Source: Escherichia coli
Lineage (GTDB): Bacteria; Pseudomonadota; Gammaproteobacteria; Enterobacterales; Enterobacteriaceae
DNA length: 64,000 nt
Reading direction: 5' to 3' (one strand)
Assembly: GCF_045037415.1 (NCBI RefSeq)
Contig: NZ_CP173438.1
Shown here: positions 1 through 64,000 of the stretch, in pieces
Layout of the letters: each line of letters opens with the position of its first letter
Position numbering within the stretch: position 1 is the stretch's first letter
Program-made: the position numbers and the translations under genes
Notes under the pieces: generated by a model
Databases searched by the model: none
The model's input: the letters and a program-made list of their open reading frames with translations, nothing else
Told to the model about the DNA's origin: nothing

Positions 1-341
1 TCGTGAAAACCGTCGCTTTTCATGCTGCTGCCCAGCGCAATCATGACCGTAACAAATGAAAAATTGACTGACTGAATTGAAAGTAAACCAGAACCGACGA
101 TGCCGTAGCGGTTTACTTGTAACCAGGTACCAATACCAGAGGCGATCATCGCCATAGAAACAAGATAGGCAGTTGTTTCAGCGGAAAGCTGTAAGGCCGC
201 ACCCACGATTAACGCGGGGGTTACCATCGGAACGAAAATTGCCAACAGATGGGTAATGGCACCTACGAGAGCCTGATGAAAGGGAGGGCGATCCTCCAGT
301 TCAAATATAAGGTCAGAACCTGCATGGTTTATATCAGACAT
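1..341 (-). CDS. xanQ: Xanthine/nucleobase:H+ symporter XanQ (YgfO); N-terminal ~113 codons only, the gene runs off the left edge
   Basis: The reverse complement from ATG (341..339) reads MSDINHAGSDLIFELEDRPPFHQALVGAITHLLA..., a hydrophobic NCS2-type N-terminus I recognise as XanQ. It is not in the ORF track because it has no stop codon inside the window. Confidence 0.85.
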   Translation of the reverse strand, partial: MSDINHAGSDLIFELEDRPPFHQALVGAITHLLAIFVPMVTPALIVGAALQLSAETTAYLVSMAMIASGIGTWLQVNRYGIVGSGLLSIQSVNFSFVTVMIALGSSMKSDGFH

Positions 342-466
342 CCCTTCACTCCTTTTAAAGTAAATTTGATCATCTGAATTAGTAAAATAAATTCCCACGA
401 ATTTGGGGCGCAGGACGCCTTGAGAACGGCTTATCTCATTTTCGCAGTCACTATTTAGTCATCGTT

Positions 467-496
467 CAAACAGAGAAACAGGCCGCCGAAGCGGCC
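467..496 (-). terminator. Probable intrinsic terminator after xdhD
   Basis: GGCCGC-ttcg-GCGGCC hairpin (481..496), followed on the minus strand by the T-rich tail tgtttctctgttt. It lies 10 nt after the xdhD stop. Confidence 0.55.
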
Positions 497-505
497 ATTT
501 ATTAC

Positions 506-3376
506 TTATATTTTTTCCAGCGCGGTGAGTATTTTCTCCGGTGTGAAATGCCATTCGCGTAACCAGATGCCGCAGGCATCGTGAATTGCGGTAGCAATCG
601 CCGGAGCTGCGCCATTTACACCGATTTCCGAGATCGATTTCGCCCCGAATGGGCCGACTTTATCGTCGCTCGGCACCAGCACAGCGCGGAAATCACGCGG
701 AATGTCACCAATTTTCGGTGCGCCGTAACTGCGTAAATCACGCGTTAACGGGTGACCTTCGGCGTCATAAATGATCTCTTCGCTCATACTGTGGCCGATA
801 GCACGCAGGGTGGCACCGTAGATTTGTCCCAACGCTAACTCTGGATTGACCGGTGTACCGCAGTCCAGCAAGGCGTAGAATTTATCCAGGCGGATTTCAC
901 CCGTACGCGTGTTGACGGCAACTTCAGCGAAGTTTGCGCCATACGGGAAGGCGAAATCAGGTGTGATATAACTGCCAGTTCCCACCAGTGAACCAAAGCC
1001 GGTGCCGGTTTCGCCTTTATGGGCTATCTCTCCGAAACTAACTTCGCCTTTCTTGCCGCGAACGACGCCCGGCGTTGCTAGTTGAACATCTGCCACTGGC
1101 TCACCCAATATTTGCGCGCCGTGGAACAGGATTTTCTCCCGCAGATTTTCCGCTGCCAAACGCGCAGCGTTACCCGAGAAGCAAGTACCGGACGAGGCAT
1201 ATGCGCCTTTATCAAACAGTGCATGATCGGTATCACCAGAGATAACATGCACGTCCTGCGGTGGGCAGTGCAGCACTTCTGCTGCCAGTTTGGTCACCAC
1301 AGTATCCAGACCAGTACCAATATCCGCACCACCGGAATGAACGATAAAGGTGCCATCCGATTCCAGTTTGATCATGCAGTTAGCCTGATCGATATCCGGG
1401 ATACCCGATTTCTGCATGATAATGGCGACGCCGCGACCGATGTGCCAGTCACCATTTTGCGGTTTTGGTGAAGACCATTGGATCATCTCGCGACCCTGAC
1501 GCAGGATCTCTTCCAGTGCGCAGCTGGCGGCGGAAGGAACGGAGGTCGGCGCTTTACCTTCACCGATTGCACCGAGAATTTTCAGCTCTTGCCCTTCGTG
1601 TACCCGGTTACGTTCGATAATTTCCAGTTGGTCGATCTGTAACTGTTCAGCCAGTTCCGCTAATGCCATGGTGATAGCGAAGTTACCTTTCGGTGCGCCA
1701 TAACCCTGATAAGCACCATTTGGGCAAATGTTGCTGTAGTAGGTGGTGACCTGAAAATCGACGTTATCGCATGGATATAACGGCAGCGACAGCGCCGGTC
1801 CGTTACACGGTACGGTGAGTGAGTGGTTACCGTAAGGACCCGTGTTGGCGCGGAAATCCATCTTCACTGCCGTCAGGCGACCATCTTTTTTCGCGCCCAG
1901 TTTGACGGTGACTTTCGCGACGTGACGAGAGGTGTTAGCAATAAACTCTTCTTCACGGGTGTAGCGGAAAAGTACCGGACGCCCGGTCACGCAGGTTGCC
2001 CAGGCGCACACTTCTTCCAGCAGGATGTCCTGTTTGGAACCAAAACCGCCGCCAACTCGCTCTTTAATGACATGAACTTTATGCTGTTTCATGCCCACGA
2101 GGCGCGCGACCTGGCGGCGTAAGTGCCATGGTACCTGGGTGGAGGCGTGGATCACCAGACGATCGCCGTCCATACGGGTAAAGCAGATATGTGTTTCAGT
2201 CGGGCACTGCTGTGCCTGCGTTGAATTATAGGTTCGCTCAATGATCACATCGGCATCGGCAAAGCCTTTGTCCATATCGCCAATATGACCATGAATACTG
2301 GCGGCGATATTTTTGCGTGGGCGAGAACCGATCGGGAAGTTGATGATCATATGCTCGCCGCGCTGGGCTGCATGGCTGTTATCATCTTCCAGAGTATCTG
2401 GCGCACCAGCAACATACACCACCGGTTCATCGTGCACGACAGGCGCATCTTCCGCCATTGCCTCGTCAATCGACATTACCGGCTTAAGCACTTCATATTC
2501 AACGTCGATGAGCTTCAGTGCTTCGAGCGCAATGTCTTCACTTTCGGCTACTACCGCAGCAACGCGATCGCCGACGTGACGCATTTTCTTGCCGAACATT
2601 CGGCGGTCAAGCGGTGACGGTTCCGGTGCGCTCTGACCACCCGGGGTATAGTAAATATCCGGGCAATTCAGGTGAGTAATAACGTGAACGACGCCCGGTA
2701 AGGCTTCAGCTTTGCTGACATCCAGATGAGTAATCAGTGCGTGAGCGTGTGGGCTACGTAACATTTTAATGACGCAGGCGTCAGCCGTTACGCGATCTTC
2801 AACATAGCAGGGTTTCGCCTGCACCATTTTCGCGGCATCAGTTTTAGGATAATGCTTGCCAATGACTTCAAGGTCGTCACGGAAAGTCGGAGCGATATCA
2901 ATGGTGGCCTGCGGATTATTTTTACGTGCAACCGCCAGTTCAATGACCTGATAGTATTGCTGCCAGCCAGCATCGCGGCTAAACAGACCTGAGAGTGCGT
3001 CGTCGATCTCTTCGCGGGTAGGTGCGTCGATGCGATCGAGAAGATCGGTGATAATCAGAGCCGCAGCTGGATCGTTATAACCAGACTGCACCACGCCAAC
3101 ATCAACCATGGCCTGTTGAACCAGACTTAACTCATTCCATTTGCCCAGAGATTCTGCGGTACGAATATCTGCCTTCTCTAACTGTGCGGCGATAAGCAAG
3201 GACGCGTTAACGATATTACCGTTAAAGATAATTGCGTCAGAACCGGCAAACCCAAAGCCATCATCACTGTTGCGTACAGAGTGCATTCCCATGTTAAACA
3301 ACAGCTTTTGCACGTTTTCGCCTGGATTAACGGTTAGCTCCTGAGGCGCGCCATTTAAAGTAAAGTGGATGATCAT
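506..3376 (-). CDS. xdhD: Molybdenum hydroxylase large subunit fused to a degenerate (Cys-less) ferredoxin-like N-terminal region; putative selenium-dependent purine hydroxylase XdhD (YgfN)
   Basis: 956-aa ORF, full-length match to my memory of E. coli XdhD. It is paralogous to XdhA in this window (aldehyde oxidase/xanthine dehydrogenase Mo-binding domains) and overlaps ygfM by 4 nt. Confidence 0.95.
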   Translation of the reverse strand: MIIHFTLNGAPQELTVNPGENVQKLLFNMGMHSVRNSDDGFGFAGSDAIIFNGNIVNASLLIAAQLEKADIRTAESLGKWNELSLVQQAMVDVGVVQSGYNDPAAALIITDLLDRIDAPTREEIDDALSGLFSRDAGWQQYYQVIELAVARKNNPQATIDIAPTFRDDLEVIGKHYPKTDAAKMVQAKPCYVEDRVTADACVIKMLRSPHAHALITHLDVSKAEALPGVVHVITHLNCPDIYYTPGGQSAPEPSPLDRRMFGKKMRHVGDRVAAVVAESEDIALEALKLIDVEYEVLKPVMSIDEAMAEDAPVVHDEPVVYVAGAPDTLEDDNSHAAQRGEHMIINFPIGSRPRKNIAASIHGHIGDMDKGFADADVIIERTYNSTQAQQCPTETHICFTRMDGDRLVIHASTQVPWHLRRQVARLVGMKQHKVHVIKERVGGGFGSKQDILLEEVCAWATCVTGRPVLFRYTREEEFIANTSRHVAKVTVKLGAKKDGRLTAVKMDFRANTGPYGNHSLTVPCNGPALSLPLYPCDNVDFQVTTYYSNICPNGAYQGYGAPKGNFAITMALAELAEQLQIDQLEIIERNRVHEGQELKILGAIGEGKAPTSVPSAASCALEEILRQGREMIQWSSPKPQNGDWHIGRGVAIIMQKSGIPDIDQANCMIKLESDGTFIVHSGGADIGTGLDTVVTKLAAEVLHCPPQDVHVISGDTDHALFDKGAYASSGTCFSGNAARLAAENLREKILFHGAQILGEPVADVQLATPGVVRGKKGEVSFGEIAHKGETGTGFGSLVGTGSYITPDFAFPYGANFAEVAVNTRTGEIRLDKFYALLDCGTPVNPELALGQIYGATLRAIGHSMSEEIIYDAEGHPLTRDLRSYGAPKIGDIPRDFRAVLVPSDDKVGPFGAKSISEIGVNGAAPAIATAIHDACGIWLREWHFTPEKILTALEKI

Positions 3377-4152
3377 ACGGCTTCCTCCCCAGCCTGTTGG
3401 CAGTCGGCATACAGGTCGGCTACCAGAACTCCCGTGATATAGCGTTTATAGGCCACGCTGCCCCGCAAATCTTCCTGCGGGAAAATGGCGTTGGCGACAG
3501 CCTGTTCCAGTGCATTGCCTTCCAGATTTTGAGTTTCAACATCATGCAGACGCAGTGCTTTACTGGCGACGCCATCCAGCGCAATTCGCATACCGTCGTG
3601 GTCTGTTATTGCAACGGCTGCCGTCACGACGGTTAAACCTGCCTGAGAACGGCTAATTTTGCGAGTCGCACAGGTGCGATACGGATCTTTAATGATAATT
3701 TCGGTTAACAGGCGATCGCATGGGCAGGCCAGGTAGTCCTCGATTGACAGCGTTTCGCCGTTGCCAAAAACCAGTTCAGCATCCAGTGCCAGCAGGACGG
3801 GAAGCAGCACTGACTCTTCTTGCCGGGCGGCAATTTCACCACCAATGGTCGACTGATTACGAACATGGCGAGAGTAGACAAAACCGAGAGCTTCCCGCAG
3901 TGCTGCAGGAATAAATCGCGCATCACGCAGTGGCTGCAAGCGAGACATTGCGCCAATTCGTAGTGCACCGTTATCCCAGTCAATCCAGTCCAGCTCCAGA
4001 TCCTGCAAGGAAATGGCAATCTTTTTATCGGTACGGGTTGGTGTAGCGTTGAGTTTGCTGCCCCCGGCGAACCAGACGGCTTCATCCTGGTAGCGGCGCT
4101 TCAGTTCCAGCGCCTGTTCGACAGAGTCGGGTCTGAAAAATTGTTCAATCAT
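3373..4152 (-). CDS. ygfM: FAD-binding subunit of a molybdenum hydroxylase (CO dehydrogenase flavoprotein-like) YgfM
   Basis: 259-aa ORF resembling XdhB/CoxM FAD-binding subunits (AGGSKL..., GGEIA motifs). It is translationally coupled to xdhD. Confidence 0.9.
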   Translation of the reverse strand: MIEQFFRPDSVEQALELKRRYQDEAVWFAGGSKLNATPTRTDKKIAISLQDLELDWIDWDNGALRIGAMSRLQPLRDARFIPAALREALGFVYSRHVRNQSTIGGEIAARQEESVLLPVLLALDAELVFGNGETLSIEDYLACPCDRLLTEIIIKDPYRTCATRKISRSQAGLTVVTAAVAITDHDGMRIALDGVASKALRLHDVETQNLEGNALEQAVANAIFPQEDLRGSVAYKRYITGVLVADLYADCQQAGEEAV

Positions 4153-4202
4153 CGTCTTTCCTTAATTTCCCCTCTTCTCTGAAAGAAGAGGGGAGCTGTT
4201 AT

Positions 4203-5531
4203 TTATGCCAGCGCATCCATCCGACGCCACATACTGGCAGCGGCTTTTCTGGCTTGCGCATAAATGGAATCGCAATCGAAGTTAAACTGACGGTCTTCAT
4301 AGACCATCACACCATTGACCATCACGCTGTGAACGCTACCTGAGCCCATACCGAAAGCGATATGCCCGGCGATATTGTCTGCCAGCAGCGGCGTCGGCGA
4401 GTTGTAATCGCAAATGGTTAAATCGGCTTTGTAACCGGCTTCCAGAAGCCCAAATTTCGCGCCAAAGTTGCGGCTCATCAGTTCGTTGCCGTTAGCCAGT
4501 GCTTTGGCAAAACTGTCAGGCCACAGCGGGCCACCCGCATCGCGATGTTTAAAGAAGGCAAATTTCATCTCTTCAAACATGTCCGAACCAATGCCGTCCG
4601 TTCCCAACGCCAGATTGCGGATGTCGCTAAGGTGATGGTTGTAGCCGACATGGTTGTTCATGTTTGAACGGGCGTTATGCACCAGGAACGCATCGCGCTG
4701 ATTGAGTAGGACGATGTCATCTTTCGACAGGTACAGCCCATGAGCGACCAGCGTTTTGCTGTCGATGAGATCGAATTGCGCAAGTCGTGCCAGCAGGTCT
4801 TTGCCGTACCAATGGTGACTGTAGGAAACGTCGTAAAGGTCTTCCGCAACGTGAATATGCAAACCACGACCTGTGCTTTTCACGGCTTCACGCAGCATCT
4901 CCAGACCGGCATCCGGCACGGTAAACGGCGCGTGAGCGCCGATATGTGCTTCCACCAGATACGGCTCGGTTGCTGCTTTCTTCGCCTCATCAATCTGACG
5001 GGTGAAGCGGATGTTTTCTTCTACACCTTCCTGCAACTCTTTGATGCCGTTGTTACGGTCAGTAGTTTCAAAACAGGTCATCGCGCGCAGGCCAACTTTT
5101 AAAAATGCGTTGCGCAATGTGGAGAGCGACCCGTCGATATACGCCGGAGAGGCATGGTGATCGATAACCGATGTACATCCGCTCTTAATCGCTTCCAGGG
5201 AACAAATCAGTCCGCTGTAATAGAGCGACTCTTCATCAAGAGCGCGATCGAGCCGCCACCAGAGATTTTTCAGCGTTGAGATGAAATCCGGGCAGGGGGC
5301 GATGTTTGCCATAATTCCGCGGGAAAGCCCCGAGTAAAAATGGTTGTGCGAGCAGACAATTCCCGGCATCACAATCCGACCATGCATCTCTTTGTAGCTG
5401 GCATCGGGGTAGCGTTGCGTCAGGGCATCGCCGATAGCGACAATCACATCATTTTCGATGGCGATATCAACGCCTTCCTGCACTTTCGCCGGGTGTAACT
5501 GCACTGCGGTGACATTCTTCAGAATCAACAT
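4203..5531 (-). CDS. ssnA: Amidohydrolase-superfamily protein SsnA (aminohydrolase/deaminase-like)
   Basis: 442-aa ORF with the HxH metal motif (CSHNHFYSG) typical of the guanine/cytosine-deaminase-like amidohydrolase fold. Recognised as E. coli SsnA. Its start codon lies 3 nt after the ygfK stop. Confidence 0.95.
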   Translation of the reverse strand: MLILKNVTAVQLHPAKVQEGVDIAIENDVIVAIGDALTQRYPDASYKEMHGRIVMPGIVCSHNHFYSGLSRGIMANIAPCPDFISTLKNLWWRLDRALDEESLYYSGLICSLEAIKSGCTSVIDHHASPAYIDGSLSTLRNAFLKVGLRAMTCFETTDRNNGIKELQEGVEENIRFTRQIDEAKKAATEPYLVEAHIGAHAPFTVPDAGLEMLREAVKSTGRGLHIHVAEDLYDVSYSHHWYGKDLLARLAQFDLIDSKTLVAHGLYLSKDDIVLLNQRDAFLVHNARSNMNNHVGYNHHLSDIRNLALGTDGIGSDMFEEMKFAFFKHRDAGGPLWPDSFAKALANGNELMSRNFGAKFGLLEAGYKADLTICDYNSPTPLLADNIAGHIAFGMGSGSVHSVMVNGVMVYEDRQFNFDCDSIYAQARKAAASMWRRMDALA

Positions 5532-5533
5532 GA

Positions 5534-8500
5534 TTACACCTCCACGCGGCCCAGCAGATAATGATGATGCTGGTGGACATGGCTAATGATGCGGCACATA
5601 TCGTTCAGCTCCGGTGGTACGTTGTTGAACTGACCTTCGCTGTCGATGTTTAACACCCAGCTTTGGTTATTCAGACGTACGCGTACCCGGCAATCTTCCA
5701 CAAGGAAGCCTGGGTTACTGCTGTTATCAAAGTCTTGCGACAGGCTGAAGACGGTGATTTTGTCTTTGTACGGTTTACCGTTCCACGGGCAGAATTGGGC
5801 GCAGTTGCCGCATTCGTTGCAGTAGGCATCGAGATGCAGCGTCTGGAAACGGTTCTGGAAGCCAGGAACCGCAATGGATACGTTGGCGCGGTTCGGGCAG
5901 ACATCCACACACTTGCTGCAAACGTAGTTACATTCAAGGCAGCGTGCGGCTTCCTGTGCGACAAACGCGTCACGATCGTCACTGTTCACCAGAGTGACAG
6001 AGATATCGCCTTTACGTTGATAGATTTCCGCCGGATTTACGTTGTTCCAGTATTTATCGTTCTGGTGGGAACGGATATTTTCCCGACTAAGGATGGTATC
6101 GGTCGCCCGACGCGCGGTTCCGACAGCAGCGACAATGGAGGATGGTCCGCGCTGTACGTCGCCGATCATAAAGACGTCAGTCAGACGCGTTTCGCCATTA
6201 TGGTCGACGTCTGGCCAGCCGTTTTTGTCCAGCGGCACGCCCATCGCATTCAGGGCTTCAGTATCCTGCTGTTCACCAATGGCGGTGATCAGACTGTCCA
6301 CATGCAGTGTTACTGTTTCGTTGGTTTCAACCGGACGGCGACGACCTTTCTCATCAGGTTCGCCAAGCGACATAACGCGCAAGGTTAAGGTGCCATCAGC
6401 ATCGAAACGTTCCGGATTATTCAGAAAACGGAACTCCACGCCGTCGTGCAACGCTTCTTCATACTCTTCGCGCCATGCGGGCATTTCTTGCAGTGAACGA
6501 CGGTAAACGACCGTTGCTTTTTCTACGCCTGGAACGCGTAACGCCGCACGAGCGCAGTCCATTGCGGTGTTACCCGCCCCGACAACGACCACATGTTTGC
6601 CCAGCTTGAGCGCGGTGCCCTTGTTGTATTCACGCAGGAAAGGGAGTGATTTCCAGACATTTTGGTTGTCGCCCGCCAGTTTCACACCGCTATTTTTATC
6701 AGTGCCGGTGGCAATCAGAACATAGTGGAAGCCCTGATTTTTTAACTGTTCAACGGTCAAATCGGGTGAGCAACCGTACTCAAATTTCACGCCGTGAGCG
6801 GCAACAAAATCGATATCGTGCTGAATTAACTCTGCAGGAATACGGAACTGAGGAATGATATTTTTCACCACGCCGCCCGCATTGGCTTCGCGTTCAAACA
6901 GCGTGACCGGATGGCCCGCTCTGGCAAGGAAGTAACCTGCGGCCAGACCCGCCGGACCTGCACCAATCACGGCTACCGGATGGCGTGAACCGGAACCGGC
7001 TGGTTTGTGCCAGCGTTGCTTATATTCATCCCAACCTTTTTCCAGGGCGACTTTTTTCAGTTCGCGGATATTCAGCGCACTGTCGTAATCCAGGCGGGTA
7101 CAGTTGTATTGGCACTGGTGATCGCAAATATGACCGGTAATGGCGGGCAGGGCGTTGCGTTGATAGATGAGTTCCAGCGCGTCGGCATAGCGGTGTTCGC
7201 CAAGCAGACGGATGTATTCCGGAATATCTTGCTTGATAGCGCAGGCAGTAACACAGGGGGCAACGTAGCAATCGGTCAGCGGCAGGTCTTCAGCCACTTC
7301 AATACGCTCTTCTGGCTTCCAGTGTTTCTGGGTGTATTCCATGGTTAACGCGTCTGCTGCCAGTCTGTTCAGTCGTTCGACGTCAACGTGGTTAAGCTCC
7401 CAGGCGTCGGAGCCTTCCAGCTCGCGCATGCAGGCACTTAAGCGCAGATAGCCGCCAGGTTTCAGCAGGTCGGTTGCCATAGTAATAGGGCGAATACCAG
7501 TATCAAAAATATCGCGGATAGTCAGCTGACTGGCACCACCGGAATAAGAAATGGGCAGTTTGCCGTCAAAGGCGCGAGAGAGAACTGCTGCAACGTTGAT
7601 GGAGAGCGGGAACAGCGCACGGCCTGACATATACATCTCTTCACCGGGCAGTGCGCCTTTATTGTTGATGGTGCCGAGAGTGTTAGTCAGTTTTACGCCA
7701 AAGCCGAGTGATTTTTCTTTTGCCAGTGCCATCAGGCGTTCCAGCATTTCCAGTGCTTGCGTCAGCTTGAGGTCGTGATCAAATGACTCTTCTTTTAAGC
7801 CGATGTAACCGAAACCGCAGACATCGAGGATCTCACGAACACGCGCGTACCCCAGTAAGGTCGGGTTGAGTTTCACAAAGGTGTTGAGTCCTTTTTCTTC
7901 CAGCATGTAGCGGCAAATGGCTTCGATTTCATGCGGAGGACAGCCGTGCATGGTGGAGAGGGTAACACCTTGTACCATGCTGGTGGGGATGCGAGCGGGT
8001 AAGGCTTGCAAGCTTTCGCGTTTTTCCTGCAATCCGTGGCGGGCTAAAAATGCCTCATCCTGGAGTAGCTTATTAAGTGCATCGCGGTATTGAGCGAATT
8101 TCGGATGGTCAGATGCGTCCATCATATTGTCGATGAACTGCTGCATCGGCGGTTGCTTAATACCTTCGAGGTTGTAACCGACGCTCATATTAAAGATGAA
8201 CGATTTACCGGAATCAGAAGGCTGGAACATCGCTTCGAGAAGGTGCAGGGCAAACCAGGCTTTGAGGTATTCATCCCAGGCTTTAAGCAGGGTAAATTCG
8301 GTAGACCATTCGGTGTTAAAGCACTCGTCTTCGGCATCGATACAGGGCTTTTCCAGCTCCAGACGGTCAAGAATTTGGACGGTTTTTAGTTCGATGAAGC
8401 GTCCGCCAGTCAGCCAGGAAGTGACAATATTTTGCGCGAGTTGCGTGTGCGGGCCAGCGGCAGGGCCGACGGGAGTGGCACAGGTTTCACCGAAGACGCT

Positions 8501-8632
8501 AACAGTTTTACTTTTTACGGGTGAGTAAAACTGTTGCTCGGGAATACCAAAGATTGAGCGTTGTTGTTGGTATTCATCAAATATGCGCGTCAAAAGTTCC
8601 TCAAACGGAATGGGACGCATAATATCCCCCAT
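5534..8632 (-). CDS. ygfK: Large Fe-S flavoprotein YgfK: N-terminal DPD/PyrD-like barrel + GltD/PreT-like NAD(P)H/FAD module + C-terminal 2x[4Fe-4S] ferredoxin
   Basis: 1032-aa ORF. It contains dinucleotide folds VAVIGAGPAGLAAG and VVVVGAGNTAMD, the GltD-like Cys cluster CYVAPCVTAC...CDHQCQYNC, and the C-terminal motifs CSKCVDVCP and CNECGNCAQFCP. Recognised as E. coli YgfK. Confidence 0.95.
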   Translation of the reverse strand: MGDIMRPIPFEELLTRIFDEYQQQRSIFGIPEQQFYSPVKSKTVSVFGETCATPVGPAAGPHTQLAQNIVTSWLTGGRFIELKTVQILDRLELEKPCIDAEDECFNTEWSTEFTLLKAWDEYLKAWFALHLLEAMFQPSDSGKSFIFNMSVGYNLEGIKQPPMQQFIDNMMDASDHPKFAQYRDALNKLLQDEAFLARHGLQEKRESLQALPARIPTSMVQGVTLSTMHGCPPHEIEAICRYMLEEKGLNTFVKLNPTLLGYARVREILDVCGFGYIGLKEESFDHDLKLTQALEMLERLMALAKEKSLGFGVKLTNTLGTINNKGALPGEEMYMSGRALFPLSINVAAVLSRAFDGKLPISYSGGASQLTIRDIFDTGIRPITMATDLLKPGGYLRLSACMRELEGSDAWELNHVDVERLNRLAADALTMEYTQKHWKPEERIEVAEDLPLTDCYVAPCVTACAIKQDIPEYIRLLGEHRYADALELIYQRNALPAITGHICDHQCQYNCTRLDYDSALNIRELKKVALEKGWDEYKQRWHKPAGSGSRHPVAVIGAGPAGLAAGYFLARAGHPVTLFEREANAGGVVKNIIPQFRIPAELIQHDIDFVAAHGVKFEYGCSPDLTVEQLKNQGFHYVLIATGTDKNSGVKLAGDNQNVWKSLPFLREYNKGTALKLGKHVVVVGAGNTAMDCARAALRVPGVEKATVVYRRSLQEMPAWREEYEEALHDGVEFRFLNNPERFDADGTLTLRVMSLGEPDEKGRRRPVETNETVTLHVDSLITAIGEQQDTEALNAMGVPLDKNGWPDVDHNGETRLTDVFMIGDVQRGPSSIVAAVGTARRATDTILSRENIRSHQNDKYWNNVNPAEIYQRKGDISVTLVNSDDRDAFVAQEAARCLECNYVCSKCVDVCPNRANVSIAVPGFQNRFQTLHLDAYCNECGNCAQFCPWNGKPYKDKITVFSLSQDFDNSSNPGFLVEDCRVRVRLNNQSWVLNIDSEGQFNNVPPELNDMCRIISHVHQHHHYLLGRVEV

Positions 8633-8711
8633 AACCCTCTCCTTAGCTTATACAGATATCATTGAGTGACCGGTGTTGAGAAATCCGGTGGTTTAGGGGG
8701 ATAGAGCAACA

Positions 8712-8731
8712 ATCGCACCACTCTTGCCAGG
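8712..8731 (-). promoter_or_regulatory. Candidate sigma54 (-24/-12) promoter for ygfK-ssnA-ygfM-xdhD
   Basis: The minus strand reads cCTGGCAAGAGTGGTGCGa. GG and GC have the correct GG-N10-GC spacing of TGGCAC-N5-TTGCW. The site is about 85-100 nt upstream of the ygfK ATG, and a sigma54 activator gene (ygeV) lies in the cluster. Confidence 0.35.
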
Positions 8732-8953
8732 TTTGACGGGAAATATAAAAAAATGTGAGGCGGCTCGAAACTTAATGGCTTTTTGTGAATGAACTCACAG
8801 GTGCCAAATGAGAATTAAAATCACTCCTGAAAATTATTATTGCCAGCCCATTTATCACTTTTTCTCTTTTCTCAAAATCAGTGATTCCTTATCATTATGA
8901 TAAAGAGTGCTGGAGGGATTAAATATTTGAACGCAATCGTTTAACTACGTTTT

Positions 8954-9532
8954 CTAAATTTCAGTATACCTTTTCTTCGCTGTAATAAAGTCGTCCGGAG
9001 TATCAATATCTAAAATTATTTCTGCATTTTCTATTTCGACGGAATAATGTTCTCCCATAAGGAGTGCCTGACGCATATTGGTGACATTGGGGCGCTGGAT
9101 TGCCTGCATCAGGCATGGTTTTGACACTAAAATCGGATGGCCGGGGATGCCATTATGGAGTGGCAGTATTGCGCCATCATTTCGTAACGACCAGATTTTT
9201 CTAAAAATATCGATGGTGAGGGTTGGCATATCTCCGTGGGTGAGAAAACAATGTTCTGTTTGCACCGCGGGTACTGCGGCCTTTACTGATGTCAGTAAAC
9301 CCTGCGCATAATCTGGGTTGTGGATAATAGTGATATTGCTCTGGTTCGCATAACGTTCGTGCAGTTCATTACCACGATAGCCGGTGACTAAAATAATTCG
9401 GCTACAAAACTGCAACGCATTTTTGATACTTGTATCAAGAATTGTTCCCTGTTGCCAGGGTAACATCATTTTCCATTGCCCCATTCTTGATGATAATCCT
9501 GCGGCGGTAATTATACAGTCGATGGCTGACAT
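8954..9532 (-). CDS. mocA: Molybdenum cofactor cytidylyltransferase MocA (YgfJ)
   Basis: 192-aa ORF with a MobA-like nucleotidyltransferase N-terminus (IITAAGLSSRMG). Recognised as E. coli MocA, which makes the MCD cofactor used by xanthine-dehydrogenase-family enzymes. Confidence 0.93.
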   Translation of the reverse strand: MSAIDCIITAAGLSSRMGQWKMMLPWQQGTILDTSIKNALQFCSRIILVTGYRGNELHERYANQSNITIIHNPDYAQGLLTSVKAAVPAVQTEHCFLTHGDMPTLTIDIFRKIWSLRNDGAILPLHNGIPGHPILVSKPCLMQAIQRPNVTNMRQALLMGEHYSVEIENAEIILDIDTPDDFITAKKRYTEI

Positions 9533-9635
9533 AGTGATTCCATTATTTACAGGAGCTAATAACGCCTGATAATTGCGTTACTTCCTGATGGATTACGTTG
9601 AGGGTAATTTATCCCAGAGAGGTCCATAAAGACGC

Positions 9636-10406
9636 GTGAAAAGTATAATTGACCCATCGGCATTATTCATTGATTTAGGCGCGCAGAAACGTCCCACTGT
9701 GATTTCTATTGTTGGTGCTGGGGGGAAAACCAGCTTGCTTTTTTGGCTGGCAGAACTGTTCCAGGCGAGTGGCAGGCGTGTATTAATCACTACGACGACA
9801 CATATGTTTATGCCAACATCTCACTGGCCCGTGGTTTTCTGTCGTGATCCCGCCATGCTTCCTCATGCGTCTTTTATATCCCCCATTTCATTTTGTTTTC
9901 ACTGCTGGAAAGCGAACCAGGGAAAAGTGCAGGGATTTACGCCAGAAGCGATTGATGCACTGGTACAACGACCAGAGTGTGACGTAATTCTCATTGAGGC
10001 AGATGGCTCGCGTGGAATGCCGTTAAAAGCGCCTGATGAGCACGAACCTTGCATACCTAAAAGCAGTTGCTGCGTGATTGCTGTGATGGGAGGACATATT
10101 TTGGGTGCGAAAGTGAGCACAGAAAATGTCCATCGCTGGTCGCAGTTTGCTGATATTACTGGGTTAACACCTGATGCACCCTTGCAACTGAGCGATCTCG
10201 TTGCGCTGGTTCGCCACCCTCAGGGCGCGTTTAAAAACGTACCGCAAGGTTGTCGGCGAGTCTGGTTCATTAACCGTTTTTCTCAATGTGAGAATGCGAT
10301 TGCGCAAAGCGAGCTCCTTCAACCGCTGCAACAACACAACGTAGAGGCAATCTGGCTGGGCGATATACAAGAACATCCTGCAATCGCGCGCAGATTTGTG
10401 AATTAG
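9636..10406 (+). CDS. yqeC: Probable selenium-dependent hydroxylase accessory protein YqeC (P-loop NTPase)
   Basis: 256-aa ORF with a GTG start and Walker A motif VGAGGKTSLL. Recognised as E. coli YqeC. Confidence 0.9.
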   Translation: MKSIIDPSALFIDLGAQKRPTVISIVGAGGKTSLLFWLAELFQASGRRVLITTTTHMFMPTSHWPVVFCRDPAMLPHASFISPISFCFHCWKANQGKVQGFTPEAIDALVQRPECDVILIEADGSRGMPLKAPDEHEPCIPKSSCCVIAVMGGHILGAKVSTENVHRWSQFADITGLTPDAPLQLSDLVALVRHPQGAFKNVPQGCRRVWFINRFSQCENAIAQSELLQPLQQHNVEAIWLGDIQEHPAIARRFVN

Positions 10407-10453
10407 CGGCCCGGGTATTCCGGGTTACTGAAAGGATATCCATTGAGGTTGGT

Positions 10454-12079
10454 ATGAATATTTTCACAGAGGCTGCAAAACTCGAAGAGCAAAATTGTCC
10501 GTTTGCGATGGCGCAAATTGTTGATAGCCGAGGCTCAACCCCCCGCCATTCTGCACAAATGTTAGTGCGCGCCGATGGTTCTATCGTCGGTACAATTGGT
10601 GGCGGAATGGTTGAGCGGAAGGTGATTGAAGAGTCGCTTCAGGCATTGCAGGAACGTAAGCCGCGATTATTCCATGGACGTATGGCTCGTAACGGTGCGG
10701 ATGCTGTCGGGTCAGATTGTGGAGGTGCAATGTCAGTATTTATCAGCGTCCATGGTATGCGTCCACGTCTGGTGTTGATTGGTGCGGGGCATGTCAACCG
10801 GGCGATAGCCCAGAGTGCGGCGCTATTAGGATTTGATATCGCCGTTGCCGATATTTATCGCGAAAGCCTCAATCCTGAACTATTCCCACCATCAACCACG
10901 CTTCTCCATGCTGAGTCGTTTGGTGCGGCAGTGGAAGCACTGGATATTCGCCCTGATAATTTTGTCCTGATTGCCACGAATAATCAGGATCGTGAAGCCC
11001 TCGACAAACTCATTGAACAACCCATTGCATGGCTGGGGTTGCTGGCAAGTCGCCGCAAGGTTCAGCTTTTCCTACACCAATTGCGTGAGAAAGGCGTGGC
11101 TGAAGAACATATTGCCCGTTTACATGCGCCCGTTGGTTACAACATAGGTGCGGAAACGCCGCAGGAGATCGCCATCAGCGTGCTGGCAGAAATATTACAG
11201 GTGAAAAATAACGCGCCGGGTGGGCTGATGATGAAGCCTTCTCATCCTTCCGGACACCAGCTGGTGGTGATTCGCGGTGCGGGGGATATCGCCAGTGGTG
11301 TAGCGCTACGTCTGTATCATGCGGGTTTTAAAGTGATCATGTTGGAAGTGGAAAAACCGACAGTGATTCGTTGTACCGTGGCGTTTGCCCAGGCCGTGTT
11401 CGATGGCGAAATGACGGTCGAAGGCGTCACCGCCCGCCTGGCAACCAGCTCTGCGGAAGCGATGAAACTTACCGAACGCGGATTTATCCCTGTGATGGTA
11501 GATCCCACCTGTTCATTGCTTGATGAACTGAAACCGCTTTGCGTGGTGGACGCTATTCTGGCGAAACAGAATTTGGGAACGCGGGCAGATATGGCACCAG
11601 TAACAATCGCGCTTGGGCCGGGCTTTACTGCAGGGAAGGATTGTCATGCGGTAATTGAAACAAATCGCGGGCACTGGCTCGGTCAGGTGATTTACTCAGG
11701 TTGTGCGCAGGAGAATACCGGTGTTCCCGGCAATATTATGGGGCATACCACCCGACGAGTGATCCGCGCTCCTGCTGCAGGCATTATGCGATCCAACGTG
11801 AAATTAGGCGATCTGGTGAAAGAGGGCGATGTCATTGCCTGGATTGGTGAGCATGAAATTAAAGCACCGTTGACGGGGATGGTGCGTGGCTTGTTGAACG
11901 ACGGACTGGCCGTGGTCGGTGGTTTTAAAATTGGTGATATCGATCCTCGTGGTGAAACGGCTGATTTCACCAGCGTTTCTGATAAAGCCCGGGCGATTGG
12001 CGGCGGCGTACTTGAGGCGTTAATGATGTTGATGCATCAGGGCGTTAAAGCGACAAAAGAAGTGCTGGAAGTGGCTTAA
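10454..12079 (+). CDS. yqeB: Selenium-dependent molybdenum hydroxylase system protein YqeB (XdhC/CoxI-like maturation domain + C-terminal domain)
   Basis: 541-aa ORF. The N-terminal half resembles the XdhC/CoxI Moco-insertion chaperone family with a Rossmann-like segment (LVLIGAGHV). Recognised as E. coli YqeB. Confidence 0.9.
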   Translation: MNIFTEAAKLEEQNCPFAMAQIVDSRGSTPRHSAQMLVRADGSIVGTIGGGMVERKVIEESLQALQERKPRLFHGRMARNGADAVGSDCGGAMSVFISVHGMRPRLVLIGAGHVNRAIAQSAALLGFDIAVADIYRESLNPELFPPSTTLLHAESFGAAVEALDIRPDNFVLIATNNQDREALDKLIEQPIAWLGLLASRRKVQLFLHQLREKGVAEEHIARLHAPVGYNIGAETPQEIAISVLAEILQVKNNAPGGLMMKPSHPSGHQLVVIRGAGDIASGVALRLYHAGFKVIMLEVEKPTVIRCTVAFAQAVFDGEMTVEGVTARLATSSAEAMKLTERGFIPVMVDPTCSLLDELKPLCVVDAILAKQNLGTRADMAPVTIALGPGFTAGKDCHAVIETNRGHWLGQVIYSGCAQENTGVPGNIMGHTTRRVIRAPAAGIMRSNVKLGDLVKEGDVIAWIGEHEIKAPLTGMVRGLLNDGLAVVGGFKIGDIDPRGETADFTSVSDKARAIGGGVLEALMMLMHQGVKATKEVLEVA

Positions 12080-12087
12080 ATGAAAAT

Positions 12088-12113
12088 GGCCGGATGGTAT
12101 TACCCATCCGGCC
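12088..12113. terminator. Bidirectional hairpin between convergent yqeB and yqeA
   Basis: GGCCGGATGG-tatta-CCCATCCGGCC, about a 10-bp GC-rich stem, occupying nearly the whole 40-bp convergent gap. Confidence 0.6.
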
Positions 12114-12119
12114 TTTAAA

Positions 12120-13052
12120 TTACTGACAAATCACCGTTCCGGTTTTGCCTTCAATCCCTTCTTTCGCTTTGCTCAATACGGTAATCAGTGCTTCACGACC
12201 TGCGCGAGAGCGAGCAAACGAGGCGGCAGCTTCCACTTTAGGCAGCATAGAACCTTTCGCAAAATGACCTTCTTCGATAAAGCGTTCAGCATCACTTAAT
12301 GACAGGCGATCGAGCCACTGTTCATTCTCTTTTCCGAAGTTAATGGCCACTTTTTCTACCGCAGTCAGAATGATCAGCATATCGGCATCGATCATTTCTG
12401 CTAAACGGGCACTGGCCCAGTCTTTATCGATAACCGCGCTGGCACCACGCAGATGGTTACCTTCACGAATAACAGGGATACCACCACCGCCAACGGTGAT
12501 CACCACCTGTCCGGCATCTACCAGAGCTTTAACCGTTTCTTTTTCAATGATATCAACCGGTTTTGGCGAAGCAACGACACGACGATAGCCGCGACCCGCA
12601 TCTTCTTTCAGAGTGTAACCCTGTTTTGTCAGTAGCTCTGCTTCTTGCTCGGTAAAGAACGAACCAATCGGCTTGGTCGGGTTGAGGAATGCCGGATCGT
12701 TAGCATCGACTTCGACCTGGGTAACCAGCGTTGCTACAGGTTTATTAATGCCACGAGAAAGCAGTTCTTCTCTTAAGGCGTTTTGTAGATCGTAACCAAT
12801 ATAACCCTGGCTTAAGGCAACACAGACAGACATCGGCAGCATTGGCGAGTGCGCTTCAGTTTTTGCGGCAGCTTCAAAGGCCTGGTTAATCATGCCCACC
12901 TGTGGCCCGTTGCCATGAGTGACGATGACCTCATGTCCCTGGGCAATTAAATCAACAATTGCCTGAGAAGTAATTTTTACCGCTTTCATTTGTCCGGCCA
13001 GGTCATCGCCCAGCGCATTCCCGCCCAGGGCGAGAACAATTTTCTTACTCAT
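12120..13052 (-). CDS. yqeA: Carbamate kinase-like protein YqeA
   Basis: 310-aa ORF with a carbamate kinase family N-terminus (KIVLALGGNAL...HGNGPQVG). Recognised as E. coli YqeA. Confidence 0.95.
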   Translation of the reverse strand: MSKKIVLALGGNALGDDLAGQMKAVKITSQAIVDLIAQGHEVIVTHGNGPQVGMINQAFEAAAKTEAHSPMLPMSVCVALSQGYIGYDLQNALREELLSRGINKPVATLVTQVEVDANDPAFLNPTKPIGSFFTEQEAELLTKQGYTLKEDAGRGYRRVVASPKPVDIIEKETVKALVDAGQVVITVGGGGIPVIREGNHLRGASAVIDKDWASARLAEMIDADMLIILTAVEKVAINFGKENEQWLDRLSLSDAERFIEEGHFAKGSMLPKVEAAASFARSRAGREALITVLSKAKEGIEGKTGTVICQ

Positions 13053-13099
13053 TTTTCCTCACTCATCATTCTTGATTGTGTATAGATCCCTGGCAGTGG

Positions 13100-14485
13100 T
13101 TAGAGCACGGGAGGGACAAACGGTTTGCGTCGCAGGAAACGACCTCGCCCGGCTTTGCCTGTAAAGGTGCCGTCGCAGAAAATCGTTTCACCACGGGATA
13201 AGGTTCTGACAATCGCGCCCTGACAGGTAAAACCCTCCCATGGCGAGTAGTCAGCGTTGTCGTGGAGATGGCGATGCTGAATTTGTTGGCTCTGACGTGG
13301 GTCTATAATCACCACGTCGCCATCGGAACCGGGCGCTAATAATCCTTTTTGTGGCCACAGGCCAAACAGCCTGGCGGGCATTGCACTGGTTAACTCAACA
13401 AAACGCTCCGGTGAGATACGCCCCGTCATCACGCCACTGGAGAACAGCAGTTGCATGCGGTTCTCCACACCGGGTAAGCCATTTGGGCAGCGGCTGAAAT
13501 CGCCTTTAGAAATTTGCAGGCGTTGAGCCATCGAGAAGGTGCAGTGATCGGTTGCCACCACGTCAATCGCACCATCGCTGATGCCACACCACAGTTTGTC
13601 CTGCTCGCGTACGTTACGCAGCGGTGGGCTAAGAATGAACTTCATGCCATCTTCTGTATCGTAACTGCGTTCGTCCAACAGGAGATATTGTGGGCAGGTT
13701 TCAACCCAGACTGGCTGGTGATTCGCACGGGCAAGACGCAGATAATCCAGACCTAAGCCGTTAGACAGGTGCACGATATAGAGCGGGGCGTTACCGGCAA
13801 TTTGTGCCAGGTTAATCATGCGGGCGATGGCTTCCGCTTCGCATTCCAGAGGTCGACTCAAGGCATGATAACGCGGCGCGGTTAACCCTGCGGCGATAAA
13901 CTCCGCCCGCTTGCTGGCGATAGCTGCGTCATTTTCCGGGTGCACGGTGGTCAGCGCGCCGGACTCATGCAAGCGGCGTAATGCCTGCAACACTTCATCA
14001 TCGTTGAGTTTATATTGATAGGTTAAATAGAGTTTAAAACTGCTCAGTCCTTCCTCAACCATCATCGGAATTTCGTCGAGGATAGCGTGATTAATATGTT
14101 GAATGACACCGTGAAAGCTGTAGTCGATGACTGCTTTGTGGGCGGCATAACCGCGATAAACTTCCAGTTGATGGCGTAACCGGCAGCCATTTGGGCCAAA
14201 TCCCATATGGTCAATAATGGTTGTTGTACCGCCACACGCAGCTGCGCGGGTACCGGTAAAAAAATCATCACAACTGCGCGCGATGCCGACATCAATATTG
14301 AAATGCGTATGGACATCCACGCCGCCAGGGAAAACGTAACAGCCAGAGGCATCAATTTCTTCGCAAGGGAGTTGCGGCGAAATATCGGTACCCAACTGGC
14401 GAACAATCCCGCTTTCAATCAGCAAATCCTGCTTCGCCTGTCCATCTGCATTAACAACAATGCCGTTTTTTATCAATACGCGCAT
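13100..14485 (-). CDS. hyuA: D-phenylhydantoinase / dihydropyrimidinase-family cyclic amidohydrolase HyuA (YgeZ)
   Basis: The track ORF is 465 aa from a TTG. I take the ATG at 14485 (MRVLIKNGIVV..., 461 aa), which is preceded by GGAG. The HxH motif GGVDVHTHF is present. Recognised as E. coli HyuA. Confidence 0.93.
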   Translation of the reverse strand: MRVLIKNGIVVNADGQAKQDLLIESGIVRQLGTDISPQLPCEEIDASGCYVFPGGVDVHTHFNIDVGIARSCDDFFTGTRAAACGGTTTIIDHMGFGPNGCRLRHQLEVYRGYAAHKAVIDYSFHGVIQHINHAILDEIPMMVEEGLSSFKLYLTYQYKLNDDEVLQALRRLHESGALTTVHPENDAAIASKRAEFIAAGLTAPRYHALSRPLECEAEAIARMINLAQIAGNAPLYIVHLSNGLGLDYLRLARANHQPVWVETCPQYLLLDERSYDTEDGMKFILSPPLRNVREQDKLWCGISDGAIDVVATDHCTFSMAQRLQISKGDFSRCPNGLPGVENRMQLLFSSGVMTGRISPERFVELTSAMPARLFGLWPQKGLLAPGSDGDVVIIDPRQSQQIQHRHLHDNADYSPWEGFTCQGAIVRTLSRGETIFCDGTFTGKAGRGRFLRRKPFVPPVL

Positions 14486-14495
14486 AGCAAACTCC

Positions 14496-14520
14496 AAAAA
14501 CCCTCCGGTGAACCGGAGGG
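14496..14520 (-). terminator. Intra-operon intrinsic terminator/attenuator-like hairpin between ygeY and hyuA
   Basis: The minus strand reads CCCTCCGG-ttca-CCGGAGGG followed by TTTTT, and this runs directly into the hyuA Shine-Dalgarno GGAG. Confidence 0.55.
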
Positions 14521-14537
14521 GAATAAGTGAAGAGTAA

Positions 14538-15749
14538 TTATTCGGTTGCCAGCCAGCTTAATGGGATTGCAGCGTACATAGCGGCACAGGTTACCAGGTG
14601 AGATTTCCAGGTTTTTTCGTTTGGCGCGTGCGCTTCCGGTTCTTTACCGGGGCCAAAACCGATGACCGGAATGCCGTGGCGACCCATGATGGATACGCCA
14701 TTAGTCGAGAAGGTCCACTTATCAACGACAGGCGCTTTACCAAACAGCCCTTCATAAGCATTCACCAGTGCTTTAACGGTGAAGTGATCTTCTTCCACTT
14801 TCCAGGTCGGGAAGTAGCATTCGGTTGGGTAAACCAGGCCAGTCCAGGACGGGCGGTCGTAGTTGTACATAGAAACGACAGCATTCGCTTTTTGTACTGC
14901 AGGCAGGGCACGGATCTCGTCCAGCGCGCCTTCCCAGGTTTCGCCCCAGGTCAGACGACGGTCGATTGAAACTGCGCAGCTGTCTGCGACAGCGCAACGG
15001 CTTGGGGAGGTGAAGAAAATTTCAGAAACGGTGAGGGTGCCTTTGCCGAGGAATTCGTCATAACCCAGACGTTGGGAGAGTTCTTGTAATTCGCCAAGAA
15101 TCGGACCCATTTTGAAAATGGCGTTATCACCGCGTTCTGGTGCCGAACCGTGGCAGCTAACACCCTGAACATCAATACGAATTTCCATACGACCGCGTTG
15201 ACCACGGTATACCTGGCAGTCGGTTGGTTCGGTACTGACCACAAATTCCGGGCGAATGCCGGATTGTTCAATAATGTACTGCCAGCACAGGCCGTCGCAG
15301 TCTTCTTCCTGCACAGTACCGGTAACCAGCAGGGTATATTCATCTTCCAGACCGAGATCTTTAATGATTTTACCGGCATATACCATAGACGCCATGCCGC
15401 CTTCCTGGTCGGAAGTACCACGACCACCGATCAGCTCGTCGGTTTCCATGCCTTCATACGGATCGAAGTCCCAGTTTTTGATGTTGCCAATGCCGACTGT
15501 ATCGATATGAGCGTCCATTGCCACCAGACGCGGGCCGTGGCCGATATAACCGAGAACGTTGCCCATTGGGTCGATTTCAACTTTATCGAAGCCGACTTTT
15601 TCCATCTCTTCTTTAATACGATGTACTACGCGTTTCTCGTCGCAGCTTTCACTGGGAATAGCAACCATATCGCGCAGGAAGCGAGTCATGTCTGCCTGGT
15701 AATCTTTTGCTTTTTCAAGAATCAGTTTGAATGGAATATTCTTAGCCAT
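14538..15749 (-). CDS. ygeY: M20-family (ArgE/DapE/CPG2-like) metallo-hydrolase YgeY
   Basis: 403-aa ORF with M20 peptidase motifs (AHIDTV, SDQEGG, GTVQEED). Recognised as E. coli YgeY. Confidence 0.95.
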
Positions 15750-15806
15750 TATTTTTCTCCAGATTTTTTACTCCCCGTTTTGCAGGGAGCAGTTCCAATA
15801 GGGTGA

Positions 15807-17003
15807 TTAAGGTGCTACAGCGTGTTTGCCTTCCCAGACAACTTCGCGGTAGTGCTTCACGTCGGTGTCGCCTTCAGTGCTGATAACCAGCACCACGGCA
15901 TCTTTGTTCAGCGCCAGTTTTTCCATCAGGCTTTGACGTTGCGGGTGATAATGAACCGCTGCGAGAACGCCCAAACCGACAGCGCCGGATTCACCGGAGA
16001 TGATGCGCGGGTCGTTGCCGTACGGATTACCCAGCACGCGCATACCTAATGCGGCAACGCTGTCCTGGCAGGAGATGAATTGGGTGGCGCAGTTACGTAG
16101 GATTTCCCAGCCCAGCGGGTTAGGTTCGCCGCAGGCCAGGCCCGCCATGATGGTGGCCATATCACCGCCAACGTTGACGATGTCGCCTTTGACGCCGGAG
16201 CGATAAATACAGTCAGCTTTGTCAGGTTCAACAATAATGCTGTGCAGATTTTGCGGGCTATAGACGTCGACCAGATAACCCAGCACACCACCGGCCATTG
16301 CACCGACACCTGCTTGCAGCAGAACGTGTGTCGGGGTTACGCCCATTTCACGCATTTGCTCGACGGCTTCATCCGCCAGTGTTGCGTAGCCTTGCATGAT
16401 CCAGGTTGGGATTTTGGTGTAACCTTCCCATGCCGTGTCCTGTACCACTTCCCAGCCGTGCTGCTGCGCGTGTTGCATGGTCAGGCGAACGGTATCGTCA
16501 TAGTTCATATCCGTGACGATGCACTCGGCACCGAGGTTTAGAATGGCGTCAACGCGTTCCTGAGCAGAACCTTTCGGCATGTAAATCACCGCATTCTGTC
16601 CGAGTTGCTGAGCGGCCCATGCCACACCGCGCCCGTGGTTGCCGTCGGTGGTGGTCGCGAAAGTCATTTTTTCGCCAATGGCATTTTTCAGGTGCTCAAA
16701 TGATAGCGTTTCGATATCAAGATGATATTTTTCACACAATAATTGAGCGATGGCGTATGCGCCGCCGAGCATTTTGAAGGCGTTCAGACCGAAGCGTTTT
16801 GATTCGTCCTTAACGAGAATTTTCTTTACACCAAACAGGTTTGCGAGATCGTCCAGCGCACAAAGCGGTGTTGGGCGATAACCAGCAATTTTCTGGTGGA
16901 ACTGGCGTGCCAGTTTTGCCTGGCTTTGCGAAAAAAGCGGTGATGTTTCGCCGTTGAAAAATTTGTTATCGGCGATATCAATCTTTAATGAGAAAACGGA
17001 CAT
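15807..17003 (-). CDS. ygeX: PLP-dependent 2,3-diaminopropionate ammonia-lyase YgeX (DpaL)
   Basis: 398-aa ORF with the PLP-lysine context GLNAFKMLGG. Recognised as E. coli YgeX/DpaL. Confidence 0.95.
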   Translation of the reverse strand: MSVFSLKIDIADNKFFNGETSPLFSQSQAKLARQFHQKIAGYRPTPLCALDDLANLFGVKKILVKDESKRFGLNAFKMLGGAYAIAQLLCEKYHLDIETLSFEHLKNAIGEKMTFATTTDGNHGRGVAWAAQQLGQNAVIYMPKGSAQERVDAILNLGAECIVTDMNYDDTVRLTMQHAQQHGWEVVQDTAWEGYTKIPTWIMQGYATLADEAVEQMREMGVTPTHVLLQAGVGAMAGGVLGYLVDVYSPQNLHSIIVEPDKADCIYRSGVKGDIVNVGGDMATIMAGLACGEPNPLGWEILRNCATQFISCQDSVAALGMRVLGNPYGNDPRIISGESGAVGLGVLAAVHYHPQRQSLMEKLALNKDAVVLVISTEGDTDVKHYREVVWEGKHAVAP

Positions 17004-17060
17004 ATCCTATCCTTTTGGCCTCTGGAAATAGAGGGCCGACCAGCTGATCGGCCCGAGGGG

Positions 17061-18251
17061 TTATTTCACGCGTTCTTGCGCTTCTTTCAGCAGTTGCTCG
17101 AGCAGTGCACCTGGTTTGGCGTATTTACGGGACAGGATCATCGCGGCGATGATATAAGGCTTCCAGCTGGCTTCTTTGTAGGTAGCGATACGGTATTTTT
17201 CGAATACGCCTTCAGTCACTTCACCTTCTTTGCAGGATACGCCGCTGATATCAGCTGGCAGGCAGTGCATGTACAGGGCTTCGCCATCACGGGTCAGCTC
17301 CATCATCTCTTCGGTACAATGCCAGTCTTTGTGCTGTGCGTTCTGTGCCAGACACTGTTTTTCCAGCGCTTTCAGTCCTTCGTGATCGTTCGCACGCAGC
17401 AGTTCAGTACGCTCTTCCATCACTTTGTAAGGTGCCCAGGACTTCGGATAAACGATGTCTGCGTCTTTGAAGGCTTCTTCCATGCTGGTGACCTGACGGA
17501 AGCTACCACCGGAGGCTTTAGCATTGTTTTTAGCAACTTCAACGACATCCGGGATCAGGTCGTAGCCTTCCGGATGGGCCAGGGTGACATCCATACCGAA
17601 GCGGGTCATCAGACCGATGATGCCTTGTGGTACAGAGAGCGGTTTGCCATAGCTTGGGGAGTAGGCCCAGGTCATGGCGATTTTTTTACCTTTCAGGTTT
17701 TCCAGTGAACCAAAGTGTTCACGTAACCATGCCAGATCAGCCATTGATTGAGTCGGGTGGTCAATATCGCATTGCAGGTTCACTAAAGCCGGACGCTGCG
17801 GCAGCACACCCTGCTTGTAACCGTCATCAAGTGCAGCGCCAACTTCACGCATATAGGCGTTGCCTGCGCCCAGATACATATCGTCGCGAATACCGATAGC
17901 GTCAGCGCAGAAGGAGATCATATTGGCGGTTTCACGCACGGTTTCGCCGTGAGCGATTTGTGATTTACCTTCGTCAAGATCTTGTTGTGCAAGGCCGAGC
18001 AGGTTAAGCGCGGAAGCATAAGAGAAGCGGGTACGGGTGGAATTGTCGCGGAATACGGAAATACCTAATCCACTATTAAAGACTTTGGTTGAGATGTTTT
18101 CAGCACGCAGTGCTTTTAACGCGGCGGCAACGTCCAGTACTTGTTTCAGTTCGTCTGGCGTCTGTTCCCACGTTAACAAAAAATCTTTTTCATGCAGGTG
18201 AGAGGTCAGCGAATTGATATCCTTAATCAGCTCATTAACAGTTTTCATCAT
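17061..18251 (-). CDS. ygeW: Knotted carbamoyltransferase YgeW (ATCase/OTCase fold, physiological substrate unresolved)
   Basis: 396-aa ORF with the carbamoyl-phosphate binding STRTR motif (NSTRTRFS) and HCLP motif (MHCLPA). Recognised as E. coli YgeW. Confidence 0.95.
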   Translation of the reverse strand: MMKTVNELIKDINSLTSHLHEKDFLLTWEQTPDELKQVLDVAAALKALRAENISTKVFNSGLGISVFRDNSTRTRFSYASALNLLGLAQQDLDEGKSQIAHGETVRETANMISFCADAIGIRDDMYLGAGNAYMREVGAALDDGYKQGVLPQRPALVNLQCDIDHPTQSMADLAWLREHFGSLENLKGKKIAMTWAYSPSYGKPLSVPQGIIGLMTRFGMDVTLAHPEGYDLIPDVVEVAKNNAKASGGSFRQVTSMEEAFKDADIVYPKSWAPYKVMEERTELLRANDHEGLKALEKQCLAQNAQHKDWHCTEEMMELTRDGEALYMHCLPADISGVSCKEGEVTEGVFEKYRIATYKEASWKPYIIAAMILSRKYAKPGALLEQLLKEAQERVK

Positions 18252-18340
18252 AAAGTCCCGATAGTGGAATGACAGGCAAAGTGGTTTATTTCACTGTGAC
18301 GTGCCAAAGTGATTGGTGTTTTCACAGCTATACCTCGGAC

Positions 18341-18358
18341 TAACAATAAGTGTGCCAG
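18341..18358 (-). promoter_or_regulatory. Candidate sigma54 promoter for the ygeW-ygeX-ygeY-hyuA-yqeA operon
   Basis: The minus strand reads TGGCAC-actta-TTGTT, a perfect -24 element with correct spacing, but the -12 is TTGT rather than TTGC. It is about 95 nt upstream of the ygeW ATG. A second GTGCCA at 18301..18306 has a poorer -12. Confidence 0.25.
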
Positions 18359-18609
18359 AATTATCCACGCGGCTGCGAAAGGCTAATTTGACGGATAATG
18401 TGTGGGGTTGATCACATATTGATGCCAGTTTCCGGTTGTTTGTAAAATACGAAAACGTTTGGCTTTTTTTATTACGTTATTTATTTGCTGCTAAGTATCA
18501 GAAATAAGATAAAGAGGCAGGCTATCTCTCTTCAGTTTGATAAACTTGCCGCTGTAATTCTCATATTGATATAGAAATGTGATATCTCTTCCATAATTTT
18601 ATTAGAAAG

Positions 18610-18634
18610 TGATAAAAATCTTATGTTTTTATCA
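18610..18634. promoter_or_regulatory. Perfect 9-bp inverted repeat in the ygeW/ygeV divergent control region (possible operator/UAS)
   Basis: TGATAAAAA-tcttatg-TTTTTATCA, about 95 bp upstream of the ygeV ATG. The function is not known to me. Confidence 0.3.
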
Positions 18635-18726
18635 AAGCCAATTTCGCCTGAGTTAATATCATCATGATCTGTGAACCATCAACGTCTTCAATGATCGACT
18701 TTTAAGTAAGTCTGGAAGGTAAAGCT

Positions 18727-20505
18727 ATGGAGCTTGCGACTACGCAGTCAGTATTGATGCAAATTCAACCAACAATTCAGCGTTTTGCCAGAATGCTTGC
18801 CAGCGTTTTGCAGCTTGAGGTTGAGATCGTTGATGAAAACTTGTGTCGCGTCGCCGGAACGGGCGCGTATGGGAAGTTTCTTGGCCGCCAGTTGAGCGGC
18901 AACTCACGTCTGCTCCGCCACGTCCTGGAAACGAAAACTGAAAAAGTTGTGACACAGTCTCGCTTCGATCCCCTTTGTGAAGGTTGCGATAGTAAAGAAA
19001 ATTGCCGCGAAAAAGCATTTCTGGGTACGCCAGTCATTTTACAGGATCGTTGTGTTGGGGTGATAAGTTTGATTGCCGTTACCCACGAGCAACAAGAACA
19101 TATCAGTGATAATTTACGCGAATTTTCCGATTACGTTCGCCATATATCCACCATTTTTGTTTCTAAACTTCTGGAGGATCAGGGACCAGGAGATAACATC
19201 AGTAAAATATTCGCGACCATGATCGATAATATGGATCAGGGCGTGTTAGTGGTTGATGCTGATAATCGGGTTCAGTTTGTTAATCAGACAGCTTTAAAAA
19301 CACTCGGTGTTGTACAAAATAATATTATTGGAAAACCTGTTCGTTTCAGACCATTAACATTTGAGAGTAATTTTACCCATGGTCATATGCAACATATTGT
19401 TTCGTGGGATGATAAAAGTGAATTAATCATTGGTCAGTTGCATAACATCCAGGGCCGACAACTATTTTTAATGGCGTTTCACCAATCGCATACCAGTTTT
19501 TCTGTAGCAAATGCACCTGATGAACCGCATATTGAACAATTGGTTGGCGAGTGCCGTGTTATGCGGCAATTAAAACGACTCATTAGCCGTATTGCACCCA
19601 GCCCATCCAGCGTTATGGTGGTTGGTGAAAGCGGCACGGGTAAAGAAGTCGTCGCCCGTGCAATCCATAAGTTGAGCGGAAGACGGAATAAACCCTTTAT
19701 TGCTATCAACTGTGCCGCGATTCCGGAACAGCTTCTGGAGAGCGAACTGTTCGGTTATGTTAAAGGCGCATTTACTGGCGCTTCTGCCAACGGTAAAACA
19801 GGGTTGATTCAGGCGGCGAATACGGGCACGCTGTTTCTCGATGAAATTGGTGATATGCCATTAATGTTGCAGGCTAAATTACTGCGCGCTATTGAGGCGC
19901 GTGAAATTCTGCCGATTGGTGCCAGTAGCCCAATACAAGTCGACATCCGCATCATTTCTGCAACTAATCAGAATTTGGCCCAGTTCATTGCCGAAGGTAA
20001 ATTCCGCGAAGATCTCTTCTACCGACTTAATGTTATCCCGATAACTCTTCCACCGCTGCGTGAACGTCAGGAAGATATTGAATTACTAGTGCATTACTTT
20101 TTACATCTGCATACCCGTCGTCTGGGATCGGTTTATCCTGGCATTGCTCCTGATGTCGTCGAAATATTGCGTAAGCATCGTTGGCCCGGAAACCTGCGCG
20201 AGTTAAGCAATTTGATGGAATATCTGGTTAACGTTGTTCCTTCAGGTGAAGTTATCGACAGCACGCTATTGCCGCCAAATCTGCTGAATAATGGCACAAC
20301 GGAGCAAAGTGATGTAACAGAGGCCAGTGAGGCGCACCTGTCACTCGATGATGCGGGCGGCACGGCGCTGGAAGAGATGGAAAAGCAAATGATCCGCGAG
20401 GCGCTTTCACGTCATAACAGCAAGAAGGAAGTTGCTGATGAACTGGGCATCGGCATTGCTACGCTCTATCGCAAGATTAAGAAATATGAGTTGTTAAACA
20501 CATAA
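18727..20505 (+). CDS. ygeV: Sigma54-dependent transcriptional activator YgeV (N-terminal sensor + PAS + AAA+ + HTH)
   Basis: 592-aa ORF with Walker A GESGTGKE, the sigma54-contact GAFTGA motif (KGAFTGAS) and a C-terminal Fis-type HTH (IGIATLYRKIKKY). Recognised as E. coli YgeV. Confidence 0.95.
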   Translation: MELATTQSVLMQIQPTIQRFARMLASVLQLEVEIVDENLCRVAGTGAYGKFLGRQLSGNSRLLRHVLETKTEKVVTQSRFDPLCEGCDSKENCREKAFLGTPVILQDRCVGVISLIAVTHEQQEHISDNLREFSDYVRHISTIFVSKLLEDQGPGDNISKIFATMIDNMDQGVLVVDADNRVQFVNQTALKTLGVVQNNIIGKPVRFRPLTFESNFTHGHMQHIVSWDDKSELIIGQLHNIQGRQLFLMAFHQSHTSFSVANAPDEPHIEQLVGECRVMRQLKRLISRIAPSPSSVMVVGESGTGKEVVARAIHKLSGRRNKPFIAINCAAIPEQLLESELFGYVKGAFTGASANGKTGLIQAANTGTLFLDEIGDMPLMLQAKLLRAIEAREILPIGASSPIQVDIRIISATNQNLAQFIAEGKFREDLFYRLNVIPITLPPLRERQEDIELLVHYFLHLHTRRLGSVYPGIAPDVVEILRKHRWPGNLRELSNLMEYLVNVVPSGEVIDSTLLPPNLLNNGTTEQSDVTEASEAHLSLDDAGGTALEEMEKQMIREALSRHNSKKEVADELGIGIATLYRKIKKYELLNT

Positions 20506-20514
20506 CCTCTGAGA

Positions 20515-20538
20515 ATCCGGCCTGAATTCAGGCCGGAT
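20515..20538. terminator. Bidirectional terminator hairpin between convergent ygeV and xdhC
   Basis: Perfect palindrome ATCCGGCCTGAATTCAGGCCGGAT filling the 38-bp gap. Confidence 0.65.
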
Positions 20539-20543
20539 ATCTT

Positions 20544-21023
20544 TTACTTTGTTTTCTCGCAATCCAGAACTGTATTTACAATCATCTGATACCCCGTGCA
20601 GCGACAAAGATTTCCCGCCAGTCCACGACGAATTTCCGTAATGGTTAATGGCTTCTCGCGTGGTTTCGCCAGCATTGCCGTGGTAGCCATAATCAGGCCC
20701 GGCGTACAAAACCCGCATTGCACTGCACCAGATTTCGCATAAGCCAGTTGGACATGAGAAAGTTTACCGCCTTTCGCTTCACCTTCCAGCGTGCGGATCT
20801 CTTTTCCTTCAGCCCAGGCCGCAAGGAATAAGCAACTGTCTATCGCAGTGCCGTCGACCAGCACCGTACAGGCACCACATTCACCCACGCAGCACCCTTG
20901 TTTGACACTTAGCAGTCCTTGTTCGCGGAGTAATTCCGAGAGCGGCGTGCCTGGTGCGGCGTGAAGCTGAAAAGGCATCCCGTTAATGGTGCATTCGATG
21001 GTAATTGTTTCGCTGTGATTCAT
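20544..21023 (-). CDS. xdhC: Xanthine dehydrogenase [2Fe-2S] subunit XdhC
   Basis: 159-aa ORF with both canonical cluster motifs: [11 protein letters not shown]...C and QCGFCTPG...CRCTGY. Confidence 0.96.
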
Positions 21024-21897
21024 TGCAATTTCCCCCCGCCGCGGCGACGGCTTCGCTAATCACTTTTTTGGTCATCGTCTGGATGAGATGCAGACGAAAC
21101 TCTTTACTGGCCCGCCATGACGAACGCGGGGCGACATCTTGCAGGACTGATTCGCTGATGGCTTCCAGCGTTTGCAGGTTTAATGGCGCATTTTGTGCAG
21201 TCTGTTCGGCATGTTGGCAGCGAATCGGCGTTGGCGCGGCAACACCAAATGCCAGGCGTAATTCGCTGAAATTGCCGTTATCCAGTCGGCAATGTGCGGC
21301 GCAGCCAATTGTTGAAATATCCATTGCGTCGCGCATGGCATATTTAAAATGCGCGCTGCCCGCGTGTTCTTTCGGCTGTGGCGGAAAATGAAAGGCGACA
21401 AGGATTTCGTCATGCTCAAGAGACACTTTGCCCGGCCCGGTGTGAAAGCCATTAATCGGGACGAAACGAACACCGCGCGGGGAGTGGATCTCCAGTTTCG
21501 CGTCATAAATTAGCGTTGGCGTGGCAGAATCTGCGCTGGTGGCACCGTTGCAAATATTTCCGCCGTAGGTGGCGACATTACGGATCTGCGGCCCGGCGAT
21601 TGATGCAGCCGCAGCACATAACGCCGGGAGATGACGTTGAGTTACAGGATCTTCAATGAGCTGGGTAAATGTCGTTGCAGAGCCGATACGTAGCGCGCCA
21701 TCTTCCGCCAGCGTAATTCCCCGCAGCTCCGCCAGATTATGAATATCAACAATATGGCGATAACGGTCATTGTGATGGTGAAGCTGTATCAGTACGTCAG
21801 TGCCACCGGCGAGCAGTTTGGCCTGCGGGTTGTCAGTCAGCAGGTTGATGGCATCGGCAAGGGTTGCTGCGCGATGGTAAGAAGCAAAATCAAACAT
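20983..21897 (-). CDS. xdhB: Xanthine dehydrogenase FAD-binding subunit XdhB, here 304 aa with an altered, extended C-terminus
   Basis: The ORF matches XdhB through ...SEAVAAAGG and then reads [15 protein letters not shown], overlapping xdhC by 41 nt. From memory K-12 XdhB is 292 aa, ending GGKLQ* at an ATGA overlap with xdhC. Confidence 0.85.
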
Positions 21898-21907
21898 GAT
21901 GTTATCC

Positions 21908-24166
21908 TCAAATCAATCCTGCCAGATGGAATTCTTCATATAATCGTTTTGGCGTTAGCGGCAGTGTATTGATTGCAACACCGGTAGCCATCTTCACCGC
22001 GTTACGAATAGCAGCGGCTACAGGAATTATGGGTGGCTCACCCAGTGACTTATGTCCGTATGCGGATTGCGGCTCATTGATTTCGACGAACGCGCTTTCC
22101 AGTTGTGGCAGATCCGGCATGGTCGGCATTTTGTAATCCAGCAGATTGGGGTTACGGACCACGCCGCTTTTCGCATCGATGATCATCTCTTCAAATAGCG
22201 CCCAGCCAATGCCCATCCCCATTCCGCCGTGTACCTGACCTTCTGCCAGCAGCGGATTAAGAATATGGCCCGAATCATGAACGTTGAGGATGCGGTTGAT
22301 GGTTACTTTACACAGTGCAATATCGACCGTCAGATCAACAAAGGTACAGCCAAACGCCGGTGGGTTAGTGGTGGTTTTGATGGAGCTTTCGGCAGAGAGC
22401 TGCCCGCCGCGTTCAGGGTGGTAGAAAGCGTCCATCGCCAAATCTTTTAACGACATTAACGGCTCTTCCGGTCGTTCAACCAGCACGATATGGCCTTTTA
22501 TCAGGGTCAGATTCATCGCTGACTGATGTAGCATGACTGCGGCGTGAGCGATGATTTTCTCTTTTAATAACAGTGCCGCACTGCGCAGCGCAGGCGCGGC
22601 AACATAGCTCTGACGTGAGGCAAATGCGCCGGGGTCGAATGGTGTAACGTCGGTGTCTTGTGTCGAAATTACGCGGACATCGCTGACCGGAACTCCCACG
22701 GTTTCTGCCACCATTTGCGAGAACACGGTGTCGGCACCCTGGCCGATTTCCGTCGCGCCGCTTTGCACGTTGATGGTTCCATCCTGATTCATCAACAGGC
22801 GCGCGCCTGCTATTTCTACGCCGACAGGCCAGGTGTTAGAGGTGTAGCTAAAACAGGCGACGCCAACGCCACGACGTAAATTGCCTTGCTGGTTCTGGCA
22901 CTCTGCACGGCGTTTTTCCCATTCAAAGATTTTCCGGCCTTTTTCAAGACACTCCGGCAACCCTGCGCTGTAAATACGTTTTCCCGTGAGCGGATTAGCA
23001 TCTCCTTCGCGGGCGGCGTTGCGTAAACGAATTTCAACAGGATCAATACCTAACGCTGTCGCGGCATCATCAAGCATAGACTCAACGGCAAATACGACTT
23101 GTGGCGCGCCATAACCACGCATCGCACCAGCCGAGGGGAGGTTGGTATAGCAGGTCTTTGAACTGTAAGCGTAGGCACAACGAGGATAAAGGTAAGCGAC
23201 TTTATTCCCCCCAGCAGAAGCAATGGAGTGCCCGTGAGATGCATAAGCGCCGGTGTTAGACAGAACATCCAGACTATAACCTTTCAATGTTCCGTCGCGG
23301 TTCACGCCCATTTGCCCGTCAATAGTAAAAGCGTGGCGGGTACGGGTTGCGAGGAAACACTCTTCACGGCTAAGAGAAACTTTCACCGGAATGCCGCCAA
23401 GTTTGCTTGTCAGGAATGCCGCCATTGGCTCTTCCAGTACATCCTGTTTATTACCAAAACCGCCACCGATAAACGGTTTGATGACTCGTACGCATGACCA
23501 GGGAATATCCAGCGCCTGACCAACCACGCGGCGAACAATGTGCGGGATCTGGGTGCTGGAAACGATGGTAATTCGCGAGTCATCCTCCATCCATGCCAGC
23601 GATGTCACGCTTTCCATATGACAATGTTGAATAACGGGCGTCTGATAGTGCCCCTGTACCTGGTAGTCGGCGGCATCGATTGTTTGTTGGACATTACCCG
23701 TCGACATCGTGCTTTGTTTCAGTAAATTGCCACCGTTATGGATTGGTGCAGCGTCTTCTGCCAGCGCCGCTTCTGACGAGGTGATAACGGGTAATTCTTG
23801 CCACTCAATGCTGACCAATTGCACCGCTTTTTCTGCCGTGAGTTCATCGCGGGCTACGACGATGGCAACGGCGTCACCATGATGACGAACATGACGCGTT
23901 AGCAGGGCACGATCGGCAGTATCGCGCTTGTTTTCGTCAAGTGTCCAGGCATGCCCTGCCGTGGCGAATGGGATTTCTGGCACATCTTCCCAGGTAAAAA
24001 TCGCCAGGACGCCCGGCAAACTCCTGGCTTGTTCATCATTAATACTTACGGCATAACCATGTGCGATAGGGCTACGTACATATTTCGCGTAACACATGCC
24101 CGCCATAACATAATCGTCAGTATATCGTGCCCGCCCGGTGACCTTAGCAATGGCATCGACGCGCAT
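21908..24166 (-). CDS. xdhA: Xanthine dehydrogenase molybdenum-binding subunit XdhA
   Basis: The track ORF is 765 aa. I take the internal ATG at 24166 (MRVDAIAKVTGRARYTDDY..., 752 aa), which matches the K-12 length I remember. The Mo-hydroxylase GEPP motif is present. Confidence 0.93.
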   Translation of the reverse strand: MRVDAIAKVTGRARYTDDYVMAGMCYAKYVRSPIAHGYAVSINDEQARSLPGVLAIFTWEDVPEIPFATAGHAWTLDENKRDTADRALLTRHVRHHGDAVAIVVARDELTAEKAVQLVSIEWQELPVITSSEAALAEDAAPIHNGGNLLKQSTMSTGNVQQTIDAADYQVQGHYQTPVIQHCHMESVTSLAWMEDDSRITIVSSTQIPHIVRRVVGQALDIPWSCVRVIKPFIGGGFGNKQDVLEEPMAAFLTSKLGGIPVKVSLSREECFLATRTRHAFTIDGQMGVNRDGTLKGYSLDVLSNTGAYASHGHSIASAGGNKVAYLYPRCAYAYSSKTCYTNLPSAGAMRGYGAPQVVFAVESMLDDAATALGIDPVEIRLRNAAREGDANPLTGKRIYSAGLPECLEKGRKIFEWEKRRAECQNQQGNLRRGVGVACFSYTSNTWPVGVEIAGARLLMNQDGTINVQSGATEIGQGADTVFSQMVAETVGVPVSDVRVISTQDTDVTPFDPGAFASRQSYVAAPALRSAALLLKEKIIAHAAVMLHQSAMNLTLIKGHIVLVERPEEPLMSLKDLAMDAFYHPERGGQLSAESSIKTTTNPPAFGCTFVDLTVDIALCKVTINRILNVHDSGHILNPLLAEGQVHGGMGMGIGWALFEEMIIDAKSGVVRNPNLLDYKMPTMPDLPQLESAFVEINEPQSAYGHKSLGEPPIIPVAAAIRNAVKMATGVAINTLPLTPKRLYEEFHLAGLI

Positions 24167-24618
24167 GCATGATTCACCCGTAGCGGTTGCTTCCCGCGCT
24201 TCCATAGAAATCCCCTCGGTTTGAACATTTGGTTCTTATGGCAAAGATTTAGTCTTAGCAGGCAAGAATTACGCCAGAAACGACTATATGCGTGAGGGGA
24301 GGAAGGAAGTGTGATGACGTTAAAAAAACACAGATATGATACGAAACAGGACTCTGAATAGGGACAGTGATACGTATCAATATGAGTGGCGATAAAATCA
24401 ATGTGATAAATTAGGATTATTACGCATCAAGGTGGGAAATAGGGTAAAAGTCAGGAAATTCGATACCACTACAGCAAATATTTTGCTGATGATACTTCCC
24501 TTTGCCAAATGAAATTAACCTCTTTCTCTATTACATCGTTTTTCCAGAAGCAAGAGATTGGGTATCAAGAGGCTGGCTGCTATGATATGGCGTCTTGTTT
24601 TTTAAGCGAGGAAAGATT

Positions 24619-25374
24619 TTGAGTGCGGGACGCCTGAATAAAAAATCTCTGGGTATCGTGATGTTGTTATCGGTTGGACTGCTTTTGGCGGGCTGTTCGG
24701 GTAGCAAATCATCCGATACAGGAACGTATTCCGGCTCCGTTTACACCGTGAAACGGGGGGATACGCTATATCGTATTTCGCGCACCACGGGAACCAGCGT
24801 AAAAGAACTGGCGCGACTGAACGGCATTTCCCCCCCTTACACCATTGAAGTAGGTCAGAAACTAAAACTGGGTGGGGCGAAAAGTAGCAGTAGTACACGT
24901 AAATCAACCGCCAAATCCACGACCAAAACCGCATCGGTTACACCGTCATCAGCGGTACCGAAATCTTCCTGGCCGCCAGTAGGGCAACGTTGTTGGTTAT
25001 GGCCAACGACAGGGAAAGTTATCATGCCGTATTCGACAGCAGATGGCGGCAATAAAGGGATTGATATCTCAGCTCCACGAGGTACACCTATTTACGCCGC
25101 GGGTGCAGGAAAGGTGGTGTATGTGGGCAACCAGCTGCGTGGCTACGGTAATCTCATCATGATTAAACACAGTGAAGATTACATTACGGCTTACGCTCAT
25201 AATGACACGATGCTGGTAAATAATGGGCAAAGCGTGAAGGCTGGGCAAAAAATCGCCACTATGGGGAGCACTGATGCGGCATCTGTTCGCCTGCATTTCC
25301 AGATTCGTTACCGTGCAACGGCAATTGATCCGCTACGTTACTTGCCGCCTCAGGGCAGCAAGCCAAAATGCTGA
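24619..25374 (+). CDS. ygeR: LysM + M23 (LytM) domain lipoprotein YgeR
   Basis: Lipobox LLLAGCSGS, a LysM segment (YTVKRGDTLYRISR) and a C-terminal M23-like domain. I take the TTG start at 24619 (251 aa, GAGGA 6 nt upstream) rather than the upstream TTG in the track. Confidence 0.85.
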   Translation: MSAGRLNKKSLGIVMLLSVGLLLAGCSGSKSSDTGTYSGSVYTVKRGDTLYRISRTTGTSVKELARLNGISPPYTIEVGQKLKLGGAKSSSSTRKSTAKSTTKTASVTPSSAVPKSSWPPVGQRCWLWPTTGKVIMPYSTADGGNKGIDISAPRGTPIYAAGAGKVVYVGNQLRGYGNLIMIKHSEDYITAYAHNDTMLVNNGQSVKAGQKIATMGSTDAASVRLHFQIRYRATAIDPLRYLPPQGSKPKC

Positions 25375-25407
25375 TGGCGAATTAATCAGCAGTCAGCAGC
25401 GTGGTAC

Positions 25408-25435
25408 TTGCTAAGGAGAGCGTAAGGTTTATAAT
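25408..25435 (+). promoter_or_regulatory. Probable sigma70 promoter of glyU
   Basis: TTGCTA (25408..25413), a 16-nt spacer, then TATAAT (25430..25435). This is about 17 nt upstream of the mature tRNA 5' end. Confidence 0.5.
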
Positions 25436-25452
25436 GCCTTACGCATCTCGAA

Positions 25453-25526
25453 GCGGGCGTAGTTCAATGGTAGAACGAGAGCTTCCCAAGCTCTATACGA
25501 GGGTTCGATTCCCTTCGCCCGCTCCA
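25453..25526 (+). tRNA. glyU: tRNA-Gly (anticodon CCC)
   Basis: GCGGGCGTAGTTCAATGGTAGAACGAGAGCTTCCCAAGCTCTATACGAGGGTTCGATTCCCTTCGCCCGCTCCA is 74 nt. The acceptor stem GCGGGCG/CGCCCGC pairs, a T-loop GGTTCGATTCC is present, the anticodon loop is CTTCCCAAG, and CCA is encoded. Confidence 0.95.
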
Positions 25527-25797
25527 ATTTATCTTCACATCATCTACCTGCCATTTTTGTTGTATCTGATTTTCTATATTATCTTAATTCAAGCGCTTCA
25601 GACTTTTCGCAATCGCCGTAATACTTCCCCATTTTTTTGTAAATAAAAAGCGTTTACGCAATGCAATCGTCATGTATCTTAAATAGTCTTATTTAAGATG
25701 TTCAGAACTCTTTGTGTGTTTAACTGGCTGATAATTATATAATATTACGAGAGAAGTGATAGAGCGGAATAATAACAAATGAACATTATGAAAACTG

Positions 25798-25833
25798 GGA
25801 TGGTTCAAAATTGAAGCAATTTTGAACCATCCA
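25798..25833 (-). terminator. Intrinsic terminator of yqeG
   Basis: Perfect 16-bp stem GGATGGTTCAAAATTG / CAATTTTGAACCATCC with a 4-nt loop, 10 nt after the yqeG stop. On the minus strand it is followed by cagTTTTc. Confidence 0.6.
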
Positions 25834-25842
25834 CAACGGATA

Positions 25843-27072
25843 TTAGCTAAAGAACATTACCGATACGCACAGGATACCCACGATCAGGGTAATCAGATTT
25901 CCGATGGAACGCCAGGGTTTAAGCGCCGGGATGAGATACGTTGACAGCGTAGGCATGATGAAAAGTATCATGGCAATGAGCGGGCCGCTGATCGCGTAAA
26001 TCATCGAAATCGCGTTCGGGTTAATGCAACAAACAATGAAGGTAATCAGCGATACCAACATAATTGATAGTGCGCGGTTAAATGCACGACTTTTCTTTAC
26101 ACCAACCTGCTGTAATGTTGTTTTGACGACCTCTGTGGCACCTTCAATAACGCCAAAGTACGTACCCAGGAATGATTTCGACATCGCAACTACTGCGACA
26201 ATAATCCCGGAAATTGACAACCATGCTGGGGCGTTCGGCAGCATAGAAAGCGCCGATAAAATGGTAACCCCTTCTTCTTTAGCCGCTTCAATATACGAAG
26301 GTGGAATAGAAAGCAGGCAGCTAAAGACAAAGAACAATACACTTATGCAGATGATGAGATAAGCGACTTTCATAATTTTTTTGCATTTATCCATAGCATG
26401 TTCGCCATATTTTTCACGTCTGTCTATGGCAAACGTAGAAATAATGGGCGTATGGCTAAAAGCGAAAACCATCACGGGAATCGATATCCATATCTGGTGA
26501 AGGGTATTCTGATTGAACTCTACCTGGGTTGTTAATAGATCAGGTTGCCAACTACCGACCAGGTAAATAGAAAGAAATAAGAAATAGGCAATCAATGGGA
26601 ATACCAAAAATCCCATTACCCGAATAGTGGCATGGCGTCCCATCAGAAAAATGAGATTCAGGATTAATACAACCCCCAGACTCACTAGCATACGGATGCG
26701 AAGATCAATAACCATATGCTTTGCCAGCTGTTCCGTAAGTGAGTTGGTAATTGCCACTGCATATATCAACACGACGACAAAAAAGGCGATGAAGTACAGC
26801 GTGGTAATCAGATTACCAATCTTCTTGCCATAGTAGTGTGTTACCGCGCCCGTTATCCCTTCACCTGCTGATGTTTTCGATGAGAGGATGAACTGGCATA
26901 AGGCTTTATGTGGCCAATATGTTAAAGGCCAGGCGACCAGAGCAGTAATAAACAGGACCACAGCCCCCGCCGAACCTAACTGAATAGGAAGGAAGAGCGT
27001 GCCTGCACCAACGGCTGTGCCGTAGAGTGCGAAACTCCACAGAGTTTCTTCTTTTGACCAAATATTAGACAT
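25843..27072 (-). CDS. yqeG: HAAAP-family (SdaC/TdcC-like) amino-acid transporter YqeG
   Basis: 409-aa polytopic membrane ORF. Recognised as E. coli YqeG. Confidence 0.9.
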   Translation of the reverse strand: MSNIWSKEETLWSFALYGTAVGAGTLFLPIQLGSAGAVVLFITALVAWPLTYWPHKALCQFILSSKTSAGEGITGAVTHYYGKKIGNLITTLYFIAFFVVVLIYAVAITNSLTEQLAKHMVIDLRIRMLVSLGVVLILNLIFLMGRHATIRVMGFLVFPLIAYFLFLSIYLVGSWQPDLLTTQVEFNQNTLHQIWISIPVMVFAFSHTPIISTFAIDRREKYGEHAMDKCKKIMKVAYLIICISVLFFVFSCLLSIPPSYIEAAKEEGVTILSALSMLPNAPAWLSISGIIVAVVAMSKSFLGTYFGVIEGATEVVKTTLQQVGVKKSRAFNRALSIMLVSLITFIVCCINPNAISMIYAISGPLIAMILFIMPTLSTYLIPALKPWRSIGNLITLIVGILCVSVMFFS

Positions 27073-27326
27073 TATCTGAACGTATCATCTACAAATTAAA
27101 CAAAATGGAGGGCAATTTACCATAAACCAGGTTAAGTATGGGAGATTAACGCCTTATCTACCTCTCTATTGGTGGGTTAGTGGTTGCAAACCTTACGTGC
27201 CAGTTATGTCTCTGACTACTACTCAGGCGTATTTCCTTTGTGATAATGGTCACTTTTTTTAAACAATTAAGATAACTGTAATTAACAATCATTTACTATT
27301 GCACTGTTAATTGGTGCGAGGTTGTG

Positions 27327-28508
27327 ATGAAAGACGTTGTGATTGTCGGGGCGTTACGGACACCTATCGGCTGCTTTCGTGGTGCGTTAGCGGGTCATTC
27401 CGCCGTGGAACTTGGCAGCCTGGTCGTCAAAGCGTTAATAGAACGTACCGGCGTTCCTGCATATGCGGTGGATGAAGTGATTCTTGGTCAGGTGTTGACT
27501 GCAGGGGCAGGGCAGAATCCGGCAAGACAATCGGCTATTAAAGGTGGTCTTCCTAATAGCGTTTCTGCAATCACTATTAATGACGTTTGTGGTTCCGGGC
27601 TTAAAGCACTGCATCTGGCTACTCAGGCGATACAGTGTGGCGAGGCTGATATTGTCATCGCCGGTGGCCAGGAAAACATGAGCCGCGCACCACATGTTCT
27701 GACTGATAGCCGCACCGGCGCACAGCTTGGCAATAGCCAGTTGGTTGATAGTCTTGTGCATGATGGGTTGTGGGATGCCTTCAATGATTATCATATTGGT
27801 GTCACCGCCGAAAATCTGGCTCGCGAATATGGCATCAGCCGTCAGTTGCAGGATGCTTACGCACTTAGCTCGCAACAAAAAGCGCGAGCGGCGATTGACG
27901 CCGGACGATTTAAAGATGAGATCGTCCCGGTAATAACCCAAAGTAACGGTCAGACGTTGGTTGTTGATACCGATGAACAGCCACGCACTGACACCAGCGC
28001 AGAAGGCTTAGCCCGTTTAAATCCTTCATTTGATAGTCTCGGTTCTGTGACAGCGGGTAATGCATCATCCATAAACGATGGGGCAGCTGCAGTAATGATG
28101 ATGAGCGAAGCCAAAGCACGAGCGTTGAATTTACCCGTGCTGGCCCGCATCCGCGCATTTGCCAGCGTTGGTGTGGATCCGGCATTGATGGGAATTGCGC
28201 CGGTGTATGCGACCCGCCGTTGCCTGGAGCGTGTTGGCTGGCAGTTGGCTGATGTCGATCTTATCGAGGCTAATGAAGCGTTTGCTGCACAGGCGCTTTC
28301 GGTTGGCAAGATGCTTGAATGGGATGAGCGTCGGGTCAATGTTAATGGTGGTGCGATCGCACTCGGTCACCCGATAGGCGCTTCCGGTTGCCGAATCCTG
28401 GTTTCTCTTGTTCATGAAATGGTGAAACGTAATGCCCGCAAAGGACTGGCAACGCTTTGTATCGGCGGAGGCCAGGGTGTGGCATTGACCATTGAACGTG
28501 ACGAGTAG
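27327..28508 (+). CDS. yqeF: Acetyl-CoA acetyltransferase (thiolase II) paralogue YqeF
   Basis: Thiolase motifs are present (active-site Cys in NDVCGSGLKA, C-terminal CIGGGQG). The ATG at 27327 has better spacing to GAGG than the GTG at 27324, giving 393 aa. Confidence 0.93.
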   Translation: MKDVVIVGALRTPIGCFRGALAGHSAVELGSLVVKALIERTGVPAYAVDEVILGQVLTAGAGQNPARQSAIKGGLPNSVSAITINDVCGSGLKALHLATQAIQCGEADIVIAGGQENMSRAPHVLTDSRTGAQLGNSQLVDSLVHDGLWDAFNDYHIGVTAENLAREYGISRQLQDAYALSSQQKARAAIDAGRFKDEIVPVITQSNGQTLVVDTDEQPRTDTSAEGLARLNPSFDSLGSVTAGNASSINDGAAAVMMMSEAKARALNLPVLARIRAFASVGVDPALMGIAPVYATRRCLERVGWQLADVDLIEANEAFAAQALSVGKMLEWDERRVNVNGGAIALGHPIGASGCRILVSLVHEMVKRNARKGLATLCIGGGQGVALTIERDE

Positions 28509-28665
28509 CTCTGCATTACCTCCTTACCGATAAATATCTGCCGTCATTAATCTGTTGAATAATGATGGCTGGTGAGTCGACATACCTTTTCAGGGCTCCC
28601 TGATTTTTCCATTCTCATGACATATTCGTGATCGACACTGCACTTTTTTTAATCCTTAACTTGAA

Positions 28666-28751
28666 AATGAAACATTGTTTTATTTTTAATTGAAAACCCT
28701 ATCCCATGGGCATATCATCCCCTCATAGAGAAAACGAAACAGTGTTTTATT
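28666..28751. promoter_or_regulatory. Two KdgR operator boxes in the kduI promoter region
   Basis: AATGAAACATTGTTTTATT (28666..28684) matches the KdgR consensus AATRAAAYRNYRTTTYATT at every defined position. AACGAAACAGTGTTTTATT (28733..28751) has one mismatch. Confidence 0.6.
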
Positions 28752-28794
28752 ATTGTTTTCTATTTTCACGCTTCACTGATTATCGGAGGTTGAT

Positions 28795-29631
28795 GTGGAC
28801 GTAAGACAGAGCATCCACAGCGCGCACGCAAAAACGCTGGATACCCAGGGGCTGCGCAATGAATTTTTGGTTGAAAAGGTATTTGTCGCCGATGAGTACA
28901 CCATGGTTTACAGCCACATTGACCGTATTATTGTTGGCGGCATTATGCCGGTAACTAAAACGGTTTCCGTTGGCGGGGAAGTTGGTAAACAACTCGGCGT
29001 AAGCTATTTCCTTGAACGTCGCGAGTTAGGTGTTATCAATATTGGCGGTGCCGGTACGATTACTGTCGATGGTCAATGCTATGAAATCGGTCACCGCGAC
29101 GCCCTGTATGTTGGTAAAGGTGCAAAAGAAGTTGTCTTTGCCAGTATTGATACCGCCACTCCGGCGAAGTTTTATTACAATTGCGCACCCGCGCATACGA
29201 CGTATCCCACCAAAAAAGTCACACCGGACGAAGTATCTCCAGTCACGTTAGGCGATAACCTCACCAGTAACCGTCGCACGATTAACAAATATTTTGTCCC
29301 GGATGTGCTGGAAACCTGCCAATTGAGTATGGGGCTGACGGAGCTGGCTCCAGGTAACTTGTGGAACACCATGCCGTGTCACACCCACGAGCGCCGGATG
29401 GAAGTTTATTTCTATTTCAATATGGATGATGACGCCTGCGTTTTCCACATGATGGGGCAACCGCAAGAAACGCGTCACATTGTGATGCATAACGAGCAGG
29501 CGGTGATCTCCCCGAGCTGGTCGATCCATTCCGGCGTCGGAACCAAAGCTTATACCTTTATCTGGGGCATGGTCGGTGAAAACCAGGTTTTTGATGATAT
29601 GGACCATGTGGCCGTTAAAGATTTGCGCTAG
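28795..29631 (+). CDS. kduI: 5-dehydro-4-deoxy-D-glucuronate isomerase KduI
   Basis: 278-aa ORF with a GTG start preceded by GGAGG. Recognised as E. coli KduI (cupin). Confidence 0.95.
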
Positions 29632-29660
29632 TTGTGGGCATAAACGAATAAGGTATTGTT

Positions 29661-30422
29661 ATGATTTTAAGTGCATTTTCTCTCGAAGGTAAAGTTGCGG
29701 TCGTCACTGGTTGTGATACTGGGCTGGGCCAGGGGATGGCGTTGGGGCTGGCGCAAGCGGGCTGTGACATTGTTGGCATTAACATCGTTGAACCGACTGA
29801 AACCATCAAGCAGGTCACGGCGCTGGGGCGTCGTTTTTTAAGCCTGACCGCCGATCTGCGAAAGATTGATGGCATTCCAGCACTGCTGGATCGCGCGGTA
29901 GCGGAGTTTGGTCATATTGATATCCTGGTGAATAACGCCGGATTGATTCGCCGCGAAGACGCTCTCGAATTCAGCGAAAAAGACTGGGACGATGTCATGA
30001 ACCTGAATATCAAGAGCGTATTCTTCATGTCTCAGGCAGCGGCGAAACACTTTATCGCGCAAGGCAATGGCGGCAAGATTATCAATATCGCGTCAATGCT
30101 CTCCTTCCAGGGCGGGATCCGTGTGCCTTCTTATACCGCATCAAAAAGCGGTGTGATGGGCGTGACGCGATTGATGGCGAACGAATGGGCTAAACACAAC
30201 ATTAATGTTAATGCGATAGCTCCGGGTTACATGGCGACCAACAATACTCAACAACTGCGGGCAGATGAACAACGTAGCGCGGAAATTCTCGACCGCATTC
30301 CAGCTGGCCGTTGGGGACTGCCGAGTGACCTGATGGGGCCGGTGGTGTTCCTTGCCTCCAGCGCTTCAGATTATGTGAATGGTTATACCATTGCCGTGGA
30401 TGGCGGTTGGCTGGCGCGTTAA
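29661..30422 (+). CDS. kduD: 2-dehydro-3-deoxy-D-gluconate 5-dehydrogenase KduD (SDR)
   Basis: 253-aa ORF with the SDR motifs TGCDTGLG and YTASK. Confidence 0.95.
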   Translation: MILSAFSLEGKVAVVTGCDTGLGQGMALGLAQAGCDIVGINIVEPTETIKQVTALGRRFLSLTADLRKIDGIPALLDRAVAEFGHIDILVNNAGLIRREDALEFSEKDWDDVMNLNIKSVFFMSQAAAKHFIAQGNGGKIINIASMLSFQGGIRVPSYTASKSGVMGVTRLMANEWAKHNINVNAIAPGYMATNNTQQLRADEQRSAEILDRIPAGRWGLPSDLMGPVVFLASSASDYVNGYTIAVDGGWLAR

Positions 30423-30443
30423 TTCATTCCTCTTACTTTTATG

Positions 30444-30469
30444 ACCCTGTCGCATGGCAGGGTTTTTTA
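30444..30469 (+). terminator. Intrinsic terminator after kduD
   Basis: ACCCTG-tcgcatgg-CAGGGT followed by TTTTTT. Confidence 0.6.
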
Positions 30470-30637
30470 TACCTGTAGATCATCATAATCCATATCATGG
30501 TTATGAAATAATCCATATCAATTATCAATTGATGAACTTTATGAATTTTATCTGCTTTAAAATTAGGTGGTTAATAATAATCTCAATAATTCAACTTAAT
30601 TTGAAAATTGGAATATCCATCACATAACGACATGTCG

Positions 30638-30671
30638 TAGCAATTTAATCCATATTTATGCTATTTCCGAC
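30638..30671 (+). promoter_or_regulatory. AraC I1-I2-type activator site of the araE promoter
   Basis: TAGCAATTTAATCCATA (30638..30654) closely resembles araI1 TAGCATTTTTATCCATA. It is followed directly by a second 17-bp half-site, TTTATGCTATTTCCGAC, about 65 nt upstream of the araE ATG. Confidence 0.5.
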
Positions 30672-30736
30672 CTGACACCTGTGTGAATTGTTCACGTATT
30701 TTTTCACTATGTCTTACTCTCTGCTGGCAGGAAAAA

Positions 30737-32155
30737 ATGGTTACTATCAATACGGAATCTGCTTTAACGCCACGTCCTCTGCGGGATACGCGGCGTATGA
30801 ATATGTTTGTTTCGGTAGCTGCTGCGGTCGCAGGATTGTTATTTGGTCTTGATATCGGCGTAATCGCCGGAGCGTTGCCGTTCATTACCGATCACTTTGT
30901 GCTGACCAGTCGTTTGCAGGAATGGGTGGTCAGTAGCATGATGCTCGGTGCAGCAATTGGTGCGCTGTTTAATGGTTGGCTGTCGTTCCGCCTGGGGCGT
31001 AAATACAGCCTGATGGCGGGGGCCATCCTGTTTGTACTCGGTTCGATAGGGTCCGCTTTTGCGACCAGCGTAGAGATGTTAATCGCCGCTCGTGTGGTGT
31101 TGGGCATTGCTGTCGGGATCGCGTCTTACACCGCTCCTCTATATCTTTCTGAAATGGCAAGTGAAAACGTTCGCGGTAAGATGATCAGCATGTACCAGTT
31201 GATGGTCACTCTCGGCATCGTGCTGGCGTTTTTATCCGATACAGCGTTCAGTTATAGCGGTAACTGGCGCGCAATGTTGGGGGTTCTTGCTTTACCAGCA
31301 GTTCTGCTGATTATTCTGGTGGTCTTCCTGCCAAATAGCCCGCGCTGGCTGGCGGAAAAGGGGCGTCATATTGAGGCGGAAGAAGTATTGCGTATGCTGC
31401 GCGATACGTCGGAAAAAGCGCGAGAAGAACTCAACGAAATTCGCGAAAGCCTGAAGTTAAAACAGGGCGGTTGGGCACTGTTTAAGATCAACCGTAACGT
31501 CCGTCGTGCTGTATTTCTCGGTATGTTGTTGCAGGCGATGCAGCAGTTTACCGGTATGAACATCATCATGTACTACGCGCCACGTATCTTCAAAATGGCG
31601 GGCTTTACGACCACAGAACAACAGATGATTGCGACTCTGGTCGTGGGGCTGACCTTTATGTTCGCTACCTTCATTGCGGTCTTTACGGTAGATAAAGCAG
31701 GGCGTAAGCCGGCGCTGAAAATTGGTTTCAGCGTGATGGCGTTAGGCACTCTGGTGCTGGGTTACTGCCTGATGCAGTTTGATAACGGTACGGCTTCCAG
31801 TGGCTTGTCCTGGCTCTCTGTTGGCATGACGATGATGTGTATTGCCGGTTATGCGATGAGCGCCGCGCCAGTGGTGTGGATCTTGTGCTCTGAAATTCAG
31901 CCGCTGAAATGCCGCGATTTTGGCATCACCTGCTCAACGACGACAAACTGGGTGTCGAATATGATTATCGGCGCGACCTTCCTGACACTGCTTGATAGCA
32001 TTGGCGCTGCCGGTACGTTCTGGCTCTACACTGCGCTGAACATTGCGTTTGTGGGCATCACTTTCTGGCTCATTCCGGAAACCAAAAATGTCACGCTGGA
32101 ACATATCGAGCGCAAACTGATGGCAGGCGAAAAGTTGAGAAATATCGGCGTCTGA
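30737..32155 (+). CDS. araE: Arabinose:H+ symporter AraE (MFS sugar porter)
   Basis: From the ATG at 30737 the product is [27 protein letters not shown]..., 472 aa, recognised as AraE. The 18 upstream codons in the track ORF are a spurious extension running through the promoter. Confidence 0.95.
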
Positions 32156-32161
32156 TTTCAC

Positions 32162-32194
32162 GGGCCGGATGTGCTGTACATCCGGCCCTTTTTT
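32162..32194 (+). terminator. Intrinsic terminator after araE
   Basis: GGGCCGGATGT-gctgt-ACATCCGGCCC followed by TTTTTT. Confidence 0.75.
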
Positions 32195-32283
32195 CGTTAA
32201 TAGAGATTAGGCACCTGGCCGTTGAGGCGTTTGCCTCGTTCCTTATTCAGCCTTGTTGCGGTAACACTCATCAGGAGAGAGGA

Positions 32284-32976
32284 ATGAAAACAATTGGTTT
32301 GCTGGGAGGAATGAGCTGGGAATCCACTATTCCTTACTATCGTCTGATAAATGAAGGCATTAAACAGCGGCTTGGTGGGCTTCACTCTGCGCAAGTGCTG
32401 CTACATAGCGTCGATTTTCATGAAATAGAAGAGTGCCAGCGTCGCGGTGAGTGGGACAAAACCGGGGATATTCTGGCTGAGGCGGCGCTTGGCTTACAGC
32501 GGGCGGGCGCAGAAGGTATTGTGTTATGCACCAATACGATGCACAAAGTGGCGGATGCCATTGAGTCTCGTTGCTCTCTGCCTTTCTTACACATAGCGGA
32601 TGCCACTGGACGTGCAATTACCGGGGCAGGAATGACTCGTGTGGCGCTGCTGGGTACACGTTACACCATGGAACAGGATTTTTATCGCGGGCGGCTGACG
32701 GAACAATTTTCCATCAACTGTCTTATTCCTGAAGCGGATGACCGGGCGAAAATTAATCAGATTATTTTTGAAGAACTGTGTCTGGGGCAATTTACCGAAG
32801 CGTCACGCGCTTATTATGCGCAAGTGATTGCTCGCCTTGCAGAACAGGGCGCACAGGGCGTCATTTTTGGCTGCACAGAAATTGGTTTACTGGTGCCAGA
32901 AGAGCGCAGTGTTCTGCCTGTGTTTGATACCGCGGCGATCCATGCCGAGGATGCTGTCGCTTTTATGCTGTCGTAG
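32284..32976 (+). CDS. ygeA: Asp/Glu/hydantoin racemase-family amino-acid racemase YgeA
   Basis: 230-aa ORF ([15 protein letters not shown]...). The two catalytic-Cys contexts are LCTNTMH and FGCTEIGL. Confidence 0.9.
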
Positions 32977-33898
32977 CTGACGACAAAATAGCGTCAAGAG
33001 AAGTGACCAGTTTCGGTAATCCCGCTTGTAAATGCTCACTAAACGCCTGCACCAGCGCTGATGACGGGCGGTGCAGGGGGCGGATCAGGCTGACGGTGAA
33101 TGGAACCGCAATGCTGAACCGCCGCACCACTAAACCGCTTGCCGCATAATCCAGTGCGGTGAGCGGGTTAACCACTGAAACGCCTACCCCCGCCCGTACC
33201 ATTGCGCAGACTGACGCGGCGCTGTGGGTTTCTACGATCATGCGTCGTTTAACCTGATTCTCAGTAAACAATTGATCCAGCAACTGGCGATAGCTGTCAG
33301 TACGGGAAAGGCTGATGTAGTTCTCACCGTGAAAATCATCCGGCGTTAATACCTTTTTTACCGCCAGCGGATGGCCCGGAGGTAACACACACACTTCATC
33401 TAAAGAGAGTAATTCGGTACGTTCTGTTCCCGCAGGCGTATGGAGCGTTTCAGTGAGTCCTAAATCATGACGCTGGGCCGAGAGCCACTCTTCAAGTAGC
33501 GGTGATTCCTGGGGCACGATATTTAAGCTGACATCGGGATAACGTGCCAGAAAGGGTTGCAGGAGCTGCGGTAAAAAAGATTGCGAAAAGACCGGCAGGC
33601 AGGCAATAGACAGTTCTCCCTGGCGAAACTCGCGCAGACTTTCTGCGGCACTGACAATGCGATCCAGTCCGTACCAGGATCGTTGCACTTCTTCAAACAG
33701 ACGCAGTCCTTGCACGGTAGGATGTAATCGTCCACGTATGCGCTCAAACAATTTCAGCCCGATCACCTTCTCAAAGCGCGCCAGTTCGCGGCTGACGGTT
33801 GGCTGTGAGGTGTGTAGCAGGTGTGCCGCCTCAGTCAGGCTTCCGGCGGTCATTACCGCATGAAAAATTTCAATATGACGTAAGTTAACGGCGGCCAT
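32963..33898 (-). CDS. lysR: LysR, transcriptional activator of lysA
   Basis: 311-aa ORF with an LTTR HTH N-terminus ([38 protein letters not shown]). It is divergent from lysA, and its 3' end overlaps ygeA by 14 bp. Confidence 0.95.
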
Positions 33899-34019
33899 TA
33901 GCGCTCTCTCGCAATCCGGTAATCCATATCATTTTTGCATAGACTCGACATAAATCGATATTTTTTATTCTTTTTATGATGTGGCGTAATCATAAAAAAG
34001 CACTTATCTGGAGTTTGTT

Positions 34020-35282
34020 ATGCCACATTCACTGTTCAGCACTGATACCGATCTCACCGCCGAAAATCTGCTGCGTTTGCCCGCAGAATTTGGCTGCCCG
34101 GTGTGGGTCTACGATGCGCAAATTATTCGTCGGCAGATTGCGGCGCTGAAACAGTTTGATGTGGTGCGCTTTGCACAGAAAGCCTGTTCCAATATTCATA
34201 TTTTGCGCTTAATGCGTGAGCAGGGCGTAAAAGTGGATTCCGTCTCGTTAGGTGAAATAGAGCGTGCACTGGCGGCGGGTTACAATCCGCAAACGCACCC
34301 TGATGATATTGTTTTTACGGCAGATGTTATCGATCAGGCGACGCTTGAACGCGTCAGTGAATTGCAAATTCCGGTGAATGCGGGTTCTGTTGATATGCTC
34401 GACCAACTGGGGCAGGTTTCGCCAGGGCATCGGGTATGGCTGCGTGTTAATCCGGGGTTTGGTCACGGGCATAGCCAAAAAACCAATACCGGTGGCGAAA
34501 ACAGCAAGCACGGTATCTGGTACACCGATCTGCCCGCCGCACTGGACGTGATACAACGTCATCATCTACAGCTGGTCGGCATTCACATGCACATTGGTTC
34601 TGGCGTCGATTATGCCCATCTGGAACAGGTATGTGGTGCTATGGTGCGTCAAGTCCTCGAATTCGGTCAGGATTTACAGGCTATTTCTGCGGGCGGTGGG
34701 CTTTCTATTCCTTATCAACAGGGTGAAGAGGCGGTTGATACCGAACATTATTATGGTCTGTGGAATGCCGCGCGTGAGCAAATCGCCCGCCATTTGGGCC
34801 ATCCTGTGAAACTGGAAATTGAACCGGGTCGCTTTCTGGTAGCGCAGGCTGGCGTATTAATTACTCAAGTGCGGAGCGTCAAACAAATGGGTAGCCGCCA
34901 CTTTGTTCTGGTTGATGCCGGGTTCAACGATCTGATGCGCCCGGCAATGTACGGTAGTTACCACCATATCAGTGCCCTGGCAGCTGATGGTCGTTCTCTG
35001 GAACACGCGCCAACGGTGGAAACCGTCGTCGCCGGGCCGTTATGTGAATCGGGCGATGTCTTTACCCAGCAGGAAGGGGGAAATGTCGAAACCCGCGCCT
35101 TGCCGGAAGTGAAGGCGGGTGATTATCTGGTACTGCATGATACAGGGGCATATGGCGCGTCAATGTCATCCAACTACAACAGCCGTCCGCTGTTACCAGA
35201 AGTTCTGTTTGATAATGGTCAGGCGCGGTTGATTCGCCGTCGCCAGACCATTGAAGAATTACTGGCGCTGGAATTGCTTTAA
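34020..35282 (+). CDS. lysA: Diaminopimelate decarboxylase LysA
   Basis: 420-aa ORF, recognised as E. coli LysA (PLP lysine context FAQKACSN). Confidence 0.96.
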   Translation: MPHSLFSTDTDLTAENLLRLPAEFGCPVWVYDAQIIRRQIAALKQFDVVRFAQKACSNIHILRLMREQGVKVDSVSLGEIERALAAGYNPQTHPDDIVFTADVIDQATLERVSELQIPVNAGSVDMLDQLGQVSPGHRVWLRVNPGFGHGHSQKTNTGGENSKHGIWYTDLPAALDVIQRHHLQLVGIHMHIGSGVDYAHLEQVCGAMVRQVLEFGQDLQAISAGGGLSIPYQQGEEAVDTEHYYGLWNAAREQIARHLGHPVKLEIEPGRFLVAQAGVLITQVRSVKQMGSRHFVLVDAGFNDLMRPAMYGSYHHISALAADGRSLEHAPTVETVVAGPLCESGDVFTQQEGGNVETRALPEVKAGDYLVLHDTGAYGASMSSNYNSRPLLPEVLFDNGQARLIRRRQTIEELLALELL

Positions 35283-35288
35283 CTGCGG

Positions 35289-36320
35289 TTAGTCGCTGGT
35301 TGCATGATGACTTGCCTCCAGCGACGGAGTTGACACTGAATGGCGACGTACCAGCGTCGGACTAAAGACATTAGTGATTTCCGGGAGAGGGCGATTATCC
35401 GCCAGCGCCAAAGCCAGTTCGGCAGCCTGCGTCGCCATCGTCACGATTGGGTAACGCACGGTGGTCAGGCGCGGACGCACATAGCGTGACACCAGCACAT
35501 CATCAAAGCCAATTAACGAAATCTCACCCGGTACATCAATACCATTATCATTGAGCACGCCCATCGCGCCCGCCGCCATTGAATCGTTATAACAGGCTAC
35601 CGCAGTGAAATTTCTGCCTCGTCCCAAAAGCTCGGTCATTGCCTGTTCGCCGCCGCTTTCGTCTGGTTCGCCAAATGTCACCAGCCGGTCATTGGCCGGA
35701 ATACCACTTTCAGCAAGGGCATCGTAATACCCTTGCAGACGATCTTCGGCGTCAGAAATAGAGTGGTTAGAGCACAGATAACCAATGCGGGTATGACCTT
35801 GCTGAATTAAATGACGCGTTGCCAGCCAGGCACCGTAACGATCGTCCAGAGCAATACAACGGTTTTCAAAGCCAGGCAGGATACGGTTGATCAGCACCAT
35901 ACCGGGCATTTGTTTCATTAATGAGGCTAAATCGGCATCCGGGATCATTTTGGCATGGACAACCAGCGCAGCACAGCGATGGCGGATCAGTTGCTCAATG
36001 GCCTGACGCTCTTTTTGTTCGTTGTGGTAACCGTTGCCAATCAATAAAAAATTACCAGTGTGATAAGCCACCTGTTCGACCGCTTTCACCATTGCACCGA
36101 AAAACGGATCGGAAACATCACCAACGACCAGACCGATCGTTTCAGTGGTCTGCTGCGCCAGCGCACGGGCGTTGGCGTTCGGGTGATAGCTAAGAGACTC
36201 CATTGCACTATGCACAGCCAGTCGGGAAGCTTCGCTGGCTTTGGGTGAATTATTAATGACGCGGGAAACGGTGGCGACTGAAACGCCTGCCAGTCGGGCT
36301 ACATCCTTTATGGTCGCCAT
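35289..36320 (-). CDS. galR: Galactose repressor GalR (LacI family)
   Basis: 343-aa ORF, MATIKDVARLAGVSVATVSRVINN..., recognised as GalR. Confidence 0.96.
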   Translation of the reverse strand: MATIKDVARLAGVSVATVSRVINNSPKASEASRLAVHSAMESLSYHPNANARALAQQTTETIGLVVGDVSDPFFGAMVKAVEQVAYHTGNFLLIGNGYHNEQKERQAIEQLIRHRCAALVVHAKMIPDADLASLMKQMPGMVLINRILPGFENRCIALDDRYGAWLATRHLIQQGHTRIGYLCSNHSISDAEDRLQGYYDALAESGIPANDRLVTFGEPDESGGEQAMTELLGRGRNFTAVACYNDSMAAGAMGVLNDNGIDVPGEISLIGFDDVLVSRYVRPRLTTVRYPIVTMATQAAELALALADNRPLPEITNVFSPTLVRRHSVSTPSLEASHHATSD

Positions 36321-36334
36321 GAAAATACCTTAGT

Positions 36335-36350
36335 GGGTAAACGCTTACAT
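36335..36350. promoter_or_regulatory. GalR/GalS-type operator in the galR leader
   Basis: The minus strand reads ATGTAAGCGTTTACCC, matching the gal operator pattern nTGTAAnCGnTTaCAn. It is 15 nt upstream of the galR ATG. Confidence 0.45.
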
Positions 36351-36533
36351 TCTTTCAGTGTTACGGAAAACGCCCGTTGGTTCAAGGGGCGGCGTGTTTT
36401 CATTGTGGGAATGTGAGCCAAACGCAAATAAGTAAGACAAAAAAAGAGATTGCAAACCTTTGGTTACACTTTGCGAAACGCTGTTGCGATTGACCGCTGG
36501 TGGCGTTTGGCTTCAGGTTGCTAAAGTGGTGAT

Positions 36534-36615
36534 CCCAGAGGTATTGATAGGTGAAGTCAACTTCGGGTTGAGCACATGAATTACACCAGCCTGCGCAGAT
36601 GCGCAGGTTTTTTTT
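36534..36615 (+). ncRNA. omrB: Hfq-dependent sRNA OmrB (RygB)
   Basis: CCCAGAGGTATTGATAGGTGAAGTCAACTTCGGGTTGAGCACATGAATTACACCAGCCTGCGCAGATGCGCAGGTTTTTTTT matches OmrB as I remember it. It ends in a GC hairpin plus T-run terminator. Confidence 0.9.
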
Positions 36616-36730
36616 TGCCGGTCATCAATCTGTAACAGTAACCGACAATTTACACACCTCGTTGCATTTCCCTTCATTCCTTTGCGTTTTCTCGCTGGCG
36701 AAGAGTCGTCGTGCAGACCACAATCAAGAT

Positions 36731-36818
36731 CCCAGAGGTATTGATTGGTGAGATTATTCGGTACGCTCTTCGTACCCTGTCTCTTGCACCAACCTGCGCG
36801 GATGCGCAGGTTTTTTTT
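36731..36818 (+). ncRNA. omrA: Hfq-dependent sRNA OmrA (RygA)
   Basis: CCCAGAGGTATTGATTGGTGAGATTATTCGGTACGCTCTTCGTACCCTGTCTCTTGCACCAACCTGCGCGGATGCGCAGGTTTTTTTT, 88 nt. It shares its 5' seed and terminator with OmrB, 197 bp upstream. Confidence 0.9.
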
Positions 36819-36884
36819 CGCACCTAATTTACTGTCGCTCGCGTTCTTTATCTCGTGTAATCTCCCTCCATTCGCTTTTACTGA

Positions 36885-40251
<3,367 letters not shown>

Positions 40252-40254
40252 TAT

Positions 40255-40280
40255 TTAACGCCGGTTTTAACCGGCGTTAA
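40255..40280. terminator. Bidirectional hairpin between convergent lplT and tas
   Basis: TTAACGCCGG-ttttaa-CCGGCGTTAA, a perfect 10-bp stem. Confidence 0.6.
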
Positions 40281-40282
40281 TC

Positions 40283-41323
40283 TTATGGTGCAGGATACGT
40301 ATAAACCTGATGCACCGCTTCAATTTCAGCTAATACGTCTTCGCTCAACTCCAGATGCAAACTTTCGACGTTAGTTTTCAGCTGCTCCATCGTGGTTGCG
40401 CCCAGCAGAGTGCTGGCAACAAACGGTTGACGGCGTACAAATGCGAGCGCCATCTGAGCAGGGTCCAGGCTATGACGTCTGGCGATATCAACATACGCCG
40501 CGACGGCTTTTTGCGTTTGCTCACCGCTATAGCGGGTGAAGCGACTAAAGAGCGTATTACGTGCGCCAGCGGGTTTTGCACCATTGAGATATTTCCCGGT
40601 CAGCGTGCCGAAACCCAGGCACGAATAGGCCAGCAGTTCGACCCCTTCATACTGGCTGACTTCTGCCAGACCTACTTCAAAACTGCGGTTTAACAGGCTG
40701 TAGGGGTTCTGAATGGTGACAATACGCGGCAGATCGTGTTTGTCCGCCAGATGCAGGTAGCGCATTACGCCAAATGCAGTTTCGTTCGACACGCCTATAT
40801 AACGAATTTTTCCCGCGCGTTGGTACTCTGCCAGTGCGTCCAGCGTATCCAGCAGCGAAACCGCAGGCGCAGAATCTGTCCAGCTATAACCGAGTTTGCC
40901 GAAGCAGTTGGTTGGGCGCTGCGGCCAGTGCACCTGATAGAGATCGAGGTAATCAGTCTGCAGACGCTTGAGGCTGTCATGCAGCGCTTCACGGATATTC
41001 TTCCGATCCAGCGCCTGATCCGGGCGGATGCCTTTGTCATTATTGCGCGACGGTCCGCTCACTTTGGAGGCGATAATTAACTTTTCGCGGCTGCCATGTT
41101 TCGCCAGCCAGTTGCCGACGTAGGTTTCGGTTAGCCCTTGAGTTTCGGGGCGCGGAGGTACTGGGTACATTTCGGCAACGTCGATAAGGTTAATGCCCTG
41201 AGCGACGGCATAGTCGAGTTGTGCGTGGGCGTCGGCTTCGCTGTTCTGTTCACCAAACGTCATCGTGCCAAGCCCCAGCGTGCTGACTTCCAGCGAACTG
41301 TGGGGTATACGGTGATATTGCAT
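40283..41323 (-). CDS. tas: NADP(H)-dependent aldo-keto reductase Tas
   Basis: 346-aa ORF, MQYHRIPHSSLEVSTLGLGTMTFG..., AKR family. Confidence 0.95.
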   Translation of the reverse strand: MQYHRIPHSSLEVSTLGLGTMTFGEQNSEADAHAQLDYAVAQGINLIDVAEMYPVPPRPETQGLTETYVGNWLAKHGSREKLIIASKVSGPSRNNDKGIRPDQALDRKNIREALHDSLKRLQTDYLDLYQVHWPQRPTNCFGKLGYSWTDSAPAVSLLDTLDALAEYQRAGKIRYIGVSNETAFGVMRYLHLADKHDLPRIVTIQNPYSLLNRSFEVGLAEVSQYEGVELLAYSCLGFGTLTGKYLNGAKPAGARNTLFSRFTRYSGEQTQKAVAAYVDIARRHSLDPAQMALAFVRRQPFVASTLLGATTMEQLKTNVESLHLELSEDVLAEIEAVHQVYTYPAP

Positions 41324-41402
41324 AGCCGTTTCCTTTTTATAATCACGACATAAGGAATATAAAAATGGCAGAGGGAAGGGAAAAGGGAAAGAGAAAAATC
41401 TT

Positions 41403-41425
41403 AAGGCCAGCCGGATGCTGACCTT
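41403..41425 (-). terminator. Probable terminator after ygdR
   Basis: The minus strand reads AAGGTCAGC-atccg-GCTGGCCTT (one G-U pair), followed by aagaTTTTTc. Confidence 0.5.
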
Positions 41426-41430
41426 ATTTG

Positions 41431-41649
41431 TTAACGTTCAATAATTTGCGAAACATCATCACGGTTAATTTGCATCGCGTTACCTTGCTGATCGTGATAA
41501 CTCACCAGCCCGGTATCATCATCAATTTCAGGTTTTCCATCGGTCAAAATCATACGGCCATCTTTGGTCGCCATGACGTAATCACTGGAACACCCGGAAA
41601 CAGCAAACGCCAGTCCGACTGCAGAAATTATTACTGCCCATTTTTTCAT
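41431..41649 (-). CDS. ygdR: Small lipoprotein YgdR (DUF903)
   Basis: 72-aa ORF with a signal peptide and lipobox (AFAVSGCSS). Confidence 0.85.
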
Positions 41650-41754
41650 CCGGTTATCCTCATTTGGCCCACCTATGATAATAGTCTGTTTATAAACCGA
41701 CGTTATATATCTTGAAAGCAGGAAAATCTTAAACTGTGAGGGTAACAGGAGTGA

Positions 41755-41780
41755 GTACGCCCTCCCGCAGGAGAGCGTAC
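41755..41780 (-). terminator. Probable terminator after ygdQ
   Basis: The minus strand reads GTACGCTCTCC-tgcg-GGAGGGCGTAC (one wobble pair), 7 nt after the ygdQ stop. Confidence 0.45.
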
Positions 41781-41786
41781 GGAGTA

Positions 41787-42500
41787 TCAGAGCGGATTCT
41801 TTTTGTTGCGAATCAGGTTTAGGCTTTCAACCGCAATAGAGAAGAACATCGCGAAGTAGATGTAACCTTTCGGTACGTGGATGTCGAAACTTTCCAGAAT
41901 CAGGGTAAAGCCCACCAGAATCAGGAAAGAGAGCGCCAGCATTTTTACCGAAGGATGGCGCTCGACAAAATCACCAATCGAGCGCGCGGCGAACATCATC
42001 ACGCCTACGGCAATCACCACGGCAGCCATCATAATAAACAGGTGATCTGACAGACCCACAGCGGTAATCACCGAGTCGAGGCTGAAGATAATATCCAGCA
42101 GCATAATCTGCACGATAGCGCCGAGGAATGATGAAACGCGTGTTTTCAGCCCTTCTTCTTCACCTTCGATGGATTCGTGGATTTCCTTGCTGGCTTTCCA
42201 GATAAGGAACAAGCCACCCAGAAGCAGAATCAAATCACGGGCGGAAATTTCCTGACTGAATATTGTAAAAAGCGGATTCGTCAGGCGCGTAACCCAGGCG
42301 ATGGATGCCAGCAGCGCCAGACGCATGACCATGGCTCCCGCCAACCCCAGACGGCGCGCATGAGCACGTTGTGCTGTTGGGAGCTTTGCCACCACCAGAG
42401 AAAGGAAAATAATATTGTCGATCCCAAGAACGATCTCCAGCAGCGTCAGCGTACCGAGCGCAAGCCAGGCGTTAGGATCGGTTATCCATGCAAATAACAT
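41787..42500 (-). CDS. ygdQ: TerC-family inner-membrane protein YgdQ
   Basis: 237-aa polytopic ORF with TerC-like repeats ([14 protein letters not shown] / [16 protein letters not shown]). Confidence 0.9.
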
Positions 42501-42568
42501 CTAAAAAGCCCTGCCAAAAAAATGAAGCGGTAATTATATGCCCGGAAAGCGGCAGGTCAAAGCGATGG

Positions 42569-43258
42569 CTACTGGATCAGAAAATGACGGGCCAGTAGCG
42601 CACTGGTGAAATTCTTCTTCAAATAAAATCCGCGCGGCAGCGTCAGAATCCGTTCGCCCCGGGCACCAATAGCTTCGGTCAGCGCTTTCGCATTCGCTGC
42701 TTTCGGTCGTATCTGTAAATATTCCCCGTGACGAGCGGTGATCCGCTCAATCTGACCGAGAACAATCATATCCATTAATTCTTCCCAGTCTTCGCGTAGC
42801 TGCCGGTCTTCCTCTTCATTCGGGCTCCACAGCAACGGTGATCCTACGCGACGCTTTGCCAGCGGGATGCTGCGCTCGCCTTCAACCGGTATCCACAGCA
42901 CGCGTTTGAGCTTGTGGCGCACGTGGCTGGTTTCCCATGTCACCCCGCTATTGCCCGTTAACGGGGCAACACAAACGAATGTTGTTTCCAGCGGACGACC
43001 AAGACTATCCACAGGGATAGTTTTAAGTTCCACGCCCAGAGCAGCAAAATCTTGCTCAGGTTTACTCCCTGCGCTGGCACCTAGCCAGATCTCCAGTAAC
43101 ACGCCAATCCAGCCCTTATCGCGTTTTAAATTCTCCGGCGTAACCAGCCCGGCAAGTGCCGCCAGTTCTCCCAATGTATAACCAGAAAGTTGTTGTGCTT
43201 GCGCTAACAATTGTTCTTCAGTTTCGGGAGGAGAGAGCAGTGGGCGAGGTTGGGACAT
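42569..43258 (-). CDS. mutH: Methyl-directed mismatch repair endonuclease MutH
   Basis: 229-aa ORF, recognised as MutH (…[15 protein letters not shown]…ELKTIP…). Confidence 0.96.
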
Positions 43259-43439
43259 GTCATGATACCTTGGTTAAAAAACAAACAGCAATTATGTGCC
43301 GAATATTCGCAGTGTAACTTTTTCCACATGCGTTGTTCAATTCTCTGATTTATATTGCTTTTTAGGTTGCCGGTAATCGAGTTGCGCAACACTGCAACGG
43401 GTTTTCCAAATCTGGTCACTGAAAATAAACAGGATCTTA

Positions 43440-43900
43440 CACCATGTTATCCACAGAAAGCTGGGATAACTGTGAAAAACCTTCACTACTGTTTCCATTT
43501 ACAGCCTTGACGTGCGACGAAACTCCAGTTTTTAGTGGTTCAGTGCTTAACTTAGTGGCACATTCTGTGGATAAATACGGCGTTGGTTGATCTTTCGCCA
43601 ACCCGTAAATGAGAGGTGTGACCTGGGTCACGAATTACTCTTTTTTATTACTCAAATCACATGTAATACATTGACTGATAATGAATATTTTAAAATCTCT
43701 ATATCTGTCTTATTCAGAATGCTCCGGGTTTTCCCGTAGTAATTCCGTAGTTCTTCACAACTCTATCCACAGAAAAGGTGAATAAAAACGGCTATCCACC
43801 CCTTCCTCTGTTTATAACTCTGCACATAACTGTGAGTTATTCAATTGTTATTAGTGTGTAATGCCCTGCAGAGAGTGGTTTACCGTCTTCCTGGAGTATG
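43440..43900. promoter_or_regulatory. DARS2 (DnaA-reactivating sequence 2) region: DnaA-box cluster in the mutH-rppH spacer
   Basis: Perfect DnaA boxes TTATCCACA at 43447..43455 (+) and 43566..43574 (-). Near-consensus boxes TTCTTCACA (43751..43759), CTATCCACA (43763..43771) and CTATCCACC (43792..43800). DARS2 is known to lie in the mutH-rppH(ygpD) intergenic region. The boundaries given here are approximate. Confidence 0.6.
43444..43590 (+). CDS. ygdT: Small hypothetical ORF YgdT (48 aa); coding status uncertain
   Basis: ATG..TGA reads MLSTESWDNCEKPSLLFPFTALTCDETPVFSGSVLNLVAHSVDKYGVG. It matches the position and length of the K-12 annotation ygdT as I recall it. It is bracketed by the two perfect DnaA boxes and has no convincing SD. 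Confidence 0.35.
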   Translation: MLSTESWDNCEKPSLLFPFTALTCDETPVFSGSVLNLVAHSVDKYGVG

Positions 43901-43942
43901 AAACAATCATTCGTATATAAAGCTTTATTTTGAGGTAGTCCG

Positions 43943-44473
43943 GTGATTGATGACGATGGCTACCGCCCAAACGTAGGTATCGTGATTTGTAATCGCCAGG
44001 GGCAGGTAATGTGGGCCCGGCGATTTGGTCAGCACTCCTGGCAATTTCCGCAAGGCGGAATCAACCCCGGAGAATCCGCAGAGCAGGCGATGTACCGTGA
44101 ATTGTTTGAAGAAGTAGGATTAAGCCGCAAAGACGTTCGAATCCTTGCTTCAACGCGTAACTGGTTGCGCTACAAATTACCGAAACGTTTGGTGCGTTGG
44201 GACACGAAGCCGGTTTGTATCGGCCAAAAACAAAAATGGTTTCTCTTGCAGCTGGTGAGCGGCGATGCAGAAATCAATATGCAAACCAGCAGTACACCAG
44301 AGTTTGACGGCTGGCGATGGGTAAGTTACTGGTATCCAGTCAGACAGGTGGTGTCATTTAAACGTGATGTCTACCGTAGGGTAATGAAAGAGTTCGCGAG
44401 TGTGGTGATGTCACTGCAGGAAAATACGCCAAAACCACAAAACGCATCTGCTTATCGACGTAAAAGAGGTTAA
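43943..44473 (+). CDS. rppH: RNA pyrophosphohydrolase RppH (NudH)
   Basis: 176-aa ORF with a GTG start and Nudix box [23 protein letters not shown]. Confidence 0.95.
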
Positions 44474-44485
44474 GTCACGCCAATT

Positions 44486-46732
44486 ATGCTCACTCGCCTG
44501 CGCGAAATAGTCGAAAAGGTAGCCAGCGCACCACGCCTGAATGAGGCGTTAAATATTCTGGTTACCGACATCTGTCTTGCGATGGATACCGAGGTCTGTT
44601 CGGTCTACCTGGCTGATCATGATCGACGTTGTTACTACCTGATGGCGACCCGGGGACTGAAAAAACCACGCGGTCGCACTGTAACGCTCGCGTTTGATGA
44701 AGGGATCGTCGGCCTGGTTGGCAGGCTGGCGGAACCGATAAACCTTGCAGATGCGCAAAAGCACCCCAGCTTCAAATACATCCCCTCCGTAAAAGAAGAA
44801 CGTTTCCGCGCGTTTTTAGGCGTACCAATTATTCAACGTCGCCAGTTGCTTGGTGTACTGGTGGTACAGCAACGAGAGTTGCGCCAGTATGACGAAAGTG
44901 AAGAATCCTTCCTGGTGACGCTTGCCACCCAGATGGCAGCTATTCTTTCTCAGTCGCAGTTGACTGCCTTGTTTGGGCAATATCGCCAGACGCGAATCCG
45001 TGCATTACCGGCAGCACCTGGTGTGGCGATTGCCGAAGGCTGGCAGGATGCCACGTTACCTTTAATGGAACAGGTGTATCAGGCATCAACGCTGGATCCG
45101 GCTCTGGAACGCGAACGACTGACCGGGGCGTTGGAAGAGGCGGCTAACGAGTTTCGCCGCTATAGCAAACGCTTTGCTGCCGGTGCACAAAAAGAAACGG
45201 CGGCTATTTTCGATCTTTACTCACACCTGCTTTCGGATACCCGGCTGCGTCGCGAATTGTTTGCCGAGGTTGATAAAGGCTCGGTGGCAGAGTGGGCGGT
45301 AAAAACGGTCATTGAAAAATTTGCCGAACAGTTTGCCGCGCTAAGCGATAACTATCTCAAAGAGCGGGCTGGCGATTTACGTGCACTTGGTCAGCGATTG
45401 CTGTTTCATCTTGATGACGCTAATCAAGGGCCGAACGCCTGGCCGGAACGTTTCATTCTGGTGGCAGATGAACTGTCAGCGACAACGCTTGCTGAGCTGC
45501 CCCAGGATCGCTTAGTCGGTGTTGTCGTGCGCGATGGCGCTGCCAACTCCCATGCTGCGATCATGGTACGTGCGCTGGGGATCCCTACCGTGATGGGCGC
45601 GGATATTCAGCCTTCGGTACTGCATCGTCGGACGCTGATCGTCGATGGTTATCGCGGTGAATTGCTGGTCGATCCGGAGCCGGTACTGCTGCAAGAATAT
45701 CAGCGGCTAATTAGTGAAGAGATCGAGCTTAGCCGTCTGGCGGAAGATGACGTCAATTTACCCGCCCAGTTAAAAAGCGGCGAACGCATTAAAGTCATGC
45801 TCAATGCCGGTTTAAGCCCGGAACATGAAGAAAAACTGGGCAGCCGTATTGATGGCATAGGACTTTATCGCACTGAAATCCCATTCATGCTGCAAAGTGG
45901 TTTTCCGTCGGAAGAAGAACAGGTGGCGCAGTATCAGGGGATGCTGCAAATGTTTAATGATAAACCCGTCACCTTGCGTACGCTGGATGTCGGAGCAGAT
46001 AAGCAGCTGCCTTACATGCCGATCAGCGAAGAGAATCCATGCCTGGGTTGGCGTGGGATTCGCATTACGCTCGATCAGCCGGAGATCTTCTTGATCCAGG
46101 TGCGGGCGATGCTGCGTGCTAATGCCGCTACGGGCAACCTGAATATTCTGTTGCCGATGGTCACAAGCCTCGATGAAGTTGACGAAGCACGCCGCCTGAT
46201 TGAACGTGCCGGACGTGAAGTCGAGGAGATGATCGGTTACGAAATTCCCAAACCACGTATCGGCATCATGCTGGAAGTGCCGTCAATGGTGTTTATGCTG
46301 CCGCATCTGGCAAAGCGGGTCGATTTCATCTCTGTTGGCACCAACGATCTGACGCAATACATCCTGGCCGTTGATCGCAACAATACCCGGGTGGCGAACA
46401 TTTATGACAGTCTTCATCCTGCAATGTTACGAGCTCTGGCGATGATCGCCCGGGAAGCGGAAATACATGGAATCGATCTCCGTTTGTGCGGTGAAATGGC
46501 GGGCGATCCGATGTGCGTGGCAATCCTCATTGGGCTTGGGTATCGCCATCTGTCTATGAACGGACGTTCTGTAGCGCGCGTAAAATACCTGCTGCGGCGC
46601 ATTGATTTTGCCGAAGCAGAAAATCTTGCGCAGCGTAGTCTGGAAGCGCAACTGGCGACCGAAGTTCGCCATCAGGTTGCAGCCTTTATGGAGCGTCGCG
46701 GCATGGGCGGGCTGATTCGTGGGGGGTTATAG
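44486..46732 (+). CDS. ptsP: Nitrogen-PTS enzyme I (EI-Ntr) PtsP, GAF + PEP-utilising domains
   Basis: 748-aa ORF. An N-terminal GAF domain is followed by an EI-type region (active-site His context GAANSHAAIM). Confidence 0.95.
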   Translation: MLTRLREIVEKVASAPRLNEALNILVTDICLAMDTEVCSVYLADHDRRCYYLMATRGLKKPRGRTVTLAFDEGIVGLVGRLAEPINLADAQKHPSFKYIPSVKEERFRAFLGVPIIQRRQLLGVLVVQQRELRQYDESEESFLVTLATQMAAILSQSQLTALFGQYRQTRIRALPAAPGVAIAEGWQDATLPLMEQVYQASTLDPALERERLTGALEEAANEFRRYSKRFAAGAQKETAAIFDLYSHLLSDTRLRRELFAEVDKGSVAEWAVKTVIEKFAEQFAALSDNYLKERAGDLRALGQRLLFHLDDANQGPNAWPERFILVADELSATTLAELPQDRLVGVVVRDGAANSHAAIMVRALGIPTVMGADIQPSVLHRRTLIVDGYRGELLVDPEPVLLQEYQRLISEEIELSRLAEDDVNLPAQLKSGERIKVMLNAGLSPEHEEKLGSRIDGIGLYRTEIPFMLQSGFPSEEEQVAQYQGMLQMFNDKPVTLRTLDVGADKQLPYMPISEENPCLGWRGIRITLDQPEIFLIQVRAMLRANAATGNLNILLPMVTSLDEVDEARRLIERAGREVEEMIGYEIPKPRIGIMLEVPSMVFMLPHLAKRVDFISVGTNDLTQYILAVDRNNTRVANIYDSLHPAMLRALAMIAREAEIHGIDLRLCGEMAGDPMCVAILIGLGYRHLSMNGRSVARVKYLLRRIDFAEAENLAQRSLEAQLATEVRHQVAAFMERRGMGGLIRGGL

Positions 46733-46882
46733 CGCGGATCATATACATATCTTTTAACGGTATCCGGCAACCAGCCAGGTCCCCTTGTGCTATTATTCGC
46801 ACCTTTGGAGCGCCTGAAACCTGCGGCGCGCATTTCAATCGCTGTTCTCTTTCAGCGAAATAACAAGAACTTGTGGTGACAG

Positions 46883-47758
46883 ATGACCAGTAGCTATCTG
46901 CATTTTCCGGAGTTTGATCCGGTCATTTTCTCAATAGGACCCGTGGCGCTTCACTGGTACGGACTGATGTATCTGGTGGGTTTCATTTTTGCAATGTGGC
47001 TGGCAACACGACGGGCGAATCGTCCGGGCAGTGGCTGGACCAAAAATGAAGTTGAAAACTTACTCTATGCGGGCTTCCTCGGCGTCTTCCTCGGTGGACG
47101 TATTGGTTATGTTCTGTTCTACAATTTCCCGCAGTTTATGGCCGATCCGCTGTATCTTTTCCGTGTCTGGGACGGCGGCATGTCCTTCCACGGCGGCCTG
47201 ATTGGCGTTATCGTGGTGATGATTATCTTCGCCCGCCGTACTAAACGTTCCTTCTTCCAGGTCTCTGATTTTATTGCTCCACTCATTCCGTTTGGTCTTG
47301 GTGCCGGGCGTCTGGGCAACTTTATTAACGGTGAATTGTGGGGCCGCGTTGACCCGAACTTCCCGTTTGCCATGCTGTTCCCTGGCTCCCGTACAGAAGA
47401 TATTTTGCTGCTGCAAACCAACCCGCAGTGGCAATCCATTTTCGACACTTACGGTGTGCTGCCGCGCCACCCATCACAGCTTTACGAGCTGCTGCTGGAA
47501 GGTGTGGTGCTGTTTATTATCCTCAACCTGTATATTCGTAAACCGCGCCCAATGGGAGCTGTCTCAGGCTTGTTCCTGATTGGTTACGGAGCGTTTCGCA
47601 TCATTGTTGAGTTTTTCCGCCAGCCCGACGCGCAGTTTACTGGTGCCTGGGTGCAGTACATCAGCATGGGGCAAATTCTTTCCATCCCGATGATTGTCGC
47701 GGGTGTGATCATGATGGTCTGGGCATATCGTCGCAGCCCACAGCAACACGTTTCCTGA
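46883..47758 (+). CDS. lgt: Phosphatidylglycerol:prolipoprotein diacylglyceryl transferase Lgt
   Basis: 291-aa membrane ORF, recognised as Lgt (…[11 protein letters not shown]…[11 protein letters not shown]…). Confidence 0.96.
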
Positions 47759-47764
47759 GGAACC

Positions 47765-48559
47765 ATGAAACAGTATTTAGAACTGATGCAAAAAGTGCTC
47801 GACGAAGGCACACAGAAAAACGACCGTACCGGAACCGGAACGCTTTCCATTTTTGGTCATCAGATGCGTTTTAACCTGCAGGATGGATTCCCGCTGGTGA
47901 CAACTAAACGTTGCCACCTGCGTTCCATCATCCACGAACTGCTGTGGTTCCTGCAGGGCGACACTAACATTGCTTATCTACACGAAAACAATGTCACCAT
48001 CTGGGACGAATGGGCCGATGAAAACGGCGACCTCGGGCCAGTGTATGGTAAACAGTGGCGCGCCTGGCCAACGCCGGATGGTCGTCATATTGACCAGATC
48101 ACTACGGTACTGAACCAGCTGAAAAACGACCCGGATTCCCGTCGCATTATTGTTTCAGCGTGGAACGTAGGCGAACTGGATAAAATGGCGCTGGCACCGT
48201 GCCATGCATTCTTCCAGTTCTATGTGGCAGACGGCAAACTCTCTTGCCAGCTTTATCAGCGCTCCTGTGACGTCTTCCTCGGCCTGCCGTTCAACATTGC
48301 CAGCTACGCGTTACTGGTGCATATGATGGCGCAGCAGTGCGATCTGGAAGTGGGTGATTTTGTCTGGACCGGTGGCGACACGCATCTGTACAGCAACCAT
48401 ATGGATCAAACTCATCTGCAATTAAGCCGCGAACCGCGTCCGCTGCCGAAGTTGATTATCAAACGTAAACCCGAATCCATCTTCGACTACCGTTTCGAAG
48501 ACTTTGAGATTGAAGGATACGATCCACATCCGGGCATTAAAGCGCCGGTGGCTATCTAA
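47765..48559 (+). CDS. thyA: Thymidylate synthase ThyA
   Basis: 264-aa [31 protein letters not shown]..., with the active-site context [13 protein letters not shown]. Confidence 0.97.
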
Positions 48560-48580
48560 TTACGAAACATCCTGCCAGAG

Positions 48581-48608
48581 CCGACGCCAGTGTGCGTCGG
48601 TTTTTTTT
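48581..48608 (+). terminator. Intrinsic terminator after thyA
   Basis: CCGACGC-cagtgt-GCGTCGG followed by TTTTTTTT. Confidence 0.8.
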
Positions 48609-48743
48609 GCCCTCCGTTAAATTCTTCGAGACACCTTCCCGAAATTTTGCAACGTCCTGCAACGACGTAAATAGTCCGGAAGATGCGCCGAAGAAATAGA
48701 AACTGGCCCTCGTCTTTTTTTCTCCTCGCTCCATACTGCCGGC

Positions 48744-49214
48744 ATGAAAAAACAACGTGGTTATACGCTGATTGAAACGCTGGTCGCGATGCTGATTCTG
48801 GTCATGCTAAGCGCAAGTGGGCTCTATGGCTGGCAATACTGGCAGCAGTCGCAACGGCTTTGGCAAACCGCCAGCCAGGCGCGGGACTATTTGCTCTATT
48901 TACGTGAAGATGCCAACTGGCATAACCGCGACCACAGTATCAGTCTTATCAGGGAGGGGACGTTATGGTGCCTTGTGAGTTCCGTTGCTGGGGCGAATAC
49001 CTGTCATGGCAGTTCACCATTGGTCTTTGTGCCGCGCTGGCCCGAAGTCGAAATGAGCGACCTGACACCTTCGCTTGCTTTCTTTGGCCTGCGCAATACC
49101 GCATGGGCCGGGCATATTCGCTTCAAAAACTCAACGGGCGAGTGGTGGCTAGTGGTTTCGCCGTGGGGAAGACTCCGGCTTTGTCAGCAAGGAGAAACAG
49201 AAGGATGCCTGTAA
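48744..49214 (+). CDS. ppdA: Prepilin-type N-terminal cleavage/methylation protein PpdA (minor pilin/pseudopilin)
   Basis: 156-aa ORF with the class III signal MKKQRG|[13 protein letters not shown]. Confidence 0.9.
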
Positions 49215-49768
49215 AAGAGCAAGGTTTTTCTCTGCTGGAAGTGTTGATTGCTATGGCGATCAGTAGCGTATTGTTGCTGGGGGCTGCACGCTTTCTGCCT
49301 GCGTTACAGCGTGAAAGTTTAACGAACACCCGTAAGCTGGCGCTGGAAGATGAAATCTGGCTGCGGGTATTTACCGTCGCGAAGCATCTCCAGAGGGCGG
49401 GTTATTGCCATGGCAGCTGTACGGGCGAAGGGCTGGAAATTGTCGGACAGGGTGACTGTGTCATTGTGCAGTGGGATGCGAACAGTAATGGTATCTGGGA
49501 TCGCGAACCGGTAAAAGAGTCCGACCAGATTGGATTTCGTCTGAAGGAGCATGTGCTGGAAACGCTACGCGGTGCGACATCCTGTGAAGGTAAGGGCTGG
49601 GATAAAGTCACTAATCCGGATGCCATCATTATCGACACTTTTCAGGTCGTACGTCAGGATGTCAGCGGCTTCTCGCCGGTGTTGACGGTTAATATGCACG
49701 CTGCCAGCAAGGCTGATCCGCAAACCGTGGTGGATGCCAGCTATAGCGTGACAGGATCCAACCTGTGA
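49205..49768 (+). CDS. ppdB: Prepilin-type protein PpdB
   Basis: I take the internal ATG at 49205 (MPVKEQG|[12 protein letters not shown]..., 187 aa), which overlaps the ppdA stop. The longer track ORF (from 48965) runs through ppdA in another frame. Confidence 0.85.
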
Positions 49769-50172
49769 ACCGCGAAAAGGGTGTTTCGTCACTGGCTCTG
49801 GTCCTGATGCTGCTGATTTTGGGTAGCTTGCTATTGCAAGGAATGAGTCAGCAGGATCGCAGTTTTGCTTCTCGCGTGAGCATGGAAAGTCAGTCATTGC
49901 GCCGCCAGGCCATCGTTCAGTCGGCGCTGGAGTGGGGAAAAATGCACTCCTGGCAGACGCTGCCCGCAGTTCAGTGCTTACTGTATGCTGCCACCGGTGC
50001 CCGGGTTTGTCTGCGTTTACTGGCAGATAATGAAGCCTTATTGATTGCTGGTTATGAAGGCGTTTCGTTGTGGCGAACAGGCGAAGTCATCGATGGAAAC
50101 ATTGTTTTTTCGCCACGCGGCTGGAGCGATTTTTGTCCGCTGAAAGAGAGGGCGTTATGTCAGCTTCCCTGA
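49765..50172 (+). CDS. ygdB: YgdB, pilin-like protein of the ppd operon (DUF2509)
   Basis: 135-aa ORF with a hydrophobic N-terminal helix ([20 protein letters not shown]) lacking the conserved Glu5. Its GTG start overlaps the ppdB stop by 4 nt. Confidence 0.8.
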
Positions 50173-50480
50173 GGAATCAACAAGGCTTTAGTCTGCCGGA
50201 GGTAATGTTGGCGATGGTGTTGATGGTGATGATTGTCACTGCGTTATCGGGTTTCCAGCGAACATTAATGAACAGTCTTGCCAGCAGAAACCAGTACCAA
50301 CAGCTCTGGCGGCATGGCTGGCAGCAAACGCAACTGCGCGCGATTTCGCCACCTGCTAACTGGCAGGTCAACCGAATGCAGACATCGCAGGCGGGATGTG
50401 TCAGCATCAGCGTTACGCTAGTTTCACCCGGGGGCAGAGAAGGCGAGATGACCCGCCTGCATTGCCCGAATCGTCAGTAG
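50157..50480 (+). CDS. ppdC: Prepilin-type protein PpdC
   Basis: ATG at 50157 gives [10 protein letters not shown]|[14 protein letters not shown]..., 107 aa. It overlaps the ygdB end by 16 nt. Confidence 0.85.
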
Positions 50481-50492
50481 TCAGGAGCCGCT

Positions 50493-53400
50493 ATGTTAAG
50501 GGTCTACCATTCCAATCGTCTGGACGTGCTGGAAGCGTTGATGGAGTTTATTGTCGAACGCGAACGGCTGGACGATCCTTTCGAACCAGAGATGATTCTG
50601 GTGCAAAGTACCGGTATGGCACAGTGGCTGCAAATGACCCTGTCGCAAAAGTTTGGTATTGCGGCAAACATTGATTTTCCGCTGCCAGCGAGCTTTATCT
50701 GGGATATGTTCGTCCGGGTGTTACCGGAGATCCCCAAAGAGAGCGCCTTTAACAAACAGAGCATGAGCTGGAAACTGATGACACTGCTGCCGCAACTGTT
50801 GGAGCGCGAAGACTTTACCCTGTTGCGGCATTATCTGACTGACGATAGTGACAAGCGAAAACTGTTCCAGCTTTCTTCAAAAGCGGCGGACCTGTTTGAC
50901 CAGTATCTGGTCTATCGTCCGGACTGGCTGGCACAGTGGGAAACAGGACATCTGGTAGAAGGGTTGGGAGAAGCACAGGCCTGGCAAGCGCCGTTGTGGA
51001 AGGCGTTGGTGGAATATACCGACGAACTTGGGCAACCGCGCTGGCACCGCGCCAATCTCTATCAGCGCTTTATCGAAACGCTGGAGTCCGCGACGACCTG
51101 CCCGCCGGGGTTACCTTCGCGCGTCTTTATATGCGGTATTTCCGCGTTACCGCCTGTTTATCTCCAGGCGCTACAGGCGCTGGGTAAACATATTGAAATC
51201 CATCTCCTGTTTACCAACCCCTGCCGTTATTACTGGGGCGACATTAAAGATCCCGCTTATCTGGCGAAACTACTGACTCGCCAGCGCCGACACAGTTTTG
51301 AAGATCGCGAATTACCGCTATTTCGCGACAGCGAAAATGCCGGGCAGCTCTTTAACAGCGATGGTGAACAGGATGTCGGCAACCCGCTGCTGGCTTCATG
51401 GGGCAAGCTTGGGCGCGACTACATTTATCTCCTTTCTGACCTGGAGAGCAGCCAGGAGCTGGACGCTTTTGTCGATGTGACGCCAGATAACCTGCTGCAT
51501 AATATTCAGTCTGACATTCTGGAACTGGAAAACCGCGCCGTTGCTGGTGTGAACATCGAAGAGTTTTCCCGTAGCGATAACAAACGCCCGCTTGATCCAC
51601 TGGATAGCAGTATCACCTTCCACGTTTGCCATAGCCCGCAGCGTGAAGTTGAAGTTTTACACGATCGCCTGCTGGCGATGCTGGAGGAAGACCCGACACT
51701 TACTCCGCGCGACATCATCGTGATGGTGGCTGATATCGACAGCTACAGTCCGTTTATTCAGGCTGTGTTTGGTAGCGCACCTGCGGATCGTTACCTGCCT
51801 TACGCCATTTCCGACCGTCGGGCGCGGCAGTCGCATCCTGTACTTGAAGCGTTTATCAGCCTGTTATCGTTGCCAGACAGCCGCTTTGTGTCGGAAGACG
51901 TGCTGGCATTACTGGATGTGCCGGTGCTGGCGGCGCGGTTTGACATCACCGAAGAAGGGCTGCGTTATTTACGCCAGTGGGTCAACGAGTCCGGCATTCG
52001 TTGGGGGATAGATGACGACAACGTTCGCGAGCTGGAACTTCCCGCTACCGGTCAACACACCTGGCGGTTTGGCCTGACGCGCATGTTGCTGGGCTACGCG
52101 ATGGAGAGCGCGCAGGGCGAGTGGCAATCGGTTCTACCTTATGATGAATCGAGCGGCTTAATTGCAGAACTGGTGGGGCATCTGGCTTCACTGCTAATGC
52201 AGCTAAATATCTGGCGTCGCGGGCTGGCGCAGGAGCGTCCGCTGGAAGAGTGGTTGCCGGTTTGTCGCGATATGCTCAACGCCTTCTTCCTGCCGGATGC
52301 GGAAACCGAAGCGGCGATGACGCTGATCGAACAACAATGGCAGGCGATTATCGCCGAAGGTTTAGGTGCGCAGTATGGCGACGCGGTGCCGCTGTCACTA
52401 TTGCGTGATGAACTGGCACAGCGCCTGGATCAAGAACGTATCAGCCAGCGTTTTCTCGCCGGACCGGTTAACATTTGTACTCTGATGCCAATGCGTTCAA
52501 TTCCGTTCAAAGTGGTTTGCCTGCTGGGAATGAACGACGGCGTTTATCCACGTCAGCTTGCGCCATTGGGCTTTGATCTGATGAGCCAGAAACCGAAGCG
52601 TGGCGACCGTAGCCGTCGCGATGACGACCGCTATCTGTTCCTGGAAGCGTTAATTTCCGCGCAGCAAAAACTCTATATCAGCTATATCGGGCGTTCCATT
52701 CAGGATAACAGTGAACGTTTCCCGTCGGTACTGGTGCAGGAACTGATCGACTACATCGGGCAAAGCCATTATCTACCGGGCGATGAAGCGCTCAACTGTG
52801 ATGAAAGCGAGGCAAGGGTAAAAGCGCATCTTACTTGCCTCCATACCCGAATGCCGTTTGATCCACAAAACTACCAGCCAGGCGAACGACAAAGTTATGC
52901 TCGTGAATGGCTACCTGCGGCCAGCCAGGCTGGTAAAGCACATTCTGAATTTGTTCAGCCGCTGCCATTTACCTTACCGGAAACCGTGCCGCTGGAAACG
53001 CTACAACGATTCTGGGCACATCCGGTGCGGGCATTTTTCCAGATGCGTTTGCAGGTGAACTTCCGTACCGAAGACAGCGAAATCCCCGACACCGAGCCAT
53101 TTATTCTGGAAGGACTTAGCCGTTATCAAATCAATCAGCAGTTATTGAATGCACTGGTTGAGCAGGATGATGCCGAACGCTTGTTCCGTCGCTTCCGGGC
53201 GGCAGGGGATTTACCGTATGGCGCTTTTGGTGAAATTTTCTGGGAAACGCAGTGTCAGGAGATGCAGCAGCTTGCCGACAGAGTCATTGCCTGTCGCCAG
53301 CCGGGGCAGAGTATGGAGATTGATCTCGCCTGCAACGGTGTGCAAATAACGGGCTGGTTGCCGCAGGTGCAGCCGGATGGCCTGTTGCGCTGGCGTCCCT

Positions 53401-53861
53401 CTTTATTAAGTGTGGCGCAGGGAATGCAACTTTGGCTGGAACACCTTGTCTACTGTGCCAGCGGTGGTAATGGTGAAAGTCGCCTTTTTCTACGCAAAGA
53501 CGGCGAGTGGCGTTTTCCGCCGCTTGCAGCCGAACAGGCTTTGCATTACCTCTCACAACTGATTGAGGGGTATCGTGAAGGAATGTCCGCGCCATTGCTG
53601 GTGTTACCTGAAAGTGGCGGCGCGTGGCTAAAAACCTGTTATGACGCGCAAAACGATGCCATGCTGGATGACGATTCCACGTTGCAAAAAGCCCGTACGA
53701 AATTCCTTCAGGCTTACGAAGGCAACATGATGGTGCGTGGCGAAGGTGATGATATCTGGTATCAACGGCTCTGGCGGCAATTAACACCAGAGACAATGGA
53801 GGCTATCGTTGAACAGTCGCAACGTTTCCTGTTACCGCTGTTTCGCTTTAATCAGTCATGA
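50493..53861 (+). CDS. recC: RecBCD exonuclease V subunit RecC
   Basis: 1122-aa ORF, MLRVYHSNRLDVLEALMEFIVERE..., recognised as RecC. It starts 12 nt after the ppdC stop. Confidence 0.97.
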   Translation: MLRVYHSNRLDVLEALMEFIVERERLDDPFEPEMILVQSTGMAQWLQMTLSQKFGIAANIDFPLPASFIWDMFVRVLPEIPKESAFNKQSMSWKLMTLLPQLLEREDFTLLRHYLTDDSDKRKLFQLSSKAADLFDQYLVYRPDWLAQWETGHLVEGLGEAQAWQAPLWKALVEYTDELGQPRWHRANLYQRFIETLESATTCPPGLPSRVFICGISALPPVYLQALQALGKHIEIHLLFTNPCRYYWGDIKDPAYLAKLLTRQRRHSFEDRELPLFRDSENAGQLFNSDGEQDVGNPLLASWGKLGRDYIYLLSDLESSQELDAFVDVTPDNLLHNIQSDILELENRAVAGVNIEEFSRSDNKRPLDPLDSSITFHVCHSPQREVEVLHDRLLAMLEEDPTLTPRDIIVMVADIDSYSPFIQAVFGSAPADRYLPYAISDRRARQSHPVLEAFISLLSLPDSRFVSEDVLALLDVPVLAARFDITEEGLRYLRQWVNESGIRWGIDDDNVRELELPATGQHTWRFGLTRMLLGYAMESAQGEWQSVLPYDESSGLIAELVGHLASLLMQLNIWRRGLAQERPLEEWLPVCRDMLNAFFLPDAETEAAMTLIEQQWQAIIAEGLGAQYGDAVPLSLLRDELAQRLDQERISQRFLAGPVNICTLMPMRSIPFKVVCLLGMNDGVYPRQLAPLGFDLMSQKPKRGDRSRRDDDRYLFLEALISAQQKLYISYIGRSIQDNSERFPSVLVQELIDYIGQSHYLPGDEALNCDESEARVKAHLTCLHTRMPFDPQNYQPGERQSYAREWLPAASQAGKAHSEFVQPLPFTLPETVPLETLQRFWAHPVRAFFQMRLQVNFRTEDSEIPDTEPFILEGLSRYQINQQLLNALVEQDDAERLFRRFRAAGDLPYGAFGEIFWETQCQEMQQLADRVIACRQPGQSMEIDLACNGVQITGWLPQVQPDGLLRWRPSLLSVAQGMQLWLEHLVYCASGGNGESRLFLRKDGEWRFPPLAAEQALHYLSQLIEGYREGMSAPLLVLPESGGAWLKTCYDAQNDAMLDDDSTLQKARTKFLQAYEGNMMVRGEGDDIWYQRLWRQLTPETMEAIVEQSQRFLLPLFRFNQS

Positions 53862-54036
53862 GTGTTGTATAAAAATTGCGCAATCTATCCGCTTACTTTA
53901 TGATGCGCACCAGTCACGGACTGATGGTTATATAGACATAGGCTGACTCGTTCAGCACAAGATTAAATTCTGGCAGATGATTTGCGTTAACGTGTTGAAT
54001 CTGGCCAGAAAATAAAGTTGATTATGAGGTCCGTGA

Positions 54037-56925
54037 ATGCCCCGCAGCATCTGGTTCAAAGCATTATTGTTGTTTGTTGCCCTCTGGGCACCCTTAAGTC
54101 AGGCAGAAACGGGATGGCAGCCGATTCAGGAAACCATCCGTAAAAGTGATAAAGATAACCGCCAGTATCAGGCTATACGTCTGGATAACGGTATGGTGGT
54201 CTTACTGGTTTCTGATCCGCAGGCAGTTAAATCGCTCTCGGCGCTGGTGGTGCCCGTTGGGTCGCTGGAAGATCCTGAGGCGTACCAGGGGCTGGCACAT
54301 TACCTTGAACATATGAGTCTGATGGGGTCGAAAAAGTATCCGCAGGCTGACAGTCTGGCCGAATATCTCAAAATGCACGGCGGCAGTCACAATGCCAGCA
54401 CGGCACCGTATCGCACGGCTTTCTATCTGGAAGTTGAGAACGATGCCTTACCCGGTGCGGTAGACCGCCTGGCCGATGCTATTGCAGAACCCTTGCTCGA
54501 CAAGAAATACGCCGAACGTGAGCGTAATGCAGTGAATGCCGAATTAACCATGGCGCGTACGCGTGACGGGATGCGCATGGCACAGGTCAGCGCAGAAACC
54601 ATTAACCCGGCACACCCCGGTTCAAAGTTTTCTGGTGGTAACCTCGAAACTTTAAGCGACAAACCAGGTAATCCGGTACAGCAGGCGCTGAAAGATTTCC
54701 ACGAGAAGTACTATTCCGCCAATCTGATGAAGGCGGTTATTTACAGCAATAAACCGTTGCCGGAGTTGGCGAAAATGGCGGCGGACACCTTTGGTCGCGT
54801 GCCGAACAAAGAGAGCAAAAAACCGGAAATCACCGTGCCGGTAGTCACCGACGCGCAAAAGGGCATTATCATTCATTACGTCCCGGCGCTGCCGCGTAAA
54901 GTTCTGCGCGTTGAGTTTCGCATCGATAACAATTCAGCGAAGTTCCGTAGTAAAACGGATGAATTGATTACCTATCTGATTGGTAATCGCAGCCCTGGTA
55001 CACTTTCTGACTGGCTGCAAAAGCAGGGATTAGTTGAGGGCATTAGCGCCAATTCCGATCCTATCGTCAACGGCAACAGCGGCGTATTAGCGATCTCTGC
55101 GTCTTTAACCGATAAAGGTCTGGCGAATCGCGATCAGGTTGTGGCGGCCATTTTTAGCTACCTCAATCTGTTACGTGAAAAAGGGATCGATAAACAATAC
55201 TTCGATGAACTGGCGAATGTGCTGGATATCGACTTCCGTTATCCGTCAATCACCCGTGATATGGATTACGTCGAATGGCTGGCAGATACCATGATTCGCG
55301 TTCCTGTTGAGCATACACTGGATGCAGTCAATATTGCCGATCGGTACGACGCTAAAGCGGTAAAAGAACGTCTGGCGATGATGACGCCACAGAATGCGCG
55401 TATCTGGTATATCAGCCCGAAAGAGCCGCACAACAAAACGGCTTACTTTGTCGATGCGCCGTATCAGGTCGATAAAATTAGCGCACAAACTTTCGCTGAC
55501 TGGCAGAAAAAAGCCGCCAATATTGCGCTCTCCTTACCGGAGCTTAACCCCTATATTCCTGACGATTTCTCGCTGATTAAGTCAGAGAAGAAATACGACC
55601 ATCCAGAGTTGATTGTTGATGAGTCGAATCTGCGCGTGGTGTATGCGCCAAGCCGTTATTTTGCCAGCGAGCCCAAAGCTGATGTCAGCCTGATTTTGCG
55701 TAATCCGAAAGCCATGGACAGCGCCCGCAATCAGGTGATGTTTGCACTCAATGATTATCTCGCAGGGCTGGCGCTTGATCAGTTAAGCAACCAGGCGTCG
55801 GTTGGTGGCATAAGTTTTTCCACCAATGCTAACAACGGCCTTATGGTTAATGCTAATGGTTACACCCAGCGTCTGCCGCAGCTGTTCCAGGCTCTGCTGG
55901 AGGGCTACTTTAGCTATACCGCTACGGAAGATCAGCTTGAGCAGGCGAAGTCCTGGTATAACCAGATGATGGATTCCGCAGAAAAGGGCAAAGCGTTCGA
56001 GCAGGCGATTATGCCCGCGCAGATGCTCTCGCAAGTGCCGTACTTCTCGCGAGATGAACGGCGCAAAATTTTGCCCTCCATTACGTTGAAAGAGGTGCTG
56101 GCCTATCGCGACGCCTTAAAATCAGGGGCTAGACCAGAGTTTATGGTTATCGGCAACATGACTGAAGCCCAGGCAATAACGCTGGCACGCCATGTGCAAA
56201 AACAGTTGGGCGCTGATGGTTCAGAGTGGTGTCGTAACAAAGATGTCGTGGTCGATAAAAAACAATCCGTCATCTTTGAAAAAGCCGGTAACAGCACCGA
56301 CTCCGCACTGGCAGCGGTATTTGTACCGACTGGCTACGATGAATACACCAGCTCAGCGTATAGTTCTCTGTTGGGGCAGATCGTACAGCCGTGGTTCTAC
56401 AATCAGTTGCGTACCGAAGAACAGTTGGGCTATGCCGTGTTTGCGTTTCCAATGAGCGTGGGGCGTCAGTGGGGCATGGGCTTCCTTTTGCAAAGCAATG
56501 ATAAACAGCCTTCATTCTTGTGGGAGCGTTACAAGGCGTTTTTCCCAACCGCAGAGGCAAAATTGCGGGCGATGAAGCCAGAAGAGTTTGCGCAAATCCA
56601 GCAGGCGGTAATTACCCAGATGCTGCAGGCACCGCAAACGCTCGGCGAAGAAGCATCGAAGTTAAGTAAAGATTTCGATCGCGGCAATATGCGCTTCGAT
56701 TCGCGTGATAAAATCGTGGCCCAGATAAAACTGCTGACGCCGCAAAAAATTGCTGATTTCTTCCATCAGGCGGTGGTCGAGCCGCAAGGTATGGCTATTC
56801 TGTCGCAGATTTCCGGCAGCCAGAATGGGAAAGCCGAATATGTGCATCCTGAAGGCTGGAAAGTGTGGGAGAACGTCAGCGCGTTGCAGCAAACAATGCC
56901 CCTGATGAGTGAAAAGAATGAGTGA
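54037..56925 (+). CDS. ptrA: Periplasmic protease III (pitrilysin, M16) PtrA
   Basis: 962-aa ORF with a signal peptide and the inverted zinc motif HYLEH (GLAHYLEHMSLMGS). Confidence 0.96.
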   Translation: MPRSIWFKALLLFVALWAPLSQAETGWQPIQETIRKSDKDNRQYQAIRLDNGMVVLLVSDPQAVKSLSALVVPVGSLEDPEAYQGLAHYLEHMSLMGSKKYPQADSLAEYLKMHGGSHNASTAPYRTAFYLEVENDALPGAVDRLADAIAEPLLDKKYAERERNAVNAELTMARTRDGMRMAQVSAETINPAHPGSKFSGGNLETLSDKPGNPVQQALKDFHEKYYSANLMKAVIYSNKPLPELAKMAADTFGRVPNKESKKPEITVPVVTDAQKGIIIHYVPALPRKVLRVEFRIDNNSAKFRSKTDELITYLIGNRSPGTLSDWLQKQGLVEGISANSDPIVNGNSGVLAISASLTDKGLANRDQVVAAIFSYLNLLREKGIDKQYFDELANVLDIDFRYPSITRDMDYVEWLADTMIRVPVEHTLDAVNIADRYDAKAVKERLAMMTPQNARIWYISPKEPHNKTAYFVDAPYQVDKISAQTFADWQKKAANIALSLPELNPYIPDDFSLIKSEKKYDHPELIVDESNLRVVYAPSRYFASEPKADVSLILRNPKAMDSARNQVMFALNDYLAGLALDQLSNQASVGGISFSTNANNGLMVNANGYTQRLPQLFQALLEGYFSYTATEDQLEQAKSWYNQMMDSAEKGKAFEQAIMPAQMLSQVPYFSRDERRKILPSITLKEVLAYRDALKSGARPEFMVIGNMTEAQAITLARHVQKQLGADGSEWCRNKDVVVDKKQSVIFEKAGNSTDSALAAVFVPTGYDEYTSSAYSSLLGQIVQPWFYNQLRTEEQLGYAVFAFPMSVGRQWGMGFLLQSNDKQPSFLWERYKAFFPTAEAKLRAMKPEEFAQIQQAVITQMLQAPQTLGEEASKLSKDFDRGNMRFDSRDKIVAQIKLLTPQKIADFFHQAVVEPQGMAILSQISGSQNGKAEYVHPEGWKVWENVSALQQTMPLMSEKNE

Positions 56926-59900
56926 TGTCGCCGAGACACTAGATCCTTTGCGCTTGCCCTTACAGGGCGAGCGCCTGATTGAAGCCTCTGCCGGCACAGG
57001 CAAAACCTTTACGATTGCGGCGCTCTATTTGCGCCTGTTACTTGGACTAGGCGGTTCGGCCGCCTTTCCCCGCCCGCTGACCGTTGAAGAACTGCTGGTG
57101 GTGACCTTTACCGAGGCTGCCACGGCAGAATTGCGTGGTCGTATCCGTAGCAATATCCACGAGTTGCGCATCGCCTGTCTGCGTGAAACCACCGACAATC
57201 CACTGTACAAACGCCTGCTGGAAGAGATCGACGATAAAGCGCAAGCCGCGCAGTGGTTGTTGTTAGCCGAGCGGCAGATGGATGAAGCGGCAGTCTTTAC
57301 TATCCACGGCTTTTGCCAGCGCATGCTCAACCTGAATGCCTTTGAATCCGGCATGCTGTTTGAGCAGCAGCTGATTGAAGATGAGTCTCTGCTACGCTAC
57401 CAGGCCTGCGCCGATTTCTGGCGTCGCCACTGCTACCCGCTGCCGCGTGAAATTGCCCAGGTCGTCTTTGAAACCTGGAAAGGGCCGCAGGCGTTGCTGC
57501 GCGATATTAATCGTTATCTGCAAGGCGAAGCGCCAGTTATCAAAGCACCGCCCCCCGATGATGAAACGCTGGCTTCCCGCCACGCGCAAATTGTGGCGCG
57601 TATTGATGCCGTAAAACAGCAGTGGCGCGACGCAGTGGGTGAACTGGATGCGCTGATCGAATCTTCTGGTATTGATCGACGCAAGTTTAACCGTAGCAAT
57701 CAGGCTAAATGGATCGAGAAGATCAGCGCCTGGGCAGAAGAAGAGACCAATAGCTATCAGTTGCCGGAGTCGCTGGAAAAATTCTCTCAGCGTTTCTTAG
57801 AAGATCGCACGAAAGCCGGGGGGGAAACCCCGCGACATCCACTGTTTGAGGCGATCGATCAACTGCTTGCAGAACCATTGTCGATCCGCGATCTGGTGAT
57901 CACCCGCGCATTGGCTGAGATCCGCGAAACAGTAGCGCGTGAAAAACGCCGCCGTGGCGAATTGGGTTTTGATGACATGTTAAGTCGGCTCGATTCCGCG
58001 CTGCGTAGTGAAAGCGGCGAGGTATTGGCAGCGGCGATCCGTACGCGATTCCCGGTGGCAATGATCGATGAATTTCAGGATACCGACCCCCAGCAGTACC
58101 GAATTTTTCGCCGTATCTGGCACCATCAGCCGGAAACCGCATTGTTGCTGATTGGCGACCCGAAACAGGCCATATATGCATTCCGGGGTGCGGATATCTT
58201 CACTTATATGAAGGCGCGTAGCGAAGTTCATGCTCACTACACCTTAGATACCAACTGGCGTTCCGCACCGGGAATGGTGAACAGCGTTAACAAACTTTTC
58301 AGCCAGACTGATGACGCGTTCATGTTTCGTGAAATACCGTTTATTCCTGTGAAATCTGCCGGGAAAAATCAGGCGTTACGCTTTGTGTTTAAAGGTGAAA
58401 TGCAGCCTGCGATGAAAATGTGGCTGATGGAAGGCGAAAGCTGCGGCGTTGGCGACTATCAAAGTACCATGGCGCAGGTATGTGCTGCGCAAATCCGCGA
58501 CTGGCTACAAGCCGGACAGCGGGGCGAAGCGTTGCTGATGAACGGCGACGATGCGCGTCCGGTGCGTGCTTCGGACATCAGTGTGCTGGTGCGCAGCCGC
58601 CAGGAGGCCGCTCAGGTGCGCGATGCCTTAACGCTGCTGGAAATCCCTTCCGTTTACCTTTCGAACCGCGACAGTGTTTTTGAAACTCTGGAAGCACAGG
58701 AGATGCTTTGGCTGTTGCAGGCGGTGATGACGCCCGAACGTGAGAACACCCTGCGCAGTGCGCTGGCAACGTCAATGATGGGGCTGAATGCGCTGGATAT
58801 TGAAACGCTGAATAATGACGAACATGCGTGGGATGCGGTAGTCGAAGAGTTCGATGGTTATCGGCAAATCTGGCGCAAACGTGGCGTTATGCCGATGCTG
58901 CGGGCGCTGATGTCGGCGCGTAACATTGCAGAAAACTTGCTGGCAACGGCAGGCGGTGAGCGGCGTCTTACCGATATCTTGCATATCAGCGAACTGCTAC
59001 AAGAAGCCGGAACGCAGCTGGAAAGTGAACATGCGCTGGTACGCTGGTTATCGCAACATATCCTCGAGCCAGACAGTAATGCCTCCAGCCAACAAATGCG
59101 CCTCGAAAGTGATAAACATCTGGTGCAGATTGTCACGATACACAAATCAAAAGGGCTGGAATATCCGCTGGTCTGGTTGCCATTTATTACCAATTTCCGC
59201 GTCCAGGATCAGGCGTTTTATCACGATCGCCACTCGTTTGAGGCCGTTCTGGATCTTAATGCTGCGCCAGAAAGCGTCGACCTCGCGGAGGCCGAACGTC
59301 TGGCGGAAGATCTGCGTTTACTTTACGTGGCGCTGACGCGTTCGGTTTGGCATTGCAGTCTCGGCGTTGCACCGCTGGTGCGCCGTCGTGGCGATAAAAA
59401 AGGTGATACCGACGTCCACCAAAGTGCGCTCGGGCGTTTGCTGCAAAAAGGAGAACCGCAAGATGTGGCAGGGCTTCGTACCTGCATTGAAGCGTTGTGC
59501 GATGATGATATTGCCTGGCAAACGGCACAAATTGGTGATAACCAGCCCTGGCAGGTTAATGATGCATTAACTGCAGAACTGAATGCGAGGACGCTACAAC
59601 GATTGCCCGGCGATAACTGGCGTGTCACCAGCTACTCCGGTTTGCAGCAGCGTGGTCACGGTATCGCTCAGGATCTGATGCCACGGTTGGATGTTGATGC
59701 CGCAGGCGTGGTCAGCGTCGTTGAAGTACCGACGTTAACACCGCATCAGTTCCCGCGCGGTGCGTCACCGGGGACATTCTTGCACAGTTTGTTTGAAGAC
59801 CTCGATTTTACCCAGCCGGTTGACCCGAACTGGGTACAGGAAAAACTGGAGCTCGGTGGCTTTGAACCGCAGTGGGAACCGGTGTTGACTGAGTGGATCA

Positions 59901-60460
59901 CGGCTGTCCTCCTGGCACCTCTCAATGAAACGGGTATTAGCCTGAGTCAGCTTTCCGATCGCGATAAACAGGTGGAGATGGAGTTTTACCTGCCAATTAG
60001 CGAACCGCTCATCGCCAGCCAGCTTGATGCACTAATTCGCCAGTTTGACCCGCTATCTGCTGGCTGCCCGCCGCTGGAGTTCATGCAGGTACGTGGCATG
60101 TTAAAAGGCTTTATCGATCTGGTGTTCCGCCACGAAGGGCGTTATTACCTGCTCGACTATAAATCCAACTGGTTGGGTGAAGACAGTTCGGCTTACACCC
60201 AACAGGCTATGGCAGCGGCAATGCAGGCACACCGCTATGATCTGCAATATCAGCTTTATACCCTGGCGCTGCACCGTTATCTGCGCCATCGTATTGCTGA
60301 TTACGACTATGAGCGCCACTTTGGCGGCGTTATTTATCTGTTCCTGCGTGGCGTTGATAAAGAACATCCGCAACAAGGGATCTACGCGACCCGACCCAAC
60401 GCCGGGTTGATTGACCTGATGGATGAGATGTTTGCCGGTATGACCCTGGAGGAGGCGTAA
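56918..60460 (+). CDS. recB: RecBCD subunit RecB (SF1 helicase + nuclease)
   Basis: ATG at 56918 gives [31 protein letters not shown]..., 1180 aa. It overlaps the ptrA stop by 8 nt. The track ORF starts 3 codons earlier at a GTG. Confidence 0.96.
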
Positions 60461-62286
60461 TGAAATTGCAAAAGCAATTACTGGAAGCTGTGGAGCACAA
60501 ACAGCTACGCCCGCTGGACGTGCAGTTTGCCCTGACCGTGGCGGGAGATGAACATCCTGCCGTCACCCTCGCGGCGGCACTATTAAGTCATGATGCCGGA
60601 GAGGGACACGTTTGTTTGCCGCTTTCACGACTGGAAAATAACGAGGCGTCGCATCCGCTGTTGGCGACCTGTGTCAGTGAAATCGGTGAGCTACAAAATT
60701 GGGAAGAATGCTTGCTGGCTTCACAAGCGGTCAGCCGGGGAGATGAACCAACGCCGATGATCCTCTGTGGCGATCGTCTTTATTTGAATCGCATGTGGTG
60801 TAACGAGCGCACAGTGGCACGTTTTTTCAACGAAGTGAATCATGCCATTGAGGTTGATGAAGCTCTACTGGCGCAAACCCTGGACAAACTTTTTCCAGTA
60901 AGCGATGAAATTAACTGGCAAAAAGTTGCGGCGGCAGTGGCGCTGACGCGGCGGATTTCGGTGATTTCCGGCGGTCCTGGCACCGGTAAAACGACCACCG
61001 TAGCGAAGTTGCTGGCAGCCTTAATTCAAATGGCCGACGGAGAACGCTGCCGTATCCGTCTGGCTGCACCAACGGGTAAAGCTGCCGCGCGCTTAACCGA
61101 ATCTCTCGGCAAGGCTTTGCGACAGTTACCGCTGACCGCTGAACAAAAGAAACGCATTCCGGAAGATGCCAGCACTTTGCACCGATTGCTGGGCGCGCAG
61201 CCGGGTAGCCAGCGTTTACGTCATCATGCCGGTAACCCGCTGCATCTTGATGTGCTGGTGGTAGATGAAGCGTCAATGATCGATCTTCCTATGATGTCGA
61301 GACTGATCGACGCCTTGCCCGATCATGCGCGAGTGATCTTTCTCGGCGATCGTGATCAACTGGCCTCGGTTGAGGCTGGGGCTGTGCTGGGCGATATCTG
61401 CGCTTATGCCAACGCGGGCTTTACCGCCGAGCGTGCCGGGCAGTTGAGCCGCCTGACGGGAAGCCACGTTCCAGCAGGAACTGGCACAGAAGCGGCATCT
61501 TTGCGCGACAGCCTCTGCCTGCTGCAAAAAAGCTATCGTTTCGGCAGCGATTCTGGCATTGGTCAGTTAGCTGCGGCGATTAACCGAGGTGATAAAACGG
61601 CAGTGAAAACCGTTTTTCAGCAGGATTTTACTGATATCGAAAAACGGCTTTTACAGAGTGGCGAAGATTATATTGCGATGCTTGAGGAAGTTCTTGCGGG
61701 TTACGGACGTTATCTGGATCTGCTGCAAGCGCGTGCCGAGCCGGATTTAATCATTCAGGCGTTCAATGAGTACCAGCTTTTGTGCGCCCTGCGGGAAGGA
61801 CCGTTTGGCGTGGCTGGATTGAATGAGCGAATTGAGCAATTTATGCAACAGAAGCGCAAAATTCATCGTCATCCGCACTCTCGTTGGTACGAAGGTCGAC
61901 CAGTGATGATTGCCCGTAATGACAGCGCGCTTGGGTTGTTTAATGGCGATATTGGTATTGCGCTGGATCGCGGGCAGGGGACGCGCGTCTGGTTTGCGAT
62001 GCCGGACGGCAATATTAAGTCTGTGCAACCGAGTCGCCTGCCAGAGCACGAAACGACGTGGGCGATGACGGTACATAAATCGCAGGGATCGGAGTTCGAC
62101 CATGCGGCGTTGATTTTACCGAGTCAACGCACGCCGGTAGTAACGCGAGAGCTGGTTTACACCGCGGTGACCCGCGCGCGTCGCCGTCTGTCGCTGTATG
62201 CCGATGAGCGCATTTTAAGTGCGGCAATTGCCACGCGCACCGAGCGGCGCAGTGGTCTGGCGGCGTTGTTTAGTTCACGGGGATAA
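60460..62286 (+). CDS. recD: RecBCD subunit RecD (SF1 5'-3' helicase)
   Basis: 608-aa ORF with Walker [10 protein letters not shown] and a TAATG overlap with recB. Confidence 0.97.
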
Positions 62287-62294
62287 ACGTAATT

Positions 62295-62355
62295 GCCTGA
62301 TGCGACGCATGTGGGTCTTATCATACCTATGAATGTTGTGCATGTCGCATCCGGC
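62295..62355. repeat. REP-like imperfect inverted repeat between convergent recD and argA
   Basis: GCCTGATGCGAC (62295..62306) pairs with GTCGCATCCGGC (62344..62355), 11/12 complementary. The arms resemble REP/BIME sequences. Confidence 0.5.
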
Positions 62356-62367
62356 GATTTGCATCGC

Positions 62368-63699
62368 TTAACCCAAATCCGCCATCAACACTTTGGATTT
62401 ACGCTGGTAGTTGTACAACTGCTTTTTGCTCTCGGGTAGTAAATCAATATCCACTGGGGTAAATCCACGTTCCTGGAACCAGTGAATACTGCGCGTGGTC
62501 AGCACAAACAATTTGCTTAAGCCGCTCTGCTTCGCCTGAGCGGCAATGCGTTCCAGCAGAACCTCGCCCCGTGATGAACTGCGGTAATCCGGGTGAACTG
62601 CCACACAGGCCATTTCCCCAATCTTCTCTTCCGGGAACGGATAGAGCGCGGCGCAGGCAATAGTCGTGTTATCGCGCTGAATAATGGTGAATTTGTCGAT
62701 TTCCATCTCCAGCTGCTCGCGAGAACGGCGTACCAGAATACCTTGTTGCTCCAGCGGGCGAATCAACTCCAGAATACCGCCAATATCGTTGATTGTTGCG
62801 CGACGAATCTGCTCGGCGCTTTCCATCACAATCTGCGTACCGATACCGTCGCGTGAGAACAACTCTTGCAATAGCGCGCCATCTTCCTGATAACTGATTA
62901 AATGACAGCGACGCACGCCGCTGCGGCAGGCTTTCACTGCGCCACGCAAAAAGCGCACCGTACCGGAGTTGTAATCGCCTTTCTCTTCCTGGGCTTCTAC
63001 CCGCGTTTGCGCTTCGTTAGGGAAAAGTTCGGAGACAATATCACCGTCGTCATTAGTGACGCCCTGGGAAGAGCAAAAACCAATCATTTTTTCAGCTTTC
63101 AGTTTGATGGCCAGTTGAGTGGCAATCTCTTCCGAGGTCAGATTAAAGCTCTCGCCAGTGACCGAAACAGCGACCGGCCCCATTAGCACTATTGCACCGC
63201 TGTCCAGTTGACGATGGATCGCGTCTTCATCAATCCGCCGGATACGCCCGCTATGACAGTAATCCACGCCGTCATCGACGCCCAGCGGCTGGGCAATAAT
63301 AAAATTACCACTGACGACGTTGATATGCGCGCCCTGCAGCGGTGTGTTATTGAGACTCATCGACAGGCGAGCAGTAATATCCAGTTGCAATGTTCCCGCA
63401 GCCTGCTTCACCAGTTCCAGTGTTTTGGCGTCGGTCACACGTATATTCTTGTGATACAGCGGTTCGTGGTGATGTGCAGCCAGATTTGCGTCGATCTGCG
63501 GACGTGCGCCATAGACCACCACCAGACGGATGCCGAGGCTGTGCAACAACCCGATATCATTAACGATACTGGAGAAATTCTCATGCTCAATGGCTTCACC
63601 GCCGAGCATGATGACAAACGTTTTTCCCCGGTGGGTATTGATATAGGGAACCGAATGGCGGAATCCCTCGACCAGCTCGGTTTTACGTTCCTTTACCAC
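62368..63699 (-). CDS. argA: N-acetylglutamate synthase ArgA
   Basis: 443-aa ORF with a GTG start, [34 protein letters not shown]..., recognised as ArgA. Confidence 0.96.
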
Positions 63700-63710
63700 G
63701 GTACACCTCT

Positions 63711-63747
63711 TTGCATGATTATTCTAAATTATTGTATTTTTATTCTG
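63711..63747. promoter_or_regulatory. Tandem ARG boxes (ArgR operator) in the argA promoter
   Basis: The minus strand reads cAGAATAAAAATACAa-taa-ttTAGAATAATCATGCAa. These are two 18-bp units resembling TNTGAATWWWWATTCANW, separated by 3 bp and immediately upstream of argA. Confidence 0.5.
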
Positions 63748-63930
63748 TTTTTTCGCAGGGTGCAAGTGTAAATTTTATGCGGGAGCGAGTTTTTTATCAG
63801 TAATACCGTGAATATAAAAAGAATGTTTACCGTTTTATAGATGACAGATTATGCGTCTTTCGCTAAAGTTTCCGGTCAAATTGGTCGTTTACTTGTTACA
63901 CAGCTTAGATTTCTTTTGCTCGGGAGAGGC

Positions 63931-64000
63931 ATGTCAGGATCCAACACTGCAATCAGCCGTCGTCGTTTACTGCAAGGCGCGGGTGCCATGTGGCTATTGA
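63931..64000 (+). CDS. amiC: N-acetylmuramoyl-L-alanine amidase AmiC, first 23 codons only (runs off the right edge)
   Basis: ATG at 63931 gives [23 protein letters not shown], a twin-arginine signal peptide recognised as the AmiC N-terminus. Confidence 0.8.

Follow-up and report, generated by a model that had tools for sequence, protein, structure and literature searches.

The window, a 64,000-nucleotide stretch of E. coli DNA, carries at positions 1-24205 a cluster of enzyme, accessory and regulatory genes that megablast identified as E. coli chromosome, several strains matching the entire query at 100% identity. This part of the window was 95-100% identical to E. coli chromosomes; a match to 1-24205 was found in 5335 of 5426 complete genomes and covered at least 80% of its length in 5148 of the 5426, and K-12 MG1655 aligned at about 94-97% identity in two short stretches. 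Gene calls were taken from RefSeq, for a strain of identical sequence, and agreed with the ORF list; they gave 17 genes, 16 complete plus the 5' part of xanQ (Table 1). A first-pass annotation had counted nineteen; its gene inventory stood, as all 15 enzyme and accessory proteins exceeded the curated NCBIfam cut-offs, each for the family it had named. The locus extends past the left window edge (guaD, ghxQ, ygfS, ygfT and uacT lie outside; RefSeq annotation), and the left edge of the cluster is an artefact of the window. The right edge, 24205, excludes the sigma-54 promoter of xdhA (24261-24277) and an upstream site (24375-24385).

Table 1. Genes and regulatory features of the locus, in window coordinates; scores are NCBIfam bits with the curated cut-off in brackets.
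Feature	Position	Strand	Assignment	Family evidence
xanQ	1-341	-	xanthine/H+ symporter, 5' part; runs off left window end (RefSeq annotation)	
xdhD	506-3376	-	Mo/Fe-S subunit of urate reductase (2,8-dioxopurine dehydrogenase)	TIGR03313 2116.7 (1101.9); Pfam Fer2_2, Ald_Xan_dh_C, MoCoBD_1/2
ygfM	3373-4152	-	FAD-binding subunit, partner of XdhD	TIGR03312 487.6 (241.5)
ssnA	4203-5531	-	amidohydrolase; opens pyrimidine ring of dihydro-2,8-dioxopurine to ureidomethylhydantoin	TIGR03314 737.6 (455.5)
ygfK	5534-8632	-	Fe-S flavoprotein; NAD(P)H:2,8-dioxopurine oxidoreductase (DOPOR)	TIGR03315 1778.8 (835.3); Pfam Fer4_20, Pyr_redox_2
sigma-54 (-24/-12) promoter of ygfK-ssnA-ygfM-xdhD	8705-8720	-	TGGTGCGATTGTTGCT; motif scan	
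candidate YgeV upstream activating site	8889-8903	.	perfect palindrome TTATCATAATGATAA, about 184 bp upstream of ygfK promoter	
mocA	8954-9532	-	molybdenum cofactor cytidylyltransferase; makes MCD cofactor	TIGR03310 215.9 (186.45)
yqeC	9636-10406	+	marker of selenium-cofactor trait	TIGR03172 236.2 (73); Pfam YqeC
yqeB	10454-12079	+	XdhC-like Moco chaperone (residues 12-247) fused to TIGR03309 domain (271-526)	TIGR03309 417.4 (220); Pfam XdhC_CoxI, XdhC_C
hairpin, candidate bidirectional terminator	12088-12113	.	GC-rich, between convergent yqeB and yqeA	
yqeA (arcC)	12120-13052	-	carbamate kinase; carbamoyl phosphate + ADP to ATP	TIGR00746 385.4 (358.25)
hyuA	13100-14485	-	hydantoinase; ureidomethylhydantoin to 2,3-diureidopropionate	TIGR02033 667.5 (393.25)
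ygeY	14538-15749	-	M20 hydrolase; removes last ureido group, giving 2,3-diaminopropionate	TIGR03526 721.6 (321.5)
ygeX (dpaL)	15807-17003	-	PLP-dependent diaminopropionate ammonia-lyase; gives pyruvate + NH3	TIGR03528 651.1 (532.25)
ygeW	17061-18248	-	knotted carbamoyltransferase; phosphate-dependent cleavage of one diureidopropionate ureido group	NF005538 825.2 (453)
sigma-54 promoter of ygeW-ygeX-ygeY-hyuA	18342-18357	-	TGGCACACTTATTGTT; motif scan	
candidate YgeV upstream activating site	18559-18571	-	TATCAATATGAGA, about 215 bp upstream of ygeW promoter	
ygeV	18727-20505	+	sigma-54 enhancer-binding protein	
xdhC	20544-21023	-	[2Fe-2S] subunit of xanthine dehydrogenase	NF007387 338.4 (212)
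xdhB	20983-21897	-	FAD subunit of xanthine dehydrogenase	NF007427 529.9 (287)
xdhA	21908-24205	-	Mo subunit of xanthine dehydrogenase; xanthine to urate	NF007426 1484.5 (916)
sigma-54 promoter of xdhABC	24261-24277	-	CTGGCGTAATTCTTGCC; outside 1-24205	
candidate YgeV site cluster upstream of xdhA	24368-24410	-	TTTATCACATTGA, CTCATATTGATAC, TGATACGTATCA; about 110-135 bp upstream of promoter	

The cluster has two molybdenum hydroxylase sets, and the first-pass annotation had given purine hydroxylation to both. This fits XdhABC, which hydroxylates xanthine (an E. coli xdhA deletion consumes no xanthine; Li et al. 2025, PMC12507026), whereas E. coli XdhD-YgfM, with NADH as donor, instead takes the oxygen off C6 of urate and so forms 2,8-dioxopurine (Li et al. 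2025); this urate reduction is the one non-obvious step that the first reading missed. XdhD co-purifies with a ~30 kDa protein taken as YgfM (Li et al. 2025). In our strain xdhB encodes 304 residues versus 292 in K-12, as a 1-nt deletion relative to K-12 frameshifts the 3' end. Purified E. coli YgfK reduces 2,8-dioxopurine selectively with NADPH (Liu et al. 2025, bioRxiv 10.1101/2025.04.24.650524), the two groups differing on the donor (NAD(P)H versus NADPH only; Li et al. 2025; Liu et al. 2025), and the function of SsnA was established in a coupled YgfK+SsnA assay with the E. coli proteins (Li et al. 2025). The database label of YgfK remains 'putative selenate reductase'.

For the later steps, single-enzyme ring-opening assays used C. 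difficile HyuA (Li et al. 2025) and the full pathway reconstitution used E. coli HyuA (Liu et al. 2025). YgeW activity was assayed by both groups, who disagree on which ureido group is removed (albizziin versus 3-amino-2-ureidopropanoate), and E. coli YgeW and YqeA together form ATP (Liu et al. 2025). YgeY was characterized in a coupled YgeY+YgeX assay (Li et al. 2025), and diaminopropionate accumulates in an E. coli ygeX mutant (Liu et al. 2025). The yqeA gene lies directly downstream of the ygeW-ygeX-ygeY-hyuA operon; between it and yqeB a consensus scan, as a pattern match only, found a hairpin with a 10-pair stem (8 G-C pairs) and T-rich tails on both strands.

Among the accessory proteins, YqeB is a candidate maturation factor for a selenium-dependent Mo cofactor. 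Deletion of yqeB in C. difficile resembles selD mutants on xanthine and urate, and deletion of yqeC in that species gave no phenotype (PMC11448449); selenium dependence has been demonstrated in C. sporogenes and C. difficile (Liu et al. 2025; PMC11448449). Li et al. 2025 obtained active E. coli XdhD-YgfM, and in their main text 'selen' occurs only in the title of a reference.

From Pfam, the translation, a structure model with fold search, and conservation, YgeV comprises a GAF-like sensor that carries a Cys triad (residues about 1-150), followed by PAS (about 162-260), AAA+ with GAFTGA (272-528) and HTH_8 (548-587) domains. The triad, C-x2-C-x5-C, was present in 89 of 90 family representatives. 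Along its whole length YgeV has 35-40% identity to homologs encoded in genomes of Clostridium, Tissierellaceae, Desulfotomaculum and Peptostreptococcus, and YgeV-type regulators adjoined pathway genes in 10 of the 11 contexts that were informative (Proteobacteria and Firmicutes). YgeV dependence is reported, at second hand, only for ygfT expression and urate use. The gene has also been tied to indole, under the name IsrR, and to stress by ethanol, so that urate or a derivative is a candidate for its physiological signal; on the YgeV ligand, which the first-pass annotation had rightly called undefined, the literature searched offered no paper.

Sigma-54 ChIP-seq placed sites upstream of xdhA, ygeW, ygfK and ygfT (Bonocora et al. 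2015), the ygfT promoter lying outside the window. The ygfK and ygeW promoters are identical to ChIP-seq sites OS31 and OS30, respectively, and the xdhABC promoter has one mismatch to OS29; genomic-SELEX also found an RpoN site in the ygeV/ygeW spacer. TTATCA-N3-TGATAA precedes all four promoters and matches predicted clostridial DioR sites, e.g., the palindrome upstream of ygfK with its flanks (8887-8905) agrees at 18 of 19 bases with the predicted C. botulinum site ATTTATCATAATGATAAGG (Nie et al. 2019). The 11-mer TCATATTGATA, with at most one mismatch, was common to all four promoter-upstream regions (a shared 11-mer arose in 0 of 40 shuffles) and had 8 matches in the window versus 0.99 expected, while the 13-mer TATCAWWATGAKA had 3 versus 0.03 expected. 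Among the loci we fetched, the 13-mer was confined to the 9 that carry a YgeV-type regulator (0 of the other 82); the 13-mer pattern of the ygeW site recurs in the orthologous spacer of Photobacterium and Raoultella, and the xdhA site block is identical in K-12, with SNPs in its flanks. We predict from these patterns that the TTATCA-N3-TGATAA sites are bound by YgeV.

Gene identity and family membership, the published biochemistry, the sigma-54 promoters, the shared upstream site and the genomic context therefore lead us to read the region, at a probability of roughly 93%, as the locus through which E. coli degrades purines reductively and without oxygen, via uric acid (the 2,8-dioxopurine or 'yanthine' pathway), including the cofactor and YgeV steps that we infer. 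In this pathway xanthine is oxidised to urate by XdhABC, urate is converted to 2,8-dioxopurine by XdhD-YgfM with NADH, the ring of that product is reduced by YgfK with NAD(P)H, and SsnA at once hydrolyses the reduced ring to ureidomethylhydantoin, whose hydantoin HyuA opens. YgeW then moves one carbamoyl group of 2,3-diureidopropionate to phosphate, YqeA turns the carbamoyl phosphate into ATP, YgeY hydrolyses the second ureido group, and YgeX yields pyruvate and ammonia from 2,3-diaminopropionate. These nine steps have been shown experimentally in the literature. In addition, MocA would provide the Mo cofactor in its cytidine form; YqeB, possibly with YqeC, may equip both Mo enzymes with a labile selenium ligand, by analogy with clostridial genetics; and YgeV, bound 110-215 bp upstream of the xdhA, ygeW, ygfK and ygfT sigma-54 promoters, would activate all four in response to urate or a metabolite derived from it. 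None of the evidence spoke against the pathway itself.

A different reading takes ygfK-ygfM-xdhD as a selenate reductase whose neighbours serve selenium metabolism, an assignment that the first-pass annotation had listed as conflicting. It follows the RefSeq and NCBIfam names (YgfK as 'putative selenate reductase subunit', SsnA and YgeY as 'selenium metabolism') and Haft & Self 2008 (PMC2276186), who listed ygfK, ygfM and ygfN among the subunits of selenate reductase. These 'selenium' names, however, derive from phylogenetic co-occurrence with selD, which arises because the same pathway has selenium-dependent Mo enzymes, and selenate was neither required by YgfK nor stimulatory (Liu et al. 2025). 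With the conversion of urate by XdhD-YgfM (Li et al. 2025) also speaking against it, biochemistry has largely refuted this reading, and we hold it to be highly improbable.

That the neighbourhood is a chance mosaic of a D-hydantoinase, a detoxifying diaminopropionate lyase, an arginine-type carbamate kinase and a salvage xanthine dehydrogenase would agree with older single-enzyme annotations (D-phenylhydantoinase, diaminopropionate ammonia-lyase), with the absence of mocA, yqeB, yqeC and yqeA from the YgeV iModulon list, and with a sigma-70-like promoter (consensus scan) before yqeC. Yet in vitro reconstitution joins the enzymes in order, the structural operons co-vary in that one iModulon and have sigma-54 promoters and the upstream motif in common, and even in distant phyla the gene set travels together with a regulator of the YgeV type; further, the deletions and 13C-urate tracing that the first-pass annotation proposed are already published for E. 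coli, each deletion reportedly blocking conversion of urate to acetate. We regard a mosaic as extremely improbable. Just as improbable is the Rabinowitz clostridial 'xanthinase' route, in which xanthine is opened by direct hydrolysis and degraded to formiminoglycine instead of being reduced through 2,8-dioxopurine: until 2023 no other anaerobic pathway for purines was known, and the cluster does have a xanthine dehydrogenase and cyclic amidohydrolases, but that route uses other genes, mainly of environmental purinolytic species and rare in gut microbiota (commentary), and the intermediates detected were 2,8-dioxopurine, ureidomethylhydantoin, diureidopropionate and diaminopropionate (Li et al. 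2025; Liu et al. 2025).

The urate-degrading cluster is thus a well conserved, real and important system that is already known and no longer unexplained. The first-pass annotation had described a single neighbourhood centred on YgeV and sigma-54, which holds, and its broad logic (Mo enzyme, ring reduction, two hydrolytic ring openings, carbamoyl phosphate to ATP, diaminopropionate to pyruvate) matches the biochemistry published later. Its view of the chemistry as mostly unassigned, with intermediates and substrates undefined, is outdated: the chemistry was resolved step by step in 2025, every intermediate being identified and the route reconstituted in two studies (Li et al. 2025; Liu et al. 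2025), largely with MG1655 proteins and, for all steps after urate reduction, with purified E. coli proteins. An independent commentary also covers the pathway. Our additions are two modest observations from sequence, the candidate TTATCA-N3-TGATAA upstream site and the YgeV C-x2-C-x5-C triad.

Compared with known systems, the cluster is the same locus as that of the 2,8-dioxopurine pathway studies (Liu et al. 2025; Li et al. 2025), with identical gene content, order and families and no essential difference; our strain has the 1-nt deletion in xdhB, and those papers omit YgeV, its candidate binding sites, MocA, YqeB and YqeC in E. coli. The DioR sigma-54 regulon of Clostridiales (Nie et al. 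2019, PMC6615313) has a regulator with the architecture of YgeV, similar targets (dpaL, ygeW-ygfK-ssnA-ygeY, yqeC-ygfJ-yqeB-xdhC, pbuX and xdhABC) and the same predicted upstream site; in 2019 its function was given as 'Unknown', for Clostridiales only, and, unlike it, the E. coli YgeV module lacks the accessory genes mocA and yqeBC. The markers of the selenium-dependent molybdenum hydroxylase trait (PMC2276186; PMC11448449), YqeB, YqeC and MocA/YgfJ, are all present above cut-offs. The closest structural match to the YgeV sensor was E. coli DhaR (GAF-PAS-AAA+-HTH; 4lrx_C, Foldseek E 3.7e-8), with low TM-scores (about 0.3) from a model of modest quality (pLDDT 63), and the DhaR model of NCBIfam covers YgeV 97-589 at a score below its cut-off. 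DhaR senses the partner proteins DhaK and DhaL; the GAF-like domain of YgeV has the Cys triad. YgeW and YqeA parallel the ornithine carbamoyltransferase and carbamate kinase of the ATP-yielding arginine deiminase module, although YgeW belongs to a separate 'knotted' carbamoyltransferase family. Similarly, YgfK and SsnA parallel the dihydropyrimidine dehydrogenase and dihydropyrimidinase of reductive pyrimidine degradation (PydA/PydB/PydC), but here the substrates are purine-derived and YgfK is extended by large additional regions at both its N and C termini.

A megablast search with the cluster (1-24205) found several E. coli strains with 100% identity over the whole query; of the 5426 complete genomes of the species, 5148 carried at least 80% of it. 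The ORF list and the RefSeq annotation of an identical strain gave 16 complete genes (xdhD, ygfM, ssnA, ygfK, mocA, yqeC, yqeB, yqeA (arcC), hyuA, ygeY, ygeX (dpaL), ygeW, ygeV, xdhC, xdhB and xdhA) together with the 5' 341 nt of xanQ; the first-pass annotation had the gene names right, but it claimed 19 genes where 17 are named. All 15 enzyme and accessory proteins exceeded the curated NCBIfam cut-offs, in the families which that annotation had given. The gene set of the 2,8-dioxopurine pathway was present, namely an XdhD-type Mo enzyme with its FAD partner, YgfK adjoining SsnA with a spacing of 2 bp between their genes, and HyuA, YgeW, YgeY, YgeX and carbamate kinase, all five above cut-off and encoded in a single co-directional block. 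In the identical strain the locus extends to the left of the window (guaD, ghxQ, ygfS, ygfT, uacT), and the xdhA promoter lies just beyond the right end of the cluster.

Features of the urate cluster and its surroundings (window coordinates unless another locus is named)
Feature	Coordinates	NCBIfam family	Bits (cut-off)	Observation
XdhD		TIGR03313	2116.7 (1101.9)	
YgfM		TIGR03312	487.6 (241.5)	FAD partner of XdhD
SsnA	4203-5531	TIGR03314	737.6 (455.5)	named 'putative selenium metabolism protein SsnA'
YgfK (DOPOR)	5534-8632	TIGR03315	1778.8 (835.3)	named 'putative selenate reductase subunit YgfK'
-24/-12 site, ygfK	8705-8720			
Match to DioR site	8887-8905			
YqeC		TIGR03172	236.2 (73)	
YqeB		TIGR03309	417.4 (220)	
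Co-directional block	12120-18248			
HyuA	13100-14485			named 'D-phenylhydantoinase'
TCATATTGATA copy in hyuA	14010-14020			one mismatch
Hairpin, ygeY-hyuA spacer	14501-14520 (-)			GC-rich, T-rich tail
YgeY	14538-15749			named 'YgeY family selenium metabolism-linked hydrolase'
TCATATTGATA copy in ygeY	15500-15510			one mismatch
TCATATTGATA copy in ygeX	16715-16725			one mismatch
Hairpin, ygeW-ygeX spacer	17033-17054 (-)			GC-rich, T-rich tail
YgeW			825.2 (453)	
ygeV and its upstream spacer	18001-20000			G+C 0.42-0.44
-24/-12 site, ygeW	18342-18357			
Palindrome TGATAAAAACATAAGATTTTTATCA	18610-18634			ygeV-ygeW spacer, near ygeV
Run GGGGGGAAAAT	~21028-21032			one A fewer than K-12
xdhA	21908-24205			765 aa (752 aa in K-12)
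-24/-12 site, xdhA	24261-24277			
tRNA-Gly	25453-25523			Rfam
TCATATTGATA copy in kduD	29912-29922			exact
TCATATTGATA copy	33868-33878			one mismatch
Regulator, motif pair and dehydratase gene, L006	7985-8018, 8141-9475			Peptostreptococcus russellii
Upstream motif, L084	7836-7848			GCA_002229545.1, NLNS01000003.1
Clostridial-type cluster with tandem permease genes, L086	15491-15737			motif before each
Clostridial-type cluster with tandem permease genes, L004	2497-5369			motif before each

We confirmed the cluster as an observation, and we put at about 0.93 the probability that it encodes the anaerobic reductive degradation of urate through 2,8-dioxopurine ('yanthine'). [quoted passage not shown] XdhABC converts xanthine to urate, and E. 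coli fails to consume xanthine once xdhA is deleted (PMC12507026); XdhD-YgfM then forms 2,8-dioxopurine from urate with NADH as reductant (PMC12507026), and YgfK reduces its ring with NAD(P)H (PMC12507026; bioRxiv 10.1101/2025.04.24.650524). SsnA hydrolyzes the YgfK product to ureidomethylhydantoin, and HyuA yields 2,3-diureidopropionate, the single-enzyme HyuA assay having used the C. difficile protein (PMC12507026). YgeW and phosphate release carbamoyl phosphate, which YqeA converts to ATP (bioRxiv 10.1101/2025.04.24.650524), while YgeY gives 2,3-diaminopropionate and YgeX then gives pyruvate and ammonia (PMC12507026). With that one HyuA assay excepted, catalysis from urate through 2,8-dioxopurine to pyruvate was shown in the literature with E. 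coli MG1655 proteins, and the window holds the same locus. Earlier work by the same group had found ygfK and ygfT to be induced by urate, and the urate experiments proposed in the first-pass annotation had already been published there. For the E. coli enzymes the commentary leaves the target ureido group of YgeW, stereochemistry and kinetics to be settled (PMC12990295).

The first-pass interpretation is partly supported and has been superseded by published work. Its broad logic matches the 2025 biochemistry: after a Mo-enzyme step the ring system is reduced and then opened hydrolytically twice, carbamoyl phosphate is turned into ATP, and a C3 diamine ends as pyruvate. The two Mo enzymes, which it listed as paralogous Mo-hydroxylase sets, are not redundant hydroxylases; XdhD works reductively and yields the unexpected 2,8 isomer. 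It had also pointed to a conflicting assignment of ygfK, ygfM and xdhD to selenate reduction. That reading, a selenate reductase YgfK/YgfM/YgfN, draws on database names that survive from a phylogenetic-profile analysis published in 2008 (Haft & Self, PMC2276186); we do not assign the genes to that activity and consider it very unlikely, and when Liu et al. tested YgfK, selenate was neither required nor stimulatory (bioRxiv 10.1101/2025.04.24.650524). The selenium-dependent Mo hydroxylase markers YqeB and YqeC adjoin the Mo hydroxylases in the cluster, and selD (b1764) is found elsewhere on the E. coli chromosome, outside this window (Haft & Self 2008, PMC2276186). Mutants in selD showed that labile selenium is needed for the C. 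sporogenes DOPDH and XDH (bioRxiv 10.1101/2025.04.24.650524), and mutants of selD and yqeB in C. difficile also support selenium dependence, while deleting yqeC in that species had no phenotype; in the literature searched we found no published test of a selenium requirement for E. coli XdhD or XdhA.

The cluster lets gut bacteria clear uric acid, which humans cannot degrade, and yields ATP and pyruvate; E. coli Nissle has been engineered with it to lower serum urate in mice (PMC12507026). As this significance is already published, re-reporting the locus adds little: the E. coli urate cluster is an already known system, with residual novelty only in the YgeV effector and Cys-triad sensor and in the E. 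coli selenium biochemistry. Beyond retiring the premise of unassigned chemistry, our analysis shows that the RefSeq/NCBIfam names of YgfK, SsnA, YgeY and HyuA (see table) are stale, lagging behind the 2025 biochemistry, and it offers two leads on the gap that is left, regulation: a conserved upstream site and a Cys triad in the YgeV sensor.

A motif scan placed sigma-54 -24/-12 sites before ygeW, ygfK and xdhA that are the ChIP-seq-mapped sites (Bonocora et al. 2015), and the fourth mapped site, for ygfT, was located in a fetched locus (L001). All four promoter-upstream regions had in common the 11-mer TCATATTGATA (≤1 mismatch), and a shared 11-mer of this kind arose in 0 of 40 shuffles of these regions, the shuffles being mononucleotide and thus a lenient null given the AT-rich spacers. 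Across the whole window TCATATTGATA had 8 matches against 0.99 expected, and the derived 13-mer TATCAWWATGAKA had 3 against 0.03, all upstream of ygfK or ygeW. The copies inside hyuA, ygeY, ygeX and kduD and at 33868-33878 may be chance matches. The distance from the candidate TTATCA-N3-TGATAA sites to the -24/-12 elements downstream of them is 110-215 bp, as is usual for enhancer-binding-protein sites. A strict perfect palindrome (TTATCANNNTGATAA) proved too narrow as a site definition, matching just 2 loci. Two independent checks support TTATCA-N3-TGATAA as a putative YgeV site conserved across phyla. In the first, the motif was found again where Photobacterium and Raoultella have the orthologous ygeV-ygeW spacer, and among the 91 fetched loci it was confined to the 9 with a YgeV-type regulator; the second is an earlier prediction for clostridia. 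Near ygeV there is also a second, longer palindrome, TGATAAAAACATAAGATTTTTATCA, with TGATAA/TTATCA half-sites in the opposite arrangement and a 13-bp gap, which could be a further YgeV site or an autoregulatory site.

In that second check, the same motif had been predicted for the clostridial regulator DioR, whose regulon is the same gene set, its function then 'Unknown', and the C. botulinum DioR site ATTTATCATAATGATAAGG agrees at all but one base with a stretch upstream of ygfK (Nie et al. 2019, PMC6615313). The shared gene set and shared predicted site mark YgeV as the enterobacterial orthologue of DioR, and the predicted YgeV site as an existing DioR prediction carried over, not a new discovery.

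The YgeV translation contains GESGTGKE (Walker A) and GAFTGA, and Pfam matched a PAS domain (~162-205), Sigma54_activat (237.2 bits), AAA_lid_14 and HTH_8, the AAA+ domain and C-terminal HTH of a sigma-54 activator. Pfam had no match for residues 1-160, no NCBIfam model reached its cut-off on YgeV, and the first ~95 residues were covered by none. An AlphaFold model of the sensor region, built on a shallow alignment, had a pLDDT of 63 (61-68 around the Cys loop), and its fold search returned GAF-PAS sensors (E. coli DhaR(N) best, then PpsR, SpoVT, CodY and NifA); the modeled fold supports only a 'GAF + PAS, DhaR-like' description, with no ligand inference. Residues 1-150 define a family that comprised at least 608 representative clusters in a full HMMER scan (E ≤ 1e-3). 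Among 90 full-length representatives, C84, C87 and C93 of a C-x2-C-x5-C triad were each kept in 89, as were G111 in 89, P102 in 88 and E95, the Glu that usually follows the triad, in 74; the triad was absent from a Brevibacillus paralogue that does not adjoin pathway genes. The near-invariance of the triad hints at a putative metal or Fe-S site. It is a tentative and rather unlikely extension that such a center would sense urate, 2,8-dioxopurine or redox state, making YgeV a novel purine-responsive type of sigma-54 activator acting at the cross-phylum TTATCA-N3-TGATAA. We found no paper addressing the YgeV effector in the literature searched. The gene has been linked to urate use and ygfT expression, to indole (as IsrR) and, in mutants of baeR and cpxR, to ethanol stress; the only report on YgeV-dependent transcription in the literature searched is a drop in ygfT expression when ygeV is mutated.

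Other features of this strain were of local interest. In K-12 the xdhB stop codon follows the position of the missing A by a few bases; here the xdhB frame therefore extends to 304 aa versus 292 aa in K-12, and xdhB overlaps xdhC by 41 nt versus an ATGA overlap in K-12. RefSeq annotates the xdhA start of this strain 39 nt further upstream than in K-12, and either start may be the one used. We considered horizontal acquisition; the G+C of the enzyme genes is 0.50-0.54, typical of E. coli, and only ygeV and the spacers are lower. The two hairpins (see table), inside a presumed single operon, may serve as attenuators within it or affect the stability of the RNA. Scans for sigma-70 and terminator consensus sequences, used only for a yqeB/yqeA hairpin and a yqeC promoter hint, gave no enrichment over shuffles, and in an Rfam scan of 1-26000 the tRNA-Gly was the sole match, with no riboswitch or sRNA within the cluster.

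When full-length YgeV was searched against genome contigs, AAA+ matches dominated and full-length relatives were found in 6 of 80 loci. From E. coli to clostridia, YgeV-type regulators with the triad domain adjoin reductive-urate-pathway genes, and distant sensor-domain members (23-30% identity) adjoin Mo-hydroxylase, amidohydrolase and permease genes or YgeX/YgeY homologues, three such relatives being on contigs too short to show neighbors. Over all loci, pathway genes were present in 10 of 11 informative contexts. The exception, in P. russellii, has a YgeV-type regulator followed by two TATCA-N3-TGA copies and a serine-dehydratase-alpha-family gene, with no urate-pathway genes there, which points to a paralogue that shares the DNA specificity but has a different target. 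One locus (L084) has a 156-aa YgeV-like N-terminal fragment, keeps the upstream motif, and has very few and very short called genes; its genome looks decaying and pseudogene-rich. In two others (L086, L004) xanthine/uracil permease genes stand in tandem, with the regulator motif before each. The clusters of these two loci are of the clostridial type, in which a gene with DHO_dh and ferredoxin domains replaces YgfK, corresponding to the UacX type of Li et al. (PMC12507026).

Follow-up and report, generated by a model that had tools for sequence, protein, structure and literature searches.

A selectively maintained iron–sulfur-type module predicted to lack its clusters in XdhD, the molybdenum subunit of a bacterial urate reductase

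XdhD (YgfN), a protein of 956 amino acids encoded at positions 506..3376 (minus strand; ORF list and translation) of the window, i.e. the whole 64,000-nucleotide stretch of Escherichia coli DNA analyzed here, has a cysteine at none of the eight positions that ligate the two [2Fe-2S] clusters of its relatives, and from this comparison we infer that its N-terminal module binds no Fe-S cluster. In our preferred reading, to which we assign a probability of roughly 55%, XdhD is the Mo subunit of a urate reductase in which this module serves as a cluster-less scaffold and the electrons of NADH travel via the YgfM flavin by a cluster-free route. The parts of this reading differ in strength: that the first ~150 residues form a cluster-less scaffold is very probable, and that electrons enter at the YgfM FAD and reach Mo without clusters is a tentative proposal, with the odds leaning somewhat against it. 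No earlier mention of the missing clusters or cysteines was found in the openly accessible papers that the search covered.

The window ORF matches annotated E. coli xdhD with 100% identity, and the NCBIfam model TIGR03313 (YgfN/XdhD type) matched the full-length protein with 2116.7 bits (curated cut-off 1101.9). Pfam domains (Fer2_2, Ald_Xan_dh_C, MoCoBD_1 and MoCoBD_2) describe a cluster-less FeS-like module, an a/b hammerhead and two Mo-cofactor-binding domains; MoCoBD_1, MoCoBD_2 and the hammerhead scored 244.8, 230.1 and 107 bits, each above its cut-off. Matches among PDB sequences were 4-HBCR, MOP, CODH and XDH. The active-site glutamate, E917 in KSISEIG (626..628, minus strand), was invariant in 45 aligned family members, and so were the STQVP Gln and the motif GGGFG.KQ; the Mo site is intact. 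By its Mo domains, its active-site Glu and Gln, its small-subunit fold and its predicted FAD subunit, XdhD belongs to the xanthine oxidase (molybdenum hydroxylase) family. Two [2Fe-2S] clusters are part of the general architecture of this family (review, PMC3958847), held by eight cysteines in the pattern C-x4-C-x2-C...C and C-x2-C...C-x-C; XdhD has 0/8 of these.

The first cysteine of XdhD is C190, so that residues 1-189 (2810..3376, minus strand) contain none. An earlier note, made from the letters of this DNA, had stated that the first ~188 residues (2813..3376 corresponds exactly to residues 1-188) are free of cysteine and align with XdhC, the canonical two-[2Fe-2S] small subunit of XdhABC encoded in the same window (20544..21023, minus strand; Pfam Fer2 and Fer2_2; NF007387, 338 bits). 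Both statements held: BLASTP of residues 1-188 against XdhC gave E=2e-21 with 31% identity over 147 residues, and reproduced the three XdhD/XdhC motif pairings quoted in that note. Pfam Fer2_2 matched XdhD residues 73-145 (47.4 bits, cut-off 30.3), and NCBIfam XdhC-type models spanned residues 3-147. XdhC, used as the comparator, has 11 Cys in 159 amino acids, including 8/8 ligands (C44, C49, C52, C64, C103, C106, C140 and C142), whose columns are occupied in XdhD by D38, A44, D47, S59, S98, N101, S133 and D135, respectively. The beta-grasp (plant-ferredoxin-like) subdomain (residues 1-72; 3161..3376, minus strand), which aligns with XdhC from residue 1 and in relatives is the site of FeS II, the FAD-proximal cluster, is ligand-free: in the alignment its loop S37-D47 has degenerated to SDDGFGFAGSD (3236..3268, minus strand; C1 to D38, C2 to A44, C3 to D47), and S59 (3200..3202, minus strand) takes the position of the fourth ligand. 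The helical [2Fe-2S]-binding-type subdomain (Pfam Fer2_2; residues 73-150; 2927..3160, minus strand), in relatives the site of the Mo-proximal FeS I, is ligand-free as well, with QSGYNDPA (3065..3088, minus strand; C5 to S98, C6 to N101) aligned in place of QCGxCTPG and LFSRDAGW (2963..2986, minus strand; C7 to S133, C8 to D135) in place of CRCTGY.

All eight cysteines were present in 36 of the 43 N-terminally fused relatives found among the best 150 cluster representatives, and in 89 of the 120 relatives of a second set, which argues that their absence from XdhD is not due to chance. Cys is missing from every ligand position both in E. coli and in 79/79 orthologues, which leaves XdhD-YgfM unable to form the canonical Mo–FeS I–FeS II–FAD chain, as the earlier note had asserted. 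Judged by these sequences, the 'Fe-S-binding' in the TIGR03313 name 'Mo/Fe-S-binding subunit' appears to be a misfit for the Cys-less XdhD clade, and both this name and '2Fe-2S iron-sulfur cluster-binding protein' seem wrong for its members.

The fold of the module appears to have outlived its clusters. A single-sequence AlphaFold model of residues 1-188 had a pLDDT of 48 and was replaced by an alignment-based AF2 model of the N-domain (pLDDT 84.9, pTM 0.81), with strands at residues 2-7, 10-15, 48-51 and 54-57 and helices at 85-93, 102-115, 121-127 and 135-153. Confidence was low solely at the three former cluster loops, as one would anticipate where a cofactor has gone. The best Foldseek matches were CoxS (1n60_A), HcrC (1sb3_C) and NdhS (3hrd_D), with E of ~1e-12 and TM of 0.80-0.83. 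Because the model superposes on whole, solved two-cluster small subunits at TM ~0.82, the small (FeS) subunit fold with its beta-grasp and four-helix subdomains is, according to the model, retained in XdhD; the possibility that the N-terminus lies outside the ferredoxin-like fold, raised earlier as a test, was thereby answered in favor of its lying inside.

The module is also under strong purifying selection, replacement residues included, and is not decaying: dN/dS was 0.03-0.07 for the N-domain and 0.016-0.046 for the remaining protein. Among the 79 orthologues the motifs SVRnSDDgfGfaGsD, NASLL, vQSGynDpA and GlFsRDaGyQQ were nearly invariant, and D38 and D47 were invariant (79/79). The gene was found in 5177 of 5426 E. 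coli genomes (95% of complete genomes), the Cys-less XdhD type occurs in at least 413 species, and it is also present in Vescimonas, a genus of Bacillota. A word-index search with the XdhD N-terminus alone returned mainly frameshifted fragments, which were used as alignment rows only. The suggestion that a fossil domain is kept as a scaffold is thus borne out as regards a folded unit under strong selection, but 'fossil' is too weak a word for a module whose replacements are conserved and convergent.

As for the universality of the cysteine loss, for which an orthologue alignment had been proposed, it is complete among the XdhD orthologues but clade-specific and recurrent in the wider subfamily. 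A Chloroflexi group has lost all eight cysteines, with changes that include those of XdhD (C1 to D, C3 to D, C5 to S, C6 to N). In the Mo part these proteins share 66-69% identity with the 8-Cys proteins of Chloroflexi and ~40% with E. coli XdhD, which points to a loss independent of the E. coli XdhD lineage. A domain swap as the source of the shared replacements was rejected, because the Chloroflexi 0-Cys N-domains are nearer to Chloroflexi 8-Cys N-domains (54-59% identity; 47-50% for P0496) than to that of E. coli (34-37%). The C-to-D changes of the FeS II loop are common to the Chloroflexi, Krumholzibacteria and Vescimonas lineages, and two lineages have lost the FAD-proximal cluster alone, with all eight Cys kept in close relatives. 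The Krumholzibacteria type is among the 4-Cys forms. This distribution suggests that the Cys-less state evolved more than once in the subfamily and that the FAD-proximal cluster was the first to go. One locus in the comparison, L001, gave odd tblastn values, which stem from an indel-rich assembly.

The putative electron entry subunit has been kept throughout. The gene ygfM (3373..4152, minus strand) encodes a 259-amino-acid protein (FAD_binding_5, 73.1 bits; TIGR03312, 487.6 bits), its stop codon and the xdhD start overlap (ATGA), and it lies directly upstream of xdhD in 80/80 loci. The FAD motifs GGsKlN and RNQxTxGGE, counterparts of the family's GG(T/S) and T-x-GG, were conserved in 80 orthologues, which share two conserved Cys only and no four-Cys motif; we predict YgfM to be the FAD-binding subunit of XdhD. 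Genes for FAD subunits adjoin the 8-, 4- and 0-Cys forms alike, and decay of this subunit after cluster loss was rejected on their Pfam scores of 44-77 bits in all three states. The remaining neighborhood, as annotated with Pfam and NCBIfam, fits an anaerobic urate pathway cluster, in which urate reductase genes sit with ygfK, ssnA and hyuA as well as with ygeW, ygeY and ygeX. The amidohydrolase gene ssnA (4203..5531, minus strand; pathway context) separates ygfM from ygfK, and ygfJ/mocA (minus strand), yqeC and yqeB (both plus strand) at 8954..12079 encode functions in Mo-cofactor cytidylylation and selenium-cofactor maturation (TIGR03310, TIGR03172 and TIGR03309, above cut-off). These last three lie beside the xdhD operon; genes for selenium-dependent molybdenum hydroxylases, which carry a labile Se at Mo, typically co-occur with selD, yqeB and yqeC, a dependence demonstrated only for the Clostridium sporogenes enzyme.

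In 2025, XdhD-YgfM was reported to convert urate to 2,8-dioxopurine with NADH; active XdhD co-purified only with a ~30 kDa band, putatively YgfM, and YgfK was not needed, the assay being an endpoint LC-MS measurement with 10 uM enzyme and without kinetics (PMC12507026). In our preferred reading, XdhD would be the Mo subunit for this step of the anaerobic urate pathway, its cluster-less module would act as a structural bridge holding YgfM on the Mo subunit, and the paired carboxylates D38/D47, plus D135, may substitute for the negatively charged clusters. NADH electrons would still enter at the YgfM flavin, the least certain step, which agrees with what was published in vitro and with the FAD subunit being kept in every lineage; they could then reach the Mo-pterin by long-range tunnelling or through a rearranged FAD-to-Mo geometry. 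In bovine XDH the distances are ~15 Å for Mo-FeS I, ~12 Å for FeS I-FeS II and ~8 Å for FeS II-flavin, and under the Moser–Dutton rule a flavin-to-pterin gap of ~25 Å in that geometry allows only ~0.01 per second. As a rough estimate, this rate would suffice for the published assay and would be too slow for a growth-relevant urate flux, so the physiological route may be something else.

A further-reaching possibility, which we regard as rather unlikely, is that the wire is dispensable or even harmful in this subfamily and has been repeatedly discarded, with Mo served by a mechanism undescribed for xanthine-oxidase-family enzymes. Mo might then be served by a rearranged complex in which the flavin passes electrons straight to the pterin, by a second substrate that reduces Mo at the active site, or by a cofactor that occupies the remodelled sites without cysteine ligands. 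If this were true, XdhD-YgfM would be the first Mo hydroxylase with physiological turnover without an Fe-S cluster.

That an external Fe-S protein (YgfK, or else YgfS, YgfT or AegA, which have a link to formate-dependent urate use) reduces Mo directly, with YgfM not being the physiological entry, is improbable. YgfK, put forward in the earlier note as the alternative donor, is a flavoprotein that has Fe-S-cluster domains and whose gene lies in the same apparent operon (5534..8632, minus strand; Pfam Fer4_20 and Pyr_redox_2; TIGR03315), its Pfam matches to a 4Fe-4S dicluster being weak and below cut-off; AegA and YgfT bear the NCBIfam name 'formate-dependent uric acid utilization protein', and the cluster-free FAD-to-Mo route is by our estimate kinetically poor. 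However, YgfK has been assigned a reaction of its own, the reduction of 2,8-dioxopurine (PMC12507026; bioRxiv 10.1101/2025.04.24.650524), XdhD was active with NADH in the company of the ~30 kDa band only, and ygfK was missing within +/-10 kb in 13 of the 80 gammaproteobacterial loci and from the Cys-less loci of Vescimonas and Chloroflexi, whereas the gene for the FAD subunit was always there. The dead module, if its fold is retained, would moreover still fill the donor cluster's approach to the pterin. The proposal of YgfK as donor is therefore not supported.

Slightly less probable again is an insulated Mo centre that handles two substrates at one active site (ping-pong), with the FAD subunit used for slow priming or stability and the loss of the clusters being adaptive. 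The recurrent, convergent loss that starts with the FAD-proximal cluster would suit such an enzyme, as would the reversibility of C. sporogenes DOPDH and the gene order in Vescimonas, where ygfM-xdhD come directly after a canonical xdhA-xdhC-xdhB set (in the E. coli window xdhABC lies 17 kb away). On the other hand, the selectivity of DOPDH for the urate/2,8-dioxopurine pair, together with the inability of an XDH mutant to use xanthine, makes xanthine an unlikely co-substrate, and growth on urate requires a net reduction.

We consider it very unlikely that another cofactor or metal, bound in the former sites by Asp, Ser, Asn or His, relays the electrons, or that new cysteines build a cluster elsewhere. 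In favor of this, the replacements (D, D / S, N, D or E) show both conservation and convergence, and the gamma clade has invariant cysteines in XdhD (C190, C238, C551, C667 and C732) and in YgfM (C161 and C251). However, the AF2 model is least confident at exactly the loops in question, and we know of no Fe-S cluster with zero Cys ligands. The clade-specific cysteines are scattered without any CxxC-type motif and do not occur in the 0-Cys proteins of Vescimonas and L088, and a common replacement cluster was rejected since they are not shared by the other Cys-less lineages. Finally, the idea of XdhD as a paralogue that is decaying or inactive, or of its Cys-less N-terminus as an annotation or sequencing artefact, has nothing beyond the missing cysteines in its favor and is refuted by the low dN/dS, the wide occurrence, the intact Mo site and the published activity.

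A Cys-less XdhD with an FAD subunit is at odds with the electron route that the current model of the enzyme implies. Li et al. modelled XdhD-YgfM as 1JRO-like. With canonical XDHs (E. coli XdhABC; Rhodobacter capsulatus XDH, PDB 1JRO) XdhD shares the family, the domain set, the catalytic Glu and Gln and the N-terminal fold, but it lacks the eight ligands and the internal wire, has its FeS-type module fused to the Mo subunit, and works reductively, at C6 of urate. C. sporogenes DOPDH (XdhAC), a selenium-dependent Mo hydroxylase assayed with methyl viologen, acts in the same pathway on the same pair (urate <-> 2,8-dioxopurine) but, by its published description, carries Fe-S-binding domains, lacks an FAD domain or subunit and does not use NAD(P)H. 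The aldehyde oxidoreductase of Desulfovibrio gigas (MOP; PDB 1SIJ/1VLB), whose FeS module is likewise fused N-terminally to the Mo part, provides a precedent for the loss of one redox module, in the opposite sense: there the FAD module is gone and both clusters are kept. The best PDB sequence match of XdhD, 4-hydroxybenzoyl-CoA reductase of Thauera aromatica (PDB 1RM6/1SB3; E=6.6e-80), is a reductive dehydroxylase of the same family, in which an extra [4Fe-4S] in the FAD subunit feeds low-potential electrons; XdhD-YgfM is, in contrast, predicted to be cluster-free.

Urate degradation by gut bacteria starts with the XdhD-YgfM reaction, carriers of the Cys-less form include common gut bacteria, and probiotics against hyperuricaemia are being engineered to carry the enzyme, which makes knowledge of the true donor and of the rate limit practically valuable. 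The series of 8-, 4- and 0-Cys orthologues constitutes a natural experiment on retiring a redox module while keeping its fold, for which the 8-Cys members serve as natural controls. Two TIGR03313-type proteins of this kind, the Holophaga-like P0376 and P0430 of Caldilinea, resemble XdhD in that a gene for the FAD subunit overlaps the fused FeS-Mo gene, but differ from it in keeping all eight Cys and hence, presumably, the normal wire. In the Mo part, P0376 shares 56% identity with XdhD, and its locus is a urate-type cluster with ygfK-like, ssnA-like, hyuA-like, yqeB/C and selD genes.

The xdhD ORF (506..3376, minus strand) encodes the Mo subunit of 956 aa, and 506-4152 shares 100% identity with xdhD-ygfM as annotated in several E. 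coli strains, with a match in 5177 of 5426 complete E. coli genomes. Residues 1-189 of XdhD are free of cysteine, the first being C190; the Cys-free N-terminus that an earlier note had placed at 2813-3376 was thus borne out, with the right coordinates. BLASTP aligned residues 1-188 with XdhC (20544..21023, minus strand; 159 aa, 11 Cys), the canonical two-[2Fe-2S] subunit, at E=2e-21 and 31% identity, and reproduced the three XdhD/XdhC motif pairings of that note. The Pfam domain Fer2_2 scores 47.4 bits on residues 73-145 (gathering score 30.3), and XdhC-type NCBIfam models span residues 3-147. In the alignment, the XdhC ligands of the FAD-proximal cluster FeS II (C44, C49, C52 and C64; columns C1-C4) correspond to D38, A44, D47 and S59 of XdhD, and those of the Mo-proximal cluster FeS I (C103, C106, C140 and C142; columns C5-C8) to S98, N101, S133 and D135. 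The 506-3376 product is named 'molybdopterin-dependent oxidoreductase Mo/Fe-S-binding subunit' in RefSeq/NCBIfam, and N-terminal fragments of XdhD carry the RefSeq name '2Fe-2S iron-sulfur cluster-binding protein'; for the Cys-less XdhD clade, neither name is supported in its Fe-S part.

The earlier note allowed that the true alignment might fall outside the ferredoxin-like fold. An AlphaFold2 model of XdhD residues 1-170, run with a 22-row alignment, reached a pLDDT of 84.9 and a pTM of 0.81, with lower confidence at the former cluster loops (31-50, 91-100 and 131-140) and the C-terminal tail. Its Foldseek matches were complete two-cluster small subunits, namely CoxS (1n60_A), HcrC (1sb3_C/1rm6_C) and NdhS (3hrd_D), with E-values of ~1e-12, TM-scores of 0.80-0.83 and ~155 aligned residues, placing the module within the fold. 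XdhD fits the xanthine oxidase family in its Mo domains, active-site residues, small-subunit fold and FAD partner, but fails one general feature of the family, the two [2Fe-2S] clusters (PMC3958847). It is the reverse of the Desulfovibrio gigas aldehyde oxidoreductase (MOP), in which the clusters stayed and the FAD module was lost. Among PDB sequences XdhD matches 4-HBCR best; this enzyme, likewise a reductive dehydroxylase, adds a cluster. YgfM has only two conserved Cys, both gamma-clade-specific, and so has no additional cluster of that type.

Cys was found at the ligand columns in 0/79 full-length orthologues. Columns C1-C8 read DADSSNSD in 61/79, DADSSNHD in 13/79 and minor variants in the others, and the remodelled motifs SVRnSDDgfGfaGsD, NASLL, vQSGynDpA and GlFsRDaGyQQ are near-invariant among the 79. 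Against Escherichia, Citrobacter and Klebsiella orthologues, dN/dS was 0.03-0.07 for the N-module and 0.016-0.046 for the remaining protein, and the FeS II-like half had two to three times the replacements of the rest. Among 45 family members, E917, the STQVP Gln and GGGFG.KQ are all conserved: the Mo site is intact. Taken together, the low dN/dS, the conserved ligand-column pattern, the near-invariant motifs and the Mo site show that the N-module is not decaying. Invariant Cys specific to the gammaproteobacterial clade are XdhD C190, C551, C667 and C732 and YgfM C161 and C251; XdhD C238, invariant in this clade, is also present in Vescimonas.

In a scan in which each species was represented by a single genome, at least 413 loci encode this Cys-less N-terminus. 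The best 80 of these come from Enterobacterales, Vibrionales, Aeromonas, Shewanella and a Rhodocyclaceae MAG; among them, ygfM lies immediately upstream of xdhD in 80/80, and ygfK and ssnA within 10 kb in 67/80. Of the four operon proteins in the orthologous loci (L001-L080), YgfM is the one that has diverged fastest from its E. coli counterpart, with identities in most loci of 41-83%, compared with 71-92% for XdhD, 66-87% for SsnA and 61-90% for YgfK. The Cys-less form of Vescimonas fastidiosa (Bacillota) is 51% identical, has the pattern DADNSNID and belongs to a 90% cluster with 1913 member sequences. On a Vescimonas-type gut contig (L086:5814-12880), a canonical xdh set directly precedes the ygfM-like and xdhD-like genes on one strand (xdhA-like, 713 aa; xdhC-like FeS, 160 aa; xdhB-like FAD, 289 aa; ygfM-like, 230 aa; Cys-less xdhD-like, 959 aa). 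E. coli xdhD has ygfK, ssnA and ygfM upstream on the same strand. The L086 ygfM-like protein is shortened, without a CO_deh_flav_C match.

The loss, shared by all 79 full-length orthologues, is not universal in the subfamily: close relatives keep 8/8 Cys. One is a Holophaga-type protein (P0004/P0376) with a Mo part 56% identical to XdhD; its gene overlaps one for an FAD subunit, within a urate-type cluster that also contains ygfK-/ssnA-/hyuA-like genes, yqeB/C and selD. Caldilinea P0430 is another such relative. FeS II alone was lost in a Krumholzibacteria clade (P0006, P0392-P0406; D-G-D-x then CCCC), which looks like an evolutionary intermediate, and separately in P0449, while loss of FeS I with FeS II kept was seen in no lineage among the relatives aligned. 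In a Chloroflexi group of 16 clusters all eight Cys are lost (D[TS]D[QHN]SNDE and minor variants). Against 8-Cys Chloroflexi forms, their Mo parts show 66-69% identity and most of their N-domains 54-59% (P0496, 47-50%), compared with ~40% and 34-37% against E. coli XdhD; by these identities and the NJ tree, the Chloroflexi loss is independent of that in E. coli. A domain swap as the source of the Chloroflexi state was ruled out by the N-domain identities, which follow the same pattern as the Mo part. The replacements C1 to D, C3 to D, C5 to S and C6 to N are common to Chloroflexi and E. coli, and since either change from Cys, to Asp or to Asn, takes two nucleotide substitutions, mutational proximity would fail to explain the shared residues. 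The Mo parts of E. coli, Vescimonas and Holophaga are equidistant (52-57%), the 0-Cys N-domains of E. coli and Vescimonas are 49% alike, and Holophaga and Vescimonas are paired at 88% in the NJ tree; this group may have undergone one Cys loss or two. Overall, Cys loss is clade-specific, stepwise and convergent.

YgfM keeps the FAD motifs GGsKlN and RNQxTxGGE. A FAD-subunit gene adjoins 8-Cys (L087, L090, L082), 4-Cys (L081, L091) and 0-Cys forms (the window, L083, L086, L088), and lies 2 kb off in L089; FAD_binding_5 scores are 44-77 bits, independent of Cys state. The FAD partner is therefore older than the cluster loss, outlasts it in at least three lineages and shows no later decay. In the Chloroflexi locus L089, a 464-aa protein without a Pfam match (8601-9995) is encoded directly upstream of the Cys-less xdhD-like gene, the FAD-subunit gene is ~2 kb beyond it, and luciferase-family (F420-type) genes are in the vicinity. 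In the Krumholzibacteria locus L091 (4906-10004), the 4-Cys form comes after a PydA-like gene (DHO_dh and 4Fe-4S domains) and an amidohydrolase gene, and its overlapping FAD-subunit gene encodes 281 aa.

ygfM and xdhD overlap at their stop and start codons (ATGA), and the adjoining genes are mocA/ygfJ, yqeC, yqeB, carbamate kinase, hydantoinase, ygeY, ygeX and ygeW. This gene cluster was assigned to anaerobic urate degradation in 2025 (PMC12507026; bioRxiv 10.1101/2025.04.24.650524; commentary PMC12990295). E. coli XdhD with a co-purified ~30 kDa protein, putatively YgfM, converted urate and NADH to 2,8-dioxopurine in an endpoint assay with 10 uM enzyme and 1 mM substrates (PMC12507026), the next step being 2,8-dioxopurine reduction by YgfK (PMC12507026; bioRxiv 10.1101/2025.04.24.650524). 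Li et al. modelled XdhD-YgfM like R. capsulatus XDH (1JRO), with electrons passing from NAD(P)H by way of the YgfM FAD (PMC12507026). The missing Fe-S ligands are unmentioned in both 2025 studies, the supplement, the commentary and a 2026 family review, and unreported in our other full-text literature searches. The enzyme and its reaction are already known. What the literature searched does not describe is that this enzyme lacks clusters, that the cluster-less state is conserved and that it arose convergently and stepwise.

The eight ligands are gone; fold and FAD partner persist, both under selection. We know of no Fe-S cluster with zero Cys ligands, and the N-module probably binds none. It would instead serve as a structural bridge from YgfM to the Mo domains, in which the convergent Asp pairs may stand in for a [2Fe-2S](Cys)4 centre by supplying its net negative charge to a pocket adapted to stabilising it. 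NADH dependence tracks the presence of YgfM, and the C. sporogenes enzyme, which lacks FAD, makes no use of NAD(P)H (bioRxiv 10.1101/2025.04.24.650524), which points to the YgfM flavin as the entry. Entry at this flavin followed by cluster-free transfer to the pterin would be the likeliest route. In bovine XDH, successive centres are ~15, 12 and 8 A apart, and by the Moser-Dutton rule a gap of ~25 A gives roughly 0.01 per second. Such a rate would be enough for the published endpoint assay, but is by estimate 100 to 1000 times below growth-relevant flux, suggesting that flavin and pterin are closer than in 1JRO or that the physiological donor is different.

Donation by YgfK, as the earlier note proposed, or by another Fe-S protein seems unlikely: YgfK has a separate assigned reaction, is unneeded for urate reduction in vitro, and ygfK is not linked at every locus (13 of 80 loci lack it within 10 kb). 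The interpretation in that note is supported in part: for the missing Mo-to-FAD electron wire and, in keeping with the retained fold, a scaffold role, not for the donor. A ping-pong mechanism at an insulated Mo centre, made attractive by the repeated cluster loss, is slightly less probable still, as the reported substrate selectivity argues against xanthine as co-substrate (bioRxiv 10.1101/2025.04.24.650524). We give very little credence to a non-cysteine cofactor, or to a replacement cluster built from clade-specific Cys, for which the Cys-less lineages have no motif in common. That XdhD is a pseudogene or artefact is refuted by its occurrence (5177/5426 genomes, at least 413 loci), dN/dS of 0.03-0.07 and intact Mo site.

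YgfM (window 3373-4152) and XdhD are joined in P0243, a 1215-aa fusion with 43 member sequences in Logan assemblies. It arises by a frameshift in the last ~18 ygfM codons with read-through into xdhD, and may represent either a genuine allele or a fault of assembly.

Follow-up and report, generated by a model that had tools for sequence, protein, structure and literature searches.

The ygfK locus of Escherichia coli raises two linked questions: which reaction its product catalyzes, and how a chain built from the parts of dihydropyrimidine dehydrogenase (DPD) is connected. They are addressed here in a 64,000-nt stretch of the E. coli genome (the window). The original prediction took YgfK for a circularly permuted single-chain DPD that reduces a purine-derived ring, in a pathway where the neighbouring dihydropyrimidinase homologue HyuA would correspond to the ring-opening step. 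This interpretation is mostly right and was already in the literature, including a modelled likeness to pig DPD, but the circular permutation and the choice of HyuA as a partner do not hold.

Domain architecture of YgfK

The predicted reading frame is present on the minus strand at 5534..8632, starts with ATG and comprises 1032 codons followed by a stop codon at 5534-5536 (ORF list and translation). Its product is 100% identical to annotated ygfK, which is matched in 5181 of 5426 complete E. coli genomes, and scores 1778.8 bits (cut-off 835.3) over residues 2-1027 with TIGR03315 Se_ygfK, the profile of the YgfK family (IPR017701). All motifs quoted in the original prediction are found: CYVAPCVTAC (residues 455-464), CDHQCQYNC (503-511), the dinucleotide-fold motifs VAVIGAGPAGLAAG (553-566) and VVVVGAGNTAMD (681-692), and the ferredoxin motifs CSKCVDVCP (905-913) and CNECGNCAQFCP (938-949). 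The coding sequence divides as follows:

5534..8632, minus strand: ygfK coding sequence (ORF list, translation, identity to annotated ygfK, TIGR03315)
7298..8632, minus strand: residues 1-445, DHOD/DPD-type (beta/alpha)8 barrel with the presumed FMN and substrate site
7037..7276, minus strand: residues 453-532, Fer4_20 (DPD/GltD N-terminal Fe-S) domain (Pfam PF14691, E 2.1e-16)
6068..6997, minus strand: residues 546-855, FAD and NAD(P)H dinucleotide-binding domains of the GltD/PreT/NfnB type (Pyr_redox_2, PreT, PDB matches, Foldseek)
5768..5956, minus strand: residues 893-955, 'EAARC898LEC901' segment and 2x[4Fe-4S] ferredoxin (Fer4_7, Fer4_10, cysteine invariance)
5537..5767, minus strand: residues 956-1032, conserved C-terminal tail (secondary structure, block pLDDT, short-form alignment, TAIL HMM)

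Residues 453-855 make up a GltD/PreT-like Fe-S/FAD/NAD(P)H module with an N-terminal cysteine cluster and two dinucleotide folds, as predicted, and Pfam, PreT and PDB matches agree: a Fer4_20 domain precedes two dinucleotide folds (GAGPAG, 557-562; GAGNTA, 685-690), and similarity to characterized electron-input modules of the GltD/PreT/NfnB type is significant. Pyr_redox_2 (PF07992) covers residues 552-839 (E 1.2e-42), E. coli PreT is the counterpart of residues 455-847 (30% identity, E 7e-46), and PDB sequence matches include NfnA (1.7e-70), NfnB, GltD (2.9e-46) and DPD, residues 63-499 of which align with YgfK 436-843. Identity is 30-34% to Nfn/GltD and 26% to DPD, and the target-normalized Foldseek TM scores to NfnB and GltD are 0.76-0.77. 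NF009410 (PRK12771) spans residues 446-950 as one unit (profile positions 36-557 of 566), with a score of 346.9 bits that lies under its cut-off of 516. The Fer4_20 match begins at profile position 25 of 113, and the domain aligns from PreT residue 29 onward; its cysteines, Cys455, 460, 464, 503, 507 and 511, are invariant in all 75 representatives of the long forms, the homologues that carry the middle module.

The two predicted C-terminal ferredoxin motifs are borne out by Fer4 matches, which are weak dicluster hits at residues 900-950 in the full-length protein; a scan of the isolated segment gives Fer4_7 (898-951) and Fer4_10. The ferredoxin cysteines are Cys901/905/908/912 and Cys938/941/944/948; together with Cys898 they form the nine cysteines of the 893-955 segment, each invariant in 75/75 long forms. 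Cys898 is an extra cysteine of the long forms, the RCxxC cysteine ahead of the ferredoxin being absent among the short-form junctions listed. In total, 15 cysteines outside the barrel are invariant in the same 75 sequences; in the pig DPD structure, the four clusters are ligated by 15 cysteines and one glutamine. The tail that follows, in which the Pfam scan found no match (residues 956-1032), is predicted to contain four strands and a helix, with block pLDDT of 78-91 over residues 961-1020, and is shared by the short forms (alignment to P0060 and P0118; TAIL HMM matches).

The N-terminal barrel was predicted to resemble those of DPD, PreA and PyrD; the fold agrees, resembling dihydroorotate and dihydropyrimidine dehydrogenases more closely than it does other flavin TIM barrels, but standard sequence searches show no such relationship. 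Identity to DHOD and DPD barrels is 13-18%; the Pfam scan of YgfK returned no match in the region of residues 1-440, PF01180 (DHO_dh) was absent at E<=10 from all 23 homologous N-domains scanned, searches of PDB sequences by phmmer and by profile hmmsearch retrieved no DHOD or DPD for the barrel, and BLAST of YgfK against PreA detected no similarity. A small-profile hhalign gave a probability of 0.8%, and a 119-sequence barrel profile aligned weakly with PreA (E 3.8e-4, probability 36%, 274 columns). Because sequence searches gave nothing or a weak signal, the barrel is assigned on fold evidence. About 150 extra residues form an N-terminal helix, a loop (86-115), a helical insert (155-214) and C-terminal helices (394-428).

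The search for conserved FMN and substrate motifs covered a Lys after strand 2, an Asn-x-Glu loop, a Lys on strand 5, Asn-Thr on strand 6, Ser-Gly, and Gly-Gly on strand 7. The residues K83, N106/E108, K254/N256, N317/T318, S336/G337 and G365/G366 show little or no variation across long and short forms alike. The hhalign pairing of YgfK with PreA, the first half of which is unreliable, matches VKLNP with AKMTPN, KLTNT with AAINT, MSGRA with YSGKA and ISYSGGA with ISGIGGI. Barrel strand 4 is followed by 'LSTMHGC231PP', in which C231 is kept in 72/75 long and 24/25 short forms; Cys231 is a candidate for the catalytic Cys or Ser looked for on that loop. A mapping of the catalytic Cys671 of DPD onto YgfK was dropped, as two hhalign registers differ around residues 224-233. 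Flavin content is reported in neither of the two 2025 studies of YgfK (PMC12507026; bioRxiv 10.1101/2025.04.24.650524); fold and motifs suggest FMN in the barrel and FAD in the middle module.

All five DPD domain types (N-terminal Fe-S, FAD, NADPH, FMN barrel and C-terminal 2x[4Fe-4S]) are thus present, as predicted from the sequence and now seen in Pfam and PDB matches and the barrel fold. Their order in YgfK is barrel (1-445), Fer4_20 (453-532), FAD/NAD (546-855) and ferredoxin (898-951), or IV, I, II/III, V in DPD numbering; the barrel does come first, and the order of single-chain DPD (EC 1.3.1.2), N-terminal Fe-S, FAD/NADPH, barrel, ferredoxin, is not that of YgfK. A true circular permutant, produced by tandem duplication and trimming of an ancestral DPD gene, would account for the five shared domain kinds and for the exchanged positions of the barrel and the PreT-like part (YgfK 436-843 corresponding to DPD 63-499, and YgfK 1-445 to the DPD barrel). 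However, rotating I, II/III, IV, V yields three further orders (II/III, IV, V, I; IV, V, I, II/III; and V, I, II/III, IV), and that of YgfK is not among them, since YgfK and DPD both keep their ferredoxin C-terminal. The barrel, at the low identity given above and invisible to Pfam, and the existence of short barrel-ferredoxin homologues speak against permutation as well, and the middle module is nearer to Nfn/GltD than to DPD, therefore the parts of YgfK do not share one common DPD ancestor. Domain order refutes the permutation, which is left with hardly any probability; the domains have been transposed, or fused in a different topology.

The GltD-like module superposes on its relatives in Foldseek, but the full-length AlphaFold model is weak (pTM 0.58) and unreliable across residues 856-953, where pLDDT is <50, likely because MAFFT placed the ferredoxin of the short forms onto the Fer4_20 region. 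Given the poor pLDDT and pTM, nothing was read from this model about interdomain contacts or the role of Cys898. Foldseek with the full-length model aligned the GltD-like module only, consistent with a non-collinear order. An alignment that included C-terminal fragments was discarded, the fragments having smeared along the whole protein.

The reductive step of uric acid degradation

RefSeq and TIGRFAM still call the protein 'putative selenate reductase subunit YgfK', making it the Fe-S/flavin subunit of a selenate reductase, a name that reportedly goes back to a genetic screen carried out in E. coli in 2002. Two genes near ygfK, yqeB and yqeC, are annotated for selenium-dependent Mo cofactor biosynthesis, which fits that name. 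Yet the Pfam scan finds no molybdopterin or Mo-cofactor domain in YgfK, the gene cluster is one for uric acid degradation, and the activity of the purified protein is independent of selenate, its true substrate having been identified (bioRxiv 10.1101/2025.04.24.650524). A selenate reductase is accordingly an extremely improbable identity, and the mis-annotation is worth correcting.

Two 2025 studies report that YgfK reduces the purine-derived ring of 2,8-dioxopurine (also isoxanthine or yanthine), in line with the reaction foreseen from the sequence (PMC12507026; bioRxiv 10.1101/2025.04.24.650524). Purified YgfK with NADPH selectively converts 2,8-dioxopurine, selenate being neither required nor stimulatory, as anticipated by the original prediction that YgfK is not a selenate reductase, and ygfK mutants accumulate the compound (bioRxiv 10.1101/2025.04.24.650524). 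Fe-S-reconstituted YgfK together with SsnA and NAD(P)H yields ureidomethyl-hydantoin, which a delta-ygfK strain lacks, and modelling of YgfK resembles pig PydA (PMC12507026). The papers disagree on the cofactor: one reports NADPH only, whereas the other obtained product with NAD(P)H, with NADH in the assay mix; in one of them, no product formed without SsnA. No report of pyrimidines assayed with YgfK was found.

The neighbouring genes fall into three groups:

4203..5531, minus strand: ssnA, amidohydrolase opening the reduced ring (ORF list, annotation, YgfK+SsnA coupled assay in PMC12507026)
506..4152, minus strand: ygfM (3373-4152) and xdhD (506-3376), Mo hydroxylase converting urate to 2,8-dioxopurine, the step preceding YgfK (annotation, PMC12507026)
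12120..18251, minus strand: yqeA, hyuA, ygeY, ygeX and ygeW, later pathway steps, namely hydantoin ring opening, ureido group removal, diaminopropionate lyase and carbamate kinase (annotation; PMC12507026; bioRxiv 10.1101/2025.04.24.650524)

The parallel with reductive pyrimidine degradation, drawn in the original prediction, is also how PMC12507026 frames the pathway. The placement of hyuA and ygeY next to ygfK holds for the cluster but not for the position: they lie 4.5-6 kb upstream, and ssnA is the immediate downstream neighbour. Since its start is only 2 nt past the ygfK stop codon, the two genes are likely translationally coupled. SsnA rather than HyuA is the ring-opening partner directly coupled to YgfK. 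A sigma-54 promoter scan gave 67 weak matches versus 47 expected, two of which, at the right intergenic positions, are candidates.

Taken together, YgfK is very likely the NAD(P)H:2,8-dioxopurine oxidoreductase that serves the anaerobic (reductive) breakdown of uric acid, with the parts and logic of DPD but a different connectivity. In the electron path suggested by this anatomy, NAD(P)H would reduce the FAD of the GltD/PreT-like module (residues 546-855), from which electrons would pass to two [4Fe-4S] clusters of the Fer4_20 domain, held by Cys455/460/464/503/507/511 and probably Cys898, then to the two C-terminal ferredoxin clusters (Cys901-912 and Cys938-948) and finally to FMN in the N-terminal barrel. 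There, 2,8-dioxopurine would be reduced at C5=C6 of its uracil-like ring, as uracil is by DPD, and SsnA would draw off the reduced product. The transfer may run inside a single chain or, as in DPD, across a dimer. Both the order of transfer and the part given to Cys898 are proposals, and Cys231 and Cys898 are targets for mutagenesis.

The substrate, NAD(P)H dependence, Fe-S presence, irrelevance of selenate and mutant phenotype were shown by others; the present analysis shows the barrel fold, the domain order and the invariant residues, and documents that short forms exist and in which genomic context. As both the function and the DPD likeness were published in 2025, no new question is opened; what is added, modestly, is the short forms and the anatomy of the junctions. 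The step itself matters as the committed ring reduction of uric acid removal by gut bacteria, relevant to gout and hyperuricaemia, and its exact wiring, with a cassette between barrel and ferredoxin rather than a circular permutation, is of some value.

Short forms and the origin of the architecture

In a survey of 150 representative clusters and a few added homologues, 156 proteins were classified, 95 long and 25 short forms among them; the barrel is N-terminal in all, and the DPD order occurs in 0/156. In the short forms, about 550-620 aa long, the ferredoxin follows straight after the barrel (P0118, P0060, P0120), and their genes belong to uric acid clusters that also contain xdhD-like, ssnA-like, M20, OTCase or PALP genes. 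Compared with these proteins, the long forms carry their GltD-like cassette inside the first ferredoxin cysteine motif: the long-form junctions read 'LPLFDC-x4-C-x3-CP' (N) and 'EAxRCLxC-x3-C-x2-C-x3-CP' (C), and the short-form junction reads 'LPLFDC-x2/3-C-x2-C-x3-CP'. Lacking the cassette, the short forms are predicted to be ferredoxin-driven variants.

How this arrangement arose can be read in either direction. The long form may be ancestral, a DHOD-like barrel having been fused N-terminally to a ready-made GltD-like-plus-ferredoxin protein of the PRK12771/NF009410 type, with short forms produced afterwards, on repeated occasions, by in-frame deletions from one of the two similar cysteine motifs to the other. 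NF009410, which takes in the cassette and ferredoxin as a single unit, is consistent with this, as are the short forms scattered over a neighbour-joining barrel tree, on which Fitch parsimony needs 14 changes and reconstructs a long root, and the long nearest relatives of several short forms (64% identity for P0401/P0389, 55% for P0477/P0484); P0401 even retains the linker before the long-form C-junction ('GDGRRLSC' versus 'GDGFRCLSC'), the extra cysteine having become arginine. However, the tree is crude and distance-based, compares sequences that are 40-55% identical and carries no support values, and the N-junction 'LPLFDC' kept by most short forms is compatible with either direction, so that the chance of a long ancestor is put at a little under even.

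Conversely, a short PreA-like barrel-ferredoxin protein could be ancestral; recombination involving a circular or tandem copy would then have inserted a GltD/PreT-like cassette at its first cysteine motif. The cysteine patterns of the long and short junctions (LPLFDC/EAxRCLxC) point this way: the 'EAxRCLxC' usually found at the N-terminus of the cassette now stands at its C-terminal end, therefore it would be the cassette, not the enzyme, that is circularly permuted. The Fer4_20 match at 453-532 lacks the first 24 profile positions, residues 890-919 weakly match positions 16-43 (E 0.73, not significant and a hint only), the PreT N-terminus 'KEASRCLLC' aligns with 'QEAARCLEC' of YgfK (E 0.019), and Cys898 follows the distribution described above, present in 75/75 long forms and absent, as the RCxxC cysteine, among the short-form junctions listed. 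Against a short ancestor, the motif matches are short and statistically non-significant, 'RCxxC' could be merely part of the ferredoxin start, and the tree favours a long ancestor; this direction seems unlikely, though far from negligible. It is tentatively suggested, with the balance still tilted against it, that YgfK-type enzymes are independently assembled DPD analogues, in which a cassette, itself circularly permuted, was spliced into the first cysteine motif of a PreA-like protein and lost again in several lineages, that Cys898 completes the proximal cluster, and that the short forms reduce 2,8-dioxopurine in a ferredoxin-dependent manner and are absent from published surveys.

Comparison with known systems

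DPD of pig and human (PydA; PDB 1H7W/1GT8) has the order I, II/III, IV, V, in contrast to IV, I, II/III, V in YgfK, the barrel of which is ~17% identical to that of DPD, carries ~150 additional residues and goes unrecognized by Pfam PF01180. In place of the long, mobile Cys671 loop of DPD, a short loop ('LSTMHGCPP') follows strand 4, an extra tail of 77 residues is added at the C-terminus, and the substrate is 2,8-dioxopurine rather than uracil or thymine (PMC12507026; bioRxiv 10.1101/2025.04.24.650524). E. coli PreT/PreA consists of two separate polypeptides, whereas YgfK has a PreT-like unit between a PreA-like barrel and its ferredoxin; PreA, a barrel with a C-terminal 2x[4Fe-4S] domain, has the architecture of the short YgfK forms. 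The GltD/NfnB/SudA-type NAD(P)H-FAD-2x[4Fe-4S] modules and PRK12771 (NF009410) are the best sequence and fold matches of YgfK 446-950 (31-34% identity for NfnA and NfnB), but in YgfK the N-terminal start typical of the module is missing, and the barrel takes its place.

Clostridial PydAc and C. difficile UacX (PMC12507026) resemble the short YgfK forms in having an FMN barrel and Fe-S clusters without an FAD/NADPH module; they are found in uric acid or pyrimidine clusters and are presumably fed by reduced ferredoxin, the same idea as in the short forms. UacX is described as a PF01180 (PydA) homologue, whereas YgfK and the 23 homologous N-domains have no PF01180 match, and the short forms are 47-53% identical to the E. 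coli YgfK barrel. The short YgfK forms are a lineage separate from PydAc/UacX that does the same job.

The ygfK gene and its purine cluster

The ygfK ORF starts with ATG, encodes 1032 residues, is 100% identical to the annotated ygfK and matches TIGR03315 (Se_ygfK) along the entire protein at 1778.8 bits (cut-off, 835.3). What the original prediction observed is confirmed, and every motif that it quoted lies where it was placed. The window contains the known ygeV-xdhD purine cluster:

506-3376, xdhD
3373-4152, ygfM
4203-5531, ssnA
5534-8632, minus strand, ygfK (ORF and annotation)
between ygfK and yqeA in the gene list, mocA, yqeC and yqeB (annotation)
12120-18251, yqeA, hyuA, ygeY, ygeX and ygeW (annotation)
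18727-20505, plus strand, ygeV, encoding a sigma-54 activator
after ygeV, xdhCBA (annotation)

Only 2 nt separate the ygfK stop (5534-5536) from the ssnA start (beginning at 5531) within 5531-5536, a spacing that points to translational coupling between the reductase and the hydrolase acting on the reduced product. Candidate sigma-54 (-24/-12) promoters lie on the minus strand ~90 nt upstream of ygeW (18342-18357, TGGCACACTTATTGTT, one mismatch) and about 75-105 nt upstream of ygfK (8705-8739, TGGCAAGAGTGGTGCG overlapping TGGTGCGATTGTTGCT); both are leads only, from a scan that gave 67 matches vs 47 expected.

A ygfK match is present in 5181 of 5426 complete E. coli genomes and absent from the other 245. 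Near-identical (97-100%) truncated products are numerous in E. coli and Shigella records, and could reflect frequent pseudogenization (e.g., in Shigella) or fragmented assemblies:

P0204, 806 aa, 1196 members
P0008, 355 aa, 288 members
P0065, 248 aa, 427 members
P0242, 290 aa, 328 members, Shigella sonnei

Domain composition and order

The middle and ferredoxin modules of YgfK are visible to sequence searches. In Pfam, residues 453-532 match Fer4_20 (E 2.1e-16) and residues 552-839 match Pyr_redox_2 (E 1.2e-42); dicluster ferredoxin matches at 900-950 are weak in the whole protein and stronger when the segment is scanned alone, with Fer4_7 at 898-951 and Fer4_10 exceeding its gathering score. 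PreT, one subunit of the two-subunit E. coli dihydropyrimidine dehydrogenase (DPD) PreT/PreA, aligns with YgfK 455-847 (30% identity, E 7e-46), and residues 63-499 of pig DPD align with YgfK 436-843 (E 2e-30); NfnA, NfnB and GltD are nearer to this module than pig DPD is.

The N-terminal region, which the original prediction likened to the DPD/PreA/PyrD barrel, has the predicted fold, but standard sequence searches are blind to it. A Pfam scan of residues 1-445 returned no match, none of 23 homologous N-domains matched PF01180 at E<=10, phmmer and profile hmmsearch against PDB sequences produced no DHOD or DPD match for the region, and BLAST against PreA found nothing significant. By contrast, the AlphaFold model of 1-445, based on 85 homologues (pLDDT 92.9, pTM 0.93), is a DHOD/DPD-type barrel: DPD and DHODH alone fill the top 50 Foldseek hits (best E 2.5e-10). 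A profile of 119 family barrels also finds E. coli PreA by hhalign across 274 columns (E 3.8e-4, probability 36%), a match that is weak but specific, with the flavin barrel DusC, used as a control, scoring a probability of 0.1%. In the second half of this alignment, VKLNP, KLTNT, MSGRA and ISYSGGA of YgfK face AKMTPN, AAINT, YSGKA and ISGIGGI of PreA; as aligned, they correspond to the classical motifs for FMN and substrate in the DHOD family. Residues K83, N106, E108, S226, T227, H229, C231, K254, N256, N317, T318, S336, G337 and G366 vary little or not at all. The YgfK barrel is ~150 residues larger than DHOD, the model showing an N-terminal helix, a loop (86-115), a helical insert (155-214) and C-terminal helices as extras. 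Near the post-strand-4 loop LSTMHGCPP the alignments disagree on the register, so Cys231 is only the obvious candidate for the counterpart of the DPD catalytic Cys671.

DPD (1H7W) is ordered N-FeS, FAD/NADPH, barrel, ferredoxin, consistent with the alignments run here. YgfK is ordered barrel, N-FeS, FAD/NADPH, ferredoxin, followed by a 77-residue tail. The original prediction likened it to a circularly permuted DPD, but both orders end with the ferredoxin, and hence no cyclic rotation of the DPD order yields that of YgfK. The difference amounts to a transposition, or to a fusion of another kind, with the barrel (equivalently, the PreT-like unit) placed differently. Whichever direction evolution took, YgfK did not arise by rearrangement of a DPD gene: its barrel shares only 13-18% identity with those of DHOD and DPD, and its cassette resembles Nfn and GltD more closely than it does DPD.

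Forms without the cassette, junctions and ancestry

When 1.84 billion representative proteins were searched with a family profile, 612 members came up at E<=1e-30. The best 150 of these and a few added homologues were classified with HMMs built on the five segments of YgfK, giving 95 long forms, which carry the GltD-like cassette, and 25 short forms among 156, the remainder being fragments. The barrel is N-terminal in every classified member, and the DPD order occurs in none of the 156. Separately, a class of intermediate length, about 800-940 aa (P0391, P0403, P0407, P0417, P0434, P0465, P0484, P0485, P0499, P0501, P0480 and P0490) has the barrel, Fer4_20 and ferredoxin with a truncated or undetected FAD/NAD match; this could mean that the NAD(P)H-binding domain is missing, or that the proteins are gene-calling artefacts.

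Short forms are about 550-620 aa long; their barrel, which shares 47-53% identity with the E. coli YgfK barrel, leads directly into ferredoxin and tail, and the GltD-like module is absent. In P0118, residues 1-440 correspond to YgfK 1-455, and 440-543 to YgfK 899-996; P0060 is split in the same way. The short forms are real proteins of the same uric acid pathway:

P0118, locus L002, 10001-11722, on a 174-kb contig, adjoining xdhD-like, ssnA-like, xdhABC-like, M20 and PALP genes
P0060, locus L004, 5302-7065, immediately following an xdhD-like gene; M20 and OTCase genes lie close by
P0120, locus L005, 3463-5187, flanked by M20 and PALP genes

In L002, a uric acid cluster from a Bacillota MAG, a Y1_Tnp (IS200-type) transposase gene (9180-9953) lies immediately upstream of P0118.

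The junctions are stereotyped: short forms read LPLFDC-x2/3-C-x2-C-x3-CPNRAN, whereas long forms read LPLFDC-x4-C-x3-CP on the barrel side and EAxRCLxC-x3-C-x2-C-x3-CPNRAN on the ferredoxin side. This arrangement puts the cassette within the cysteine motif that comes first in a PreA-like protein. Fifteen non-barrel cysteines (455, 460, 464, 503, 507, 511, 898, 901, 905, 908, 912, 938, 941, 944 and 948) are present in every one of 75 long forms, equalling the number of cysteines that, together with Gln156, ligate the four clusters of pig DPD. The short-form junctions listed have the ferredoxin cysteines only and lack the RC cysteine. The Fer4_20 match in YgfK starts no earlier than profile position 25, and QEAARCLEC (893-901) looks like the N-terminal segment with which PreT, GltD and DPD usually begin, a likeness that is suggestive but not significant (E 0.019 against the PreT start, 0.73 against the Fer4_20 profile). 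We infer that Cys898 would complete the Fer4_20 domain's proximal cluster. The full-length model (pTM 0.58) is unreliable across 856-953, partly because short forms are misplaced in its input alignment.

A long ancestor may have lost its cassette repeatedly, or a permuted cassette may have been inserted into a short ancestor. The evidence leans towards the former. A crude neighbour-joining barrel tree spreads the short forms over its branches, needs 14 parsimony changes and has the long state at its root, and the nearest relatives of some short forms are long. The short P0401 keeps the linker that precedes the long-form C-junction, with Arg at the extra-Cys position. The GltD-like and ferredoxin parts also exist ready as a single module (NF009410/PRK12771), which is likewise counted in favour of the long ancestor.

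Function and comparison with known reductases

The original prediction that YgfK reduces a purine-derived ring was largely right, circular permutation being the wrong description, and has been overtaken by the 2025 literature, in which the function is already published. In both C. sporogenes and E. coli, ygfK mutants build up 2,8-dioxopurine; E. coli YgfK, co-expressed with suf and purified anaerobically, selectively converts 2,8-dioxopurine among mixed xanthine isomers with NADPH, and neither needs nor is stimulated by selenate (bioRxiv 10.1101/2025.04.24.650524). The same study named the enzyme DOPOR and described its N-terminal and C-terminal domains as having no known function. Fe-S-reconstituted YgfK with SsnA and NAD(P)H yields ureidomethyl-hydantoin; with YgfK on its own no product is detectable, and ureidomethyl-hydantoin is absent from a delta-ygfK strain (PMC12507026, Life Metab 2025). 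Neither report includes a flavin analysis of YgfK, and their searched text makes no mention of permutation or short forms. Three modest additions made here, for which no description was found, are the way the junctions are built, the count of 15 cysteines including Cys898, and the short forms that lack the cassette and lie in uric acid clusters. The full-length orthologues P0208 and P0213 are named dihydrouracil dehydrogenase (NAD+) in UniRef and putative selenate reductase subunit at NCBI; neither name fits the experimentally shown substrate.

The mechanism is most likely DPD-like. Electrons would pass from NAD(P)H through FAD and four [4Fe-4S] clusters to FMN (both flavins are predicted), hydride and proton would be added across C5=C6 of the uracil-like ring, and SsnA, encoded 2 nt downstream, would pull the unfavourable equilibrium. 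By analogy, the short forms are probably ferredoxin-dependent 2,8-dioxopurine reductases: their electrons would presumably come from ferredoxin, the source proposed for clostridial PydAc and UacX. The short forms are distinct from the PF01180-type UacX (PMC12507026).

Follow-up and report, generated by a model that had tools for sequence, protein, structure and literature searches.

How does labile selenium reach the molybdenum centre of a bacterial hydroxylase, and what part do three neighbouring genes of Escherichia coli, mocA, yqeC and yqeB, play in its delivery? Bacteria use selenium by three routes, and of these the one to molybdenum, a puzzle for decades, is understood least. It has drawn more interest now that gut bacteria have been shown to clear urate by the selenium-dependent 2,8-dioxopurine pathway, which bears on gout and on engineered probiotics. 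E. coli has the whole module and is the simplest organism in which the problem of selenium insertion might be solved. Neither the module nor the part predicted for it is new: a role in a selenium-bearing molybdenum cofactor is a published hypothesis (Haft & Self / Zhang 2008), embodied by now in RefSeq product names. An initial annotation of this DNA had named YqeB and YqeC as markers of the selenium-cofactor trait, in agreement with the literature (PMC2276186; PMC5029168). It had also stated that neither protein has an assigned biochemistry, which is still true of the searchable papers up to 2026 (PMC11448449; bioRxiv 10.1101/2025.04.24.650524), and that no mechanism of selenium delivery to molybdenum is known; papers searchable up to the same year describe none. 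Here we add gene fusions, fold assignments, GTPase motifs and the lack of a conserved cysteine, which turn a correlation between two markers into an ordered hypothesis. We lean, by a modest degree, towards a line from MocA through YqeC to YqeB in which the chaperone-bound cofactor MCD is selenated.

Results

Organisation and expression of the locus

The window, that is, the whole 64-kb stretch of E. coli chromosome analysed here, carries the three genes at positions given exactly by its list of open reading frames. On the minus strand, mocA (ygfJ; 8954..9532) encodes a CTP:Mo-molybdopterin cytidylyltransferase of 192 aa. On the plus strand, yqeC (9636..10406) starts with GTG and encodes a SIMIBI-class P-loop NTPase of 256 aa, and yqeB (10454..12079) encodes a two-part protein of 541 aa. 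The first two genes are divergent across a gap of 103 bp; yqeC and yqeB are co-directional and 47 bp apart. Many E. coli chromosomes carry the mocA-yqeC-yqeB stretch at 100% identity; it was found in 5175 of the 5426 complete genomes, where the RefSeq gene names are mocA, yqeC and yqeB. The gene identities and positions first assigned were upheld by the open reading frames and by family matches above cut-off. One flank holds ygfK-ssnA-ygfM-xdhD and the other yqeA(arcC)-hyuA-ygeY-ygeX(dpaL)-ygeW, so that the module does lie, as annotated, between the hydroxylase operon and the ring-cleavage operon; xdhABC is only ~8 kb distant. Between the convergent yqeB and yqeA(arcC) is a bidirectional intrinsic terminator hairpin (12088..12113), with a 10-bp stem containing 8 GC pairs and T-runs on both strands.

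Three promoter elements were located. Firstly, the mocA-yqeC gap contains a sigma-70-like promoter candidate for yqeC (TTTACA-16-GATAAT; 9546..9573, plus strand), a pattern match at 10 of 12 consensus positions; in a consensus scan, the count of such sites across the region was not above that of shuffled sequence. Secondly, an intragenic sigma-54 promoter driving yqeB (TGAGCACGAACCTTGCA; 10037..10053, plus strand) sits over YqeC codons D134-I140 (DEHEPCI). It corresponds exactly to a site validated through mutation, ChIP-qPCR, RT-qPCR and Western blot, whose mutation within yqeC makes the YqeB protein undetectable (PMC4591121). Thirdly, the sigma-54 promoter of ygfK (8705..8721, minus strand) is an exact match to site OS31 of the same study (PMC4591121); with this promoter in the mocA-ygfK gap, mocA does not simply head the ygfK operon. 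The sigma-54 promoter that lies within yqeC drives the expression of yqeB and places it with ygfK, ygeW and xdhA in a shared sigma-54 purine-catabolism regulon.

MocA and the P-loop protein YqeC

MocA matched TIGR03310 over aa 5-184 of its 192 residues with 215.9 bits (cut-off 186.45), at the level of an equivalog, and PF12804 with an E-value of 1.7e-28. The CTP-specific cytidylylation of Mo-MPT by the E. coli enzyme is established (Neumann et al. 2009, as cited in PMC2997495).

YqeC belongs to PF19842 (E 8e-42, 143.3 bits, cut-off 27.6) and to TIGR03172 (236.2 bits, cut-off 73.05). It is a SIMIBI-class GTPase-like protein, nearest to SRP/FtsY, MeaB and UreG, and its family carries the motifs GxGGKT, ExxG and NKxD. 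Translation of 9711..9740 (plus strand) confirmed the annotated P-loop, a Walker A / G1 motif VGAGGKTSLL at aa 26-35; GxGGKT is kept in 144 of 146 family representatives. Leipe and colleagues, in 2002, reportedly defined the G3E family by a Walker B motif with Glu (hhhhExxG) and the NKxD guanine-specificity motif. The YqeC family shows ExxG and NKxD, whereas E. coli YqeC lacks NKxD: its G4 motif (10272..10283, plus strand) has degenerated to NRFS. UreG, HypB and MeaB were among the Foldseek matches, all at low query-normalised TM-scores of about 0.3-0.5, and Pfam gave no match of YqeC to the cobW or MeaB families. Across the family representatives, the search for a conserved cysteine was negative. 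C139, in the HEPC motif, is invariant in 35 gammaproteobacterial sequences but replaced by Val in 101 of the 146 representatives, and we rejected it as a selenium carrier.

The two halves of YqeB

The proposed division of YqeB into an XdhC/CoxI-like half and a second domain was recovered with Pfam and TIGR03309. The N-half (10487..11194, plus strand) is that of an XdhC-family Moco chaperone and shows the XdhC/CoxI domain pair, with XdhC_CoxI at aa 12-74 (PF02625, E 9.8e-20) and the XdhC_C Rossmann domain at aa 106-247 (PF13478, E 3e-34); its PDB relatives are 2we7 (E 4e-27) and 3on5. Against TIGR02964, the canonical XdhC equivalog, YqeB fell short with 111.6 bits (cut-off 161.6). Judged by these matches, YqeB is a member of the XdhC family, though not its canonical orthologue. 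The best-conserved cysteine of YqeB, C89 in a DCGG motif, lies in this half; among 72 partner XdhC sequences, 61 have Cys at this position.

The C-half (aa 271-526; 11264..12031, plus strand) matched the whole 256-position model of TIGR03309 with 417.4 bits (cut-off 220). It combines a Rossmann-like subdomain, which bears a GAGD loop, with a biotinyl-like subdomain of the barrel-sandwich hybrid type, and has a long helix at its C terminus. Neither for this half nor for YqeC did sequence or profile searches return a solved structure. Three ideas about the domain were discarded. A cysteine relay was ruled out, as no Cys column exceeds 66% in 47 aligned sequences. Descent from a duplicated, diverged XdhC Rossmann domain was unsupported, with an hhalign probability of 20.7% that covered the β1-αA-β2 elements only. 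The third idea, a biotin/lipoyl carrier, followed a lead of Johnstone & Self. The barrel-sandwich hybrid is indeed the fold of biotin/lipoyl attachment domains, but the conserved lysine is absent: the hairpin columns G199-A212 of the C-domain alignment (A1) are variable and hold no conserved Lys at the tip, so the domain is a fold relative of the biotinyl/lipoyl domains rather than a carrier.

Fusions and gene neighbourhoods

Among the best 150 YqeC-family representatives, YqeC was fused to a MocA-like NTP transferase (NTP_transf_3) in 16, in both orders (7 MocA-YqeC, 9 YqeC-MocA), and to a YqeB C-domain in 1 (P0373), known from a single metagenome contig of 2.1 kb. In this sample its commonest partner was MocA, not SelD or YqeB. 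We also surveyed 79 loci with a YqeB C-domain, from Enterobacterales, Vibrionaceae, Aeromonas, Spirochaetota, Clostridia, Coriobacteriia and Denitrovibrio. YqeC lay within 1.5 kb of the domain in 76 of them; XdhC was fused to its N terminus in 17 and encoded by an adjoining gene in 53. Urate-pathway or hydroxylase genes were nearby at 61 of the 79 loci, and selD was within 10 kb at 4, a count of loci and not of whole genomes. One locus (L083) reads Mo-hydroxylase, XdhC, FAD/FeS subunit, Mo subunit, YqeB C-domain and YqeC-MocA fusion, its C-domain being 49% identical to that of E. coli. The fusions in other bacteria suggest, at the level of gene architecture, that MocA, YqeC and YqeB may act jointly as one assembly line. 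In C. difficile, yqeB and yqeC are linked neither to each other nor to selD, which counts against such a line.

Evidence for a role of selenium

Genetic data have appeared since the sources of the initial annotation, in that C. difficile yqeB and yqeC mutants are now described. Deletion of yqeB phenocopies selD mutants on xanthine and urate, deletion of yqeC has no phenotype, and in the double mutant yqeB alone rescues only partly (PMC11448449). TIGR03309 is confined to selD-positive genomes across diverse phyla, the restriction of YqeC being looser (PMC2276186). In C. sporogenes, both XDH and DOPDH require SelD, and a selD mutant yielded purified DOPDH with no activity (bioRxiv 10.1101/2025.04.24.650524).

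These results bear on the idea that YqeC is itself the selenium handler, its P-loop binding selenophosphate or activating the Mo-oxo group by phosphoryl transfer in the manner of the BioD-/PurA-type SIMIBI proteins, while the YqeB C-domain would be a scaffold or docking site. The silence of the yqeC deletion next to a yqeB deletion equivalent to the loss of selD, the strict selD restriction of TIGR03309 but not of YqeC, the family NKxD motif, which is typical of regulatory GTPases, and the preference of YqeC for MocA as fusion partner all argue against it, and we give it little credence.

Alternatively, the module may work in E. coli independently of selenium. YqeB would then be an XdhC-type chaperone that holds MCD and helps to sulfurate it for XdhABC and XdhD, TIGR03309 would carry out other dinucleotide work, such as reducing the cofactor at the expense of NAD(P)H or protecting it, and YqeC would be a general MCD helper. 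This fits the Rossmann loop of the YqeB C-domain, which resembles NAD(P)/F420-binding loops, and the proposal that YqeB or YqeC alone may serve processes unrelated to selenium (Peng et al., PMC5029168). Haft & Self, moreover, noted that no labile-selenium enzyme had been observed in E. coli (PMC2276186); our literature search found no report of selenium in E. coli XdhD or XdhABC or of a selenium dependence of XdhD, and the paper in which active E. coli XdhD-YgfM was purified names selenium once and does not discuss dependence on it. In the Liu, Kasahara and Life Metabolism papers we found no growth or activity test on urate of E. coli strains mutated in yqeB, yqeC or mocA. Against a selenium-independent module stand the selD-restricted distribution of TIGR03309, the C. 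difficile yqeB phenotype, the strict SelD dependence of the orthologous C. sporogenes enzyme and the 52-77% identity between the E. coli C-domain and those of selenium-trait organisms. Growth of E. coli on urate also required added selenium and molybdenum. This requirement is confounded, as E. coli degrades urate by a formate-linked route and formate dehydrogenase H is a selenocysteine enzyme. Overall, we regard selenium independence as unlikely.

Hydroxylases that the module may serve

The flanking operons encode the 2,8-dioxopurine (reductive urate) pathway, in which XdhD-YgfM is the urate reductase, converting urate to 2,8-dioxopurine in E. coli, and YgfK a flavin-dependent 2,8-dioxopurine reductase (bioRxiv 10.1101/2025.04.24.650524). 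This assignment effectively refutes another reading of the locus, that its genes assist a selenate reductase or a system of selenium detoxification. That reading was raised as an alternative by Haft & Self, whose own phylogenetic argument opposes it (PMC2276186), and survives in the RefSeq product name of YgfK, 'putative selenate reductase subunit'; we rejected it as highly improbable.

From the position of the module between the xdhD and ring-cleavage operons, it had also been proposed that it matures XdhD specifically. In line with this, most of the loci surveyed link the YqeB C-domain to urate-pathway genes, and in the C. difficile yqeB mutant the benefit of urate is wholly lost and that of xanthine in part only (PMC11448449). 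We nevertheless consider the proposal unsupported. YqeB is the sole E. coli homologue of XdhC besides PaoD, and since no other XdhC-type chaperone is available to XdhABC it has been proposed as shared between XdhD and XdhABC (2010 review, PMC2997495). yqeB is needed on both substrates in C. difficile, SelD is needed by both C. sporogenes enzymes, and the supply of MCD by MocA is general. Finally, xdhABC, close to the module, has a sigma-54 promoter like ygfK and ygeW. We therefore doubt that maturation is specific to XdhD.

Discussion

We propose that the four protein modules encoded by the three genes may form one assembly line for the selenium-bearing MCD of xanthine-oxidase-family hydroxylases. 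Its first step is established from earlier work: MocA converts Mo-MPT into MCD by the addition of CMP. Next, YqeC, probably an SRP/G3E-type SIMIBI NTPase and a GTPase in most lineages (E. coli YqeC being without NKxD), would be the physical partner of both MocA and YqeB. Its binding or hydrolysis of nucleotide would probably gate or speed the hand-over of fresh MCD, which would make it, by analogy, the counterpart of MobB in the MCD branch, helpful and not strictly essential. MCD would then be held by the XdhC-type N-half of YqeB, as its family membership predicts. In the fourth and least certain step, the TIGR03309 C-half may act on the cofactor, still bound to its chaperone, with chemistry specific to selenium. 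By analogy, Se would most likely replace a terminal oxo or sulfido group on Mo, with SelD selenophosphate as the putative donor; in place of a cysteine perselenide relay, the domain would employ Arg, Lys, Asp, Glu and His residues. The finished cofactor would pass to XdhD-YgfM and probably also to XdhABC.

A bolder version is tentative. TIGR03309, with its Rossmann-like dinucleotide-binding subdomain and biotinyl-like barrel, could be a selenophosphate:Moco selenotransferase of a new, cysteine-independent type that works while the cofactor sits on its XdhC chaperone. YqeC could be a hitherto unrecognised 'MocB' GTPase that delivers the cofactor and couples the synthesis of MCD by MocA to this selenation. 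A physical channel of MocA, YqeC, the YqeB C-domain and XdhC would account for the pairwise fusions seen across lineages. If the assembly line proves true, therapeutic overexpression of the urate pathway would need mocA, yqeC, yqeB, selD and a selenium supply to match.

Several known systems resemble parts of this scheme. The C-half of YqeB is like biotinyl/lipoyl carrier domains (AccB) in fold, but the position of the modified lysine is not kept. With the G3E/SRP-type cofactor-delivery GTPases (UreG, HypB, MeaB/IcmF), YqeC has in common the fold class, the Walker B Glu (ExxG) and, in its family, NKxD; it differs in having no conserved Cys/His metal-binding motif and, in E. coli, in the loss of NKxD. 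The eukaryotic Moco sulfurase ABA3/MOCOS combines NifS-like and MOSC domains and uses a PLP- and cysteine-persulfide mechanism. Like YqeB as proposed here, it is a two-domain protein that adds a terminal chalcogen to Moco on its own binding domain before delivery to xanthine-oxidase-family enzymes, whereas the folds are unrelated and the YqeB C-domain has no conserved cysteine.

Another such system is XdhC with its NifS-like cysteine desulfurase, known for the XDH of Rhodobacter capsulatus, and likewise PaoD for PaoABC. The N-half of YqeB is of the same family, and its proposed logic is alike, the chaperone-held cofactor receiving its terminal chalcogen before insertion (PMC2997495). That system, however, has no counterpart of TIGR03309, to which the YqeB-type chaperone is fused or adjacent; it takes sulfur from a persulfide where we propose selenium from selenophosphate; and YqeB scores under the canonical XdhC cut-off.

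The pairing of YqeC with MocA recalls that of MobB with MobA. In both, a MobA-like nucleotidyl transferase and a small SIMIBI P-loop protein are repeatedly fused (NF011056 and NF011059; YqeC-MocA in 16/150), and in E. coli yqeC is adjacent to and divergent from mocA. In E. coli, MobB binds GTP and assists MobA without being essential (PMC13197769), and each pair has a helper that at least one organism can do without, MobB in E. coli and yqeC in C. difficile. We retain the likeness as a functional analogy only, since homology of YqeC to MobB was rejected, no sequence or specific structural signal extending beyond their common P-loop class. YqeC also differs from MobB in being larger (256 aa), in its extra invariant residues and in its additional link to YqeB.

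Results

We located the mocA, yqeC and yqeB open reading frames exactly where the initial annotation had placed them: mocA at 8954-9532 on the minus strand (192 aa) and, divergent from it on the plus strand, yqeC at 9636-10406 (256 aa, GTG start) and yqeB at 10454-12079 (541 aa). The 103-bp gap between mocA and yqeC holds a single sigma-70-like candidate, TTTACA-16-GATAAT at 9546-9573, identified by pattern match only; at the other end, a strong bidirectional terminator hairpin (12088-12113), common to the convergent yqeB and yqeA/arcC, begins 9 bp past the end of yqeB. Profile searches were unambiguous. MocA matches TIGR03310, YqeC matches PF19842 and TIGR03172, and YqeB matches XdhC_CoxI (aa 12-74), XdhC_C (aa 106-247) and TIGR03309 (aa 271-526), which bears out the reading of YqeB as an XdhC/CoxI-like half joined to a second domain. 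The Walker A peptide attributed to YqeC, VGAGGKTSLL, is indeed encoded, by translation of positions 9711-9740. Over its 3126 bp the stretch shows 100% identity to several complete E. coli genomes, the window being E. coli chromosome, and the module was found in 5175 of 5426 complete E. coli genomes, where the RefSeq gene names are mocA, yqeC and yqeB; the other 251 gave no match, so the module is not universal in the species.

Interrupted copies were also encountered. In one E. coli genome an IS3-family element, ISEc52, lies under the match (NZ_OW968277.1, 3978311-3982689), where 'XdhC family protein' and yqeB are both annotated; yqeB appears to have been naturally disrupted here. In the Arsenophonus endosymbiont of Aleurodicus floccissimus, the xdhD-ygfK-mocA-yqeC-yqeB-yqeA-hyuA-ygeY-ygeX-ygeW cluster consists wholly of many short ORF fragments, which fits pseudogenisation in this insect endosymbiont. 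E. coli ECGI0523 is likewise fragmented, there more likely through sequencing frameshifts.

Bonocora et al. (PMC4591121) located a sigma-54 promoter for yqeB within yqeC and validated it: its transcript is induced by nitrogen limitation, and with two silent mutations sigma-54 no longer bound, yqeB mRNA fell and YqeB protein could not be detected. We found the exact 17-mer of this site, TGAGCACGAACCTTGCA, at 10037-10053 on the plus strand, overlapping in translation the YqeC codons D134-I140 (DEHEPCI). Further sigma-54 sites in that study lie upstream of ygfK, ygeW, xdhA and ygfT; in the window, the ygfK site (8705-8721, minus strand) matches exactly, the ygeW site is present (18342-18357, minus strand), and the xdhA site (24261-24277, minus strand) differs from the MG1655 sequence by one mismatch. 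With the yqeC-internal site added, these sites unite the purine region into a single sigma-54 regulon around ygeV, an enhancer-binding-protein gene, and yqeB is therefore a separately controlled member of this purine-catabolism regulon. mocA is set apart from the ygfK operon, since that operon's own promoter lies between them. The -12 element of the intragenic promoter, TTGCA, is spelled by the Pro-Cys-Ile codons of YqeC, CCT TGC AT (10035-10055, plus strand), which are kept exactly, synonymous positions included, in 10 of the 10 gammaproteobacterial genera checked; the codon comparison covered loci L003-L012 and L015.

YqeC was analysed through an exhaustive profile search that returned 5792 relatives, with conservation taken from 146 aligned representatives. 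Invariant or nearly so are G27xGGKT32, T52-T55, K97, G100, E121-A-D123-G124, K131, E137-P138, R167, G197, K200 and N213, among which we take E121xxG124 to be the Glu-type Walker B motif characteristic of G3E GTPases (Leipe classification). No solved homologue was found by sequence or profile search. For the fold, an AlphaFold model based on 35 sequences reached high confidence (pLDDT 91.7); its Foldseek matches are SRP54/SR, MeaB, UreG and the IcmF G-domain, at low query-normalised TM-scores of ~0.3-0.5. At positions 213-216 the family consensus reads N-K-x-D, the motif for guanine specificity; of the 146, 142 have the N, 100 the K and 92 the D. Hence the family looks like GTPases, and YqeC appears SRP/G3E-like. 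E. coli YqeC carries NRFS (10272-10283, plus strand) in place of NKxD, and its gammaproteobacterial relatives NRFS or similar; the K and D are lost across this whole clade. Such a degenerate motif suggests a changed or relaxed nucleotide specificity in gammaproteobacterial YqeC. In seven homologues of 304-394 aa (P0249, P0251, P0252, P0254, P0259, P0261 and P0272), the profile matched in two stretches, a ~60-150-residue insert separating the Walker A/TTTT segment from the K97 region.

Cys139, in the HEPC motif, is invariant in gammaproteobacteria. We ruled it out as a family-wide catalytic or carrier residue because valine, the commonest residue there, occupies the position in 101 of the 146 representatives. 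In Endozoicomonas, the only non-Cys YqeC for which DNA was recovered, the position is Val (GAG CCG GTT) and the -12 element is missing; judged from these codons, the clade-specific cysteine may be linked to the promoter and not to what the protein does.

The C-terminal, TIGR03309 domain of YqeB is strongly conserved, the E. coli sequence being 52-77% identical to 46 aligned homologues, Moorella included. Thirty-five columns of this alignment are invariant, among them G277 and D278 (GAGD loop), R306, E323, D350, D366, K371, N373, E402, R405, R435, R478, K492, D495, D497, R499, D510, K511 and E521, with H407 nearly so (≥90%); residue numbers here are alignment positions plus 259. No position of the domain carries cysteine in more than 66% of the aligned sequences, and a conserved cysteine is, on these alignments, absent from both YqeC and the YqeB C-domain; the best-conserved cysteine of the whole YqeB polypeptide is C89, in the DCGG of the XdhC half (Cys in 61 of 72 partner sequences). 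The GAGD loop resembles dinucleotide-binding loops (STEAP3, E 0.004; weak F420_oxidored and Pyr_redox matches). The predicted fold, which has no solved relative, is Rossmann-like plus a barrel-sandwich hybrid, closed by a long helix. This biotinyl-like barrel-sandwich explains the 29% identity to AccB noticed by Johnstone & Self. A role as a biotin/lipoyl carrier was rejected because the hairpin lysine is not conserved. Comparison of the domain with the XdhC Rossmann domain by hhalign gave no support for an internal duplication (probability 20.7%).

We then counted gene fusions among the 150 best YqeC-family representatives. YqeC is fused to a MocA-like NTP transferase in 16 of them, 7 in the order MocA-YqeC and 9 as YqeC-MocA, and in one (P0373, 541 aa, from a 2.1-kb contig) to the YqeB C-domain. 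A scan of one genome per species yielded at least 591 confirmed YqeB C-domain stretches, of which 79 loci were analysed. YqeC lies within 1.5 kb of the C-domain in 76 of these loci. An XdhC-type protein is fused N-terminally to the domain in 17 (Enterobacterales, Aeromonas, Vibrionaceae, Endozoicomonas and some Spirochaetota) and is the adjacent gene in 53 (Coriobacteriia, Clostridia). Urate-pathway genes are present in 61/79, and SelD lies within 10 kb in 4/79. Because 50 of the 79 loci are Collinsella-like, the sample effectively amounts to ~30 lineages; the pattern also holds in that subset. Taken together, fusions and neighbourhoods link MocA with YqeC, YqeC with the YqeB C-domain, and that domain with XdhC. 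One locus, L083, has the order Mo-hydroxylase, XdhC, FAD/FeS subunit, Mo subunit, YqeB C-domain (281 aa, 49% identical to E. coli) and YqeC-MocA fusion. At 1.2 kb downstream of the operon of these last two lies an aminotransferase class V gene of the cysteine desulfurase/selenocysteine lyase family (10598-11686 of that locus, minus strand), echoing the selenocysteine-lyase-like gene that adjoins selD in E. faecalis (Haft & Self, PMC2276186).

Discussion

The module is not new as a genomic feature. Haft & Self (2008, PMC2276186) saw TIGR03309 only in selD-positive genomes, often fused to XdhC, and proposed that TIGR03309, TIGR03172 (YqeC) and TIGR03310 (YgfJ/MocA) serve selenium-dependent molybdenum hydroxylases as accessory proteins; in later surveys, SelD, YqeB and YqeC form the signature of the "Se-cofactor trait" (PMC5029168). 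The initial annotation was thus right to call YqeB and YqeC published markers of these enzymes in selD genomes, and its identities and its question stand, its reading, partly supported overall, being essentially the Haft & Self hypothesis and not a new one. That the two proteins have no assigned biochemistry still holds: our literature search found no paper assigning any, nor any study that tried E. coli strains mutated in yqeB, yqeC or mocA on urate. The literature under the name YqeC mixes two proteins, the B. subtilis 'YqeC' being 6-phosphogluconate-dehydrogenase-like and unrelated (PMC2700814).

The flanking operons form the reductive (2,8-dioxopurine) urate pathway, in which XdhD-YgfM reduces urate and YgfK the product (PMC12507026; bioRxiv 10.1101/2025.04.24.650524). 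RefSeq still calls YgfK (5534-8632, minus strand) a 'putative selenate reductase subunit', a name out of date since two 2025 studies assign it as a flavin-dependent 2,8-dioxopurine reductase. Purified from a selD mutant, the C. sporogenes XdhD orthologue shows no activity; XDH of this species also needs SelD (bioRxiv 10.1101/2025.04.24.650524). In C. difficile, deletion of yqeB phenocopies selD mutants on xanthine and urate, while deletion of yqeC has no phenotype and the double mutant is rescued only partly by yqeB alone; the authors regard the mechanism as still unknown and YqeB and YqeC as having no known predicted domains (PMC11448449).

The question behind the module is genuine and long-standing and has newly become topical, but it was recognised before and others are already pursuing it. 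Our contribution is an ordered model open to testing, built on the SRP/G3E-like character of YqeC, its recurrent fusion to MocA, its tight linkage to the YqeB C-domain, the predicted fold of that domain, the lack of a conserved cysteine in both and the degenerate guanine-specificity motif of E. coli YqeC. Firstly, MocA makes molybdopterin-cytosine-dinucleotide (MCD), a cytidylyltransferase activity established by others (Neumann et al. 2009, as cited in PMC2997495). Secondly, YqeC would bind MocA and YqeB, nucleotide gating or accelerating the hand-over of MCD, as fusions, synteny and fold suggest. Thirdly, the XdhC half of YqeB would, by its family membership, hold the cofactor, on which the TIGR03309 half would perform a selenium-specific step; the donor is probably selenophosphate, and probably no cysteine relay takes part. 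We place this step there on three grounds: TIGR03309 strictly co-occurs with selD, C. difficile mutants lacking yqeB behave like those lacking selD, and the domain is rich in invariant Arg, Lys, Asp and Glu side chains that suit phosphorylated ligands. Finally, the finished cofactor would be inserted into XdhD-YgfM and probably also XdhABC, since YqeB is the only E. coli XdhC homologue apart from PaoD (PMC2997495) and both clostridial enzymes need SelD; on the same grounds, maturation of XdhD specifically, as first proposed, is too narrow. We lean slightly towards the overall MocA to YqeC to YqeB scheme, and hold the specific chemistry of the TIGR03309 domain to be less likely than the scheme itself.

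The main rival, which we hold less likely, is a module that works independently of selenium in E. coli. Growth of E. coli on urate requires selenium, which argues against it, but this requirement is confounded by formate dehydrogenase H, which contains selenocysteine. In favour of the rival, no selenium-containing Mo hydroxylase is known from E. coli (PMC2276186). Within the MocA-YqeC-YqeB scheme, the pairing of MocA with YqeC parallels the fusions of MobA with MobB in the MGD branch, although YqeC has no detectable homology to MobB. E. coli can dispense with MobB, a GTP-binding helper (PMC13197769); a MobB-like role for YqeC, whose gene in C. difficile adjoins mocA and not yqeB, would account for the lack of a phenotype when yqeC is deleted in that species.
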